Assembly: GCA_963823665.1 (NCBI GenBank)
Contig: CAWGMQ010000004.1
Coordinates: 96,001-160,000 of the forward strand
Length of the DNA stretch: 64,000 nucleotides
From: an uncultured Planctomycetota bacterium
Lineage (GTDB): Bacteria; Planctomycetota; Planctomycetia; Isosphaerales; Isosphaeraceae
Reading direction: 5' to 3'
Shown here: positions 1 through 64,000 of the stretch, one piece after another
Layout of the letters: the number at the start of each line of letters is the position of its first letter
How positions within the stretch are numbered: position 1 is the stretch's first letter
The notes under the pieces: model-generated
The model's input: the letters and a program-made list of their open reading frames with translations, nothing else
What the model was told of the DNA's origin: nothing
The model's database searches: none
Made by a program: the position numbers and the translations under genes

Positions 1-1066
1 GGGCGGTGCCACCCGATCAATGGCCGCCTGTGCGACGGAGAGCCCTTCATCACCTTGGTTGGCCCGGAGCAGAGCCCACACGTGCCAGCGGTCGACCCAG
101 TCACGCACCGAGTGATGGACATCAGCGCGGCGCAGCGCTGCGAAGGCAGCACGCGCGCTTTCGCTCCCGCCGTCGGCTAGCTCCGAGAGAGCGAACCCCA
201 GCGTGATCCGAGCGGTTGTTTCCGAATCCAGGCCCTCGAAATCATCGGCCTTGAGCGTCTCGTCTTCCACGCCGAGCAAGCGGCGAAAGCCCTGGCGCGC
301 GACGCGAAAGCCCTCACCTCGTCCGTCCGGCGACAGCAGTCTCTCATAGAAATTTGCCCACGATGCGAAATAGACGGCTCGACTGGCGGACTGTGATACC
401 GTTCTGAGCTCGGCTTCGACTGAATCGCGCCGCGGGCCCGCGTCCAGACTGTCGGCCTGCTCATCGAGGCGCTTCACGTGGCCGATCAGCTCGTCGCGCG
501 CGGTCAAGCTCAGGCCGGCATTTGCCGAGACGGGCCAGAGCATCCGAACGGGCGGCGGCGTCCGAGGGATTACCCACCCACTTGAGAGCCTGCGGCTCGG
601 CCCGGTTGTAATCACCTTCGAGCATGGTCAGCCGAACCCGGGGTCCGCCGGCCGCCGGGTGCGCGGCAATTAACTTGTTCAGCCGCCCGGTCAGGTCGGC
701 CAGTTCCTTCTCTTCGGTGACCGCCGAAAGGCGATCGGCGTAGACCTGGGCGAGCCGGGCGGCGATCGCTGTCGTTGCGCTCAGCGCGCGAGGGCGCTCG
801 AGCTCGCGCTCGAGATTCCGAATCTGAAGCTTCGCGAGCCCCAGTCGCTCGAGATACCCGTCGAGCCGCTCGATATCCGGCGGCGGGTGATCCTTGATCT
901 GCGCAAAAAGACGACCGGCGCACGCGAAGAGCGCGATGAAAAGCAAGAGCGCCCGTCCTGCTCGACTACTAGCGCGATGGCTTGCCGGAGACCAGGAAGA
1001 CTGTCGCGAAGCCCGCATCTCGGCACGCCGCGACAGCCGAGGCCGTGTGGAGAAAAGGTCCATCAT
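1..1066 (-). CDS. Exported helical/TPR-like protein, last visible gene of the ExbBD-vWA operon; runs off the window; frameshifts near 497 and 105
   Basis: ORF 461..1066 has a signal-like segment (ALLLFIALFACAGRLFA). Sensible protein continues in another frame (RARDELIGHVKRLDEQ...AVYFASWANFYE) towards position 1. The true start may be near 1018. Confidence 0.55.
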
Positions 1067-1412
1067 GACTGATTCTCACGGAGATCGAACCGCCGAGCCG
1101 CGCCAGCGGCTCGAGCTGCTTTTTCAGTTCAAGCGCAGAGCCGGCGGTCTGGCCCCCGATTTGAAAATGAACGCTATCGCCCTGCGCGATGACTTCGACC
1201 ACAAGGGTCTCCAGATCCGGATCAGGTGCGACATCCGCCCGCAATTCGCCCGGCACGAGCTGCGCGTGCGGTTCCACCGGTGCCGGCACGGCGCCCCATG
1301 ACGCCGCGACCAGAACGGCAGCGATCACCGCCAGAAATGCCGAGGTCACCACCAATGACGAAACGGGCGCGCCCGGCGGCCAAGGCGGATGCGTGCGATA
1401 AAAAAACTGCAT
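969..1412 (-). CDS. ExbD/TolR-like protein (copy 2), atypical TM helix
   Basis: One N-terminal TM helix and a C-terminal ExbD-like motif (ISVRISHDGPFLHTASAVAACRDAGFATVFL); lies downstream of an exbB-like gene. Confidence 0.6.
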   Translation of the reverse strand: MQFFYRTHPPWPPGAPVSSLVVTSAFLAVIAAVLVAASWGAVPAPVEPHAQLVPGELRADVAPDPDLETLVVEVIAQGDSVHFQIGGQTAGSALELKKQLEPLARLGGSISVRISHDGPFLHTASAVAACRDAGFATVFLVSGKPSR

Positions 1413-1428
1413 GAAAACGCTCCACCGC

Positions 1429-1862
1429 TCAGCGAACTTTTGAATTTGAAGCTTCCGGACCGCTCGCACTGGCCGCCGCCAGGTCGACCAGCAACGTGCA
1501 TCGAGCTACGCCTGCGTCGCGCAAACGGATGAGCAAAGCATCGACCATGGCACCCGCGCACCGGGGTCAATGCTGAGCTCGACCCTTCTTTTTGTGCCGG
1601 AGGCGGCCACGGCGCCAGCCACGTCCTCGAGCGCGACTAGCGTGCCATCGCCTCCCACCGTGATCGCGCCGTCGGACGAGATGGCCAGACGCACGGGAAC
1701 TTCGGCCTCTTGTCCCGCCGCAGCGGGCGTGGCCGCACGGGGCGGCTCTCGCCCGGAGCCCAGCTTCCACCGCGCGATTCCTGCCAGTGCCAGCACCACC
1801 GCCAGGCCGAGTATCACCGGAGCGACTTCGAACACTTTCATAAGATTCTTGCGAAATGTCAT
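1429..1862 (-). CDS. ExbD/TolR-like protein (copy 1), frameshift near 1558
   Basis: MTFRKNL...TM...VRLAISSDGAITVGG...VELSIDPGA continues in another frame as MVDALLIRLRDAGVARCTL, ending at TGA 1429-1431. ATGA overlap with the exbB-like gene. Confidence 0.65.
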
Positions 1863-2475
1863 CGGCGCCCCAGTGGCTGGAGAATCAATTCCGCACGTCG
1901 TCCAGCCTCCTGCACGAGCGTGTCGAGCCGGGCGCGCAGCAAGCTGGCGGCGATCAGACTGGGAATGGAGACCAGCAGGCCGAGCACGGTTGTGCTCAAG
2001 GCCGCACCCGCGGCGGCGGCGATGTCGGCGGCGCGGGACGAGTCGCCCGCGGCCGCGACACGCGAGAGCGACGCGCCCAGTGAAAGCGCGGTTCCAAGCA
2101 CCCCGACGAGAGGCGCGACCGCACCGAGTGTTCCCAGCGCTCGGCGCGCCGGTACAGGCCATCCGCGAGCCCCTCGCCCTCTTCCTGACAGCTCGACCGG
2201 ATCTCGCCGGCGGTGGCATTCGGGTCGTCGCGGGCGCGCCGGATACCCGCGATGACCACTCGAGCCAGCAGCGACTGGTGGGCAGGATCCTCGGCGAGCC
2301 TGACCGCATCACCGTAAGCACGCAGCTTGACCGAATTCGCGAGAGCCTCCGCGGTCGCGCGGGGAACGATGCGAGCCTGGCGGACGGTGAAGAGCCCTTC
2401 GAAGAGGATCGCGAGCGCGACGACCGAAAGACCGAGCAAGAGCCACCAGACGACGTTGCCGCCGATCTCGCTCAT
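1859..2475 (-). CDS. MotA/TolQ/ExbB proton channel family protein, frameshift near 2140
   Basis: TM1 is WWLLLGLSVVALAIL. The rejoined sequence gives LGTLGAVAPLVGVLGT and ALSTTVLGLLVSIPS, the TM2/TM3 signatures of the family. Confidence 0.85.
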
Positions 2476-3764
2476 CGCGGAATCTCCTTCGCTTTCGGCC
2501 GCGCAGTCCGCTTGCGAGGCGAAGGCTCATCGGAGCGCGACGGCCGGCCCGAACCAATACCCTCGTCCTCGGGCGAGTCGCCGGCTTCGGTCTTCGATTC
2601 AGCGGTCTCGAGGTCTGCGGCGGCTCTGACCACGGCCGAGTCTGGTCCAAGTTCGGCGATGAGGCGCGCTCCGTGATCGGTCCCCCGGAAGGATCGCAGC
2701 AGCTCGATCTGCACGGCGCGCGCCGCAGCGGCGTCGTGCTGGCCCAGGAGTGCCTGTTGCGCTGCGTAGAGTGCGGCCGCGGCCAGGGCGCGCTGGTCGT
2801 TACCGTGCGATGCGGCGACATTGAGCAAATCGAGCACCCCATCGCTCGGGTTACCCTTGCCAGTCTCAAGCCGCGCGGTGCCGCTCAAGTAATCAATCAG
2901 TCCGCGGTTTGAAGGCAGGCACGCTTCGCGAAGCCGTTCGAATCGCGACAGCGCCTCGGTCTTCTGCCCGCGCACTGCCACTGCCTGCGCCCGTAACGCA
3001 TCCGCGATTTCCCCGACGGGCCGCGACGGCGAACCAAGCGCGGCAAGCTCGGCGTCGGCCGACGCGGCATCGCCCGCCGCCAGGGCCAAGGCGGCGACGT
3101 AGAGCTTGAGCGCCTGAGGGGGCGAAGGACTCAGCTTTCGCAGCCGCGCCCGCACGTGCGGTAGCGCGGCGGCGGCCCGGGTGCGATCGAATCCCACGAG
3201 GGCGAGATCGGGGCTCAGGCCCGTCTCCGAGTCAAATAACAACCGGCGACGACCGGGGAGCGATCCCAGTTCCTTGTTCGACCGCCGCATACTAGCACAA
3301 ACAAGGTACGGCTCGATCGCATCCTCCGATTGGTGGAGCGCCAGATTCGCCCACATGAGCGCCTGGGCCACCATGTAGGCGGAATTCGATCGCCGGTCTG
3401 CAAATCTGGCAAAGAGCGCCTTGGCGGGCTCCAGCAGCGAGGGATAGGCACCTTCGGCCAGTTTGGTGTGGATCTCGTGCAGCGGCCCGGAGAGCTCCTG
3501 GCGCATGCGATCAAAGCGAGCCTGGTCCCTGGATACGGTTCCGCCCTCGATCTCTTCCCAGCCGATCGGCCGCGACGCCGGTCCAAGCCGCACGCCGTCT
3601 TCATCGAATGAGTATACCTGTTTGTCCTTGAGCCTCATGCCCGGCCGCATGACCAGATCATCACCCGAGGCGAGCGGGGAGATCGCGATCAGCAGCCACG
3701 CAGCGAGTGGCTTCGCGAGCCAGGTGCGCCCGCCCGCGGCTTCAGGGCGACGTGAGGTCGACAT
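2472..3764 (-). CDS. Exported helical-repeat (TPR-like) hypothetical protein
   Basis: 430 aa ORF with a signal peptide (WLLIAISPLASG) and Ala/Leu-rich helical repeats; overlaps both neighbours. Confidence 0.7.
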   Translation of the reverse strand: MSTSRRPEAAGGRTWLAKPLAAWLLIAISPLASGDDLVMRPGMRLKDKQVYSFDEDGVRLGPASRPIGWEEIEGGTVSRDQARFDRMRQELSGPLHEIHTKLAEGAYPSLLEPAKALFARFADRRSNSAYMVAQALMWANLALHQSEDAIEPYLVCASMRRSNKELGSLPGRRRLLFDSETGLSPDLALVGFDRTRAAAALPHVRARLRKLSPSPPQALKLYVAALALAAGDAASADAELAALGSPSRPVGEIADALRAQAVAVRGQKTEALSRFERLREACLPSNRGLIDYLSGTARLETGKGNPSDGVLDLLNVAASHGNDQRALAAAALYAAQQALLGQHDAAAARAVQIELLRSFRGTDHGARLIAELGPDSAVVRAAADLETAESKTEAGDSPEDEGIGSGRPSRSDEPSPRKRTARPKAKEIPR

Positions 3765-4944
3765 GTCGATATGTCCCCTTCGAATCGGCGGCGATCTTGC
3801 GAAGCCAGGGCTCGGCGCTGCGGTCGACGAACGAGATGGCGTGGATCGGCACGACGCGGCGTGCGGAATTGAGCGGCGGAATCATTTCTGCGACCTCCGG
3901 CGCGAACAATCCGTCGGTCATGAAAAAGATGGCGTCCGGACGGGGATGCACCTGGGTGAACGCGATCTGAAACGCGGGGAGCGGATTGGTCGTGCCCCCG
4001 GGGTCCTGGCCGGCCATCCATGCCTCGAGACTGGCTGCGTCGCGCCTGCCGGAGAGCCAGTGCGTGCCTGGAAAAGGCACGGCTGTGTCGTCGTATAAAA
4101 TGACGTAAAACTTGGCACCGGACTTGAGTCCCTTGACAGTCGCGTTGATCTCAGCGACCAGCCGCTCGAACTTGGCGCCGCTCATGCTGCCGGAGCGGTC
4201 TGCGATGATCAGGAAGCGGCGGCCGGAGGCTTCGGCGCCCATGAAGGTCGCCTTGCCGGGCGTTCCCGCTCCCGAGCCAGTCGGGTCGAGCAGCAGCCCG
4301 GTCTTGGAATCGCCGCCCGCAAATCCCAGCGGAACAAGGAAGTTGCCGGTGAGGTCGTCATTGCGGCGGATCAACATCCCCAGGTTCTCGGCCGAAGGTA
4401 ATGCGGCGAGCGCCAAAGCAACCACGTCGGCGCGGTCCGATCCGACGAGCGGCCCCGGATCAAGCTTGCCTTCGCTCGGACTTGCAAGACCGAGCGGGGC
4501 AGGGGGGCGTGCGAGGTGAACTTCAAGGCCGATCGGGCCAGTAGCTGGGCGACCGTGGGCCTGCATGGCGGAGCCGACCGTGCGCGACAGTGACAACTGC
4601 AACGGCCGCGCCAGCCATCCAAGAAACGCCGTCACGACAACCGCAAGCAAGACGACCGCGGCCCGTTCAACCTTGCGGTCGGAGCGGAGCTTCGCGCTCG
4701 GTGTCTGCGCCGCGGGCCGCGCCGTCCTCGCAGGTGCTTGCCGTGCGACGACCGGCGCAGCGGTCGAGGGCGGCGGTGGCTGCGGCTTGGAAACGGGCGT
4801 GGCCGTCGGGACGGACGCTCTGGGAATTGGAGGGGGCGACGGCGCGGGCGCCGATTGGCGGCACTTCGGGCAGAGCGAGCCGGCTCCCGGCGCGCCGGCT
4901 CCGAGGTAATCGGAACCGCATCGCGTGCACGTCCGGACGTTCAT
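3742..4944 (-). CDS. Zn-finger / Pro-rich / TM / von Willebrand factor A domain protein
   Basis: N-terminal CxxC...CxxC, Pro-rich linker, one TM, then MIDAS elements DRSGSM, GGT and FFMTDG. Confidence 0.85.
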   Translation of the reverse strand: MNVRTCTRCGSDYLGAGAPGAGSLCPKCRQSAPAPSPPPIPRASVPTATPVSKPQPPPPSTAAPVVARQAPARTARPAAQTPSAKLRSDRKVERAAVVLLAVVVTAFLGWLARPLQLSLSRTVGSAMQAHGRPATGPIGLEVHLARPPAPLGLASPSEGKLDPGPLVGSDRADVVALALAALPSAENLGMLIRRNDDLTGNFLVPLGFAGGDSKTGLLLDPTGSGAGTPGKATFMGAEASGRRFLIIADRSGSMSGAKFERLVAEINATVKGLKSGAKFYVILYDDTAVPFPGTHWLSGRRDAASLEAWMAGQDPGGTTNPLPAFQIAFTQVHPRPDAIFFMTDGLFAPEVAEMIPPLNSARRVVPIHAISFVDRSAEPWLRKIAADSKGTYRHVDLTSP

Positions 4945-5035
4945 GGCTCAACCCCACAGATCGCAGGCCCGACCCAGGGCCCGCTTTTCTCCAGTTGAAT
5001 CCGATGCAAACCTGGCCCGGGGAACTGGTGCCGCT

Positions 5036-6217
5036 TCACTGGCCACCTACGGAAAGCGAGAACGGGAAATTCGGAAAAGGGATCTTCCGCGCGGTCACCG
5101 TGTAGGACCAATCGCCGGGCGCAGCGTCGGGGACGTCGATGGTGAAGGTCGAGGCACCCTCCTGCTCGAATGGCTCCGCATTCGGCCCGCGGACAGAGAG
5201 CGCCAGCCGCGCACCCTGGTTGGCGAAGCTGAGGACGAACCGGAGCGGCCGGCGCTTGTCGTTCTTGTAGGTACTGGTGACCGGCTGGGCCTCGCCCGAG
5301 GTGCTCAGGAGGCTCTCTTTCTGGGGAGAAAAGCCTCCAGAAATCATCATCTTGTGGGCGGCTGCCGTCTCCTTGGCAGTCACCGCGGCGAAAACCAGGA
5401 ACTTCAGCAGCTTGGTCTCGAGCTCGCTGTTGACCTTCTCGTTATGGAACGAGGTGAAGATGATCGTCCCACGCTCGAATGGAACCCTGGCGAGCAGCGG
5501 TGCTGTCACGCGCTCGCCACCGGTCTTGGGCCGGTATTCGCCTCTGAGAAAGAACGTTGCCTGGTCGGCTGCGAATCGCGCCGGCTTCCAGCCGGGAAGG
5601 TCGAACTTCAGCTCGGCCTTGGCCGTGCCGAGATGTTCGCGAAGCCCGTCATTGACGACCTCGGCCTGCACGGTCTGCGCGGCACCCTCGACGATATCCT
5701 CACCGTCGAAGAGCTCGGGGAAGCAGAGGTGAATGAGATTGAGCCGCCAGTCGGATGCATAGAGCGTGCCGCCGCGGCCGACGTAAGCGCGAAGCGCCTC
5801 GCGGATGCGTTCGAGCACCTCTTCATTCCACTTGGCGATATGGACCCCGGGACGATCGCCATCACCCAGATTGGTTTTGGTCAGCCACCGTTCCGCGTCC
5901 GTGCCGCAGGTGAAGAACACCACGTCATAATCGACCAGCTTGGATACATCTTCGAGCGCTTCGAGTGGAATGCGTGTGTACGAAAAGCCTGATCCGAGCT
6001 GGCCCAGGAGCTTACCCATGTCATCATACTGAGGCGGCGTCACGGCCAATCGAAGCGGCACTACCTCTCCGGGATCAGACACTGGCTCCGCAGTGATCTT
6101 CACCGCGGGCGGCGACCCCGACGTGCGACCTCGGTCTACAAGGAAAACGAGGCCGAGGGCGACAACCAGGGCGACGGCAACGGCCCCATCGAACGCAACG
6201 GTCCGAGAGTTCGACAT
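5036..6217 (-). CDS. Membrane-anchored protein with a class I GATase-like domain and a C-terminal beta-sandwich
   Basis: N-terminal TM; YDVVFFTCG and YVGRGGTLYASDW resemble GATase/ThuA-like folds; C-terminal APGDWSYTVTA resembles a PPC-like domain; GAGGAG RBS upstream. Confidence 0.6.
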   Translation of the reverse strand: MSNSRTVAFDGAVAVALVVALGLVFLVDRGRTSGSPPAVKITAEPVSDPGEVVPLRLAVTPPQYDDMGKLLGQLGSGFSYTRIPLEALEDVSKLVDYDVVFFTCGTDAERWLTKTNLGDGDRPGVHIAKWNEEVLERIREALRAYVGRGGTLYASDWRLNLIHLCFPELFDGEDIVEGAAQTVQAEVVNDGLREHLGTAKAELKFDLPGWKPARFAADQATFFLRGEYRPKTGGERVTAPLLARVPFERGTIIFTSFHNEKVNSELETKLLKFLVFAAVTAKETAAAHKMMISGGFSPQKESLLSTSGEAQPVTSTYKNDKRRPLRFVLSFANQGARLALSVRGPNAEPFEQEGASTFTIDVPDAAPGDWSYTVTARKIPFPNFPFSLSVGGQ

Positions 6218-6585
6218 GGTTGGACAGCTCCTCTACCCACTTCCGGTCGCGACGCCGCTCTGCGCTGCGGGCGATTCATCCCTTGGCGATCTTATACCAC
6301 ACCCAACGAGGCCGCAACTGCTGGAGGCAGACCGTGGACGAGACGCGTCCTTGACGCGCACCCTGACGAGCCGTGACAACCGTCGCGCGCCCGGCATTCT
6401 TGCCCTTCCTACGCATGTGATGGACAATTGGGTCGATTGCGGCAATCCCAAGCCGTCGAGATCGCGACTTGCTGCGCAAGTCCGGCAGACCGCGAGCGTC
6501 ATCTCCATCGGGACCAGAGCAAGCATTGCACCGGAGTTGTTGGCGGGGACGGCCCCGCACCTATCCAAATCGGGGAGCAAGATCG

Positions 6586-7950
6586 ATGGAGCCTTTCGTA
6601 AGCGACGACACGACCCGCGAAGGCGATCTCAAGGACTGGCAGGCGTTTTGTGTGGCTTATTACAATCCGATCATTCGGGCGCTCAAGCTACTGCGCGTGC
6701 CGGAAGGGGAAATGGATGACCTGGCCCAGTCGTTTATTCTGAAAGCCGCTCAGAAGAACTTTCTCGATAGCTTTCGCGCCTTCCAGGACAAGGAGGAGAG
6801 GGACGGCAAACGCGCGCGGTTCCGCACGTATCTCTATCGCTCGCTTCAGAACCACGTGCGCGATTTTTATCGAAAGAAGATCGCGGATACGCGAAACCAT
6901 CGATTGGAATCGTTCAATGCTGCGGAGCTGACGGCACCGCCTGACGCGGTGCTCCATCCGGATTCGATCTTCGCTCTCGACGTGCTTCACCAGGCGCTTC
7001 AGGCCCTGCGGCGGCATTGTGAGCGAAGCGGCAAGCCCCAATTCTGGATGTTCTTCGAAGAAACGTTGCTGGCCGACGAGTTCCGCGGCCGCCGCGGCAA
7101 GACCCGGCGCGAGCTGCTGGAGGCCTTTCCCGAGCTCGACTCGCAGCGAATCGACAACGCTGTGACCACTGCCAAGCGAGCTTTCCGGCGATTTGTCGAG
7201 GACCTGATTCCGCAGGATCCGCGCGACGAGGAACGACCGCGCGAAAAGTTTGACGAGTGGATGGCCATCCTCCGTGACTCGAACGCCTCGCAGTTCAACC
7301 TTCTGCACGTGGCCTATCGGGTTTTGCCCTTTCTTGCTCCGGACATGAGCCAGACGGCGTCGGCGGAGCTGCTGGTGCCCGCGCATGCCGATGAATCGCC
7401 GCCGTGCACCTACGAACAGCCCGTTCTGGTACCCGACGACGATGAGCTAGCCATCCTCCTCGGCTTCCGTCTGGAGCTGCCCCTTTCCGAGATGCTCGAC
7501 GCAGCCGAGCTCACCAGGTTTATTCCGCCGACAAACCACCTCTGGTCCTTCGCCCGGGCAAGGTCGGCCAAGAGCCAGGCAGCCGCCAAGCCCGCCCGGC
7601 CACTCTGCTTGCTGACGCTCATCGACCCGACCCCCGAAGAGGCCGAGGCACTCGAGGGGGTCGATCTCGTCGCACTGCTGGCGCGGCTCAAGCTGCTCGC
7701 GAAACAGCTTCGCCATCGGGGCGATCACTCCGTGCCCGAGGTCTTCGCACAGCTTCTTTACACGCTCGTGAGTGTTCTGGCGCACGTGAAGTGCGGCGTT
7801 GACTTGCACTCGGTCGGCTCTCCATCGCTCGCCCGCAACGTACGATGGTTTCAGAAACAGTCTTGGCTCGACGACCGCCTCAGGCCGCTCCTGGGCGTCG
7901 CGCTCGAATCGCTCGAGAGAGCGCCCGCAACGGGGATGGAGGCCAGCTAA
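6586..7950 (+). CDS. ECF-type sigma-70 factor with long C-terminal extension
   Basis: Sigma region 2 motifs (WQAFCVAYYNPI, DDLAQSFIL, RFRTYLYRSLQNHVRD), a divergent region 4, then about 230 extra aa; GGGGAG RBS before ATG 6586. Confidence 0.75.
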   Translation: MEPFVSDDTTREGDLKDWQAFCVAYYNPIIRALKLLRVPEGEMDDLAQSFILKAAQKNFLDSFRAFQDKEERDGKRARFRTYLYRSLQNHVRDFYRKKIADTRNHRLESFNAAELTAPPDAVLHPDSIFALDVLHQALQALRRHCERSGKPQFWMFFEETLLADEFRGRRGKTRRELLEAFPELDSQRIDNAVTTAKRAFRRFVEDLIPQDPRDEERPREKFDEWMAILRDSNASQFNLLHVAYRVLPFLAPDMSQTASAELLVPAHADESPPCTYEQPVLVPDDDELAILLGFRLELPLSEMLDAAELTRFIPPTNHLWSFARARSAKSQAAAKPARPLCLLTLIDPTPEEAEALEGVDLVALLARLKLLAKQLRHRGDHSVPEVFAQLLYTLVSVLAHVKCGVDLHSVGSPSLARNVRWFQKQSWLDDRLRPLLGVALESLERAPATGMEAS

Positions 7951-7972
7951 GACGTCGTCATCGCGAAAGTCG

Positions 7973-10774
7973 CTACAAATACAAATCGCAGTGAATGCAA
8001 TAGCGCTTGCCGGGCACTCCGGGAACCGGCCGGCCGCACGACGGGCAGTTGCCAGAGTTGGTGGACACGGGCACCGGCCTTTGAGACGGTGCGCTGGCGG
8101 GGATCGGGGCTGGCGCGGGCCGCGGTGGCGGAGCCACGACCGCAGATGACGCCGCCGCCACCGAAGGCGCCGGCCGCGGTGCGGGAGCCGCCAGCGCAGG
8201 CTTGGTCTGGGCCGGAACGCCCAGCGGATTGAAAGCAGCCTGAGGAACGACCGGAGGGGGCACCGTGGCGGGCGCGGGGCTCGGGCGCGGCGCAACCGGC
8301 GTAGCTTGGGGCGGCGAGGAAGGCAGAGCAACGGGGGCCGGTTGCGGTGCGCGAGCGGTTGCTGTGGCAGCCGTCCGCAAGGTGACCGTCACGGCCCCGA
8401 CCGAGTGCGGCTCGCCGGCACGGAGCTCGGTCTGTTCGTTCGTTGCAGCGTCCTGGCGGATGACCTTCCCCGCCTCGAACGAATAGCGGAAAGCGACCGG
8501 TGGGGTTCCGCGCGCATAGATCGTTGCGGCCCGCGCGTCGCTGCCGATGCTGACCGGTGTTGGTCCGAGATTCACGGTGCGGATCTCGCAGCCGCCGTAG
8601 CAGATCTCGAGCCATGCCTTGCGTGCGATGCGCTCGGCCAGGGCCAGTGTGAGGCCAAGGGCGAGTCCCAGCAGCGTCGCGCCCAGGATTCGGCCCGAAG
8701 CGTCAGCGGCTGGCATTCCACGAATCGCCACGGCGAGCCCGAGGTAACCAAGCGCCCCGGCGGCTCCTCCGATCGCTCCGCCCAGCAAGCTGCGGCCTGA
8801 TCGAAGGTTGGGCACGAAGAAAGACAGCACAATTCCGGCGAGCGCTCCGAGCAGCGTCCAGCCCAGAACGCGGAATAGCCCTGCGCCGGCGAGCGCATCG
8901 GGCGCGGCGAGAAACAGGAGCTGACCCGCGGCCCCACCGGCGAGACCGGCGAGCAGGCCGCCCAGCCAGCTTCGCGCTGCGGCGCCGGCGGGCAAGATGC
9001 CTTCCTTCAAGTAGTGATGCTGGCCGGCACAAAGGGCCATGGCGATCATCGCCGTGATCATTGCGGTCCAGGCGGCGATCGCAAGGAGCAACTGGCCCGA
9101 GCTCTCAACGGCGAACTTTTCCTGGGACTGCACGCCTCCGAGCACGGCCGGCGGTGAGATCGGCGGCAAGTCAGTGGCGCGAGCGGCCGGTGGCGGAACG
9201 GGCGTGGGCGGGCGCGCAGCCGCCGCGGGCTCGAGTTGAGCCGGCTGACTGGCCGTCGTGATCCGGGCGATCTCGCGGCTGACGGTGGGCAGCAGCGACG
9301 CAAATTTGTTTTCACCGCTCACCGCGCCTTGAAGATCGAAGAAGGTTCCGGGCGAGTCGTCCTGGAGGGCAGCGTAGATCTCGCGATGTGGCTCATTGAT
9401 CACCAGATGGAGCTGGTCGATCTTGTTTTTCCGAAGAATCTCGGCCGCTTCGCCGATGGATTCGGTCTCCTTGTCGGGGATCTTGGGCGGAGCATCGGTG
9501 ATCAGGATGAGAACGCGAGTGGCGTCGGCGCGGAACGGCTGGCGGGCGGCCAGCGCGAGCCCGTCCAGGGCGCTCTCGGGTGTGTCACCCCCGCCGTCGG
9601 CCACAAGTTTGCGTCCGACCTCGCGGCCGAATTCCGCATAATCCCGGGTGAAAACTTCACCGGCAACGTTGATCACGAACGGCTCCTCGATCGAAGTCGG
9701 CGCGCCGGCCGGAGCGGCCGGAGCACCCGGAGGCATCGGATCACTGCGCCCTCGCGTGCGGCCTCGGCGCGCCGGAGCTCGCCCCCTGGGAGCGGGCATC
9801 CGGAAATCGGCAACTCCATTCAAACGGTCGCGGAACGCGACCAGTCCAATGCGCGCGTCTAGCTTGCGTTTTCCCAGCTCTTGCGCGAACTCGATGATGC
9901 CGTCTCGCACCCCGTTGATTGCAAATTGCATGCTTCCGGTGACGTCGAGAACAAACATCACGTCGACGCCGCGCCCTTGCCTGGGGGCATTGATCGTCAG
10001 GCCGAATCGGCTCATCGCGACCGGAGGCTCCGGAGCTTCCGCCGGACCTCGCGGTCCGGTGGCTTTGACCGAAACGTTTGTCGAGCCGGGTTGCGCTTCG
10101 CGGGCGGCGTCCAGCTCGATCTCGATCCGCGTCGTGTCCGCCGGCACGGTCAGGCCGGTCGCTTTCACTCCTGGGGGAAGGCCCTCGAGCTCGAGCATGA
10201 CGGGGCCCGTGAAATTGTCACGCGCTATCAGGACGCCGCAGCGATTCTTGCCGGAAGGATCGATGGCAACCTCGGGCGAGACGCTCATCCGCAGCGCGGG
10301 TGGCGGCGGCAGCGTCCTCCGAACCGTGAGGCGTGTCGTCGCCTCAGCCTGCGGGGGCGAACCGCCGCGCGCGGGCCCCTCGGCCTTGAATGTGATTTCT
10401 TCCGAGCTGACCGCGGCGTCGGCCGCGGCCGAAACCTGAACCTCGAAATCCGTACGATTTGCCGGGATGGTGATGGCATCGATGCGCACACCCGCCGGAG
10501 GATTGACCGCCTTGATCGTCACCGGCTCGTCAAATCCCACACGCGCGATTTTGACGCCGAGCCGGTTCGTGCCGCCCTGATAAAGATCGATCGCCGGCGA
10601 AGCTGCGACGCGTAGCGGGGGAATCACCACGGCCACCGGCGCCTCAGGCCGGAGCAGCCGCCACACGGCCTCGCCCAACGCCGTGGCGCCCAGGAGGCCG
10701 CCCAGAGCGCCACAGATTCCAAAGATCAAGGGCTTCGGCAGCGCTTGCCACATCGATCGAGCCGGGGCTTTCAC
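7973..10774 (-). CDS. Multidomain membrane protein: TM, Ig-like repeats, vWA, multi-TM, FHA-like, Pro-rich, C-terminal Zn ribbon
   Basis: MIDAS DVTGSM, GGDTPES and LITDAPP; Gly-rich TM bundle; LGPTPVSIGSD FHA-like strand; CPSC...CIHC at the C-terminus. Confidence 0.8.
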   Translation of the reverse strand: MKAPARSMWQALPKPLIFGICGALGGLLGATALGEAVWRLLRPEAPVAVVIPPLRVAASPAIDLYQGGTNRLGVKIARVGFDEPVTIKAVNPPAGVRIDAITIPANRTDFEVQVSAAADAAVSSEEITFKAEGPARGGSPPQAEATTRLTVRRTLPPPPALRMSVSPEVAIDPSGKNRCGVLIARDNFTGPVMLELEGLPPGVKATGLTVPADTTRIEIELDAAREAQPGSTNVSVKATGPRGPAEAPEPPVAMSRFGLTINAPRQGRGVDVMFVLDVTGSMQFAINGVRDGIIEFAQELGKRKLDARIGLVAFRDRLNGVADFRMPAPRGRAPARRGRTRGRSDPMPPGAPAAPAGAPTSIEEPFVINVAGEVFTRDYAEFGREVGRKLVADGGGDTPESALDGLALAARQPFRADATRVLILITDAPPKIPDKETESIGEAAEILRKNKIDQLHLVINEPHREIYAALQDDSPGTFFDLQGAVSGENKFASLLPTVSREIARITTASQPAQLEPAAAARPPTPVPPPAARATDLPPISPPAVLGGVQSQEKFAVESSGQLLLAIAAWTAMITAMIAMALCAGQHHYLKEGILPAGAAARSWLGGLLAGLAGGAAGQLLFLAAPDALAGAGLFRVLGWTLLGALAGIVLSFFVPNLRSGRSLLGGAIGGAAGALGYLGLAVAIRGMPAADASGRILGATLLGLALGLTLALAERIARKAWLEICYGGCEIRTVNLGPTPVSIGSDARAATIYARGTPPVAFRYSFEAGKVIRQDAATNEQTELRAGEPHSVGAVTVTLRTAATATARAPQPAPVALPSSPPQATPVAPRPSPAPATVPPPVVPQAAFNPLGVPAQTKPALAAPAPRPAPSVAAASSAVVAPPPRPAPAPIPASAPSQRPVPVSTNSGNCPSCGRPVPGVPGKRYCIHCDLYL

Positions 10775-10854
10775 GATTTCGACCTCCCGACCACGAAGCG
10801 AGCCTGAGTTCCTCGTTCAAATGTACCAGGAATCTCACGGTTGGTCGATTGACT

Positions 10855-13515
10855 TCACGGAAACGGCCTGTCGAACGCTTCGCTCGGGCTTCTCCAGGCG
10901 CGCTTCCAGTGCTCGTCGTAGGGCTCAATCAGTGTTTCGATCAGATCGCCGAGCACCGGAGGTATCGAGCCGTCCGCCAGAAGATACGGCTTGTCGCCGG
11001 CGCGGGAAAGCGATTCGAACGTGGCAACAGCCGCTCTCGGGTCAGCAGATACTTCAATGCGGAGGATCGATCCCACAAACCGGCGAGCGTCCATCCCGCC
11101 GCGCGGCAGAGCTGCGTTTGCCTGTGTGAGGAACAAGTCGGCCGCCCCGCGGTCGTAGCGAGCGAGGAAAACTGCTGCAGCGGCGACTCGGTTGTCCGGT
11201 AATCCGCGCTGCCGGGCCGTGTCGCTCTTGGGCATCAGCGCGACCGCTTTCCAGAAGACTTCTTCAAGGTGCTCCGGCGCCACTTTCTCCACGATCGGCA
11301 GAATCGACGCGGCCGGGTTGGTGAATATGTTGATCAAGAACGGTAAACCCTCCGCGGCGCCCGGTTGTGCAATCAGTCCGTCGATCAGTTGGATCGAGCG
11401 GTCAAGCGCGAGCCGCGCGGCCGCCTTGTCGCGGTCGGTCACTGCAAGCGCCAGCACAGCCCAACCGCAAGCCTGCGCTGAAGGCGTTTTCATCTCGCCA
11501 ATGAGCCGCTCCGCTCGCTTCGGATCGGTTTTCGCCATCGGCCCGCACAGCCAGAGCGCAAAATGACTTCTGCTCATCGGCTGACTGGGCGGCGATTCCT
11601 CGATGAGCTGAAAGACGCGTTCCGCATCGGCCGGGCGTTCGTTCGCCAGGGCTGCTGCGATCCAGATGTAACATTCCTTGCGGCGCCCCTTGCTCATGTC
11701 GCGGAGCAGAGCCAATACCTGATCCAGCTCGAGCCGTGCCGCGGTCGGGAGCGAGTACGGCTGGTAATACGCTTCCTGCGGCAGCCGCGCTGCGAGTTTC
11801 AAGCTTTCATCGATCAGCGGGCGCGCATGTTCGATGTCGCCGAGATCCAGCCAGCCCCGCGCAACTCGCGCAAGCTGATTGAGCCGGGTCGCGGGTTTGA
11901 ATTCCTTCCCTCCGCCGGCGGGCGCGCGCACTTGAACGGTGGCGCGCTCCAGGAGCGCACGCTTCCGCTGTTTCTCCGCGGCCGGCAGCGCCGCAGCCAT
12001 GAGCAGGTAACCGTACACCTGATCTTCCCGCGCCTCGAGTGCGCCGACAATCGATTCGGCCTCCACCGGATCGGAGAAAACCAGCTCAGCAGCGATCCTG
12101 CATCGGATGTTGTAGTCGCGATTGGCATCCAGGAAATGCGCGGTCGGCAGCAGTGCAAGCGCGCCCTGCGGGTCGACCTGAGCCAGGCGGCGCAGGCACT
12201 CCCACTTCGACCTATCGTCCCCGTTCTTCAGTGCAAATTGCAGGTATGGCTCGAGCACGCGCCGCGCCAGTGCACGCGACTCCTCGGACGAAATCGGGGC
12301 AGGCAGGGGCGAGAGGATGCGGTCGGGTTGTTCGCTTGTGCGCACCAGGGTGAGCTTCTGCTCCTTCGGTTCCCTGGCCGGCACGGCTGGCCATCCCTGG
12401 AACCGAAAGCCCCGCGCCGCGACCAGCAGATAGGTTCTCTCGGGCAGCACGCCTTCGAGCAGGAATCGCCCCTGCGCATCCGTAGCGGTCGTTGGTGACC
12501 CAGAAGGCAGCGAGACACGTGCGCCGGCGACGGGCTGACCTTGGCGATCCTGCACGAGACCGAAGAGCTTCCGGTGCGTCGGCAGTCGCAAGGGCGGGGC
12601 ATTCGTCAGCTCGGTGGTTGCCGTGATCCAGTCGGAGTTGATGGCAGAACCGCCTTCGACCCGGATCGTGATCCGGTACGACGAGCCGGTCAGGAGCTGC
12701 TGCGGTGTCTCGAACGACCCATCTTTACGACTGCGAAGCGGCCCGGAATCAAAGTGAATCAGAGTAGAACCGGCCGACGTCAGCTCGCCCGTGCCTGCTG
12801 GCGAGTACCGCAGGTTCTGCACCCACACTTCCACAGGAATGTCGCCCGCCGGCTCGCCGGAGTCATAGGCGAGCGAGCCAGCTATACGCGCCGGCCGGCC
12901 CAACTTGAGCGTGAAGCGATCGCTGCCGGGACGTTCGGGGAGCGGCAGAGAGTGAGGGGCGATGCCGGGAGCGCTTGCCCGCACCGCCAGCGGATCGATC
13001 GTCACCGGGAGGCACATGAGCGTCGCGGTTCCGTCCGCGGCCGTGACGACCGTCAATCGTTCCAGCCAATCGTCGGGTGTATAAAACGAGGTGATGCGGA
13101 GGGGAGCGAGACGCACGCCCGCCAGGGGACGGCCCTCGAAATCGAGCACGGTCAGAGTCCGTTTGAACGGCTCCGCGAGGGTTAACCGCAGCGGCGCCGG
13201 TGCCGCGTTCCCGGTAAGATCCACTCGCTGCGCGGTAACCGACCGGCTGGGATGGTAAGCCCAGATGACTGGAAGAGGCTCGGTCATGCTCAACCGAGGG
13301 CGGTCGAATTTGAGGCGAAACGCCCCCTGCGCGTCGGTCATCGACCGTGCCAGCGTAGGTATCGATCCGTCCGCGACATTCGGTCTGGCGAGCACGACGT
13401 CAACACCGGACATCGGCTCTCCCACCCGGTCGACCACGACGCCGGTCAGAACGAGCGAGTCCGGAGCTTGCTGAGTCAGCAACCCGCCAAGCAAGCAGAC
13501 GCAGAGCACGAACAT
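10855..13515 (-). CDS. Exported protein with carboxypeptidase-regulatory-like (transthyretin-like) domains and helical repeats
   Basis: Signal peptide, repeated G.V.D..G.P..G..V and TDAQG.F motifs, helical C-terminal half. Confidence 0.75.
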   Translation of the reverse strand: MFVLCVCLLGGLLTQQAPDSLVLTGVVVDRVGEPMSGVDVVLARPNVADGSIPTLARSMTDAQGAFRLKFDRPRLSMTEPLPVIWAYHPSRSVTAQRVDLTGNAAPAPLRLTLAEPFKRTLTVLDFEGRPLAGVRLAPLRITSFYTPDDWLERLTVVTAADGTATLMCLPVTIDPLAVRASAPGIAPHSLPLPERPGSDRFTLKLGRPARIAGSLAYDSGEPAGDIPVEVWVQNLRYSPAGTGELTSAGSTLIHFDSGPLRSRKDGSFETPQQLLTGSSYRITIRVEGGSAINSDWITATTELTNAPPLRLPTHRKLFGLVQDRQGQPVAGARVSLPSGSPTTATDAQGRFLLEGVLPERTYLLVAARGFRFQGWPAVPAREPKEQKLTLVRTSEQPDRILSPLPAPISSEESRALARRVLEPYLQFALKNGDDRSKWECLRRLAQVDPQGALALLPTAHFLDANRDYNIRCRIAAELVFSDPVEAESIVGALEAREDQVYGYLLMAAALPAAEKQRKRALLERATVQVRAPAGGGKEFKPATRLNQLARVARGWLDLGDIEHARPLIDESLKLAARLPQEAYYQPYSLPTAARLELDQVLALLRDMSKGRRKECYIWIAAALANERPADAERVFQLIEESPPSQPMSRSHFALWLCGPMAKTDPKRAERLIGEMKTPSAQACGWAVLALAVTDRDKAAARLALDRSIQLIDGLIAQPGAAEGLPFLINIFTNPAASILPIVEKVAPEHLEEVFWKAVALMPKSDTARQRGLPDNRVAAAAVFLARYDRGAADLFLTQANAALPRGGMDARRFVGSILRIEVSADPRAAVATFESLSRAGDKPYLLADGSIPPVLGDLIETLIEPYDEHWKRAWRSPSEAFDRPFP

Positions 13516-13630
13516 GGCTTTGTTCCCTGGTCTTATCGGTGGTCTAGCCGCGGACGAGAATGAATCAGCTCTCGCACTGGGCCATCATAAGGGCCTTCGG
13601 AGCTTCGCTCAATCACGGACACGCGCGGTA

Positions 13631-15062
13631 TCAGCGTTCCGGCGCATCCCGGTAATCAAGCGGCGGCTTCTGGTTGTTTCCCAGGAGGGATTCGTACTTT
13701 CGCCCTTCAAGGCGGCGGCGATGTTCGGCGCGGGCTTCCTCGAGCGTCATCGGGTCCCGGAATAAATCGCCCGCGGTGGCCGCGAGGACCCGCGCGGCCA
13801 GGATCATTCCCTTGCGGCCGATGCTCGTGCCGCCGGCGGCGACGGCCTGCCACGAGTGGGCCGGTGTTCCCGGCACCCAGCAGGCGGTGCTGAAACCGGC
13901 TGTCGGCACGACCCAGGAGACGTCGCCCACGTCGGTCGACCCCTTGCCGACCCGGCCCGTGGGCGTTTCGACCTGGCTGAGTGATTCGATCGGAAGAGGC
14001 TGCGCGAGAGTCTCACGAATCTTCGCAGCGAACGCCTTCTCTGTGTCGTCGTAGCTCAGGTCATTGAGCCGCCGGAGGTTCTTCCGGACGACTCGCGCGA
14101 GCGCTTCGTTTGGCAGGATTTCGACGATCCCGCCGAGGTACTCGGTTTCGAGCTGCGTTTCCGTAGCGAGCGCCCCGGCCTGTGCGCATTTGAGGAGGCG
14201 AGGGTAAAGCGTGCGGACGACGTCGGATCGCGGGTGGCGAATGTAGAAAAACGCCTCGGCAAAGTCCGGGACGACGTTAGGCGCACTTCCGCCCGCGGTG
14301 ATCACGTGGTGGATTCGCGTAAAGTCCGGGGTATGCTCGCGCAAGAGCTCGGACGCGTGGGCGCAGAGCTCGAGGGCGTCCAGCGCCGAGCGTCCCTGCT
14401 CCGGGGCCCCAGCGGCATGGGCGCTCTTGCCCCGGAACCGGAACTTGACGGCGATCCGCGCCTGGCTTGCCTCATCGCCGGCCGAGTTCCTGGAGGCCGG
14501 GTGCCAGTGGAGCACGGCGTCGCAGTCATTGAGCAGTCCCGCACGCACGAGGAACGCCTTGGCGCTGCCGCCCTCCTCAGCCGGGCAGCCGTAATAGCGA
14601 AGAGTTCCCTTCAAGGCACCGGACCGCAATTCTCCGGCCAGCGCGATCGACGCCTCGGCCGACGCGACACCGAAGAGGTGGTGGCCGCAGGCGTGGCCGG
14701 CTGCGATGCCCGCACGCGGCTTGCGCTCGGGCACGTTTTCTTGCGCGAGGCCCGGCAGCGCGTCGTATTCGCCCAGGATGGCGATCACCGGCTTGCCCGA
14801 GCCGATCGTCGCGATGAAGGCGGTCGGAATTCCGGCAACCCCGCGCTCGACTCGAAATCCCGCGGATTCAAGCGACTGGGACAGGAGCGCCGCGGAGCGG
14901 TCCTCGTGATAGCCCACCTCGGCCCATTCCCAGATTTTGAGGGCTTCTGCCCACGCAGCCTCAGACCGCGCGAATCGATTCGTCGAGCGACCGCTGAGCG
15001 AATGCGGGTGCGGTTGTGATGAGCGCGCTCAAGACCGCGAGACTTGCGCCGATCGATTTCAT
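13631..15062 (-). CDS. M20 family amidohydrolase (AbgB-like) with signal peptide; frameshift near 14965
   Basis: GEYDALPG, GHACGHH, GCPAEEGG, WHP, GSTDVGDVSW and PAHSWQ motifs; the N-terminus MKSIGASLAVLSALITTAPAFAQ lies in another frame. Confidence 0.9.
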
Positions 15063-15133
15063 TGCTGGTAGCTCCCGTAGACCGAAACAATTTCGACCCT
15101 GGAGATCGTCGCTGGCAGAATGACGCGCGTCAA

Positions 15134-15577
15134 TCAGACCTTTCGGGATCGGCTCGGGATCTCCAGAGCTCGCTCCAGGATTCGACCTGCTTCCTTCAGT
15201 GTGGCGCGTTCGTTGCGCGACAGCGGACGCAGCCATTCGGCCAGGAGTCCAACCCGAGCGCTGCGACCCTGCCGCATGATCTGCTCACCCTTGGGAGTCG
15301 CGTGCAACCATGCGACCCGCCCGTCGGATTCGTCGGGAACGCGGCTGATCAGGCCGTCCGATTCGAGCGCCTTGACGATCTTTGTCATGCTGGGCGGCCT
15401 GACCTGCTCGGCGGTCGCAAGCGCACCGAGCGTGAGCGGCCCAGCGAAGACCACGACCGAAAGCGCCGACAGCTCAGCCGGACTGATTCCAGTCGCCGCA
15501 TCTGCGCGCCGCACTCGGCGCAAGAGATGGATCGCGACCGAATGCAGACGATCCGCCACGTCCTCGACTTCCGACAT
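15134..15577 (-). CDS. MarR family transcriptional regulator
   Basis: Winged HTH: LTLGALATAEQVRPPSMTKIVKALESDGLISRVPDESDGRVAWLHATPKG. Confidence 0.92.
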   Translation of the reverse strand: MSEVEDVADRLHSVAIHLLRRVRRADAATGISPAELSALSVVVFAGPLTLGALATAEQVRPPSMTKIVKALESDGLISRVPDESDGRVAWLHATPKGEQIMRQGRSARVGLLAEWLRPLSRNERATLKEAGRILERALEIPSRSRKV

Positions 15578-15615
15578 CCGCAAGCACCTCCGACTTGACT
15601 CTCGCCCCTCACACG

Positions 15616-15638
15616 ATTATAGTTAGTTTGGCTAACTA
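15616..15638 (-). promoter_or_regulatory. -10 box (TATAAT on minus strand, 15621-15616) overlapped by the inverted repeat TAGTTAG-N5-CTAACTA; probable MarR operator
   Basis: Perfect 7-bp inverted repeat at 15620-15638 in an AT-rich patch between the divergent marR and ankyrin genes. Confidence 0.7.
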
Positions 15639-15731
15639 ATTTGTAGACCGCGAGCTCCACGGAACATTCCAACGAGCCCGCGGCCGGCCGGACACATCGT
15701 CTTCGTCTAACAATTGCCGGAGTCTCCTGAG

Positions 15732-16433
15732 ATGGCAAGTGAGAGGGAACAGGTGTTTGCCGCGGTGCGTTCGGGCGACGTGGACATTCTGGCGGGATTG
15801 CTGGCAGGAAGCCAGTCGCTGGCTTCATCGCGAGATGAGAATGGCGTGTCGCTGCTCTTGACAGCGTGTTACCACCGCCGGCCGGAAATGGCAGAGCTGA
15901 TACAGGCTTCGGCCGGTCCGCTCGACATCTTCGAATCGTCTGCCGTCGAAGGCGGGGCGGACCGCGGGGCCAGACTGCTCGAGGAGGATCGTGCGCTCGC
16001 TCGAGCATTCGCGTCCGACGGCTTCACTGCGTTACATCTGGCGGCTTATTTCGGGCGCGAAGCGATGGCGGGCATGCTGCTCGAACACGGAGCGGAGCCT
16101 GACGCTGTATCGCGAAATGCGATGGCTTTGCGGCCGCTGCACAGCGCAGCGGTCAGTCGGTCTCTCCCCATCGTCAAGCGCTTGCTCGAGCGCGGAGCCG
16201 ACCTGAACGCCCAGCAGCACGGCGGCTGGACACCGCTCCACGCCGCCGCATTCACCGGCAACGTGCCCATGGCCGAGTGCCTGCTCGCGCACGGCGCCGA
16301 CCCATCACTCAAAAGCGACGACGGCAAGACCGCGATCGACGTGGCCGTCGAGAAAGGCCACGCTTCCGTGACCGATTTGCTGAGGGGCAGGGCGGCGAAA
16401 GGCGGGGAATCAAGGAAACGGAACGAGGGCTGA
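15732..16433 (+). CDS. Ankyrin repeat protein
   Basis: GFTALHLAA, LRPLHSAA, GWTPLHAAA and GKTAIDVA repeats. Confidence 0.92.
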   Translation: MASEREQVFAAVRSGDVDILAGLLAGSQSLASSRDENGVSLLLTACYHRRPEMAELIQASAGPLDIFESSAVEGGADRGARLLEEDRALARAFASDGFTALHLAAYFGREAMAGMLLEHGAEPDAVSRNAMALRPLHSAAVSRSLPIVKRLLERGADLNAQQHGGWTPLHAAAFTGNVPMAECLLAHGADPSLKSDDGKTAIDVAVEKGHASVTDLLRGRAAKGGESRKRNEG

Positions 16434-16504
16434 CCGTCGACGAATCTGCTTCCTCTACCGCGCATCAAAGCGGGCATAAGAGCCACCGCTCGTCCAGCCA
16501 CCAG

Positions 16505-17527
16505 TCACAAGGGGAGCACGCCGGTGTTCGGCAAAGCCCGTTCGAATTCTCTTAGTTCGGCTTCGGAGATGGCTGCGTGGTCGAGGATGAGCCAGCGAAG
16601 GCTGGTCAGCTTTCGCAAGTGAACGGAACCTGCATGCATCCTTCTTGTGCTCCGCAGTGTCAGCTCTTTGAGACAAGTGAGTCTTTTCAATGCGGCGAGC
16701 CCATCGTCGCTCGGTTCGCGCAGAGTGAGCTTAAGCTCCTTGAGGTTGGTGAGTGCCTTGAGCTGGGTGAGACCTCCCGCTGTGAGGTCGGGTAGCGAGA
16801 GACCGAGCGCGCTGATTTTGGTCATCGCGGCCAAATGTACGAGTCCCCCCTCGGTGAGATCACACCCCTGCAGATCGAGCGATTCGATCTCAGTCAGCCC
16901 CTTCAGGTGCAAGAGGCCTCGATCGGTCACCTCGCAAGTCGGCAGTCTGAGCACACGAAGGCGACGAAGCTGCGCGAGATTCGCCAGCCCGATGTCGGTG
17001 ACCTCGCCCTCGCAGGTGCGGAGAGACAATTCCCTGAGACTGGTGAGATCCTGCAGTGCGGAAAGGCTCAAGTCGTCGATATGGGAGTAACTGAGCCTCA
17101 GCTTCTGAAGTCGATGAAGGCCCTTCAAATGCTTCAGTTCGTCGTTCGACAGGGGCATTCCGCGAACTCGCAGCTCTTCGAGGTCGGCGAGACAGCCAAC
17201 GGCGGCGAGATGAGCCTCGGATGGCGGCCAGCGGATGGAAGCAACGGCGACATGGCCGAAGTAATCGACCCCGAGCGTGTCGACAATCCACTTCCGCCAT
17301 ACTGAGTCAGCCAGGTTCTGCCGGGCGCTGTAGATCCAGGCCTCCTTGTACAAAACGGCGCCGTCTGCTCGTTCGATCTCTGCCACCGCCTCGCGCTGCA
17401 AGCGCGCGGAATTGACGAGCCAGCCCAATCCGCCGCCAATGGCGAGGACGAGCAAGCTCGCGGTGCGTACATTGAGCCGCAAGTACCTCCGCCAGCGCCG
17501 CGACCTCAGGTGCGTTGAATCGTGCAT
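16505..17527 (-). CDS. Membrane-anchored LRR protein (paralog 1, about 9 repeats)
   Basis: WRRYLRLNVR + TM + ARLQREAVAEIE + LGVDYFGHV cap, then 24-aa LxxLxxLxxLxL repeats; GGAGG RBS. Confidence 0.9.
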   Translation of the reverse strand: MHDSTHLRSRRWRRYLRLNVRTASLLVLAIGGGLGWLVNSARLQREAVAEIERADGAVLYKEAWIYSARQNLADSVWRKWIVDTLGVDYFGHVAVASIRWPPSEAHLAAVGCLADLEELRVRGMPLSNDELKHLKGLHRLQKLRLSYSHIDDLSLSALQDLTSLRELSLRTCEGEVTDIGLANLAQLRRLRVLRLPTCEVTDRGLLHLKGLTEIESLDLQGCDLTEGGLVHLAAMTKISALGLSLPDLTAGGLTQLKALTNLKELKLTLREPSDDGLAALKRLTCLKELTLRSTRRMHAGSVHLRKLTSLRWLILDHAAISEAELREFERALPNTGVLPL

Positions 17528-17770
17528 CGTGGCCTCCTGCCACCGAGCTTCGGTATTCCCCTAACCCAAGCTGGCTCCCGGTTTCCGGATGACTGTACCG
17601 CGCAAGGCGCGCTCTGACCAGTTAAACATCGCCCCATGTGATGTGCGCGTGCCGGCGGCCTCCGAGTCGGTTCCGAAGCATCGCGAGCGCCTGGGCGCGT
17701 GGCATGCACGCGGAGTTTCGCGATACAATGCTACGCGAGATGAGCCGCTTCGGAAATCGAGCTTCGACCG

Positions 17771-19105
17771 GTGACAGCCCGGCAGGAACGAGATGAAGTC
17801 TGCGTTTGCATCGATCACGAGGCGATTTCGATCCAGCGGCCGGTGCCGACAGCAGCTCATGCCGTTTCTCGGCGCACCAGGCGCCTGGACCGCACCTTCC
17901 GGCGATTGATCCTTGCCGTCATGGGGTTCGTACTGGCCGCGAGCTGGATCGCGTGGCCATCCGGAAGCTCGACCGCCTTGGGGTTGCTGCAGCGCGCGAA
18001 ATCGGGCGCATTGCGTTCGCTCGGATTTGAACCCGACCGGTCGGAGATCGATGCCTACTGGCGCGACCGCCGTGATCGCCGTGAAGTCCGAACGCGCGAG
18101 CGATACAAGACGATATGCGAAGGGCTTGCACCCGAGAAACAGGCGTTCCTTCGCGCGGCCGGCATGGGCCCAGACCGAGCCGTGGTGCGATGGGGCAATT
18201 ACGACATGACGCTCGTGATGTCGGGTGAGGTCTTCGCGTCCGTCAATTCGGGCCGTGTCTACCAACTGCGCCCCTGCGTGCGTTCGTTCTGGATTCGGCA
18301 AATCGACACTTTCGGAATGGATTTCTGCGTGTTCCAGCTCCCGGATACACCTGAGATCCGCAGGCTTGCCGGGCCCGCAGGGGCGGAGGTCATTCCAGGG
18401 CTCTTTCAAACAACAAACTCCTGGGGTTGCCGGGGCCCGGAGCCCGACACGAACGCTCCTGTTCGTGGACTTGTGCTCGGCGACTCGTTCATGCAGGGTT
18501 ACCTGGTGGGTGACGAACAGACACCACCCGAACAGGTTCGACGATTCCTGCGTGACGAACTTGGCAAGGAAGTCTCGATCCTGAACACGGGAACCCTCGG
18601 TTACTGCCCCGAGCATTACTATTACACTTTGAAGGAATTCATTGGGAGGTTCCGACCCCGGTTCGTCGTGGTGGGCCTTTACTCGAACGATTTCGGCGAA
18701 GATGGCGACGTACTCTCGGGCCGAGCCGACTGGATCGAGGAGCAGCACTGGCTCAATTTGATTGTGCGGCTGTGCCGCTCACACAACGCTCTCTGCCTCT
18801 TCGCACCTGTGCCTTGTGAGATCCAGCTCATCGCCACGCGCAATCAGGGACACTGGCCCGGCGGGGCCGCCAACATCACGGGCGCGTCCGGGCGAAACTT
18901 CTGTGACCCGACCGAAGCGTTCATTGAAGAGGATCTGAAGTTCCGCCCGCCGTGGAATCCGCGAGGCATCATCCGGGGCGGCCGCTGCCATCTCTATAAT
19001 GGCGATCTTGGCGACGGCCACCTCTCACCCGCAGGGACGGCGCTCTGGGGCAAGGTCGTCGCGCGGCGGCTCGCTCAGCTCATCGCCAAGGAGCCGGAGG
19101 AATAG
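17771..19105 (+). CDS. SGNH/GDSL hydrolase-like membrane-anchored protein
   Basis: LGDSF, NTGTLGY, YSND and DGHL blocks; N-terminal TM. Start codon uncertain. Confidence 0.8.
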   Translation: MTARQERDEVCVCIDHEAISIQRPVPTAAHAVSRRTRRLDRTFRRLILAVMGFVLAASWIAWPSGSSTALGLLQRAKSGALRSLGFEPDRSEIDAYWRDRRDRREVRTRERYKTICEGLAPEKQAFLRAAGMGPDRAVVRWGNYDMTLVMSGEVFASVNSGRVYQLRPCVRSFWIRQIDTFGMDFCVFQLPDTPEIRRLAGPAGAEVIPGLFQTTNSWGCRGPEPDTNAPVRGLVLGDSFMQGYLVGDEQTPPEQVRRFLRDELGKEVSILNTGTLGYCPEHYYYTLKEFIGRFRPRFVVVGLYSNDFGEDGDVLSGRADWIEEQHWLNLIVRLCRSHNALCLFAPVPCEIQLIATRNQGHWPGGAANITGASGRNFCDPTEAFIEEDLKFRPPWNPRGIIRGGRCHLYNGDLGDGHLSPAGTALWGKVVARRLAQLIAKEPEE

Positions 19106-19106
19106 A

Positions 19107-19556
19107 TCAATTCGATTCCTTCTTCCGCTCGTATGTGACCATGAACAGCTTGGTACCCTTCTTGGTCTTGAACTCGGTCGGCCGGGATTCGCCTGAGAGG
19201 TCGTAGCAGATCTTCAGCGTGTCGTCCTTGAGCTCATAGATTGCCAGGAACGTCTTGCCTTTGTTCGGGCCTTCGACGCCCTTGATGTCCATCGTCTTGG
19301 GGTCTGCTTTCGTGTCGTAAGTAATGGTTCCTTTGTCCGGCGACTCGGCGACGGCTTCGTATTCGTCTTTCTTGAGCGTCAACTTCAGATTCTCGTAGAA
19401 TTTCTTCGGCATCTCCTTGCCGGCCATCTCCGCCTTGGCCGCCTGCCACGTGCCGTCGATTTTCGGCTCTTCCTTCTTGGCGTCATCGCAACGGGCGACG
19501 CACGGCAGCGCAAGCAGAATGACAATGGATGTGCGAGCAAAAAACGGCCTCATCAT
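19107..19556 (-). CDS. Planctomycete TIGR03067-type exported domain protein
   Basis: Signal peptide, then IDGTW, DPKTMDI, GPNKGKTFLAIYELKDDTLKICY and RPTEF. Confidence 0.85.
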   Translation of the reverse strand: MMRPFFARTSIVILLALPCVARCDDAKKEEPKIDGTWQAAKAEMAGKEMPKKFYENLKLTLKKDEYEAVAESPDKGTITYDTKADPKTMDIKGVEGPNKGKTFLAIYELKDDTLKICYDLSGESRPTEFKTKKGTKLFMVTYERKKESN

Positions 19557-19597
19557 GGTTCTCCGATTCTTGAAGATGGAACTGAAAAGTCTGGAAA

Positions 19598-20515
19598 TCA
19601 ACGTGCGCGAACTGGACGCACCGGGACGCAACAATCCAGGTCGAATTCCGCCCAGTTCTCGGTCGTGGTGGGATAGCTGCGAAACACTTCCATCGCCGGG
19701 GCGTGAGTCGGCTCGAGGCCGCTGCGAGGCAGCCAGCGGTAGAAAAGATGCCTCCATGCTCGATCAACCTTCTGGATATCGCCCCGGCAGTGGAGTTCTC
19801 CGAATCGGCCCGCGGGGATGGTTCCCGAACTGATTCCGTCGTCCGCCGGCATGCCGTCCGGCAGAACCAGGCACCAGTCGAAACGATATTTCGCCATTGG
19901 TGTGATGTCAGGATCATCCTGGCTCATGCCGATCAAGGTGGCTTTGGGAACGACGCCGTGGCGGAGGCCCCAGTCGATGATTTTCCGATATCCCGCGAAG
20001 ATCTTATCGGGCTGGTAGCCGCCGATCACGCGAACATAGCCGATTCGCAATGCGGAGCGCTCGCGAACCCGCACGCGGAAGCGGTCGGGGTTTGCGGCAG
20101 CCGGTAACGCACCAAAACCATATCCGGCGTTGGCCATCAGGTCTTGCCGGATCTTGCTCATTTCGAGAAAGACTTCGCGCGTGTAAGCGCGGGGACTGAA
20201 GCCATAGGCTTGCTTGAAAGCCCGAGAAAAATCTGAAGAAGACGCAAAGCCGTAGCGAAGCGCGATTGACGTCAGGCTTCGTTTGGGGGTGTGCGCCATC
20301 GCGAAGACCGCCCGCTCCAGCCGCAGTCTTACGATGAACGCGTGCACCGGCTCGCCGACCACCGATCGAAAGACACGGTGGAAGTGAAACGGCGAGAAAT
20401 GAGCCAGGCGGGCCAGCTTCTCCAGAGGAAGGGACTCGTCGAGGTGCCCGGAGATAAAGTCCATCACGCGATTGACCCGACGGCAATAGATCTCGGCAGA
20501 TCGCCTCGCGTTCAT
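19598..20515 (-). CDS. AraC family regulator with GyrI-like effector domain
   Basis: N-terminal AraC HTH (LARLAHFSPFHFHRVF, FSRAFKQAYGFSP) and a C-terminal GyrI-like domain (DDPDITP...YRFD). Confidence 0.92.
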   Translation of the reverse strand: MNARRSAEIYCRRVNRVMDFISGHLDESLPLEKLARLAHFSPFHFHRVFRSVVGEPVHAFIVRLRLERAVFAMAHTPKRSLTSIALRYGFASSSDFSRAFKQAYGFSPRAYTREVFLEMSKIRQDLMANAGYGFGALPAAANPDRFRVRVRERSALRIGYVRVIGGYQPDKIFAGYRKIIDWGLRHGVVPKATLIGMSQDDPDITPMAKYRFDWCLVLPDGMPADDGISSGTIPAGRFGELHCRGDIQKVDRAWRHLFYRWLPRSGLEPTHAPAMEVFRSYPTTTENWAEFDLDCCVPVRPVRAR

Positions 20516-20844
20516 GGGCACCTCAATGGCCACGCTGCCCTTCCCTTCCCCTGTTGCTGTCCCCGGCTTCAATCCGGCTCGTTCGCTTTGCCGGTGACAA
20601 GATTCGCATGCGAAACGCGTTCGAACAATCTATCATCGAACCGGACGGCGACGGAACCTCGCGAAGAAATTTACGTGCTGAATTGGTGTGAAGGGCGATC
20701 GCTTGGCTCGCGAAAGCGTTATACTGAACGATGCGGTCCGCTTGTGCGGGGCGCGAGATCCGAGCACGGCTCGCCAAGGGCGGAATTGCCACCCGGCGAG
20801 CCAACGAGCGAGAACCGGTCCAGAACCTGGGGCAAATTCCCCTG

Positions 20845-22127
20845 ATGACGAGTGCAAGCCCGCCTGCCGCAGTCACGCGGAGCCGACGCCCTATCATCGC
20901 GGCTGCTGTGTTCATTCTGCTCGCGCTTGGCGCGGTGGGTTTCTACCTGGGCAGGGACACGATCGGCCGGCGGGAGGCGCACGCGGTCACCCTGGCGCTC
21001 AACGAGGGGCGACGCGACGACGCCGCGATTGCGCTTGATCGCTGGCTGAAAGCCTCGCCTGAATCCGCTGAAGCGCATTTCCTGAAGGCACGGCTCGCCT
21101 GGATCGAGGGTGATCTGCCGGTGGCGCAGGCGGAGCTGGACCAAGCGGAAAAGCTCGGACACCCGCAACAGGCTCTGGCCAGGCTGACGGGACTTCTTCT
21201 GGCGCGAGGGAGCCGGAAAACCGGTGCCGAGCCGTTTCTACGTCATGCGCTCGACGCCTCGCAAGGCGCCGATCGGGAGGTGGCGGAGGCCCTGGTCCGG
21301 CTGTACATGGAGGGCTTTCGCCTGAACGACGCCACCGTGGTGCTCGACCGATGGATGAAGGCGGCGCCTCGCGATGCGCGCCCATACACGCTTCAAGCCG
21401 AGATCGATTGGCGGACGCACGAGGATGATGAGGTCATCATCAGCCGCTACCGGGCGGCGCTCGAGCGCGACGGCAGTCTGAGCGAAGCGCGGCTGGGGCT
21501 GGCCAAGCATCTTCACATGAGCCGCCGCTTTCCAGAGGCCGCGGTTGAGTATGCCGCGTATCTGGCCCGGCAGCCGCAAGATTCGGCCGGTTATCTGGGG
21601 GCGGGCCAGAACGCTCTCGACATGGGAGACGACAATGCCGCCGGGCCGATCCTGGATCGGGCGCTCGAGCTGGCGCCTCACGATTCCGAAGTGCTGGCCG
21701 CCTGCGCCACGCTCCAGGTGCATCGAGGTCAGCTCGAAAAAGCGGTTACGCTGTTCGATCAAGCCATCGCGGCAGACCCAACTGACCACTGGAATTGCTA
21801 TCAGCGCATGCTTATTCTTTCCAGGTTAGGCCGAAAGGCTGAAGCGAACGTCGAGCGTCTGCGAGTCGAGCGGCTTAAGCGCGATCAAGACCACGTCAAC
21901 GACCTCAGGCGGGCGCTGTGCGCAGGCCGCTCGATGCCAAGCTCCGCAGCGAGACCGCGAGCTGGCTGATGGAACACGGTCACGAGGACGAAGCGGTTGA
22001 TTGGGCGAACCTCGTGCTGCAAGGGGACCCGACTCACCCCGCGATGAACCGGCTGCTCGCCGATCATTTTCGCAAGAAGGGCCAGCCAGGCCTGGCGAAA
22101 TTCTATGAAGCGCAAATGCGCCGGTGA
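20845..22127 (+). CDS. Membrane-anchored TPR protein, frameshift near 21920
   Basis: TM followed by TPR-like repeats; the C-terminus continues in ORF 21918..22127 (RPLDAKLRSETASWLMEHG). Confidence 0.8.
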
Positions 22128-22193
22128 ACGAGTAATGTTTCGACCAACGGACGGCTGACCAAGAGACAACCCAAACGGAATTCGAGTTGATCA

Positions 22194-23542
22194 ATGATGA
22201 AAGCACCTCGACGGATCGCGTGGTTCGCCGCTCTGTTGATCCTGGCTGCAGGGCATCACCGCATCGCCGCAGGAAGTCAGGACGCGCGGCGCGCGCCCAA
22301 CGTCCTGCTGATCGTCGTGGACGATCTGGGATACGGCGACCTCGGCTGTTACGGCTCGAAGGAGATCCGCACGCCGGCGATTGACCGCCTGGCGACGGAA
22401 GGGGTGCGCCTGACCGATTTCTACGCCAACAGCGCCATGTGCTCGCCGACGCGCGCGGCCTTGTTGACCGGCGCTATCCCCAGCGCGCCGGATTTGACTG
22501 GGCAATCGGTTATGGCGAGCGAGGGCGAGGGCTGGCGGCGTCGGAGACGTCGCTGCCGCGGATGATGCGCGACGCAGGGTACCGCACGGCCTTCTTCGGC
22601 AAGTGGCACCTCGGCTACGACGACCGGTATAGCGCGATTGCCCACGGGTTCGACGAGTTTTTCGGCATCCTCGCCGCCGACATCGACTATTACGGCCATA
22701 AGGAAGCCACCGGCGAGCCGGGGCTCTACGAGGGGACCAAGCTGGTCGACCGGCCGGGATACATGACGGACCTGATCGCCGAACGGGCGCTCCAGTTCAT
22801 CGACAAGAATGCGGCGAAGCCGTTCTTTCTCGAGGTCGCCTTCAATGCGCCCCACTACCCGTTTCAGCCGCCGGGAAAGCCCGATGACGTGCGGACCATG
22901 CGGAACTACGGACCGAACGCCGGCACGCGAGCCGATTACATCCAGATGGTCGAATGCGTGGATCGCCGGATCGGCGAGATCGTTCGTTCGCTGGACCAGC
23001 ACCAGCTTGCTGCGAATACGCTGGTCGTGTTCGTGGATGACAACGGCGGCGAGCGGCTCTCGAGCAATGCCCCGTTCGCCGGCGGTAAGGCAACGCTTCT
23101 GGAAGGGGGAATTCGCGTCCCTTGCGTGATTCGCTGGCCGGGCGTGGTTCCAGCGGGGCGGGTATCGCACCAGGTGACGATGACGATGGACCTGACGGCA
23201 AGCATTCTTTCGGCCTGCGGCGTCAAACCGCCTGCGGGCCGGGTCTTGGACGGCGAGGATCTGCTGCCGATTCTGGCCGGGAAGGCCCCCGAGCGCGAGC
23301 GCACGGTATTCTGGCGGATCCGTCATCCGGCGGCACTTCGGCTGCAGAAGGCGGTGCGTCGCGGACGCTGGAAGTACTTGACCGAAGGACGAATCAGCGT
23401 GCTCTTCGATCTAGAATCTGACCCGGGCGAGAAGCGCGACGTCGCCCGCGAGAACCCGGAGACTCTCGCGGAGCTCAAGCAGGCGATTGCGGACTGGGAA
23501 AAGCAGGTGCCGCCCCCGAGGGGCAATGTGCCGCTGCGATGA
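22194..23542 (+). CDS. Arylsulfatase (formylglycine-dependent), frameshift near 22472
   Basis: [38 protein letters not shown] and EGGIRVP motifs. Confidence 0.93.
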
Positions 23543-23578
23543 GCTGGCACGGTCATTGACCTGCGGCGTTGCGTTCGA

Positions 23579-26500
23579 TCATCGAGCGCCGCTCTCGTCG
23601 AGCTCGGCCAGCCGCAGGCAGCGCGCTTCCCATTCCGAAGCGGTCAGAACGTGGACCATACCGTCGGAGGAAAGCTCCATGCGGGTGAGCTCTTCGACCC
23701 AGCACTTGATGCGCTCGATCGTTCCCGTGGCGGGTGGGGGCACCTCCCAGATTCGCGCGGTGGCGTCGGCGGAAGCGGTCAGCACGGCGCGGCCGTCGGG
23801 CCGGAAGCCAACGGAAACGACTCGGCCACCGTGTTCGCGCACTGGACTGATCGGCTTGCCAGCAGCGAGGTCCCAGATCCGGGCCGTTCCGTCGCCGCAA
23901 CCCACCAGCACGGCGCGGCCGTCGGGGGAAATTGCCAGGTCCATGATCAGACTTTGAAGCATGAGCGGCGGCGCAACGGACTTGCCGGTTGCGGGATCCC
24001 AGAACCGCAGGGCCTTGTCCCAGCCTCCGCTCACGATGAGTTTACCGTCGGGCCGGAATGCCAGCCCGCGCAACGAACCCTGATGCGTGAGCGGCTCCCC
24101 GAAAGGCGCGTGAGTGGCGGCATTCCAGAGACGGCCGGTCATGTCGTCGCTGCCCGTGACGATCGTGCCTCCATCGGGGCTGAACTTGATGGCCTCGATC
24201 CGCGTCGCTCGCTTCTGCTCGAGAGTGGCTCCGACCGGCTTTCGCGTGGCGAGGTCCCAGAAGCGAACGACGCCGTCGTGATCGCCGACCAGGATCGTGC
24301 GGCCGTCGGGGCTGAATGTGACGACATTGGCCGGAGCGGGCAGTTGCAGCGGCTCACCGATCGGTTGACCGGTAGCTCTGCTCCAGAGGCCCACCGTCCG
24401 GTTGCCGCCACCGGTGGCGACGGTTCCGCCATCGGGACTGAAGGCGATCGCGCGCATCATAGCGTGCTGGTCAAGGACCCCGCCGATGGAGCGGCCGGTT
24501 GCGGCGTCATGCAGGCGGGCTGTGCCGTCCGAGCACGCGACCAGGATCACCCGACCGTCCGGGCTGAAGCACGCGCGCGAGACAACGCTTGGCTGCGGAA
24601 ATCTGAGCTCGCGCGAAAGGCTGGTAGCCGTGTCCCAGACCTGGGCCTCAAAATCCCAGCCGGCGGTGACGAGAAGTGATCCATCACCGCTGAACGTGGC
24701 GTGATTCACAGTGCCGACGTGTTCGAGCGGGCTGCCGACGGAGCGCCCCGTGGCGGCATCCCAGAGTCTGGCTGTGTTGTCGTCGCCGCAGGTGACGGCC
24801 GTTCGACCGTCCGGACTGAATGTGACGAAAGTGAGCTCGCTCTCGTGCCGCAGTGGGGCGCTAATGGGCTCGCCCGTGGCGGCGTTCCAGAGCCGCCCGG
24901 AACGATCCATGCTGCCGGTCAATACCGTCTTGCCATCAGGGCTGAACGCGACGGAGAAGAGGATCGCGGCGTGCACGAGCGGCTTGCCGATCTGCTTGGC
25001 AGTGGCGACGTCCCAGAGCCGGGCGATGCCGTCGAAGCCGCCGGTGACCACTGTCTTGCCGTCAGGACTGATCGCCGCGCGGAGGATCTCTTGTCCGTGG
25101 AAGAGCGGTGGACTCACCGGTTCGCCCGTGGCGGCATTCCACAGGCGAGCGGTCTTGTCGATGCTTGCGGTCATGATCGTCAGGCCGTCGGGGCTGAATG
25201 CCAGGTCGGTCACCCAGCCTTCGTGGGCCATTGGTTTGGCGGCGGCCGCACCGGTCGCCGCCGAGTACACCCGCGCAGTCCGATCCTTGCCGCCGATCGC
25301 GATCCGCGAGCCGTCGCGGCTGAACGCGGCACAAATGATCGCTTCTTGATGTGGGATGGGTGCGCCCAAGGCCCGTCCGGTGGCGATCTCGCGAAGGCGG
25401 AGCGTGTTCGCGTTGTCGGCGACGAGCAAGACCGTGCGGTCGGGGTTGAACCAGGTGTCAAGCTCGTCGCGAAACGCGGTCCGGGACCAGCCGATGCCGC
25501 CATCTGCATCGTTGATCCAGGCGAGCGGATCCTCGAAGACGCAGGGCGGGCCCTGCGGCTTTCCGGTCGAGGCATCCCACATCGTCACATTCATTGTCGG
25601 GTTGGTGTCGAAGCAGTTCACCGTGATGAGCGTATGGCTTTCGGGCCGGAACACAACGGCCGCGACCCGGGTCGTAGGGTGGCGCAGAATCGCCTTGAGA
25701 GACGTGAGCTGCCGGCTCCACGCGGCGAGGTTTGCCCGGAGCGCGCCTTTGAGATTCTCGCTGTCGGCAGGAGTGACGTCGAGCGCGCGCGCCATCCAGA
25801 GCAGCCCGCGGTTGACCTCGCCGCGCTCGCAGAGCGAAAGTGCGCGATCCATGGTCAGGTTTGCGGAGAGCAGCTCGGCGCGAGACTTCTCGCGAAAAGC
25901 TTCGTGATAGTTGTTTTCGGCCAGCCGGCGCTGCACGTCGGTGCGGTCTTTCTCGGCGCGAACCATCACGCCGTTGACTGCGAGCGCAACGACGGCTGAA
26001 GCAAGCAAGACGGCGAGCGCCGCCACGGCCGGCTTGTGCCGCCGCGCCCATCGCGCGGCTCGTTGCGGCGCCGGCTCGCGGTAGACCCGCACCGGCTCGT
26101 CAGCCAGCCAGCGATCAACCTCGGCGGCCAGAGCTGTGGCCGATTCATAGCGGTGCACAGGTTGAATCGCCATGGCCTTGCGCACAATCGCCTCGAGCGC
26201 TGGCGGCACACCGCGATCGACCTGGCGCGGCGGCGGGTAATCGCCGCGCTTCACTCTGGGCAGGAGCGACTGAATGTCTGGCTCGTCGAAGGGAGGCTTG
26301 CCCGTCAAGATGCAGTAGAGCGTGGCTCCGAGACTGTAGACGTCGCTGGCGGGTCCGATCGAGGCGAGCGTGCCCTCAGCTTGCTCGGGGCTCATATACG
26401 AGGGCGTGCCGATGATGGTGCCCTGGACGGTCTCGGCATTTGAGTTGCCGCTCGAGGGCATGAAGGTGGCCTCGGCTGAATGAGCGGCGCCCAACTCCTC

Positions 26501-27449
26501 ACGGCCGACAACCTTGGCCAGGCCCCAGTCAACGACGAGGGTCTCGCCGTAGGGTCCGAGCATGATGTTCGAAGGCTTGAGATCCCGATGGATCACACCC
26601 CGGCTATGTGCATACGCTACTGTATTGCAAACGTCGATGAATCTTGAGAGAAGCTGGCGTAGTGATAGCGCATGGTCGCCCGGGGACCGCCCGCCTTTCG
26701 CGCCAGCTTTGCGGTGAGCGTCGATGGCTTCCTTGAGTGTCTCGCCGCGCACGAATCGCATCGCGTAGAACGGCCGGCCGTCTGCTCTCGTGCCCAGGCC
26801 ATAGACCGGTACAACGCCGGGATGCTCGAGGCGCCCCGTGACCTCGGCCTCCAGCAGGAACCTGGCGCGGCTGGCGAGGTTCCCGGCCTGGTCGGGCAAA
26901 ATCTCCTTGAGGGCCACTTCGCGGTGGAGCTCGGCGTCGAGTGCGACACTGACGACGCCGATGCCTCCGCGGGCGTGCGGCCGCAAAACCCGAAAACGAG
27001 CACCGGCTGAACTCGGCTGGCCCAGGCCGAGGCTGAAATCAGTGGTTGCCTGGGGGTCGATGTCCGATCCGGCAACGGTTCTCATCACGGGGCGAGATGA
27101 TCTCCGGCGCGGCACCGTTGTGCATCGAAAGTTGGGCCAAAGTCGCGTCAAGCTCGGGCTCGCCGAGTTGCCGTAACCCGGTGACGATGGCCGGCGGCGG
27201 CGAGACGGCCGCGAGACTTCGCTCCATGCTGCCGCCGTGCTTGGCGACATGACGGCGCACCAGGTTTTCCAGGGTCGCGCGATCGTGAGTGGCCAACGCG
27301 CCCCGGTCCACAAGCACCTGAGCCAGCGACCCGCCCCGGTTCTTCGACCAGCGCTGGAAGGCATCGAGCAAGTCGGCTTGCTCGAACAGGCCGAGCTGAA
27401 GCCCCAGAATGCCGAAGAGCAGGTTGGTGTCGACTTCGACGGATGCCAT
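23579..27449 (-). CDS. Ser/Thr protein kinase with C-terminal WD40 repeats, frameshift near 27090
   Basis: [26 protein letters not shown] and [10 protein letters not shown], one TM, many FSPDG...ARLWDAATG repeats; the N-terminus [10 protein letters not shown] is in ORF 27039..27449. Confidence 0.93.
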
Positions 27450-27598
27450 CGCAGGTTTTCCAGGCAGTCATTCCTTGCGCGAAATTGTGTTTGGAGCTTA
27501 CCATGCCAGACAAGGTCGTGCCAAATCGGAGGCACGAGAGACCGATGATGCACATTGAGTGCAAGAGCGATTTCTACCTCTACGAACCGAGGACGATC

Positions 27599-28952
27599 AT
27601 GGCGACCTACCAGTTTCCCGAAGGCTTCGTCTGGGGCGCGGCGACGGCGGCCGCTCAGATCGAGGGGGCCGCGCGATCAGGCGGCAAGGGCGAATCGATC
27701 TGGGACCGATTTCGCCACGCTGCCCGGCAAGATCAAGAACGGCGATACCCCCGAGATCGCTTGCGATCATTATCACCGTTATGAGGCTGACTTCGACCTG
27801 CTCCGTCAGCTCGGCATCGCCCACTACCGGCTTTCGATCGCATGGCCGCGGGTCTTTCCCATAAGCGACGGAAACGATCAACGCACAAGGGCTTGATGAT
27901 TACTCGCGGATGATCGACGCTCTGCTCGAACGGGAGATCACGCCGTGGGTCACGCTCTTCCACTGGGACTTGCCGCAGGCGCTGGAAGACCGGGGCGGCT
28001 GGCTCGTTCGCGGAACCGTCGACGCCTTCAGCCGCTACAGCGAGGCGGTCGTGAAACGATTGGGCGACCGAGTGAAGAACTGGTTCACGGTGAATGAGAT
28101 TCCTTGTTTCATCGGCAATGGATATGGCAACGGGTACTTCGCGCCGGGCAGCCGAGTGAGCGCGCGCGAGCTGAACCAGGCTTATCACCACGCGCTGCTG
28201 GCGCATGGGTTTGGGGTCGAGGCTGTGCGGACACACGCGATGGCCGGAGCGCGTGTGGGTCTGGTGCATAACCACCTGCCCGCGCCGCCGATTCCGGTGA
28301 CCGAGACCGAGGCCGACGTTGTCGCTGCGCGAGCCGAGTACGCGCGGACCAACGGGCAACTGATGGGCCCTGTTTTCCTGGGAGAGTATCCCGAATCGTT
28401 TCTTCGCGACGCCGGAGTCGAATGCTCCGCAGGTCGAGCCGGGCGACATGGAACGTATCGCGCTGCCGACGGATTTTCTGGGGCTCAATGTTTACGCGGG
28501 GAATTTCGTGCGCGCGGGGCGTGACGGCCAGCCGGACGTCTTGCCGTTTCCGCGCGGATATCCCGAGGCCGCTTTGTGGTGGCTCAAGATCACGCCGCAA
28601 AGTCTTGTACTGGGCGGTGCGACTCGCGGCCGAGGTTTTCGGGGTCAAGACGTTTTACATGACCGAGAGCGGAGCGACATTCGACGACGAAGTGACACCA
28701 GACGGCGAGGTGCTCGACTTGCACCGGCGCGAGTATTTGCGGAGCTACCTGGTCGAGCTGCACCGGGCCGTGGCCGAGGGCTATGACGTGCGCGGCTACT
28801 TCGTCTGGTCGCTGCTCGACAATTTCGAGTGGGCGGAGGGGTATGAGAAACGGTTTGGAATCGTGCACGTGGATTTCGCAACGCAGCGTCGCACGCCGAA
28901 GCTCTCGGCGCGGTGGTATTCGGAAGTGATTCGGAATAATCGGATTGTTTGA
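27599..28952 (+). CDS. Glycoside hydrolase family 1 beta-glucosidase, several frameshifts
   Basis: [34 protein letters not shown] (acid/base), MTESG (nucleophile) and WSLLDNFEW, spread over several ORF fragments. Confidence 0.92.
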
Positions 28953-29240
28953 TGTATGCGGTTCAATGCACTGGTCGCGGCTCCGCGCGAATTGTTTCGC
29001 GAATTGCCTGGAAATGATTCCATGACACGCTTACGGTGGAATGTGGACAAAACTGCCGCTTGGTCAGCGGGCTCCGCGCGACGGATCCCGAGCACCTCAC
29101 ATGACGGGGCAAGACCGATGGCATATCGCTTGATTGCTTCGATGGTGGCGTTGATATCGGTCATCATGGCGCCGTCACCGGCGGTTTCCCAGGATGAAGT
29201 CTGGAGGGAGCATCTCTCGGCCGGATACGACGCGCACTAA

Positions 29241-30907
29241 GTTCAGGTTTCGCACATTCTGAAGGCGCTTTGCGATCGGCCGAGCCGGCATTTTCGTGTC
29301 ACTCGGTTGCTCGCGACGGAGCGGGTGCAGCTTCAGTTAGCCTGGTCGACGCCGATCACGCCACTCGGCTGAGAAGATCGGTGACCTGCGCAAGCCAGGT
29401 TTTTATAGCGCGCTGATCTAAAAGCACTGCGCGAGTTTTTTCTTCAAGGCTAACACGGCGCAGTGTGGTCAATAGATCAGCAAACGAGGGTTCTTGCTTC
29501 CGTTGATACCACGGGCGGATGGGAAATCGGACGAATCGATGTCCGGTCTGGTGGAACCACACTATCACCAAGCTGTAGAGCATCAGCGCCATGGGCGCGG
29601 TACGCCCGACCGCCTTCGGCAGACGATTCGCTGGGTCTTCGAGCCCCAGGAACTGTTTGCAATTCTCGAAGGTGCATTCAATCGCCCAGCGATAGGAGTA
29701 CACCGTCAGAATTTGCCGTGCGCTCCAATCAAGCTTGGTGCAGTAGAACATCTGATCGGGGCGTTTCCCTTCCAGATCATGTACCAAGACGATCGTCAGC
29801 TCGCGGTCTCCACCTGCCTTGTAGTAGAGGGCCTTGATCGTTTTGACGGCGAGCCTGGCATGCAACCCGAACTGGTTGAATTTAAGTTCAGTCCAAGGTT
29901 GGCTGGGATCATTGGCCCACTGGGCCATGCTCGGCAGACGGGCACCTTTTTTTCGAGGCGCTCCTTTGCGTCCTTTCTTCTCGACGGGGGCACGCTCGTA
30001 AAGCGCACCCTTGGGATGGACATGGCTGATGAGATGAACGTTCGTCGGCAGATGCGACAGGATGCTCTTGCCCCCATAGGCGCTGTCGCCGGTAAGAAAG
30101 ATCTCATCGTCAGGATACCACTGAGCTACCAAGTGGATGAGCTCGCGAGCCAGTTCAGGGCGAGTGCGATGATCAGGATTGGGTTTGCAACCTTTACCCC
30201 GACCCTTCTTCCCCTTGGTGAGTCCTTGCCGATTGCGGTACAGACGCATGGTGATTGGCAAGGCGAAGACCTTGGTGGGTGCCCAAAACGGGTTCACGAC
30301 GATCAGGCAAAGCACGACCCAGTCGTGGCCCCAACTGACCAGCGACTTGGCGCGACTGGAGATCAGCGGATCGTAGTGCATGCCCGCGCCGTAGAGAGTC
30401 AATCCTCGTTTACGGCAGAGCGTGTCATCGACGGCCCAATACAGGGTAGCACCAGGCGCAGGATTGAGCCGACCAGTTTGGCCAAGCACAAGGCGAAGTG
30501 ATCGGGGTCCCACGCGGCATGACTGAAGAAGCGATGGAACCGACACCAATGGCCGTTGCCAATGTTACCGCTGGCAAAGATGAGCTCGGTCACGTAACGA
30601 TGACGGTGCGAAAGCAACCAACCCGTGACGATTTCAACGAAGGTCAGGAAGGTTGGGGTCGTGAAGACATCGGCGAATTGATGTAGCAGCTCAGTGAACG
30701 AAGCGGTAAGTTCCATTGGTCGGCTTCCTTGCCTGGGTGCCTATTTGGTTTGTAAGCCCCAGACAGGATGCCATACGTGTGCAAGGAAGCCGACATCAAT
30801 TGTCGCGACGCGGCTCTCGCCTTCCGGCGCGGAACAGGTCGCGACGCGGCCGAATCACGCATCAACGTATACGCGGCCAATGCCTGCGAAATGTGCGAAA
30901 CCTGAAC
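29241..30907 (-). mobile_element. IS701-like insertion sequence
   Basis: Terminal inverted repeats agttcaggtttcgcacatt (29240-29258) and aatgtgcgaaacctgaact (30890-30908); CTAAG at both junctions; DDE transposase inside; lower GC. Confidence 0.9.
29356..30716 (-). CDS. DDE transposase (IS701/DDE_5-like), frameshifted near 30450-30500
   Basis: WAVDDTLCRKRG, WGHDWVVL, GDSAYG and YSYRWAIECTFENCKQFLG; N-terminus in ORF 30399..30716. Confidence 0.9.
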
Positions 30908-32478
30908 TAAGAGGGCAGCTACGTCGAGGCCGAACGTCTGCTGAGGCTGGCGCTGGCTGAGGTGGAGCGATCGGGAAAGGACGACGCCAGCACGGCTGAG
31001 GTAGCCGACTACCTGGCAAGGCTACTAACGGACCTGGCGAAATTCGATGAGGCCGAGTCACTCGCCAAACGAGCCTTGAGAATCAACGAAGCCGCGCTTG
31101 GACCGAACAGCCGCGAAGTCGCCAGCAATTTCGATACGCTGGGCTCGCTCTGTGACCGACTGGGCCGGAACGCCGAGTCCAAAGCGAATTATCGGCGGGC
31201 ACTGGCCATCGTCCTCGCGCTTCCGGACGCGGATGTCGATGACCTCGCCGGAGCAGAGCAGAATCTCGGCAGTCTGCTCAGTAAAGTTCGTAAGCTTGAG
31301 GAAGCCGAGAAGCTTACCCGGCGGGCGCTCGAGCGCTGGGAGGAAGCCTTTGGGCCCGACGACGAGCATGTGGCGAGAACGTTGAACAACCTGGCGATCG
31401 TTTACCACAGGAGTGACCGGCTTTCTGATGCCGAGACTTCGTATCGACGGTCATGCGCCATTCTGGAGAAATCGCTGGGGCCGAAGCATCCGCTGGTCGC
31501 CACGAGTCTGCACAACCTGGGATTCGTTCTCAAGAAAATGGGGCGGTACGACGAGACGGAGCGAGTTCTGAAGCGATCAATGGCGATTCGCGAGGGCCTT
31601 GCCGGAAACCATGCGCTCGAGATCGCGGACAGCAATGATAATCTGGGCGGGCTCCGATTCCGGCAGGGGCGCTATGTCGAGGCTGATTCACTCTCGCGCA
31701 GGGCACTTGCCGTCTATGAAAAACTCTTGTGGCCGGACCACGACTACGTCGCGAGCACTCTCGTCGACATTGCCCGCATTTCCAACGCCCTCGATCGGTT
31801 CGCCGAGGCTGAACCGCTCGCGAAACGGGCGCTCGCGAGCAAACGAAAGAACGGCGGCGATCTCGCGGAGGCGATGGTCACGCTGGCCGATTGCTACATC
31901 GGACTGAAGAAACCGGCGGAGGCGGAGGGACTCTTGAAGAATGCTCTCGAGATCGACACGAAAACGCACGGCAGCGAAACCAGCGAGGTGGCTGATTCGC
32001 TGATCCGATTGGGGGTAATCGACCGAGATGCTGGCCGATTCGACGACAGTCAATCGAAGCTGAGGCGGGCGCTGACAATTCGCGAGCGACGCGGCAAAGT
32101 GCACCCGGACGTCGCGGCAGTTCTGCTGGAGCTGGCTGAGCTCGATCAGGCGCGCGGAGACAACGCTCTGGCCGAGTCAGAATATGAACGGGCTCTCTCG
32201 ATCTGGGCAAAGGCCGGCTTGCCCGAGCATCCGCACGTCGCCAAGATCCTGACGAGCTATGCCAAATTGCTGCGGCGGCTGGGGCGAACAGCGAAGGCAC
32301 GCGAGATGGAGACGGAAGCCGAGGGGATCCGCGCGAAAATGCTCGCCGAAGCTGTCAAGAAGTCGGCTTCGTGAAGATAGGACGTGGAGTCTGTTCTGAT
32401 GGAGTCATTCTATCCGGTGCGAAGGTGTTTGCGACACGACCGGAGGACCATTGGAGGGCCCGCGGCGACAAAGTCGCA

Positions 32479-33210
32479 TCAGCGACCGATTTCGACACCT
32501 GGCAGAAATCGTTTTAGCTGATCGATTCCGGCCTTGGTGACACGAGTGTCCTTCAGATGGGCCAAGCCGGTGTCGGTAACTTGGGTCCTTGGAAGTCGGA
32601 GCTCCGTCAGCTTGGTCAGTCCCTCCAGGTTGGCCAGGCCGGCGTCGGTGATGGCGCGACCCTCAAGAATCGTGAGCTTCGTTAGCTTGGTCATGCCTTT
32701 TAGATTGTTCAGGTCGCTATCTGTGAACATCGCATCACCGGAGTAGAGCTCGGTGAGCTCCCTCAGGCCTTTCAGATGCTTCAGGCTGGCCTTGTTATCG
32801 GGCGAATGATTGAAGCGGAATTGCTGCAATCGCGTGAGACGCCCGATGTGTGCGAGTGTCGTTTCGTCGGGGTTTCTGAGTGATACCGACGTGACGTGGC
32901 CGAAGTAGTCGATGCCGATGAGGTCGATGAGTCGCTGCGGTGCCCAAGGTTTGCCCGGCGAAATGAAGCGATCGTCGTTCCAGGTCCAGTCGTAGTACAC
33001 GCTGCCGCCGGCGTGCTCGATCGCCACCACGGCCTGGCGCTGGACTCGAGCGCTGTGGACCACGAATCCAACACCGCCGCCGATGACGAGCACAAGGACA
33101 ATCAGACCGCGAAGGCTGAAACGCAAAAAGCGACGTCCTGAAATGGTGGCGGTCAGGAGCTGGCCGAGGCCGCCGGTATCATGAACGCGCGTGGTCGAAG
33201 CTGCGGTCAT
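32479..33210 (-). CDS. Membrane-anchored LRR protein (paralog 2, about 4-5 repeats)
   Basis: RRFLRFSLRGLIVLVLVIGGG, GKPWAP and GIDYFGHVT, then LRRs; the last repeat is truncated in frame (HLK|DTRVT). Confidence 0.9.
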   Translation of the reverse strand: MTAASTTRVHDTGGLGQLLTATISGRRFLRFSLRGLIVLVLVIGGGVGFVVHSARVQRQAVVAIEHAGGSVYYDWTWNDDRFISPGKPWAPQRLIDLIGIDYFGHVTSVSLRNPDETTLAHIGRLTRLQQFRFNHSPDNKASLKHLKGLRELTELYSGDAMFTDSDLNNLKGMTKLTKLTILEGRAITDAGLANLEGLTKLTELRLPRTQVTDTGLAHLKDTRVTKAGIDQLKRFLPGVEIGR

Positions 33211-33246
33211 GCCGTCAGTGTACTCGTGGCTTCGACGCGTGGAGAA
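33211..33246 (-). promoter_or_regulatory. Putative leaderless promoter: TACACT 6 nt before ATG; second copy at 36056-36091
   Basis: Minus strand reads cgagTACACTgacggcATG here and cgagTACACTgatcgcATG at 36055; no SD in either. Confidence 0.55.
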
Positions 33247-33368
33247 GGGGAGAACGTGGAACGGCCTGGATTCGGCTTCAGCTCCTATCGCCCTAGCTGG
33301 GCTGGCGACGAGTGATGCCAAGTCGTTCAGGGTCGATTCTGACGGGCACCGTTGCGGTGTTGCACGAG

Positions 33369-34716
33369 TTACGGAGCCACTTCCACGTGCAGTTTCGGCA
33401 GGGCATCTCTGAGGTCTTGCAATCCAGCCTCGCTGATCTGCGACCTGGGTAGAGTCACGTTCTGCAAGGAACGAATTCCCTTCAGGTGGGGCAATCCGGC
33501 GTCGGTGACCTTGGTCTCCGCGAGGCCGAGTGACTGGAGCTTATTTAGTGCTTTCAGGTGTTCGAGGCCTCGGTCGCTCACCTGGGTCGAATAAAGTTCG
33601 AGAATTCGAAGGCTGCTAAGACCCTTCAGGTGCGCGAGACCTGAATCCGTGATTTTAGTCGAGTCTAGACAGAGCATATCAAGATTGCGGAGTTGCCCTA
33701 CTTCGACCAGGCCGTCGTCTGTGAACTTGCTGTCGCTGAGCGAAAGAAACTCGAGTTTATTGAGGGGCTTGAGTTGCGAGAAGCCTGCGCCGGTGATGGA
33801 GGTGTTTATCAGGGAAAGTGACCTCAGCTTGGTCAGTCCTGTCAGCCCGGCCAGGCCCGAGTCGGTGATTCGCTCCTCGTCGATCAGCGTGAGCTCTTCG
33901 AGATTGGCCAGTGACTTGAGATGGCACAGGCCCACGTCAGTGAGCGCTCTGCCGTCGAGCGCCAACTTGCGGAGCGATGTGAGCGCTGCGAGGCGCTGCA
34001 ATCGTGAGTCGGTGATCTTGGTTCCGATGAGTTCGAGGTGTTCGAGATGCGGTAGCTGGCAAACGACCGTGATTCCCGCGTCTGTGATCTCGTTCCAGTC
34101 GAGGACGAGCATCTTGAGGTTTGTGAGAACCCTTCAGGTGGGCCAGCCCAGCGTCCGTTATTTGGGTGCGTTCAAGGTCGAGCTCTTCGAGTCGCGTCAA
34201 GCGGGTCAGGTGGGCGAGGCCCTCGTCTCCAATTGCGTTATCTGCGAGGCGAAGTTGGCGTAGGGAAGTTATTCGGCATAACTTGAGCAAGCCTTGATGA
34301 GTCAGACTCGATCTGGGAAGCTCGAGTCTCTCGAGTTGCGTCAATGCGGCGATCGCGTTCACGTTGGCGTCGGTCACGGGACGTCGGAAGCTGTAGAGCG
34401 TGACGCTTGTGACGTGGTGGAAAAAATCTATTCCGATTCGATCGATGAACCATTTCGGCACCCAGCTTCTGGCCGGTGGATTAATCCCGGCGAGCGAACG
34501 TGCGGATGGGCCGAGGGGCTTTCTCGGTTCCCAATCGTATTCGACGAAGGAGTCAGGTGAATCCGCGAGTGCCGCCACTGCGGCGCGCTGGATTCGGGCG
34601 CTGTGGACCACGTATCCGAGCCCGCCGCCGATGGCGAGGACGAGCACGATGAGCGTGCGCATGCTGATGCGCAGATGGCGGCGCCAGGAATTGGAGACTG
34701 TGTTGGACTGTGGCAT
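33369..34716 (-). CDS. Membrane-anchored LRR protein (paralog 3, about 13 repeats), frameshift near 34130
   Basis: ORFs 33937..34716 and 33369..34112 join as HLKGLTNLKMLVLDWNEITDAG. Confidence 0.88.
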
Positions 34717-34855
34717 TTCGGCCTGGTGAGGATGGGCGGTTGATGTTGCGCTCGTGAGATCATTCTAGCGGGTGCGGCGAAGCGGTGGGAGCGTTACAGA
34801 TTGGCGCTGTTCGTTGCGCGAGGGTTCTATGACGAAGATTCTTCAGTGCGGATAG

Positions 34856-34879
34856 GTTGGCGATCCCCAGATCGCCGAC
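34856..34879. repeat. REP-like hairpin GTTGGCGATC-CCCA-GATCGCCGAC
   Basis: 10-bp stem with one G-T pair, lying between LRR paralogs 4 and 3; could also act as a terminator. Confidence 0.45.
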
Positions 34880-34960
34880 TTTGGTACTGGAGGAGCAACC
34901 GGATTGTTTGACCGGGCGAGCCCGGAGCCGCGTCATTGTCTCTGGCGCGATGTTCGACGT

Positions 34961-36055
34961 TTACCGAATGATTTGTACGCCAGGCAGAGTCTGTTTTAGT
35001 TCCTCTATTTGAGTCTGAGCAGCCTTCGCGCCGTCGATCGAGAGAATCTGGAGGCTTCTCAGCCCCTTCAGATGGACCAAGCCTTGATCGCTAATCTGGG
35101 TATGTGCGAGGTTCAGCCACGAGAGGTATGTGACCCCTTTCAAATGCTCAATTCCGGCATCGGACACTCTCGTATCGTTGAGATCGATGAAAAACAGCCT
35201 CTTCAGTCCGCTCAAGTGGGCCAGGCCGGCGTCGGTGATCTTGGTGCGAGCGAGTTGGAGTTGCCGAAGGTTTTTGAGCGGCTTGACGTGGGCCAGCCCG
35301 GCGTCGGTGACACCTGTGTCGTTGATCAAGAGGTGCTCGAGGCTCGTCATACCCGCGAGATTCTCGAGCCCGGCGTCCGTGACTTTGGAGCCGCTCACGT
35401 CGAGAGTCCAAAGGGACAGCCCACTCAGATTTGCAATTCCGCGGTCGGTGAGTCTGGTGTTGGCGAGGAGAATCGTTCTGAGGCTACTTAGACCTTGCAG
35501 GTGCACCAATCCGGCTCCTGATAGCTGCGTGTTGCTGATTTCAAGGACGCTAAGCTTGGTCATTCCCTTGAGATGCACTAGCCCAGCGTCCGTGATCTGA
35601 CTGCCGTGAACCGCGAGGGTGGAAAGATTGGTCAACGCCTCGAGACGAGCGACTTGAGCGTCGGTCATGCTCGGGTCGACGACGTTCAAGGATTCCAGTT
35701 GTGTGAGGCGTGCGACCCGTGCGATCAGGGCATCGGTTCGCGGTCTTGTGCCTGGAAGGACGACGGCGATAACGTGATCGAAGTAGTCGATACCGAACGC
35801 GTTGACGAGCCACACTGGTGCCCAGTACGCCCGACTGTAGGAGACGCTTCCACCGGCGCCGGTAATCGCCGCCACTGCGTCGTGCTGAATTCGAGCGCTA
35901 CGCGCGAGCCAGCCGAGCCCGCCGCCGATCACGAGCAAAAGGAGGATCAGCCCGCGCATGCTGAACCGGAAATAGCGACGCCAGGTAGTGGTGACACGCG
36001 GGAACTGGCTGGGCACGGCGGTCTTATGATCGCTTGTGGTTGAAGTTGCAAACAT
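34961..36055 (-). CDS. Membrane-anchored LRR protein (paralog 4, about 10 repeats)
   Basis: WRRYFRFSMRGLILLLLVIGGGLGW, FGIDYFDHV and TDAGL repeats. Confidence 0.9.
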   Translation of the reverse strand: MFATSTTSDHKTAVPSQFPRVTTTWRRYFRFSMRGLILLLLVIGGGLGWLARSARIQHDAVAAITGAGGSVSYSRAYWAPVWLVNAFGIDYFDHVIAVVLPGTRPRTDALIARVARLTQLESLNVVDPSMTDAQVARLEALTNLSTLAVHGSQITDAGLVHLKGMTKLSVLEISNTQLSGAGLVHLQGLSSLRTILLANTRLTDRGIANLSGLSLWTLDVSGSKVTDAGLENLAGMTSLEHLLINDTGVTDAGLAHVKPLKNLRQLQLARTKITDAGLAHLSGLKRLFFIDLNDTRVSDAGIEHLKGVTYLSWLNLAHTQISDQGLVHLKGLRSLQILSIDGAKAAQTQIEELKQTLPGVQIIR

Positions 36056-36183
36056 GCGATCAGTGTACTCGGGACTGCGACGCAAGGAGAATGCGGCTCC
36101 TGGCCGAGTCAGCAAACGAGCGGGCTCTCTCGATCTCGATGCGAAAGGAGCACGACCGGAGGACGCTCGCCAATGGAGTCCTC

Positions 36184-37412
36184 TCAGTGAAGGACCTCCA
36201 CGCTGGGCAACAATCGCTTTAGCTTATCGATTCCGGCCTGGGTGACTCGAGTGTGCGCGAGGAATAGTATCTTGAGCTTGGTTAGCCCTTTCAAGTTTTC
36301 CAGACCGGCGTCCGAGACGTGTGTCTGGGTAAGGCCGAAGGCGGTGAGCTGAGTCATGCTGTTCAGATAGGCCAGGCCGGCGTCGGTTACTGGCGATCCA
36401 CTCAAGTCCAGGTATGTGAGCTTTGTCAAGCTCGTCAGATGCACCAGCCCGTGCCGGAGATCTTCGAATGGTTCAGAGCCAGCATGCTCAGGTTGCTGAG
36501 TCGCCGTAGATTGGCGAGACCGTCGTCGGTGATGTGTGCGTCCATAGGGACGAGTCTCCTGGGGCTGGTCAGCTCTCCAGGATGCGCCTGTCCGGCGTCG
36601 GTGATCTGATCGCTGGAGACTCGCAGCGATGTGAGACTGTTCAACGACGTCAGATGCGCTAGTATCGCATGGATGGCCGGCGCGCCGCCCAGGTAGAGTT
36701 CAGCGAGATTGGTTTGCCCCTCAAGATGCACCAGCCCGGCGTCGGTGACCCGTGTGCCGTCGATTTCGAGGATTGAAAGCTTTGTGAGCCCCTTCAGATG
36801 GGCCAAGCCCGCATCGGTGACCGGGGTCCTTGGAAGGCGGAGCTCCGTGAGCCTGACCATTCTCTTCAGATGGGCCAGGCCCGCGTCGGTGACACCGCCG
36901 GCCTGATAAATCGTGAGCCTCGTTAGCCTGGTCATATCCTTCAGATTGGCCATGTCGTCATCGGTGATTGTCCCGGAGCCGCTGTAGAGCCGGGTGAGTT
37001 CGCTCAGGCCTTTCAGTTGCTCGAGAGCGGCCGTGTTCTCGGGCCATCGACCGAAGCTGAATTGCTGCAATCCGGCCAGACGCCCAACGTGTGCGAGTGT
37101 CGCGTCGTCTGGCTTACTGAGCCGTACCGCCGTGACGTGGCCGAAGTAATCGATGCCGACGAAATCGATGAGTCGTCGCGGTGCCCAGGGTTTGCTTGGC
37201 GGAATGAAGCGATCGTGATTCCACGTCCAGTTGTAGTACACGGTACCGCCGATGCGCTCGATCGCGGCCACGGCTTGGCGCTGGACTCGGGCCTCGTGAA
37301 CCAGAAATCCGAGCCCGCAGCTAATGCAAAGGACAAGCACAATCAGAGCGCGCACGCTGAAGCGCACATAGCGGCGCCAGGAGAATCGGGTGCGTTGTGG
37401 TTCACCGGACAT
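36184..37412 (-). CDS. Membrane-anchored LRR protein (paralog 5, about 12 repeats), frameshift near 36450
   Basis: ORFs 36435..37436 and 36184..36444; WRRYVRFSVRALIVLVL; closest relative of paralog 2. Confidence 0.88.
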
Positions 37413-37742
37413 TCCGATGCCCTGAAGCAGGTGCATCTTGTGTTTTCTGATCGGGTCATTCTATCAGCGGCGAAGACGCCAGGGGATGCGTGACCGCGGG
37501 TTGGGTGTCACCCTCGCCAATCGGGCTCGATCAGGAGCACTTTTAGGTGATCAATAACGCGATCAACAGCACCAGCAAACGCCATATACGTTGTCGCATG
37601 GTTCAGAGTCCGGCCGGGCAGACCAAGTAGAGGGCAGGGGACTTGCTTGCTCCAGTTTATCTCGATGCGGCTTTACGGAGCAGATGGCGGATTCCGGCGG
37701 GGTCGAGGCGACGAGCGATCGCGAGGTAACGGGAATCCCGCA

Positions 37743-37764
37743 CTTTCGCGGAGCGAAAGGCGAC
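37743..37764. repeat. REP-like palindrome CTTTCGC-GGA-GCGAAAG-GCGAC
   Basis: Perfect 7-bp stem with a 3-nt loop just downstream of the 2OG oxygenase stop. Confidence 0.5.
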
Positions 37765-37773
37765 TTTTGGCCT

Positions 37774-38319
37774 TTAGCCCGAATACATCACATCGGTTCG
37801 CATTACATACTTGCGACCGCGCGAGATGACTGCGCCTTCATGGAAGAGGTGATGGGCGAAGAAGAGCGCTGTTCCCGTGGCCGGGCAGATGATGGCGTCT
37901 TCGAATCGCGTGTGGCCGCCGTCGAAGCCCTCGTTCAAGTAGACCATGAGCGTTAGCCGGCTCCGCTCGCCGCTCGGGCGTTCGAAGTATCCGTCTCGGT
38001 GCCATCGAAAGGTTTGGCCGAGATCGTAGCGATAGAAGCGAATCCGCTCGTTCACACCGATCGCACGATGACCGCCGAGCGTCGATGGAACGAACGGCGC
38101 GGCGCGATCCCAGATGAGCTGCGCGAGGCTCGGATCGTCAACCATCACTCGCGAATTGTTGCGAACATCCTTCATCATCACCTGCCCGAAGCTCGTGCTG
38201 ATCGGGGCATCGCCGAAGCCGCGTGCCTCGCTGAAGCGCACATAATTTTCGCACTCGGAGGGAGTGAGAAAACCGGAGACGGTGAAGATGTCGTCTGTGA
38301 TCCATTCGTAATCGGGCAT
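37774..38319 (-). CDS. 2OG-Fe(II) oxygenase (prolyl 4-hydroxylase-like)
   Basis: RFYRY...WHRDG (HxD), YLNEGFDGGHT, HEG and KYVMRTD. Confidence 0.92.
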   Translation of the reverse strand: MPDYEWITDDIFTVSGFLTPSECENYVRFSEARGFGDAPISTSFGQVMMKDVRNNSRVMVDDPSLAQLIWDRAAPFVPSTLGGHRAIGVNERIRFYRYDLGQTFRWHRDGYFERPSGERSRLTLMVYLNEGFDGGHTRFEDAIICPATGTALFFAHHLFHEGAVISRGRKYVMRTDVMYSG

Positions 38320-38489
38320 TGAGGGACTCACTTTCCGCGGGCGCTGCTGCTGTGATCAAGGTGTCTGGCGTTCGCATTCCCCGATCACGGCGCACGGTAT
38401 CGCAAGAAACCAGACGCACAATCGGGTATTGTGGTTCACCGGTAAACAGCACGCCTCGTGATCCCAAAGTTGATGATCTTCGCGTTCAA

Positions 38490-40145
38490 ATGAGTGCAGC
38501 GAGCTCCAGCCCGGAAGTCAAGCAGCGCAGTGCGCACGCCCGCGGGGCGCTGCCCGGCATCGTGTTCGCGTTGTTCGGTCTTGGTGCCATCACCGTTTTG
38601 ACGCCGCAGGTGGCGCGGGTGTATCCGGTCAGTTCGGATGATGCGACGGGCGTTCTCGAGGCCGATGCCGTCTTGCGCGGGAATATCCTCTTGCGCGGGT
38701 GGACGCTATCGAATGTCTCGTTCACCACCACAGATCTTCCTTTCTATATTGCCGGTGTCGCGATGAACGGCATGCGGCCATCGCTGCTTCGCGATGTACC
38801 CGTGGCGGTATACGTGGCTGCGGTCGCACTGGGGACAGTGCTGGCCCGGGGGCGAAAGCGAGGCGGAGGAGCCATGCTGGGAATGGCGGCCGCGCTCGTG
38901 CTGCTTTGCCTTCCGGCGGGAGGGCTGGCGGAATTCGTGACCAAGGGATACATCCGTGTGGGCACGACGCTGGGGCTTTTTGGGGCGCTTGCCGCGCTCG
39001 ACGTGTCGGAGGGTAAGCGGGCTGGGGCAGGGAGGGTTGCGCTGTTCACATTCTTCTTGACGATGACGCTCGTCGCGGACTCGTTCGCGCTCGTCCTGGG
39101 CGTGTTGCCGGTGGTCTTGGTGAGCGCATTGGGGGCTCGCCGAGAGCGACCGTACGGAGCTCTGAACCTGTGGGCCGTTTCGCTCGCCGCGGTGGGCTCG
39201 GTGGCGGCGGCGCGCGGGATCTCGTGGTTGATTGAAATGCTTGGCGGGTATCGTGTCGTCCGGGCTGGCTTGCTGGAATTCCTTGCGTACCGTAACACGC
39301 TGTGGGTCGTCAGCCGGAATGTGCTGGCGCTTGGCGAGAATGTCTCAACCCTGTACCGCTGCGGTTTTCCCGTCGAATTCACCACATATTCCAGTGTGGT
39401 CGCGCTGGGCTGCTTGATCGGTCCGCTCTTTCTGTGCTGGGCGTTTTTCCGCGGGGCACCCGCGCTGGTTCGCGGCCGGCGATCCGGGGGCACTAGCCAC
39501 GCGGATTTCGTCGGGCATGTGTTGTGGTATTCGATGGTGCTTTGCGCAGCGGCCTATCTCGCGAGCAGCATTCCCAAGGATCGAGCGACGGCGCGCTACT
39601 TCGTTCCTTTCTTCCTCTCGGGCGCGGTTCTTATCGGGCGGGTGCTGGCGGATCGGGTTCGCGACATGCGACTTGCGGTCGTGGGAATGGCCGTCTTGGG
39701 GATCGCTTATGTCTTTACCGTCTGGGACGACCTGCGCAAGCCGGCAGCGGTGGACCACGCCTTCGAGCTTGCCGATGCGCTGGCGGAGCACGGGCTCAAG
39801 TACGGATACGGGCCTTTCTGGGATGCCTCGATCGTGACCGCGTCGAGTGGCGGCCGGGTTGCGGTCCGGCCGATTTTCGTCCGGCCGATTTCACCTGAGC
39901 GACACGGGATTGCGCCGCTGCCGTGGATGGCGGACGCGAGCTGGTTCAAAAACGAGCCGGGAACATTCGTTGTCATCGAGCCCGGCGCGGCGGCTCCCTA
40001 TCAGTTTGGCTTGGCGGAGTGGATTTGCACCGCGACGTTCGGGCCGACGACAGGACGATACGAGGTCGGGCCGTACGTCGTGCTGGTCTGGGACCGTGAT
40101 CTCCGGCCGCAGATTGACTTCACACCGCGTCGCTCTTCGAGGTGA
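38490..40145 (+). CDS. Polytopic membrane protein, putative GT-C fold glycosyltransferase
   Basis: About 11-12 TM segments, an acidic SSDD loop after TM1, GNILLRGWTLS, RYF and a soluble C-terminal domain (GLKYGYGPFWDAS). Confidence 0.55.
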   Translation: MSAASSSPEVKQRSAHARGALPGIVFALFGLGAITVLTPQVARVYPVSSDDATGVLEADAVLRGNILLRGWTLSNVSFTTTDLPFYIAGVAMNGMRPSLLRDVPVAVYVAAVALGTVLARGRKRGGGAMLGMAAALVLLCLPAGGLAEFVTKGYIRVGTTLGLFGALAALDVSEGKRAGAGRVALFTFFLTMTLVADSFALVLGVLPVVLVSALGARRERPYGALNLWAVSLAAVGSVAAARGISWLIEMLGGYRVVRAGLLEFLAYRNTLWVVSRNVLALGENVSTLYRCGFPVEFTTYSSVVALGCLIGPLFLCWAFFRGAPALVRGRRSGGTSHADFVGHVLWYSMVLCAAAYLASSIPKDRATARYFVPFFLSGAVLIGRVLADRVRDMRLAVVGMAVLGIAYVFTVWDDLRKPAAVDHAFELADALAEHGLKYGYGPFWDASIVTASSGGRVAVRPIFVRPISPERHGIAPLPWMADASWFKNEPGTFVVIEPGAAAPYQFGLAEWICTATFGPTTGRYEVGPYVVLVWDRDLRPQIDFTPRRSSR

Positions 40146-41488
40146 AGTGGAAGTCGTGGGCGCGGATCGCCGGGACGGTGAGCGCGAAGAATTCGCTGCC
40201 GGCGGGGATCGCGACGCTTGTCGCTTCGAGGTTCTTCGAGCAGATTCACCGGGCTCTCGTTGAACCGGAAGTTGTTCACCGGGTGAACGATCTTGCCGTT
40301 CTCGATCAGCCAGACGCCGTCGCGGGTGAGGCCGGTGACCATCACGTTCTGCGGGTTCACCGAGCGGATGTACCAGAACCGCGTGACCAGCAATGCCCGC
40401 GGGGTCTCGGCGATCAGGGCTTCGAGCGACTTGTCCGAGCCTTCCAGGATCATGCCGCCGGAGAGCGGCACGGGCTCGACGTTGGTCTTCTTGGCCCAGT
40501 AGCGGTCGACCGCGAGCGTCTTCACGACACCGTTTTCGATCCAGGTGGTTTTGCGGGCCGGCAGCCCGCCGCCGCCGCCGAACCGGCCGCCACCGCCGCC
40601 CCGCCCGCCGCCGCCGGTCCAGGGCGTGCCCGGGTTGCGCGGGTTGAACGGGTCGGAGCGAAGCGTGACACCGTCGGCGAAGAGCTTTTCACCCAGGCGC
40701 GTGCCGCCGCCGGGCTTCGACAAGAAGCTGCGGCCCTCGTCGGCGTTGCGGGCGTTCAGCGAGAAGAAGCAGAAACGTCAGCAGGTCGGCGACCGCCTCG
40801 GGCTCGAGGATCACGGTGTACGCACCCGGGGGCAGCTCCGCGGCTTTGCCGACGACTCGGCCTTTTTCGCAGCACGCTCGGCGAGGGCGGACGCCTGAAG
40901 ATCGGCGAGCCGCGGAGACGCCGATCGCGCGTAGCCCGAGCCGGTGCCGTCGGCCGTGCGCATCGTGGTCGAGTATTCGGCGAACGATGCGCGGTGGAAG
41001 CCGAAGTTGCCTTTCTTGTTGGCGATGGCCAGCCAGCGGGCGCCGGTCTCGAAGAAGCCGGAGCCGTTCAGGCCCTTTCCGCGGGCCAGTTCCAGGGCCG
41101 CCTTGACGCCGTCGCGGCGCTCGACCGGGCCGGCGGCCGCGGTGGCGTCGTCGAACGCGGGGATCGTGGGATAGTCTGCGGCGGCAAGCTCTCGACCTGC
41201 TCGGGGTCAGGCTGCGCGGCGGCCATCAGCGCCTCGCTACGGGCGACGGCTTCGCGCAGCAAGCGAATCGTCGAGCTCGTCGGTCGTGGTCGAGCCGCTC
41301 TTGCCGCCGTCGCGGCTGGTGATCGCGACCGAGACGTCGCGGACCATGCCGGCGGTGGTGATCTCATTGGCGGCGAACCGGGTGTGGCCGGTCTGCGAGA
41401 GCCGCAGGGATACCTCGCATTCGGGCGCCTTGGAGAAGGAGAGGATCCTTTCGGCGAGCGCTTTGGCCTGGTCGCTGGTCCAGCTCAT
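40120..41488 (-). CDS. TldE/PmbA family protein, several frameshifts
   Basis: TRFAANEITT, RALLVTRFWYIR, TGLTRDG, PVNNFRFNESP and FHFTSKSDAV; directly follows the tldD-like gene. Confidence 0.88.
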
Positions 41489-41489
41489 C

Positions 41490-43081
41490 TCAGGAAGTCC
41501 TCAACACGTTGACCCGCCTGAACCGCGCGGGAGCGCACCCGTGGCTCATGGCGTTGATCTGTCCGGGCTGGCCCTTGCCGTCGGCGTCGAGACCGACGTT
41601 TTCCCACAGTGCCTCGCCGCCGATGCCGTCGCAGGCGGACCAGAAGTCAGGCGTGCGGCTCTGGTAGGCGACGTCGGCGATCATGCCGCGGACCTTGCCG
41701 CCCTTGATTTCCCAGAATGCGTCGCCGCCGAACTGGAAGTTGTAGCGCTGCTGGTCGATCGAATACGAGCCGCGGCCGTCGATCAAGACACCGTTCTCGA
41801 CGCCGGAGACCAGGTCGTCGAGCGTGACCGGCTTGTCGGAAGGCGCGAGCCAGACATTGGGCATGCGCTGGAACGGCACCGAGGCATACGAATCGGCATA
41901 GCAGCAGCCCATCGACTCGGTCTGGCCGATCAAGTGGGCCTGGTCGCGAATCGTCTGATATCCGACGAAGATGCCCGCCTTGATGATCGGGAACTGGCGG
42001 GTCTTCACGCCGTCGTCGTCGTATCCGCAGGTCGAAAGGCTTTCGGGCCGGATGCGATCGCCGTTGAAATTGACGATGTCGGAGCCGACGCGGAACTTGC
42101 CGAGCTTGTCGGGCGTCAGGAACGAGGTGCCGGCGTAGTTGGCCTCGTAGCCGAGCGCGCGATCGAGCTCGGTCGAGTGGCCGATCGACTCGTGGATCGT
42201 GAGGCCCAGATGGGTGGGCAAGAGCACGAGATCCATGACGCCGGGGGAAACGGACGGTGCCTTCAAATGCGCGACCGCTTCTTCGCCGACCCGGCGCGCC
42301 TGGCCGAGCATGCCGGCCCGCTCGACGGCCTCATACCCGGCGCAGACGGCGTGCGGCCGGTACGTGCGCGACTTGACCTTGCGCCCGGCCTCGACGGCGG
42401 TGGCCGTGAACTCGGGCGAGATCTGGTAGACGTGCTGCTCGATCGTGCTCCCCTCGGACGAGACGAAGAAGCGGTCTTCCAGGTGAACGCCGATCGAGCC
42501 CATCACCGAGAACACGCCGGCGACCTTGCGGGCCTCGGTGGCGACCGATCGCAGCAGCTCGAGCTTCTGCTCGATCGGAACCGAGAAGGGATCGGTGACG
42601 ACCTTGGTGCGATAGGTATCGCGGTAGGCCGGAGTCGCCGCCAGCTTGATCGGCTGGAGACGCAGCGGGGCATTGGCCTTGGCGATCTCGACGGCCTCGC
42701 CGGCGGCGCGGGCGATTGCGTCGCGGGTCACTTCGTGCGAGGCCGAGAACCCCCAGGCGCCGTCGGCGAGCACGCGAAGACCGAAGCCGAACGATCCCGA
42801 TGTCAGAGACCGAGGGCACCTCGACGGGCTTGCCGGTTGCGCGGTCAGACTGCACGCGAAAGCCGACGCGCTGGTTTCGATAGCGGTTGATGCGGATATC
42901 GGCATACGTGGCCCCGGCAGAGCGTGGCCCGCTCGATTGCGAAGGCCGCCAGCTCGCCGAGCTGGCCGACGTCGAACTCGGCCGCCGCGGCGGAGAGGCA
43001 CGACCAGTCGCCATTCGCCAGCGCGGTCCAAACCGCCGCGCCGGCGCCGCAACGACCGAGAAATGCCCGTCGAGAGTGCAT
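41490..43081 (-). CDS. tldD: TldD family metalloprotease with Tat signal peptide, frameshifts near 42800-42920
   Basis: HESIGH zinc motif, YDDDG, QRMPN, SIDQQRYNFQFG and SHGC; N-terminus MHSRRAFLGR with a GGAGG RBS. Confidence 0.88.
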
Positions 43082-43229
43082 TGCGGACGCCTCCTTTATT
43101 TGACGAAGCCCTGCAAAGACGCAGGCCAAAGAACCGGTGCAAGTCGCGCCCCGTCTGCTTGAATTCTGCGTCAAGCTATCATGGTCGTGGTCGCGCCGCA
43201 ATCGGGTTGTTTGTGGTATCATCGAGTTT

Positions 43230-43481
43230 ATGGAAAACGCAGTCGATGCGCTCGTTCTCGACCTTCTTGAATGGGTGGCCAGCCGCGAGCGGACTTACCG
43301 CGAAGTGCTCGAGGCCTGGCGCACGTCATGCCCGAGGCTCCCGGTGTGGGAGGATGCGACAGATCGCGGCCTCGTCAGGCGAGAACGTGCAGATGGCCGC
43401 TCGGTCGTCATGGTCACACCGAAGGGCCTGGCGCTGCTGGCGCAGTCCGGACGACAGAGCGTGGGAGGCAGCCGTGAGTGA
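43230..43481 (+). CDS. Small conserved hypothetical protein (winged-helix-like)
   Basis: LVLDLLEWV...YREVLEAWRTSCPRLPVWEDA...VTPKG. Confidence 0.7.
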   Translation: MENAVDALVLDLLEWVASRERTYREVLEAWRTSCPRLPVWEDATDRGLVRRERADGRSVVMVTPKGLALLAQSGRQSVGGSRE

Positions 43482-44042
43482 ATGTGCCGCCGTTACCCGC
43501 TCTGGCTCTCCCTTCGCACGGGGCGGAAAGTTGCGGCGATCGGTGCTGATGTTGGCGGTCTGGGGCCTCGTCACTTCGGGTTGCCAGGCGCGGTTGAGCC
43601 GGGCTCGGCGCCGCATGTCGATCGAACGGTTGGCCCATCGCAGCAACCGCTTGCAGTGGATCCAGCGCGGGTGGGCTCATTTCCCGCTACCACGAAATCG
43701 GGTGGCGGCTACTTCTATGACGAGGTTCTCGAATATCGCGTGTGGCTGCATCCGGAGCGCGGGGCGCCGCGGCTCACGGGGGGCTCGGTCTATTTTGCGG
43801 CATTCGCGCGCTTTGAATCAGCCCTGGCGTATTCCCAGCAGCACGCGGGGGCCGAGGAGCCGCTCGTGCTCGTGCGGCAGCGTGAATCGATCGATGAGCC
43901 CACGCCGGGGACGTTCGTGTGGGAGAAGAACGAGCGCATCACCGAATGGCAGGTGCCCTGGCTGGACGGTACCAAACGCGGGCCGAAGAGCATTCCGGAG
44001 TTCCTGGCGGCTCACGGTGCAGGTCAACGGGCCAGTCAGTAG
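43474..44042 (+). CDS. Conserved hypothetical protein, possibly a lipoprotein; 5' end uncertain, likely frameshift near 43588
   Basis: Core SGGGYFYDEVLEYRVWLHPERGA...EEPLVLVRQRE.IDEP...RITEW; a lipobox-like LVTSGC sits upstream in another frame. Confidence 0.65.
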
Positions 44043-44251
44043 TCCATTTCGAGCTTCGGCTGGGCGCGATGAATGCCTTGATCCCGGCTTCGCTGATCTT
44101 GGCGCCCAAGCCGACAGAATTCCACCGGCGCAATATATCGTACCTGGCGACTTGGCGTGAAAACATTTGAAGATCGGAGTGCAATCATTCGTGCGAGCGA
44201 TGCGCCTTGGGAGCAGTTTCCAGTGTGATTGTTGACTTCGCCGGAATTTTC

Positions 44252-44281
44252 TTGACATCGTCCTGACACTCCGCCTATTCT
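44252..44281 (+). promoter_or_regulatory. Putative sigma-70 promoter TTGACA-N18-TATTCT
   Basis: AT-rich intergenic region about 100 bp upstream of the PEP-CTERM gene. Confidence 0.4.
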
Positions 44282-44378
44282 CCCTATTCCTCAGGCTTTC
44301 TTCAATTCCACTAAGTCTCGCGTCCTATGATCTCCGGGGTCGATCGCAACTCACTTAGCTAAGTAAAGGGGCTAGCCG

Positions 44379-45101
44379 ATGGCTGGTGCGCTTCGCGCGG
44401 TTGGAGTGGTCGTTGCTGCATTCTTGATCACGCTCATTTCTTCACTCGGCGCTTTCGCCGGTCAGGTCACAGTGCACTTCTCGGGTACCGTCACGCTGGT
44501 CGATACGAGCGAGATATCGGGCACGAAGGTCGGCAATTCGTTTAGCGGCATGCTAGTTTATGACTCCAGCACGCCGGAAACTTCGCTGGCGGGCTCTGAT
44601 CCGGCACAGTACACCGCTCGACCGCCACTTGCCTCGGGGTTGGGGATCACGCTCACGGTGGGCGGCAACACGTATGCTGCCGAGCTCGGCGACGTGCTTC
44701 AACTGACGGTCGGCAACGACTTGACGGGAACTTATCGCGATGTGTTTGCAGCTCGCGGCTACGTGAACGTGGGCGGCGCCGTCACGGGTGCAGAGTTCGG
44801 GGTTGCCGACCAGACGGGAACGGTGTTCTCCTCGACCGCGCTGCCGACGAGCTTGGACTTGAGCAAGTTCAGCGTGGGTACATTTGCCCTGGCTGGTACA
44901 CCGGGCTCAACCGACATCTTTGAGGGAACAATCAACCTGGTGCAAGCGGCCTCCGTGCCGGAACCGGGGTCTGCGGTCCTGCTGGGGATTGGAGCCCTGG
45001 CAGGGGGTTGCGTGCTGCGGTCGAGACGGGTTCGGCTTCGCCGATGTGCCGCTGATCAGGTCTGTCTATCGCACGACGGGCGGCAGTGGAACGTACGGTG
45101 A
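44379..45101 (+). CDS. PEP-CTERM sorting domain protein
   Basis: Signal peptide, Thr/Gly/Ser-rich body, then VPEPGSAVLLGIG + TM + basic tail. Confidence 0.9.
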   Translation: MAGALRAVGVVVAAFLITLISSLGAFAGQVTVHFSGTVTLVDTSEISGTKVGNSFSGMLVYDSSTPETSLAGSDPAQYTARPPLASGLGITLTVGGNTYAAELGDVLQLTVGNDLTGTYRDVFAARGYVNVGGAVTGAEFGVADQTGTVFSSTALPTSLDLSKFSVGTFALAGTPGSTDIFEGTINLVQAASVPEPGSAVLLGIGALAGGCVLRSRRVRLRRCAADQVCLSHDGRQWNVR

Positions 45102-45980
45102 AGGCTTGAAGCCTACGTTTGGCAAAACCTCGTTCAGCGTTTTCATTCCATCGACCGTGACTGCGGTGCCACTGAGATGGAGCTGCTTGAGGTTGCGGAG
45201 CGACTTCAGGTTCATCAGACCCGCGTCGGTGACTTGCGTGCCGCTCAGGTTTAGTTCGGTGAGGCCGGCCAACCCGTCCAGATGCGCCAGACCGGCGTCG
45301 CTTACCCGCGTGTTGCTCAGGTCGAGCGTGGATAGGTGCGTCAGTCGCTGGAGATGCGCCAACCCCGCGTCGGAGACCTGGCTACCGCTCAGGTCGAGCT
45401 CCGTGAGGTTCGTCCATTTGCTCAGTTGGGCCATGCCGGTGTCGGTGATTTGAGCACCGTGGAGCTGGAGCTCGGAGAGATTCCTCATACCCTCCAACTG
45501 CGCCAGCCTTTGGTCGGTGACATGCGCGCCCGGAAGGGAAAGCCACCGAAGGCTGGTCAGACCACCGAGCTGAGCAAACCCTGAGTCAGTGACATCCAAT
45601 CCTTCGATCCGCAATTTTTCGAGCGCGGTGAGGGAACCGAGATATGTCATCTCTCGATCCGAAGCGACGCCAAAGAAGTAGACGGTGGCGATGTGGTCGA
45701 CGTAGTCAATTCCGACAAGATTCACGAGCCATTCCGGCGCAGGAGCGCTTGCTCCGGGAGAGCCTAGAGCCGCTTGCGACTTATATGCCACGGTGGCTCC
45801 GGTCTTCTCAAGTGCTACGAGCGCCTCGTGCTGGATTCGTGCGCTGCGGACAAACCAGCCGAGGCCGGCGCCCATCACCAGTACAAGCACGATCAGGCCG
45901 CGCATGCTGAAACGCAGGTAGCGGCGCCAGGGATGGGCGATGGGGCCGGGAGTCATTTTGCTGGTTTCGTGATGCGCCAC
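45066..45980 (-). CDS. Membrane-anchored LRR protein (paralog 6, about 7 repeats)
   Basis: WRRYLRFSMRGLIVLVLVMGAGLGW, GIDYVDH and LRRs. Confidence 0.9.
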   Translation of the reverse strand: MAHHETSKMTPGPIAHPWRRYLRFSMRGLIVLVLVMGAGLGWFVRSARIQHEALVALEKTGATVAYKSQAALGSPGASAPAPEWLVNLVGIDYVDHIATVYFFGVASDREMTYLGSLTALEKLRIEGLDVTDSGFAQLGGLTSLRWLSLPGAHVTDQRLAQLEGMRNLSELQLHGAQITDTGMAQLSKWTNLTELDLSGSQVSDAGLAHLQRLTHLSTLDLSNTRVSDAGLAHLDGLAGLTELNLSGTQVTDAGLMNLKSLRNLKQLHLSGTAVTVDGMKTLNEVLPNVGFKPSPYVPLPPVVR

Positions 45981-45983
45981 GAG

Positions 45984-46505
45984 CTAGTATCCCAAATTTA
46001 CTACTAAATAGGGCAGCGTTTGCTCCAGCTCGCGGACGGAGCGATGGCTGCTTACTCCACCGCGGAGATCGAGGGTTCGGAGGTTCTTGAGGCGCTTGAG
46101 CCGGGCGAGGCCCGTGTCTGTCAACTCGAGCGTGTCGGTGATGACCAGGGTCCGGAGCTGGTCGAGATTGCTGATGTGGGTCAATTCCGTGTCGGAGGGA
46201 TGCGGAATGCTCACGTATGCGACGTTGCCGAAGCAATCGATGCCGAACGCGTCCACAAGCCATCGCGGGGCCAGAGGCTTCGTGCCGCGCGGGAAGTGGC
46301 CGTTCCTCCATTGCCAGTCATAAAGGATCTGTCCGTGGGCCTTCGTGATGGCCGCTACTGCCTCGCGCTGGGTGCGGGCGGTGCGGGCGAACCAGGCGAG
46401 CCAGAGGCCGAGCATGAGCACCACGAGAATCAGGCTGGCGATGTTGAACCGGAACCGCTGACGCCGAGGAGTTGAATCGGGCTCGGAATTGCCGTGATCG
46501 GTCAT
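45984..46505 (-). CDS. Membrane-anchored LRR protein (paralog 7, about 2 repeats)
   Basis: RFRFNIASLILVVL, YDWQWRNG...KPLAPRWLVDAFGIDCFGNV, two LRRs and a C-cap; 3 bp from paralog 6. Confidence 0.88.
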   Translation of the reverse strand: MTDHGNSEPDSTPRRQRFRFNIASLILVVLMLGLWLAWFARTARTQREAVAAITKAHGQILYDWQWRNGHFPRGTKPLAPRWLVDAFGIDCFGNVAYVSIPHPSDTELTHISNLDQLRTLVITDTLELTDTGLARLKRLKNLRTLDLRGGVSSHRSVRELEQTLPYLVVNLGY

Positions 46506-46550
46506 GTCAACCTCTCGCGAGCAGGCGGCACGAGAACGTTCGAACCGAAC

Positions 46551-46645
46551 GGTCCGCAGTGGCGGACCCTACGAGAAACCTTCAGCACAACCGTCCGGCA
46601 CGAGTGCTGGACTCAGCTTCTGGACGGTCCACGGTGGCGGACCCT
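46551..46645. repeat. Two tandem GTAG-type REP-like elements
   Basis: GGTCCGC-AGTG-GCGGACC-CTAC at 46551-46572 and a degenerate copy, ggtccacggtggcggaccct, at 46626-46645. Confidence 0.65.
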
Positions 46646-46712
46646 GAATCAATATTGGGCGATCGGGGCCGTGACGCCAAGTCCTTCGATGGCGAGGCTG
46701 ATGGGCTGCGGC

Positions 46713-46718
46713 TATAAT
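46713..46718 (+). promoter_or_regulatory. -10 box TATAAT upstream of the kinase-STAND gene
   Basis: Perfect hexamer 42 nt before ATG 46761 in high-GC DNA. Confidence 0.4.
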
Positions 46719-46760
46719 CTGACTTTGAAGCTGACGACGCTGCCTTCTCGCGGGTTGATT

Positions 46761-49700
46761 ATGAGCGACGAGGATCTCACACTCCCGTTCCAGGCGGCAG
46801 CCGGCGGCGAGCTGGTCACTGAGGCCTCGGAGCTGAACGGTTCTGGCGCTCCCGATGCTCTCGCCCGGCTGCCGGAGCGAATCGGCCGCCACCGAGTGGA
46901 AAAAGTCCTGGGCGAAGGCAGCTACGGAATCGTCTATCTGGCGTTCGACGAATACCTGCAGCGGCACGTCGCCCTCAAGCTGCCGCACGCCCGGCTCGTG
47001 GACGACTCCTCGCTGGCCGTAGTGTATCTGACCGAAGCCCGCACGGTGGCCAACCTGGATCATCCGAATATCGTGCCGGTGCACGATGTCGGCAGCACCG
47101 AGGAGTTCCCCTGCTATATCGTCTCGAAATACATCGACGGCACAGACCTCGCCACCCGGATGGCGCGCAGCCGGCCACAGCTTGGTGAAGCGGTGGAGCT
47201 GGTGGCAACCATTGCCCTGGCGCTGCACCACGCCCACAAGCAGGGGCTGGTGCATCGCGACGTGAAGCCGGGCAATATCCTGCTCGACAAGAGCGGCAAA
47301 CCTTTTGTGGCGGACTTCGGCCTGGCGCTTCGCGAGCAAGACGTGGGCAACGGGCCGCATTACGTGGGCACGCCTGCTTATATGTCGCCGGAACAGGCTC
47401 GCGGCGAAGGGCATCGCGTCGATGGCCGCAGCGACATTTTCAGTCTGGGGGTTGTCTTCTACGAATTGCTGACCGCCGCGCGTCCTTTTGAGGGCAGCTC
47501 GGCGGAAGAGCTGGCAGAGAAAATCACCGGGGCTCTGCCCTGCGCCCGCGGCAGATCAACCCGAACATTCCCAAGGAACTCGAGCGGATCTGCATGAAAG
47601 CCCTGTCGCAACGGGCGTCGGAACGGTATGCGACGGCGAAGGACATGGCCGACGATTTGCTGCATTTCCTGGCCGAGAACGACCGTGGGACCGGCTCGTC
47701 CACATTCGATGCGGTGCCGCCTGGCGGCGCGGCAGCAGCGACGGGATCAAGAACCCCGTCGTCGGCGACGGTGACGAGAATGCCATCAGCGCCACCGATC
47801 CCGAAGATTGTCCCCAAGGGCCTGCGATCCTTTGACTCGCACGACACCGACTTCTTCCTCGAGCTGCTGCCGGGCGCCCGAGACCGCGAGGGTTTGCCCG
47901 AAAGCATCCGGTTCTGGAAAACCCGGATCGAGGACACGGAGGCCGAGAAGACATTCTCGGTGGGACTCATCTGTGGGCCCTCGGGATGCGGCAAGTCGTC
48001 AATGGTGCAGGCGGGTTTGTTGCCGCGTCTCGCGGACGACGTACTGTCGGTGTACGTGGAAGCGACGGCAAGGGAGACCGAAGCACGATTGCTCACCGGG
48101 TTGCGCAAACGGTGCCCCGGGCTGCCTCCGGAGCTGGGGCTCAAGGAAACGCTGGGGGCGTTGCGACGGGGCCAGGGAATCCGGGTGGGAAAGAAGGTGC
48201 TGATCATTCTGGACCAGTTCGAGCAATGGCTCCATGCCAAGCAGCAAGAGGAGAACACCGAGCTGGTGCACGCTCTGCGGCAGTGCGACGGCGGCAGCGT
48301 GCAGTGCGTCGTGATGGTGCGCGACGATTTCTGGATGGCGGTCATACGCTTCATGCAGGAACTGGAGGTTCGCCTCGTCGAAGGGCAGAACTCAGCGGCC
48401 GTCGACCTCTTTCCCATTCGCCACGCCGAGAAAGTTCTGGCGGCGTTCGGGCGGGCTTTCGGCGCCCTACCCGAGGGCCCCGGCGGCATGAGCAAACAAC
48501 AGAAACAATTCATCGAGCAAGCCGTCTCCGGGTTGGCCCAGGAGGGCAAGGTCATCTGCGTGCGGCTCGCACTGTTTGCGGAGATGATGAAGGGGAAGCC
48601 GTGGACGCCCGCGACCTTGAAGGAAGCCGGCGGCACCGAGGGCGTGGGGATCACGTTCCTGGAAGAGACGTTCAGCGCGAGCCCCGCTCCGCCGGAACAC
48701 CGCTATCACGAGAAAGCCGCCAGGGCTGTGCTCAAGGCGCTCTTGCCCGAATCCGGCAAAGACATCAAGGGGAACATGCGCTCGGAGGCCGAGCTGCTGG
48801 CGCTCTCGGGCTACGGGGGCCGCATCCGCGACTTCGAGAGCCTGCTGGGCATCCTCGACGGCGAGGTGCGTCTGATCACGCCGACAGGACCTGAAGGGGT
48901 GGCGGGTGGTGGGTGGCGCGGAGCGGGTCATTACCAGCTCACGCACGACTACCTGGTGCGGCCGCTGCGGGAATGGCTGACGCGAAAGCAGCGGGAGACG
49001 CGGCGCGGGCGGGCCGAGCTGCGTCTGGAAGAACGAGCCGCCCTGTGGTGTGCGCGCAAGGAGAACCGGTTCTTGCCATCGGCATCGGAATGGCTCAACC
49101 TGCGGCTGCTGACGCGGAGTCGTGACTGGACGGCGCCGCAGCGGACCATGATGCACCGGGCCGGCTGGCGTCACGCCGCGCACGGCGCGATTCTTTTCGT
49201 GGGGATGATGGTGCTGGCGCTCCTCGTTCGGGAGGGTTACGGCCGACAGCGGGCCCGTGGCCTGGAAGCCCGCCTGCTCGAGGCGACCACTGCGGATGTG
49301 CCGGACATCGTGGGCGAAATGGGACCATATCGCCGCTGGCTCGACGGCGAGCTGCGCCAGGCGTACGCCGACGCGGCGGCCGCGCACGATGCACGCCGGG
49401 AGCTCCACGCGAGCCTGGCGCTCCTACCGGTGGACCCTGGCCAGGTGTCTTACTTGCGCAAGCGGCTGCTCAGTGCCAATCCTGAGGAAGTGTTCGTCAT
49501 CCGAGGAGCCCTGCTGCCCTACGCGGGCGACATCAGCGCGTGGCTCTGGGAGGTGCTGGAGAACGGGAAGACGGTCTCGGGCGAGCGGCTGCGAGCGGCT
49601 TGCGCACTGGCAGTGTATGCGGCGGGCGACACGCGATGGAACGGCGTCAGCCGCGACGTGGCGGCGCGGCTGGTCACAGAGCCCGTGCTGGTGATCGCCC

Positions 49701-51133
49701 GCTGGGCCGAGGCTCTGCGTCCGGTGCGGAAGCACCTGCTGTCGTCCCTGGCCGCGCTGCTTGTGGAGAGTGATCAGGACGCGGCCCGTCGTCTCACGAT
49801 CACCCGTCTCTATGGCGACTACTCGCAAGGACTGGCGGAGCCTTTTGCCCCACTCGAGGAAGAGGCGGCCGGGATCATCAAGCCGAATGGTGGTGACGGC
49901 GGCGCGGTCACCGATTCCGTCACTGATCCGAACGCCCGCCTGGCGCAGCAGCGACGGCAGGCCAACGCCGCGGTGGCTCTGGCCGCACTGGGACGCTGGG
50001 AGATGGCGCGGCTGTTGCTCGAGCACACGCGCAATCCGACGATGCGCAGCTATGTGATCGACCGCCTGGCATCGGGCGGAGCCGATGCCCGCGGGCTCGA
50101 CGCACTGATCAGCGACGGCTCGGAGGTTTCAGTGCGGCGGGCGTCCCTGCTGGCGCTCGCGGAGTTTGACGAACAGAACCTACCCTTTCCGGAACGGGAG
50201 CGGTTGGCCCCGTGTCTGGCCGCGATGTACCGCGATGACCCTGACCCGGGCGTGCATGCCGCGGCCGGCTGGCTGCTGGGCCGGTGGGGAGAACCGGGGC
50301 GACTGGTCGATGCGAACCGTTCCCTCGCGAAGGGCGCGCCAATCGGGTCTCGACGCTGGTATCTCAACTCGCAGGGTCAGACGCTTGTGCTCATTCCGCC
50401 GGGCAAATTTCGGCAAGGCGAGGAACCAGGGCGATCCGAGTACTGTGTCGACCACGGATTCGCTCTCGCCGCCCGCGAAGTGAGTGTGGCCGAGTTTCGC
50501 GTTTTCCGGAGTAGTTACAAGTGCAACCGCGCATTCGCTTTGACCGAAGATTGCCCGGTGCATGAGGTGACGTGGTACGACGCGGCGGCCTATTGCAACT
50601 GGCTCAGCGAGCAGGATGGCATCCCCAAAGAGCAATGGTGCTATCTTCCCAACGACAAGGGGCAGTACGCAGAAGGAATGAAGATCGTGCCCGATTACCT
50701 AAGCCGGTCGGGATACCGGTTGCCGACGGTAAACGAGTGGGAATATGCGTGCCGGGCCGGCAGCGTGACGCGCTGGCAGTTCGGGGAGGCTGAAGACCTG
50801 ATCGCCAGATACGCGTGGTGCGTTGTGAACTCATCGAGCCGGCTGCATCCGGTGGGGAGTCTGCGCCCGAATGATCTCGGCCTGTTCGACATGCACGGCA
50901 ACGCCTGGGAGTGGTGCCAGAATCGGGCCGGGAGCGCTTCCGCCGACGGCAAGTCTTCTGCCGTTCGCAACGTCGTGAGCGACGCCGACCGATGGCTCGC
51001 GCGCAGCGGCGGATTCGGCCACGGTCTCCTCACCGTGCAGTCCGCCAATGCAATCGACATTCATGTCAAGGAGGGCGGCGGCGACCTGGGGTTTCGCCCG
51101 GCGCGAAGCCTGCGCATCAACGATAGACGCTGA
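46761..51133 (+). CDS. Ser/Thr kinase - STAND-type P-loop NTPase - TM - HEAT-like - FGE/sulfatase-modifying domain fusion; frameshift near 47535
   Basis: Kinase: LGEGSYG, HRDVKPGN, DFGLA, GTPAYMSPEQ. NTPase: GPSGCGKSS, IILDQFEQ, VRDDF, YQLTHDYL. FGE: RLPTVNEWEYACRAG, GLFDMHGNAWEW, GFRPAR. Confidence 0.9.
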
Positions 51134-51845
51134 GGCTCGGCAAAGCCTTCTTCAGGTCCGCCGCGCCAGCGTCCGTGACCGGAGTCTGCACGACGTTCAA
51201 GACGGTCAGGTTTCGCAGATCTTTCAGATGCGCCAGACCGGCGTCGGTGACCTGGGTGCCGGCGAGGTTGAGCTCGGTGAGACCCGTCAGGTTTTTCAGG
51301 TGCGCCAGGCCGGTGTCGGTGATGTGCGTACCGTTCAATACGAGGACGGACAGACGCTTGAGGCCGGTGAGATGGATCAGGGCGGCGTCGGTGATTGGCG
51401 TGTAGTCGAGGTCGAGTCTCGAAAGGGCCTTCAAACCAGCCAGATGCGCCAGGCCCGCGTCGCTGATGGGCGAGCCCGTGAGACTCAGGCGCTCGAGTTG
51501 TGTGAGACGCGCGATGTGTGCGAGATCCGAATCGGTTTCCGCGCCCCCGTAGAACGCGACCTGGGTGACGTGCCCGAAATAGTCGATGCCGACGCGATCC
51601 ACGAGCCAATCGGGCACCCATGGTTTTGTGGCCGGGTAGACCCTTCCATTCCGCCACTCCCAGTCGTACTGGACCATGCCGCCGGCGGCCGCGATCGCCG
51701 CGGCCGCGCCGCGCTGGTTGCGCGCGCTGTGGACGAGCCATCCCAGGCCGCCGCCTGATACGAGCACCAGCAGGATCAGGCCGCGGATGCTGAAGCGCAG
51801 GTATCGCCGCCAGGGACGCGGGCTTGGCTCGGGGTGACCAGTCAT
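51117..51845 (-). CDS. Membrane-anchored LRR protein (paralog 8, about 5 repeats)
   Basis: WRRYLRFSIRGLILLVLVSGGGLGW, YDWEWRNG, GIDYFGHVT and LRRs. Confidence 0.92.
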   Translation of the reverse strand: MTGHPEPSPRPWRRYLRFSIRGLILLVLVSGGGLGWLVHSARNQRGAAAAIAAAGGMVQYDWEWRNGRVYPATKPWVPDWLVDRVGIDYFGHVTQVAFYGGAETDSDLAHIARLTQLERLSLTGSPISDAGLAHLAGLKALSRLDLDYTPITDAALIHLTGLKRLSVLVLNGTHITDTGLAHLKNLTGLTELNLAGTQVTDAGLAHLKDLRNLTVLNVVQTPVTDAGAADLKKALPSLSVYR

Positions 51846-51949
51846 ATTGGATCCGCCAGCGTGGGCCGCTTCTTCTTCAGCGTCGACCGGAATCGTTCAG
51901 CCGGATTGTATCTGCTGTGGTAGGGACGATAGTAGACCAGTCGAATCAT
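51842..51949 (-). pseudogene. Transposase remnant (ISAzo13/IS630-like)
   Basis: Translates as IRLVYYRPYHSRYNPAERF, matching the YYPPYHSKYNPIER-type motif around the catalytic Glu of these DDE enzymes. Confidence 0.6.
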
Positions 51950-52102
51950 CAGCCGGATTGCACACGCGGTTCGATCCCCAATAGTGCACCCTGCATGTTG
52001 AAGATCGGGCACCTCAGGGATTTTTTCAGAAAGTTGTGTCGGCACGCGCCCGTCGACCCAATTAATAATGTAAGTCGATCAGCTTCGTGAGGGAGTAGAG
52101 AC

Positions 52103-55048
52103 ATGGCCAGCACGCGACTTGGGACCGCCTTGCGGCAGATCCAGCGCCTTTTCGTCGACGGGGCCGGCGTCGGGCTCACCGATGCCCAACTGTGGGAGCG
52201 GTTCGCGACCGAGCGCGACGCGGATGCGTTCGCGGCGCTCGTGGAACGGCACGGGCGCACAGTACTCGCCGTCTGCCGCGGCGTTCTGAATGACCCGAGC
52301 CATGCGGAGGATGTCTTCCAGGCGACGTTTCTGGTGCTGCTGCGCAAGGCCGGTTCATTGTGGGCTGTGAACGGCTCGCTCGCGAGCTGGCTCTATCGCG
52401 TCGCGTTCCGCATCGCGATCGAGGCGAATCGGGGCGATGCAAGGCGCCGTGCGGTGGAAAGGCGGGCCGCAGAGATGGTGAATCCGGATTCGGGCCGGGC
52501 CGAGCCCGGACATGACTTCCTCCCGGCGCTCCACGAGGAAATCGGCCGGTTGCCGGAGAAGTATCGAGCGCCGATTGTACTCTGTCATCTCGAGCAGATG
52601 ACACACGCGGAGGCGGCGCACCAACTGGGTTGGACCGTGGGGACGGTGCGAGGCCGCGTGGCGCAGGCGCGCGACCTGTTGCGGACGCGACTGACCCGAC
52701 GCGGGCTCATGCTCTCGGGCACCGTTCTGACAACTGTGTTCTCAAATCAGGCCGCGCAGGCGGTGGTCCCGAGTGAGTGGATCGAAACGATGGTCGAGGC
52801 GGCGACCAGAGTCACCGCGGGTCAAGCAGCGGCCGGGACGGTCTCGGCGGCCGCGGTCGCCTTGAGCGAGCGTCTGACAAGGGGCCTGTTTATCACCAAA
52901 GCGATCTGGACCGCGGCAGCGCTTCTGGTCGCCGGTGGTGCGGCCGGCGTGGCGCTCTCTCTCGGCGCAGCACGGAAGGATGACGGAAGGCGCGCCGCTT
53001 TGAGGCCGCCGGCCGCGGTCTCACGGACGAACGCCGCCGCCGCGAAGGCGCCTGAAGCCGCGGACGACGCGAAACCGGTGCCGATCTCAGGACGCGTTCT
53101 CGGTCCGGATGGCAAGCCGGTGCCCGGGGCGGGCATCTATATTCGACATAGACACTTTACCGACCTGGGGCAGGAGGGACGCGCGGTCGAGCGAGTGGCG
53201 GAGTCGGGGCCGGACGGACGGTTCCGGTTCGACCTCGACCCCTCGAAGAGCAACGTGAGCTGGCCGCCGGCGGACGGCCCGGCCTGGCACAGCGCCACGA
53301 TCGCCGCGTTTATCCCGGGCCACGGCGCCGACTGGGTCTCCGCGGGGGACGCGGCGCGGGCTGGGGCGGAGCTTCACCTGGTGCCTGATGATGTGCCGGT
53401 GAGCGGCCGGATCATCGACAGTCAGGGCCGCGCGGTCGCGGGTGCCGGAGTGAGGGTGGAGCGGCTCGCCATTCCCGTGGCCGCGGACCTGGACTCCCTG
53501 CTGGCTTCGGGACGGCTGGACTGGGACGGCGTCACGGCCCAGATGATTCGACGACCAGAATGGTATCAACCGACCTGGATCGGCCGTGATGGAAACCTGC
53601 AGGCCGACGCGGAAGGCCGGTTCGTGATCGCAGGGGTGGGGCACGACCGGGTGGCGGTTCTGGCCATTGATGCGCCCGGCCTGGAGCGGGCTCATTTCGC
53701 GGTGCTCGTCCGCACGCCGCGAGTCGCCGGCACGGCACGCCCGCGATCCTCGCCGACGCTCGATCCGGTTGCCGGAGAGATGGGACTTGTTCTCCACGGG
53801 GCTTCGTTCGAACACGTGGTCGGGCCGAGCAAGCCGATCACGGGTCTCCTTCTCGCCAAGGGCACGGGCCAGCCCGCCGCGGGCGTCATCGTCGCAGGCC
53901 AGATCTGGGGGAACCCCTGGACGGTTGTCTTCGCCAAGACCGACGCGGGCGGGCGATTCCGCCTGGAGGGCCTGCCCAAGGCGGCGACGTACCATGTGGA
54001 CGTCCGCGTGCGGCCGGGCTCGCCTTATCTCGCCGCGCGGCCCGCGACAGTCAGCGACACCGAGGGACTCAAGCCCGTCGAAGTCTCGTTCGAGCTGCCG
54101 CCTGGCGTGCCTGTACGCGGCCGCATTATCGACAAGGAGACGCGTCTCTCGCTGCAGATCGAGCGGGCGGACTACTTCCCGCTGCCGAGTAACCGCGCTG
54201 GCAAGGATGCCACCCGGTTGTACGCCAGTGTCGAGGGCGAAACCTTTCTGCTCACGGTGCCGCCCGGCCAGGGCATGATCGTCGCGAAGGTCAGAGGCAA
54301 GCTGGCACCTTATCCCGCGGCGCGCCTCGACCCGGCCGACCGCGGTAAGGTGGTAGTCAAGGGCGAGGGCCAAGCCACGTTCGGAATTCCACTGTCGATC
54401 TACCACGCGTATCGCCTCGTGGATCTTCCGCCGGGCGACGGGACAGCCGCCATCGACCTGGAGGTGGCGGCAGTTCCCGGTCGGAGAGGCCAGATCGTCG
54501 GCTCGCCTCGGCGCGCCCTGACGGGCGTCAAGGCGCTGGGGCTCTCCTCCGATCGATACACAGTGCAGACAGTCGAGGGGAGTGTTTTCGAGGTCCGCGG
54601 ATTGAGAGCCGAGGAAAGTCGCGTCGTCGAGATGCGCAACGAGGAGCTGGGACTGGCGGGCGCGGCCACTGTCTCGGGTTCCGGGCCGGCGGATCAGCCG
54701 GTGATCGTCGAGCTCGCCCGCTGTGGGGCTCTCTCGGGGCGGATTCTCGATGAGGACGGCATACCCCTGCGCGGGGCGAAAGTGACCGCCACTGTGCTGC
54801 GTGAAGCGAGCATCTTGCCGGCGGACCCGGCTTTCCGGCCTCGCGAGGGAGAGGCTGACCGCGAGGGGCGCTTCCGCATCGATGGACTGACCCCGCTGCT
54901 GGACGTGCGGATCTTGTTCGAGGATCCGAATCATCCGCCTCGGAGATACGAGTCGAAGCCGGTGAAGGACCTGGGCCGGCTTGCCGTCAAGCCTGGCGAG
55001 GTGCGCGACCTCGGCGACATTCGCGTCCGGGCACAACAGATCCGGTGA
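52103..55048 (+). CDS. Membrane-anchored ECF sigma-70 factor with periplasmic carboxypeptidase-regulatory-like extension
   Basis: [34 protein letters not shown] and GTVRGR, a TM, then repeated GR..D..G.P domains; GAGGGAG RBS. Confidence 0.92.
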
Positions 55049-55064
55049 TCCAGGAGGCTCGACC

Positions 55065-55707
55065 ATGCGATCCTCGCTTGCGATCGCTCCCGTCGGGGAC
55101 GTGGACGATCTTTGGACCCCCTATGCTCCGTCGCAGGCCGAGCCGTGGGACCTTCGTCGCGTTGTGCACTTGCACCGCCGCGCCGGATTTGCCGCGACCT
55201 GGAGTGAGCTGCGGCGCGACCTGGAGGAGGGACCCGGGCCGAGCGCCCTCCGGCTGCTGGAAGGACGATCGCGGATCTCAGGCGTGCCGGATGACTTCGA
55301 GGAGATGGCCCGCCGCCTGGCGGACCAGGCGCTGGCGGGCGCTCGAGCTGCTCGACCCGCCGCCCAGCGCGCCTGTGCTGGCCGACTGGATGGCGCACAT
55401 GGGGCAGGACCTGTTCTACCCCCCCAATGTCGGCGGCTGGACCGGCGGCCGCGCCTGGTACACGACCCGGTCGGCGATCGGCCGCGCGAATTACGCGGCG
55501 GCGCTGGTCTCCGGCGAGGCAGTCGGCCTTTCCGGCGCGTTTGACCCGGGCGCGCTTGCGGCACGACATGGGCACGCGCGCGACCGCCGGTTCTTCGCCC
55601 GACTGCTGCGGGGGGCAGAGTCTCCCGAGGTGCCGCTCGACGCGGCCAGTCCGGCGCGGCTCGCCGTCGCCCGGTTGTTGTCGTCTCCGGAGGCTCAGCG
55701 GGCCTGA
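55065..55707 (+). pseudogene. DUF1800-like gene with a large internal deletion
   Basis: The N-terminal part (WDLRRVVHLHRRAGFAATW) abuts the C-terminal part (MGQDLFYPPNVGGW) out of frame near 55335; the central core is missing. Confidence 0.75.
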
Positions 55708-55729
55708 TCCTTTATTTCGGAGGTGAGCG

Positions 55730-55837
55730 GTGATCACACGCCGGGTGTTCGCCGCGATCCTCGAGGGCTGGCTCGGGCTGCCGGCAAAGGGCGCGCTGGG
55801 CGGGAACTTCGAGCCGTTGCCCTTCCTCGTTTCGTGA
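55730..55837 (+). pseudogene. DUF1501-like gene reduced to 35 codons
   Basis: GGAGG RBS, then MITRR|VFAAILEGWLGLPAKGALGGNFEPLPFLVS: a Tat-like start fused to the family's C-terminal motif. Confidence 0.65.
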
Positions 55838-55962
55838 ATCAAGCGCGCCCGTTGCGGCAGGATTGCGGGCCGGCTTTGCGGTGGAGACAATTGGCCATGG
55901 CGTGGGGCCAAGACCGGCGCGGCTGTGGTGATTTGTCGCGGATTTCCGCGAGCGGAGAACCG

Positions 55963-56748
55963 ATGTCAGGTACGCGATCTCATTCCCTCGAATCGATTGC
56001 TCTTCGCGTGGCGCGGCCGCTGGCGATCATCGTGGCATGGTGCTCGGTGCTGGCGCTGGGAATGCGTTACTTCTTTTCGCCGTTCGGCGCGGTGGAGGAA
56101 CCCACATTTAGCGACCTCGTCGGCTTCGGATTTGGATTTACGATTACTGGCGTTGTGGCGGCTTCAGTCGCGCTACTGGTGGCCGGGAGGAGGAGATGGG
56201 CTGCGGAAATCGCGCTGGCCGCAGGGGCGACGATGGCCATTGTGGCGGTTCTCGTCTATCTCGCATTGTGGGGGGCGCCCTGGACCCTCCGCAGCCGGAT
56301 GGACACGTGGTCGTTTCTGCGCCTTCAACAAGAGGTGCCCATGTCCGGCGAGGCGATCGAGAAATTCTACGCGCCGGTGGGAGTGGGAGTGGGCGCCATG
56401 GTTGGGGCGATCGCGGGAGGGCTGATCGTGGTCGCACGCCGGCGTCCGCGACTGGCGAGATGGACCGCCCTGGGCTTGCTCGTGATCTGCGCGACGGGGG
56501 CCGTGCGGCCGATCCTTTTCGACGCGGTGATCATTTGGGGAATGGTTATCAACTGGGTGTTCTGGACCGGCCCCATGACCCTGGAACACGTGTGGGCGAC
56601 GGCCACGATCTTCGGCGCAATCACCGGGGCATTCGGCGCGTGGCTGGCGATCCGGGTAGCTGGACGGTCGCGAGCAAGCGGCGTTTCGCGCGCGGCGGGC
56701 GCGGGGATTCCCGTCGTTTCCGCCGGCCCACAAAGCGGGGCAGAGTAG
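55963..56748 (+). CDS. Integral membrane hypothetical protein (6-7 TM)
   Basis: Hydrophobic segments throughout; GGAG RBS before ATG 55963. Confidence 0.7.
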   Translation: MSGTRSHSLESIALRVARPLAIIVAWCSVLALGMRYFFSPFGAVEEPTFSDLVGFGFGFTITGVVAASVALLVAGRRRWAAEIALAAGATMAIVAVLVYLALWGAPWTLRSRMDTWSFLRLQQEVPMSGEAIEKFYAPVGVGVGAMVGAIAGGLIVVARRRPRLARWTALGLLVICATGAVRPILFDAVIIWGMVINWVFWTGPMTLEHVWATATIFGAITGAFGAWLAIRVAGRSRASGVSRAAGAGIPVVSAGPQSGAE

Positions 56749-56778
56749 AAGCATGCGCCGTGACCTGATCGGAGTGCC

Positions 56779-56892
56779 ATGATGAGTATCCAGATCACGC
56801 TTACGCCGGAGGAGGAGCGAAAGCTTGCTCAGCTCGCCCGCGCGCGGGGGAAAGATCCGGCCACCCACGCGCATGGCGTGGTCGCCGCCTAA
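56779..56892 (+). pseudogene. Truncated ribbon-helix-helix/antitoxin-like gene
   Basis: MMSIQITLTPEEERKLAQLARARGKDPATHAHGVVAA*, with a GGAG RBS. Confidence 0.5.
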
Positions 56893-57019
56893 TTGAATTG
56901 TGCGTTCGATTCGTTCGTCGAATAACGGGACTAGGGACCCGCCGGGGTAGTGGTGAAGCGAAAGCAGAACGGAATCAGTAATCGACGCTAGATGTTCTCA
57001 TCCTGGTTCGCCGGCTTCC

Positions 57020-57631
57020 TCATTCTTGGACCCTTGAGCCAATCCGCGGGAAGAATTTTCCGGTTCGCCTGGCGTAGGCCCGGTATTCGTCGCCGAACCT
57101 CTCGATGAGCTTGGCCTCCTCGACGCGCGAGCGGATGGCAAGCATCGTCATGACGCCGGCGCCCAACAGGGCGAGAAGCCAGTTCGCAGTCAGCAGGCTC
57201 AGCGAGGTCAACCACAGGAAACCGACGTCATAGAACGGGTGACGCACCCAGCGGTAGGGGCCGTGCGTGACCAATGTGTGCTCGCGCCGGGTGACAACGG
57301 TGTCGGTGAGGTTCTTTCCCAGGCTGTGAAAGGTCCAGAATAAGAGAGGTGGCACGATAAACAGGCCGAGCGTCGCACCCGCCCAGCGGAGCCAGGCCGG
57401 CAGTGTGAGCGAACACGAAGACACCCAGGCGGGATTGATCAGGTAGGCGGCGAACAAGAGCCAGACCAGGACGCCGCACAGCCGAAGGGCCACCATGATC
57501 GGGATGCCTTCTTGGGTGCGATCGAGCCGTTCCCTGGTCGCCTGGGACTTGATTCGGAAGTTAAGGCCGATGGGCAGACAGAGAGCAATACTCGCAACGG
57601 CGACGGCCCGGAAGGTTGATTCGGTGGTCAT
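57020..57631 (-). CDS. Isoprenylcysteine carboxyl methyltransferase (ICMT/Ste14) family membrane protein
   Basis: HTLVTHGPYRWVRHPFY and EEAKLIERFGDEYRAY. Confidence 0.9.
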   Translation of the reverse strand: MTTESTFRAVAVASIALCLPIGLNFRIKSQATRERLDRTQEGIPIMVALRLCGVLVWLLFAAYLINPAWVSSCSLTLPAWLRWAGATLGLFIVPPLLFWTFHSLGKNLTDTVVTRREHTLVTHGPYRWVRHPFYDVGFLWLTSLSLLTANWLLALLGAGVMTMLAIRSRVEEAKLIERFGDEYRAYARRTGKFFPRIGSRVQE

Positions 57632-57652
57632 TGCTGCCCGATCCTCGTCCAA

Positions 57653-58045
57653 TCAGTGCCCAGCGCCGGTGAACAACGTTTTGTCATCGACGAAGCTGAT
57701 TGGATTGCCGAACGGGTCTTTCGCCCAGAACATGCGTTCTCCCCACGGCATTCGCTGGATGCCCCCTTCCACGATTGAACCGCCGGCATCAATTGCCCGC
57801 TGGTAGGTTGCATCGAGATCGGACACGGCGAAATAGAGATACTGCCGCGGATGGTGCTTCCAACCCTCTTCCAGGCCGTCGCCATCGGCCACTGGATCGT
57901 AGCAGGCGAGTACCGTGCCACCGCACTCGAAGTAGTGCCGGCCCGGTGAAACTCGCTCGCCGGGAATCCCCAGTACCAGGCCGTAGAAGGTCTTCGCCTT
58001 TTCGATTTCGGTGACCGGAAGGATGACGCGGAATAGCCTCGGCAT
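57653..58045 (-). CDS. VOC/glyoxalase family protein
   Basis: VILPVTEIEKAKTFY, LYFAVSDLD and PWGERMFWAKDPFGNPI. Confidence 0.92.
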   Translation of the reverse strand: MPRLFRVILPVTEIEKAKTFYGLVLGIPGERVSPGRHYFECGGTVLACYDPVADGDGLEEGWKHHPRQYLYFAVSDLDATYQRAIDAGGSIVEGGIQRMPWGERMFWAKDPFGNPISFVDDKTLFTGAGH

Positions 58046-58142
58046 GTGGTTCTCCCCGGGAGTGCATGTTGACCAGAGAAGTCTCCCGCTTAGAATGCAA
58101 ACATGACGTGAACCAGTCGTGGGCGCTGATTCACAAGCGCAG

Positions 58143-58730
58143 TTAAGCCTTCGCGAGCTCCGGCGCAATCTCGATTGGTTTGAGCGTGGCGAAGTCGAAG
58201 TCTTCGAACCTCAATCGGAGCTCGAGACCGTTCGTGAACAGGATCGAGTGACGGAACTCGTACCCATCGCCCATGGGGATTAAATCGACTTCATCGTATA
58301 ACCACTCAAGATTGGGAGATTGATCGTCTCCAGCATATTGGTGGAGGTGGGCTTCCTCGATCAATGCACATCGGTATTGAAGGACAAGAATCTCCCTCGG
58401 CGGTGTGTCCAACTGAAGATGGATCCAGAACGACGGCAATCGGCCATCGTGCGGGGTTTGCTGCGCTCCGAGAGTCAGGTCCGCGAGGTTGCCATTTCCC
58501 AGCTCGCCAGGCGCGCAGATACCGAAGGGCGAATGGGAGATTACCCGCGCATCGTGAAGGTAGTGCTGTTCGATTAGCGCCCGCAAGCGTTGTGGCAGTT
58601 TCTCAGCGATTTCGTTTAACTGTCGCAGATACTCTCGCGATCGTAATTCGAACTCCTGGTGAGCTTCGAATGCGACGTTGTCATCTTCGGAGCCGAATCG
58701 CTCGAGCAGGTCGGGTGTGAAGAATCTCAT
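58143..58730 (-). CDS. Acidic hypothetical protein, candidate immunity/antitoxin
   Basis: MRFFTPDL, YLHDARV and WLYDEVDL...HSILFTNG; ATGA-coupled to the upstream gene; lower GC. Confidence 0.7.
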   Translation of the reverse strand: MRFFTPDLLERFGSEDDNVAFEAHQEFELRSREYLRQLNEIAEKLPQRLRALIEQHYLHDARVISHSPFGICAPGELGNGNLADLTLGAQQTPHDGRLPSFWIHLQLDTPPREILVLQYRCALIEEAHLHQYAGDDQSPNLEWLYDEVDLIPMGDGYEFRHSILFTNGLELRLRFEDFDFATLKPIEIAPELAKA

Positions 58731-59116
58731 GGCTTCTTCCTTGCCTTGCGGCGATCGGTTTCGTAGAAGGCGTGTCCGTGTGGTGAGCGTGACTTTTGGT
58801 GAAAGTGCGGCAGGGCCATCAGTCCTGCGGTGCTGGTGTGCGGGAACTGGGGCTTGCTGGGTACTCCCACCTGGACCTCGATTCCGTAGGCTCGGGCGCG
58901 ATTCGCCGTCGTTTGGATACCGCGAACCACGATGTCCTGCCCGTTCCGCCTCCGCGTTATCGCTGTGGCTTCGTCGATTTCTTGCCCGTATTCTACGGCA
59001 CCGGAGGGGCCTGAAGCCAGTTCAGCCTCGTGGATGGTCGTTGCAGGTGAGGCCGCGGAGTGCTCAGTTGGTTGAATGGCTTCGTCATCGACGCTTTCGT
59101 TTTTATCGTCGGTCAC
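58727..59116 (-). CDS. His-rich small protein, candidate toxin nuclease domain
   Basis: RRRNGQDIVV...PH...ALPHFHQ...GHAFYE with a basic tail; GGGAG RBS before GTG. Confidence 0.65.
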   Translation of the reverse strand: MTDDKNESVDDEAIQPTEHSAASPATTIHEAELASGPSGAVEYGQEIDEATAITRRRNGQDIVVRGIQTTANRARAYGIEVQVGVPSKPQFPHTSTAGLMALPHFHQKSRSPHGHAFYETDRRKARKKP

Positions 59117-59159
59117 GTTAACTCCCGAAACGATTCCAGAACGGCCTCATGGGCGCGCA

Positions 59160-60068
59160 TCAACGAAGGATACTTACACGCGGCAGAGCCCGTTGCAACT
59201 CCGCCGCTCCGGCGTTGGTGACATCAGTGAATCGTAGATCAAGGGACGACAGCTTGCTCAGTCGCTTGAGCTGCGAGAGGGCCGCGTCCGTGATCTCCGT
59301 GCGCGAGAAATCAAGCTTCGTGAGATTTGTCAGACCCCGCAGATGGGCGGCCCCGGCGTCGGTGATCTTCAAACGCCCAAGCTCGAGCTCCGCGAGGTTT
59401 GTCAGCCCCGTCAGGTGGGCAAGCCCGGCGTCGGTGATCCGTACATTGTTGGCACCGATGCGGGAAAGGTTGGTCGATCCGATCGCGGCGGGCTCTCCGA
59501 GGCGAAGACAGGAGAGGTTGGTCAATCCTTTCAGGTGGGCAAGCCCGGTGTCGGTGACCCGAGTTTGCGAGAGGTCGAGTTCCGAGAGGCGCGTGAGCCC
59601 TTTCAGGTGCGCAAGCCCGTCGTTGGTGACGTCGGTGGAGCTGAGGTCAAGGCATGAAAGTTGGGATAGAACCTTGAGATCCGCCGTGAATGCAGTGCCG
59701 TTTCTGATGGTCGACTTAAGAACTTTTCGTCGCCGCCACTGCTCGAATTGTCCAAGCACAAGATCCATTCCCCTTTGCCAATACGAGACTCGAGTGACGT
59801 GACCGAAGTAATCCAATCCGACGAGGTCCACCAACCGCTTGGGCGCCCAAGGCTTTCCTCCCGATATCGGCGTTCCGTTGCTCCATTCCCAGTTGTAATT
59901 GACTTCGCCGCCAGCTTTGGTGATTGCCGCCACGGCCTCACGCTGGATACGTGCGCTCCGGACGAGCCATCCCAGCGCGGCCCCGATCGCAAGCACAAGT
60001 AAGATCAGACCCCGCACGCTGAAGCGGAGGAGTTTTCGCGGAGTACGAGCGACGGGGCTGGCCTGCAT
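59160..60068 (-). CDS. Membrane-anchored LRR protein (paralog 9, about 6-7 repeats)
   Basis: LLRFSVRGLILLVLAIG, YNWEWSNG, GKPWAP and GLDYFGHVT; one repeat carries an insertion. Confidence 0.9.
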   Translation of the reverse strand: MQASPVARTPRKLLRFSVRGLILLVLAIGAALGWLVRSARIQREAVAAITKAGGEVNYNWEWSNGTPISGGKPWAPKRLVDLVGLDYFGHVTRVSYWQRGMDLVLGQFEQWRRRKVLKSTIRNGTAFTADLKVLSQLSCLDLSSTDVTNDGLAHLKGLTRLSELDLSQTRVTDTGLAHLKGLTNLSCLRLGEPAAIGSTNLSRIGANNVRITDAGLAHLTGLTNLAELELGRLKITDAGAAHLRGLTNLTKLDFSRTEITDAALSQLKRLSKLSSLDLRFTDVTNAGAAELQRALPRVSILR

Positions 60069-60080
60069 TGTGACCGCCCT

Positions 60081-60428
60081 TCATGAATAAACTTCGGTGT
60101 TCGATCCGGGACGGCACACATGAGGGGGAGGCGACCGCTCTTGCAACTCAGAAGCATTCTGTAGTTCGTTCACTCCAGCGTCGGTGACCTTGGTCCCTCG
60201 AAGGTCGAGCACCGAGAGTCGCGTGAGATTTTTCAGATTCAACAGGCCGACGTCGGTGATCTGTGTGTGCGAGAGACTGAGTTTCGAAAGGCTGGTCAGC
60301 CGATTCAGATGTGCGAGGCCGGCGTCGGTGATCTGAGTGCTGACGAGCACGAGAACGATCAGGCCGCGCAGGCTGAATCGCAAGTGTTTTCGCCAGGATC
60401 GCGACGCCGTGCGGGATTGATCGGACAT
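60081..60428 (-). pseudogene. Internally deleted LRR gene (paralog 10)
   Basis: WRKHLRFSLRGLIVLVLV is fused in frame directly to STQITDAGL; the second half of the TM and the cap are missing, and the C-terminus is aberrant. Confidence 0.8.
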
Positions 60429-60533
60429 GGCGGGATCCTGCGATCTGAGGGTCGATGTCGGATGGCGCCACTCATTATCCGGCGTGCGCGAGGCGATTTG
60501 GAAGAACGTGCTCGATCTGATGGCCGTGCCAGA

Positions 60534-61265
60534 TCAACGTGAGATCTGCAGGCTGGGCAACGCTCGCTGTAGTTCTTTGACCCCGGCGTCGGTGACCCTG
60601 GTGCCGGTGAGGCTCAATTGCGAGAGATTGTCCAGCCGCTTGAGGTGCACAAGGCCGGCGTCGGTGACACGGGTGCCATCGAGGCGCAGTGTCGAGAGAT
60701 TGGTCAGCCCCTCCAGATGCACCAGCCCGGCGTCGGTGACACGGGTGCCGTCGATGTCGAGAGTCGTGAGCTTGGTCAGCCCCTTCAGATGCGCCAAGCC
60801 GGCGTCGGAGATTCGCGTGCCCTCAAGGTTGAGCCGCGACAGGTTGCCGAGCGCTGACAGATGCGCGAGACCTGCGTCGCTGACGGATGACTGGTCGAGC
60901 CGCAGTTGTTGCAGGCCGAAGAGACGCCCGACATGCTCGAGGGCCAAATCGGTTCCCGCCCAGGATCCGTTGAGCCAGACAACGGTGACATGACTGAGAT
61001 AGTCGACGCCAATCCGATTCACGAGCCATCCTGGCTTCGGGACCCTCGCGGAATGGACCAAGTTGGTTTTCGTCCATCCCTGGTCGTACTTGACCAGACC
61101 GCCGGCGCGCATGATCGCCGCCACCGCGTCGCGCTGAATTCGCGCGCTCCGCACGATCCAACCCATCGAGCCGCCGAGCAAGAGCACCAGGACGATCAGG
61201 CCGCGGACGCTGAAGCGCAGCAAACTTCGACCGGAACGCGAGGCGGGCTTGGGCTGATCAGGCAT
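60534..61265 (-). CDS. Membrane-anchored LRR protein (paralog 11, about 5 repeats)
   Basis: LLRFSVRGLIVLVLLLGG, GVDYLSHVT and near-identical GTRVTDAGL repeats. Confidence 0.92.
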   Translation of the reverse strand: MPDQPKPASRSGRSLLRFSVRGLIVLVLLLGGSMGWIVRSARIQRDAVAAIMRAGGLVKYDQGWTKTNLVHSARVPKPGWLVNRIGVDYLSHVTVVWLNGSWAGTDLALEHVGRLFGLQQLRLDQSSVSDAGLAHLSALGNLSRLNLEGTRISDAGLAHLKGLTKLTTLDIDGTRVTDAGLVHLEGLTNLSTLRLDGTRVTDAGLVHLKRLDNLSQLSLTGTRVTDAGVKELQRALPSLQISR

Positions 61266-61379
61266 GTGGCAACCATCAGGGTCGGTCGCAAGTTTGCTTT
61301 GACGAAGTCAGTCTATTCAACCGATGGAGAAGAACGGAATAAGGAAGCCAGGAACGGATGGAAGTGGATCCGCACGTAT

Positions 61380-62399
61380 TCAGCGGCTTATCCTCAATTC
61401 CGGTAATGCTCGATAGAGCTCTTCCACTCCGGCGTCGGTGACTTGAGTGTCGCTCAAGCCGAGCGACTCGAGGCTGGTCATCCCCTTGAGATTGGCTAAC
61501 CCAGCATCGGTGACCTCCGTTTCGTCAAGGACGAGCTCGGAGAGGTTTTTCAGGGTTTTCAGTTGCGAGAGCCCGGCGTCAGTGACTTGCGTGCCGGTCA
61601 GGATGAGGCCGGATAGGCTGGAGATTCCTTTCAGGTGCGCCAGCCCGGCATCGGTGATCTGAGTTCCGCTGAGGTCGAGGAAGGAGAGTTTGGCGATGCC
61701 TTTCAAATGCGCCAGCCCGGCGTCTGTGATCCGAGTACCGATCAGATCGAGCGACGAGAGCTTGTTGAGCGATTCTAGATGTGGGAGCCCGGCATCGGTC
61801 ACTTGAGTGCCGCTCAAGCCGAGCGCCTGGAGGTTGGTCAGTCCCTTGAGGTCGGCCAGCCCGGCATCGGTGACCTTGGTATCGTCAAGGAAGAGCTCGG
61901 AGAGGTTTTTGAGGGCTTTCAGATGCACGAGCCCCGCATCGGACACCTGAGTTTCGTTGAGGTGGAGGATCGAGAGGTTGTTCAGGGTGCGCAGATGCTC
62001 CATTCCGGCGTCGCTCAGAGACGAGCCTTCGAAATTCAGATAGGTCAGTCGAGCGAGGCGCCGTACGTGTAATGCCGCGGCATCTGGCGCCCGCGACCGC
62101 CAGGTGAGCCAGACGCAGGTGACGTGACCGAAATAATCGACTCCGAGATGATCCACGAGCCACTTCGGCGCCCGCGGCTTTCCTGCGGGAAGGGGATTCG
62201 CGTCGCTCCACTGCCACTCATACTGGACGGAGCCGCCGGATTGCGTGATCGCGGCGACGGCATCGCGCTGGATGCGCTCGGCGCGCACGATCCAACCCAG
62301 GCAGCCGCCCAACAAGAGCACGACAACGATCAGGCCGCGCATGCTGAAACGCAGATAGCGACGCCACTGAGCGCGTATGGGCTGGGGTTGCTCGGCGAT
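61380..62399 (-). CDS. Membrane-anchored LRR protein (paralog 12, about 9 repeats); apparent ATC start
   Basis: The frame extends upstream of ATG 62342 as IAEQPQPIRAQWRRYLRFSMRG, with a GAGG SD before ATC 62399. Confidence 0.88.
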   Translation of the reverse strand: MAEQPQPIRAQWRRYLRFSMRGLIVVVLLLGGCLGWIVRAERIQRDAVAAITQSGGSVQYEWQWSDANPLPAGKPRAPKWLVDHLGVDYFGHVTCVWLTWRSRAPDAAALHVRRLARLTYLNFEGSSLSDAGMEHLRTLNNLSILHLNETQVSDAGLVHLKALKNLSELFLDDTKVTDAGLADLKGLTNLQALGLSGTQVTDAGLPHLESLNKLSSLDLIGTRITDAGLAHLKGIAKLSFLDLSGTQITDAGLAHLKGISSLSGLILTGTQVTDAGLSQLKTLKNLSELVLDETEVTDAGLANLKGMTSLESLGLSDTQVTDAGVEELYRALPELRISR

Positions 62400-62539
62400 G
62401 GCGGCCTCGTGAACGATGGCAGTTGATATTGTTTCGCTGGGATCAGTCTATCGGACGGCTTGGTTGTTGGCGAGTTGGTCTCTTCGGGCCTGGTGGGACG
62501 CCTTTTGGTTTTTTCGGGGGTGTCGATCGCTCGCAACGA

Positions 62540-62576
62540 CCCCCCACCGCCGCCTGCGGCGGCACCTCCAGGGGGA
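62540..62576. repeat. REP-like palindrome CCCCC..GCCGCC-TGC-GGCGGC-ACCTCC-AGGGGG
   Basis: Nested inverted repeats in the divergent intergenic region. Confidence 0.4.
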
Positions 62577-62677
62577 AGTCGCTGTTGCCGTATCGAATCG
62601 AAATTGATACAAACGTTCGAGACGGTCGAGCTGGAATGCCGTCGCATGGGCTCATCAACACGGAAGTGCAACTGGCT

Positions 62678-64000
62678 ATGGACCTGGGCCAACCCCCGCG
62701 CCGCAGTCGCTGCGCCCGCAGTATTCGCCGGCGCTTTACTTGCTTGCCGATGCGGTTGGAGGTGCTCGAGGAGCGGTCGCTCCTCTCGCTCTCCCTCATC
62801 AAGGACATCAACCCGGTGCCGCTTTTCCCGGCCCAGATCACGGGTGCGGGCGCGAATGTTTACTTTGTCACCCAGGCGGCCGATGGTGGGGCCGATCTGG
62901 ATGTGAAGACGGTGGCGGGCACGACGGTCCTCAAGGAGTTCTCCGGGTCGAGCAGCTCGATCTCCGACCTGACGCCCGATGGCTCGAAGCTCTTCTTCGA
63001 TGCCGACCTCAACAAGGGCGAGCAGCTTTGGGTGACCAACGGCACGCAGGCGGGGACCAAACTCGTCAAGAACGCGATCGGCAGCGGACAGTTCGGCAAC
63101 AAGGTCGTCGTTGGCAACGTGCTCTATTTCGCGTCCGAGGCGAGACAAGGTAATCGCGCGACGTACCAGCTCTTCAAGAGCAACGGCACGGCCGGCGGCA
63201 CCGTGGCGGTCGCATTGCCCGAGAGCGCTTCCAAATCGGGCCCCTTCTCCGGCGACCTGGCGGACTACGACGGCACGCTCTACTTCAGCGCGGGAGTCCG
63301 GTTGATGAAAACGAACGGGGTCGCGACCAAGGTCGTCGGCACGTTTGGGCCGCCGCACTACGAACCGATCGAGGACGGGGGCATCGACAATTTGACCGTC
63401 GCCGGTGGACTGCTCTACTTCACGTTCCCTGACGCGACTCAACAGGGCGAGTATCTCTACGCGACCAACGGCACCGCAGGCGGCACGACGCTGCTGCACG
63501 ACTTCGTCAATGCGAACCTGCCGTACAACCTGCTCTCGAACTTCACGGCGGTCGGGTCCAAGCTCTTTTTCGGCGCCGATGATGTCACTGACGGGCCGAG
63601 CCTCTGGGAGAGCGATGGCACGGCGGCGGGGACAACGCTCGTGAAGGCCTTTGGCGCAGCGCCCGCGGGGCCTGGCGGCCCCGCTTCAGTCGGCCCGCCG
63701 ATCCTGGCGGCGACGGCCGACGGAAACAGGCTCTTCTTTACGAACGATCCCTCGGGCCCCGGCACACCGGTCGAGCTCTGGGAGAGCGACGGCACGGCGG
63801 CCGGGACGACCGAGCTTACCGACATCAACCCGGGAAATGGCGGCACGTACGCTGATCCAAGTTTTTCAAGCGGCGGATTCGCGGTGCTCGGCGGCAAGCT
63901 GTTCTTCGCCAACGACGATCCAACCCACGGCGTCGAGCTGTGGCAGAGCGACGGCACTGCTGCCGGCACGGGGCTGTTTCTTGACCTCAATCCCGGGGCG
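62678..64000 (+). CDS. ELWxxDGT repeat surface protein with a planctomycete LExRxLL signal motif (partial; runs off the window)
   Basis: Open frame not in the ORF track because it has no stop: MDLGQPPRR...RLEVLEERSLLS, then QLWVTNGT, SLWESDGT, ELWESDGT and ELWQSDGT repeats. Confidence 0.9.
   Translation, partial: MDLGQPPRRSRCARSIRRRFTCLPMRLEVLEERSLLSLSLIKDINPVPLFPAQITGAGANVYFVTQAADGGADLDVKTVAGTTVLKEFSGSSSSISDLTPDGSKLFFDADLNKGEQLWVTNGTQAGTKLVKNAIGSGQFGNKVVVGNVLYFASEARQGNRATYQLFKSNGTAGGTVAVALPESASKSGPFSGDLADYDGTLYFSAGVRLMKTNGVATKVVGTFGPPHYEPIEDGGIDNLTVAGGLLYFTFPDATQQGEYLYATNGTAGGTTLLHDFVNANLPYNLLSNFTAVGSKLFFGADDVTDGPSLWESDGTAAGTTLVKAFGAAPAGPGGPASVGPPILAATADGNRLFFTNDPSGPGTPVELWESDGTAAGTTELTDINPGNGGTYADPSFSSGGFAVLGGKLFFANDDPTHGVELWQSDGTAAGTGLFLDLNPGA

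Follow-up and report, generated by a model that had tools for sequence, protein, structure and literature searches.

What role can a group of tandem, membrane-anchored LRR genes have in a planctomycete, and does it represent a variable receptor repertoire? A sequence-only reading of the 64,000-nucleotide stretch analysed here (the window) had proposed a birth-and-death array of periplasmic binders similar in design to plant receptor-like proteins or lamprey VLRs. Our analysis supported this interpretation in part: turnover, clustering, predicted topology and concave change between paralogs stood, the VLR-like aspect was not supported. We regard it as somewhat probable that the family is a repertoire of periplasmic binders, each of fixed specificity, that recombines and undergoes birth and death, with its densest cluster in the window.

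Architecture, topology and promoters

Twelve LRR genes in five clusters, all on the minus strand, were confirmed in the window, with the N-module, 24-aa repeats and, where intact, the C-cap (Table 1). The positions formerly given as gene starts are their low-coordinate, stop-codon ends. Where intact, they share one layout: a leader, a single transmembrane (TM) helix and a cap precede the GALA-like LRRs, and a C-cap follows. The 2-13 LRRs reported before agree with 3-14 strand motifs after the N-module, the last one counted. Over 684 repeats variation was, as claimed, highest on the concave strand: positions 3, 5 and 7 of the repeat have an entropy of 3.7-3.9 bits, exposed convex positions one of 2.4-3.4 bits.

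The GL-LRR (CC-LRR), reported from Gemmata and Rhodopirellula, is described as a repeat of 24 residues that carries Val at position 5, Leu at positions 10 and 16, and a VTD motif (Kajava et al. 2008, PMC2244805). The 684 repeats correspond to it at these core positions (V 54%/I 31% at 5, L 74% at 10, L 68% at 16), at the apolar positions 13, 19, 22 and 24 (L 88, 93, 91 and 78%) and in the motif (T 65%, D 83%). GALA effectors have an N-terminal F-box, whereas the window family lacks one (no Pfam hit) and carries a TM leader and cap instead; positive selection on GALA proteins is reported for their convex side (PMC2244805), in contrast to the fast concave side of the paralogs studied here.

A periplasm-facing orientation was upheld by prediction: the proteins are predicted to be single-pass, with the N-terminus inside and the LRRs outside, and in 91 of 110 leaders the N side carries the higher net charge. 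The model of the 51117 protein (pLDDT 93.6) showed one helix (12-53) followed by parallel strands. A Small-x-x-x-Gly-aromatic motif was present in 183 of 231 leaders, and a stalk Gln and Ala are near-invariant; 49 of the 231 contain a Tat-type RRx-hydrophobic-hydrophobic motif. Class III (prepilin) signals follow the pattern F(T/S)LxE, with Gly at -1 and Glu at +5. The family leaders deviate from this, with Arg at -1 (83%) and Gly at +5 (65%), and their profile match to prepilin leaders is gapless but weak (26-46% probability). Prepilin ancestry of the leader is no more than a lead. A homodimer prediction (two copies, alignment A2) scored 0.00 and weighs neither way. The N-module matched nothing in Pfam or NCBIfam; against PDB sequences its profile detected weak nanobody matches only (best E 7e-4), which we dismissed as chance, the structural model being helical in the N-module. 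The concave face was net negative in 66 of 87 genes. Asp on the concave strand belongs to the general LRR consensus, and the acidic bias was therefore left out of ligand inference.

Eight of the twelve window genes have their own -10-like box, and these boxes stand at a fixed distance from the gene start. Boxes were found in 34 of 72 upstream regions of the own genome vs 8.1 in shuffles (maximum 14 of 200), with enrichment absent in the relative G249 (2/34) and in more distant genomes (3/30). A strict sigma-70 scan of positions 59000-62700 revealed 0 sites, so that positional enrichment is the only basis for the boxes. Leaderless transcripts are predicted for the 32479 and 34961 genes, with starts at 33210 and 36055.

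Table 1. Positions of family genes and associated elements in the window (genes are named in the text by their low coordinate).
Feature	Position	Strand	Description
Family gene	16505..17527	-	340 aa, 9 strand motifs, divergent
Family gene, likely chimera	32479..33210	-	243 aa, 5 strand motifs
Inferred crossover interval	33067..33078	-	Within TM-coding DNA of 32479 gene
-10-like hexamer TACACT	33217..33222	-	Ends 6 nt before ATG of 32479 gene
Family gene	33369..34716	-	Split at 34128; 448 aa, 14 strand motifs in X2-contig reading
-10-like hexamer TAGAAT	34762..34767	-	45 nt before ATG of 33369-34716 gene
Family gene	34961..36055	-	364 aa, 11 strand motifs
-10-like TACACT	36062-36067	-	6 nt before ATG of 34961 gene
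Family pseudogene	36184..37412	-	Frameshift near 36449; one repeat without framework Leu
-10-like TAGAAT	37458-37463	-	36184-37412 pseudogene
Family gene	45066..45956	-	296 aa, 8 strand motifs; syntenic ortholog in G001
Family gene	45984..46505	-	173 aa, 3 strand motifs; syntenic ortholog in G001
Family gene	51117..51845	-	242 aa, 6 strand motifs; syntenic ortholog in G001, 81% aa
Predicted TM	51732-51788	-	In 51117 gene
Family gene	59160..60068	-	302 aa, 7 strand motifs; inversion junction relative to G001
Deleted family gene	60081..60428	-	115 aa, without C-cap
-10-like GATAAT	60474-60479	-	60081-60428 gene
Family gene	60534..61265	-	243 aa, 6 strand motifs
-10-like TAGACT	61310-61315	-	60534 gene
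Family gene	61380..62399	-	339 aa, 10 strand motifs
-10-like TAGACT	62445-62450	-	61380 gene

Copy number, turnover and recombination

The own genome contains about 80 related loci, 12 of them in the window. N-module matches numbered at least 84 in this genome and at least 65 in the congener G001; genome counts are lower bounds, with 150 of 346 candidates scored. Across the host's taxonomic family they ranged from 0 to 83 per genome, with the highest counts in genomes of 13-16 Mb; high-completeness relatives with 1-4 copies exist, and G249 (6.9 Mb) carries a 20-gene array of long open frames, head to tail. The N-module hit 8555 clusters at 50% identity. A description of the family was not found in the literature, and PADLOC gave no hit for three family proteins. 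Clustering held: 81 loci in 16.46 Mb would give 0.31 genes per 64 kb by chance, and the window has 12; 35 of 39 neighbouring pairs are co-oriented. Rather than a single locus, the window is the densest stretch of a family spread through the genome. No tRNA gene lies in the window; among 28 loci scanned, one was found near each of three other clusters of this genome.

Alignment with G001 corroborated birth-and-death turnover, as nine of the twelve window genes have no counterpart at the syntenic place. The 16505..17527 gene is absent at its syntenic site (gap of 196 bp in G001 vs 2770 bp here), G001 has two extra genes within the block shared with the window, and similarity of the 45066 gene to G001 starts at the gene start, where G001 carries an extra family gene. 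One-to-one orthologs, named beforehand as evidence against such turnover, were found for part of the family: three of the twelve window genes (45066, 45984, 51117) in synteny and about a dozen more genome-wide, with repeat number kept in 11 of 15 pairs. The family tree, a quick tree, speaks for our interpretation together with the synteny.

As assembled, three of the twelve genes (33369-34716, 36184-37412, 60081-60428) are disrupted or incomplete. The extra base at 34128 is absent from a contig of run X2 (depth 2.7, one contig) and is therefore likely an assembly error, whereas the frameshift near 36449 is matched letter for letter by an X2 contig and is thus real. An in-frame deletion in 60081-60428 fuses mid-TM to an LRR, and such leader-to-LRR deletions recur. 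The 61380 gene has ATC where its paralogs have ATG (first ATG at 62342), and its length is counted from the ATC. Much of the apparent decay lies within the background break rate of the assembly (0.42 per kb). In the window pieces covered by the X1 and X2 contigs (sparse, from two runs), to which this comparison is limited, these contigs showed zero substitutions against the family genes and no alternative alleles.

Chimeric genes displayed incongruent 5' and 3' ancestry, with the switch inside leader/TM DNA; one triplet was assessed by permutation and the remainder by segment identity. The 32479 gene likely combines a promoter and 5' end of the 34961 type with a body of the 36435 type (0/300 permutations), and promoter-to-stalk DNA of the 60534 gene is 82-85% identical to that of G001 gene L049:1638, compared with 44-55% in the body. 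High upstream identity could stem from selection on a regulatory element and not from conversion, and the window family genes share no DNA tracts of at least 88% identity over 60 bp. Turnover by recombination in the common promoter-leader-TM DNA is likely. S. aureus lpl makes a better parallel to the family than VLRs do. The lpl genes are likewise reported as tandem envelope paralogs with homologous recombination at a conserved intra-ORF stretch (Tsuru and Kobayashi 2008, PMC2568036), and the switch at a conserved intragenic stretch, with incongruent 5'/3' ancestry, is found here as well. The family differs from lpl in that its conserved stretch lies at the start of the gene and covers promoter, leader and TM. 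Its body forms an LRR solenoid, a lipobox is missing, and the copies occupy dozens of loci.

Selection on concave and convex faces

Between orthologs (12 pairs, a single comparison of two genomes) dN/dS was 0.36 (CI 0.26-0.50) for concave, 0.49 for convex and 0.12 for framework positions; between paralogs (seven pairs, picked for low synonymous distance and with dS near saturation) it was 0.86, 0.45 and 0.18. Concave change between paralogs thus proceeds at about twice the convex rate, as anticipated. Purifying selection on concave residues, which the earlier interpretation had set against itself, was observed between orthologs, with the paralogs fast. The concave/convex ratio was 1.91 in paralogs vs 0.74 in orthologs (bootstrap P 0.021), 2.39 vs 0.69 with a looser cut, and 2.63 in seven further pairs from four other genomes; repeats may be misregistered in pairs with unequal repeat number. 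A dN/dS above 1 is not shown, the paralog concave interval (0.50-1.22) spanning 1. In the two youngest within-genome pairs the concave face was no faster than the convex one (0.02 vs 0.09; 0.08 vs 0.11), and the window pair 32479/36435 gave 0.26 vs 0.33 (8 codons). An all-against-all comparison of repeat pairs binned by synonymous distance was dropped because binning biases dN/dS.

Possible roles of the repertoire

Receptors whose LRRs sense ligands and signal through the conserved TM (GxxxG-type) to a common membrane partner (a Ser/Thr kinase, an ECF sigma fusion or small leader-sharing proteins) would fit the leader motif and stalk residues, the kinases at eight and ECF-type proteins at seven loci of the own genome (raw counts), and small membrane genes that lack LRRs but resemble the family in their leader (12 of 56 cases lie no more than 5 kb away, each in the same orientation, vs 1.9 expected). 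We nevertheless consider such receptors unlikely: beyond kinases and ECF sigma fusions no neighbour recurred among 102 neighbours in this genome or in other genomes, the window contains no small leader-sharing gene, and the G249 array has no such partner alongside. The proteins have no cytoplasmic signalling domain, as remarked earlier; a linked signalling partner or toxin was not found. Even less probable is a mostly non-adaptive origin, with a recombination-prone cassette proliferating in large genomes and paralog concave change reflecting relaxed constraint. The paralog interval including 1, the high copy numbers of the 13-16 Mb genomes and the real pseudogenes and deletions agree with this, and drift has been argued for chlamydial LRR families (Domman et al. 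2014, PMC4209131). The NEX1/PEX families of Parachlamydiaceae, from a related superphylum, are described there as birth-and-death LRR families that are likewise large and lineage-specific, vary in repeat number and include tandem arrays and pseudogenes, but as secreted F-box/U-box effectors of intracellular bacteria, whereas the window family is membrane-anchored. Purifying selection on orthologs in every site class, the 20 long open frames retained by G249 in its 6.9 Mb genome, and a break rate that covers much of the decay argue against drift as the main cause.

Surface adhesins or host/eukaryote-contact proteins resembling Listeria internalins are suggested by fold matches and by database names of relatives such as 'internalin A'. 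A domain anchored in the inner membrane stays under the outer membrane, which is where the predicted anchor would put the LRR. An outer membrane in planctomycetes has literature support (PMC8567305). Since NCBIfam internalin models score 22-53 bits vs cut-offs of 1050-1600 and the repeat type is GL/CC-LRR, adhesins are a very improbable explanation. Plant receptor-like proteins and lamprey VLRs are membrane-anchored, capped LRR solenoids with a variable concave face and no signalling domain. Here, by contrast, the topology is opposite (N-terminal anchor), orthologs are conserved, no sign of somatic assembly appeared in the pieces covered by contigs, and a co-receptor was not found. Genes with constant ends and a variable middle, intergenic DNA that hardly varies in some arrays, and the recurring deletions might indicate a programmed, VLR-like diversifying system with dedicated machinery, which we hold to be extremely unlikely. 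An integron cassette mechanism was rejected, as no integrase in the genome exceeded its cut-off (best TIGR02249, 112.6 bits vs 265). The genes carry -10-like boxes, and a conserved 3' element stands behind many stop codons of related clusters; searching the window for this element gave no hit. A diversity-generating reverse transcriptase was rejected too: the one at L021, near a cluster, exceeds the cut-off for the group II intron model TIGR04416, and the window has no TR-like tract. The lack of long identical tracts among window genes and the substitution-free contig pieces likewise speak against programming, and a hypervariable repertoire is at odds with stable orthologs whose concave residues are under purifying selection.

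For the favoured repertoire of fixed-specificity binders, the mechanism would build on what is shown: the architecture, copy number, gain and loss against the congener, mosaics switching in leader/TM DNA, and -10-like boxes at fixed distance. An uncleaved, N-in signal anchor is predicted to continue into a stalk helix that caps the solenoid. Duplication or swap would then release or drive the concave face, which purifying selection would subsequently hold. Taken together, these steps from architecture to specificity are quite probable. A concave face that shifts between paralogs and is then held implies that paralogs would bind different targets; fast between copies and conserved between species, it likely gives each copy its own envelope target. 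The last and weakest step is tentative: the proteins may act in the periplasm as orphan immunity proteins do, by binding and sequestering proteins that enter it, an action suggested by the missing cytoplasmic domain and linked partner. LRRs are listed among immunity proteins, and homogeneous polyimmunity loci are described as tandem, distantly related paralogs with no intervening toxins (Zhang et al. 2012, PMC3482391), an arrangement also seen here. Imm-LRR appears in the list beside T5SS toxins, and its phyletic list is without planctomycetes, although an additional file may name some (PMC3482391). For the window family a cognate toxin link was not found: among the 102 neighbours, many without any Pfam hit, there was no polymorphic toxin domain (E 1e-6); one SUKH and one weak DUF4085 neighbour were all that was seen.

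Speculatively, and with low probability, soil Isosphaeraceae may possess an innate-immune-like repertoire of self-promoted periplasmic LRR cassettes, in which promoter-leader-anchor DNA would serve as the swap site for LRR and small membrane genes, the concave face would be positively selected after duplication to catch new toxins or phage proteins, and the common anchor would dock on one membrane partner. For the design of binders, the repeats provide a scaffold that is both natural and uniform. Immunity in plants and animals is marked by large LRR receptor families that recombine, and about 80 anchored LRR genes with a concave face variable between paralogs and held between orthologs offer a testable bacterial parallel in a free-living bacterium.

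Architecture and intactness of the window genes

Six-frame translation recovered all 12 minus-strand genes described by the sequence-only reading; the coordinates it had listed as gene starts are their stop-side ends. An alignment of 11 window N-modules (leader, transmembrane (TM) segment and stalk/cap before the repeats) showed an average column identity of 58%, and the twelfth, in gene 60081, is cut within the TM segment and fused in frame to an LRR. Pfam detected only LRR models in these proteins and no match for the N-module, and a search of the N-module alone against NCBIfam revealed nothing. The leaders contain a single hydrophobic segment (mean Kyte-Doolittle value 2.1) with greater net positive charge on its N-side in 91 of 110 cases, features that predict an N-in anchor and periplasmic LRRs. 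An AlphaFold2 model of the 51117 protein (pLDDT 93.6, pTM 0.87; 76-row alignment) places residues 12-53 in one predicted helix (TM plus stalk), followed by a first strand, an inserted loop and then regular repeats; Foldseek with this predicted fold returned LRR domains only (Roco LRR, internalins, NLRP1). By residue counts per repeat position, the repeats satisfy the GL-LRR definition of Kajava et al. (PMC2244805), a repeat class that is already known. The family leader is similar in register to the prepilin N-terminus but lacks Gly-1 and Glu+5, and its profile matches to prepilin leaders were weak; its motifs also differ from the planctomycete export motifs described in PMC8567305.

Two of the 12 genes, 33369-34716 and 36184-37412, are frameshifted in the assembly. 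The extra base of the former, at 34128, is missing from a contig of the soil sequencing run X2 (one contig, depth 2.7), and this gene is therefore likely intact, with 448 aa. The break near 36449 in the latter is matched exactly by a second X2 contig, which identifies a real pseudogene. Of 47 conserved non-family genes, 16 are broken in the G000 (source genome) assembly, a background rate of 0.42 per kb. The 37 of 79 family loci that appear broken by a crude rule are of the order given by this rate, so the assembly by itself does not establish decay of the family.

Features of the window and of compared loci (G001, congener; G249, compared genome; L-numbers, retrieved loci; X1, sequencing run)
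Feature	Location	Strand	Observation
Sulfatase-like gene	window 22194-23542	+	split by frameshift; cf. assembly break rate of ~0.42 per kb
DDE transposase element	window 29237-30870		99.9% identical to copy at G000:C5:1303000; one extra base at 30458 in both X1 and X2
Kinase, nSTAND1 NTPase and FGE-sulfatase gene	window 46494-51133	+	split in two ORFs; inserted among family genes; missing at G001 counterpart place
Inversion region	window 58100-62500		G001:C5:2579-2657 kb
Weak DUF4085 match	window 58143-58730	-	E 0.001, below cut-off; co-oriented downstream of 59-62 kb cluster
ELWxxDGT repeat protein	window 62420-64000	+	
Small leader-sharing genes	L003:7437, 13474, 16591; L025, L034, L048, L129 and others		
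Family gene between SUKH (SMI1/KNR4) and DUF1963 genes	L012:2835-5495		
Two adjacent RT genes	L021:7999-11782		inside family cluster; the first is of group II intron type by score
G249 array	L137-L138, G249:C4:1931914-1960764		20 long ORFs plus 2 with leader-to-LRR deletions

Expansion, gain and loss, and mosaic genes

The N-module profile gave at least 84 matches in the 16.46 Mb source genome (best 150 of 346 candidates scored), which merge to about 80 loci (79 in the break count, 81 positions in the density count). The window holds 12 in 64 kb against 0.31 expected, and C4:112-217 kb of the same contig holds 23; 29 of 81 loci are isolated, and 35 of 39 neighbouring pairs up to 20 kb apart share a strand. 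G001 has 65 matches, and a broader profile detected between 1 and 63 in each of 45 of 60 other Isosphaeraceae genomes. In a class sample, matches occur in 7 of 11 genomes of one other taxonomic family and in none of the 13 genomes from each of two more; a search with the narrow profile of 150 genomes sampled across the phylum had no match. The N-module profile matches 8555 clusters (E 0.001), the top two named relatives are from uncultured Isosphaeraceae, and ESM Atlas neighbours are Planctomycetota clusters, LRR-labelled or unnamed. In G249 (6.9 Mb), the long family ORFs lie head to tail with a single interruption by an unrelated exported gene, gaps mostly below 130 bp and a median aa identity between copies of 38%.

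The syntenic region in the congener is G001:C5:2.58-2.70 Mb. A single inversion distinguishes the two, and its junction coincides with the 59-62 kb family cluster. A quick tree of 103 full N-modules revealed one-to-one G001 orthologs for 45066, 45984 and 51117. Gene 16505 is missing from the syntenic site (gap of 196 bp versus 2770 bp in the window), as are the four genes at 32-37 kb (2890 versus 8871 bp); the four at the inversion junction are without whole-gene G001 orthologs, and within the shared block G001 carries two additional family genes. In G001, a single co-oriented run of 17 matches corresponds to the window clusters plus the C4:199-217 kb cluster. Most paralogs are old: no tract of at least 88% identity over 60 bp links the window genes to other retrieved G000 loci.

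Segment identities revealed mosaic genes. Gene 32479 is 34961-like before and 36435-like (the body within 36184-37412) after a switch at 33067-33078 in the TM segment (informative sites 61:24, then 10:33; 0 of 300 permutations). Gene 60534 shows 85% and 82% identity to a G001 gene (L049:1638) from the -10 box to the stalk end, then 44%, and the ortholog match of 45066 begins at the gene start, where G001 has an extra gene. About 12 genes of other clusters have upstream DNA 85-89% identical and bodies at background, and two leader-to-LRR deletions of the 60081 type occur in G249. In L003 and related arrays, genes whose bodies are unrelated share an 80-bp upstream block at 85-89% identity, and a conserved ~45 bp element lies 3' of the stop in intergenic DNA. 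A -10-like hexamer was found 45-95 bp upstream of the module in 34 of 72 G000 genes (shuffle mean 8.1), 19 of 43 G001 genes (4.5) and, without enrichment, 2 of 34 in G249. In the window, eight of the 12 genes are preceded by the box; its end lies about 45 nt upstream of the start for four of them (five, should 61380 start at ATC) and 6 nt upstream of the ATG for 32479 and 34961. A strict promoter scan did not call it.

The mosaics show the same pattern that Tsuru and Kobayashi (PMC2568036) described for the S. aureus lpl genes. In the G000 genome no integron integrase match exceeded the cut-off, and the RT near a family cluster is of group II intron type; we therefore infer that ordinary homologous recombination drives the swapping. 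The proposed analogy to plant receptor-like proteins and lamprey VLRs stands as a likeness in design, not as a VLR-like mechanism.

Variation of the concave face

Diversity across repeats is greatest at positions 3, 5 and 7 of LxxLxLxx. Pairs for the main test were picked on synonymous distance outside concave sites. The 12 ortholog pairs showed dN/dS of 0.36 (0.26-0.50) for concave, 0.49 for convex, 0.12 for framework and 0.31 for N-module sites, and the 7 paralog pairs 0.86 (0.50-1.22), 0.45, 0.18 and 0.37, respectively. The concave/convex ratio is 1.91 in paralogs versus 0.74 in orthologs (bootstrap P 0.021), or 2.39 (11 pairs) versus 0.69 (13 pairs) with a looser cut, with repeat misalignment possible where repeat numbers differ. 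The difference is confined to the concave class, an internal control. In a smaller paralog set the interval of this ratio spans 1 (4 pairs, 0.75-3.41), and a concave excess is missing from the two youngest paralog pairs and from the pair within the window. Seven pairs from four other genomes (G226, G249, G252, G189) gave a ratio of 2.63 (1.98-3.84); older pairs are close to dS saturation, and the 1.53 from the seven-pair set is therefore not evidence of positive selection.

Among 15 hand-picked ortholog pairs (dN/dS 0.37 concave, 0.43 convex), 11 differ by no indel of repeat size, large deletions occur in 2, and the remaining 2 are only partly alignable. Fixed repeat number in orthologs, named by the sequence-only reading as counter-evidence to its proposal, thus applies to most pairs, and the concentration of variation on the concave face that it described holds across repeats and paralogs but not between orthologs.

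Neighbours and proposed function

From 107 immediate G000 neighbours listed, 102 proteins were scanned, some added window genes included, and these revealed no recurring partner domain and no polymorphic toxin; in low-copy relatives the family neighbourhoods are unlike each other. Small 1-2 TM genes with a similar RF[RT][IL]R leader (85% profile match to the family leader) gave 69 profile matches in G000, none within the window. Of 56 non-training genes, 12 have a family gene no more than 5 kb away, all 12 co-oriented, at 7 loci (1.9 expected; maximum 8 in 5000 draws), an excess that training the profile on genes near the family may inflate. They represent one partner link, a statistical one. 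Only the L012 locus resembles a mixed immunity cluster.

Birth-and-death LRR families are already described for Chlamydiae in PMC4209131, and a literature search covering the main texts of mostly open-access papers found no paper on the present family. What is new is the concave-specific rate contrast, together with the chimeras and promoter boxes of the window, the corrected assembly error and the array of 20 genes. The paralogs presumably each have specific ligands. We favour sequestration over receptor-like signalling, drift, adhesion or programmed diversification: the family proteins are probably periplasmic binders that, by analogy with orphan immunity, a concept taken from PMC3482391, may sequester their targets.
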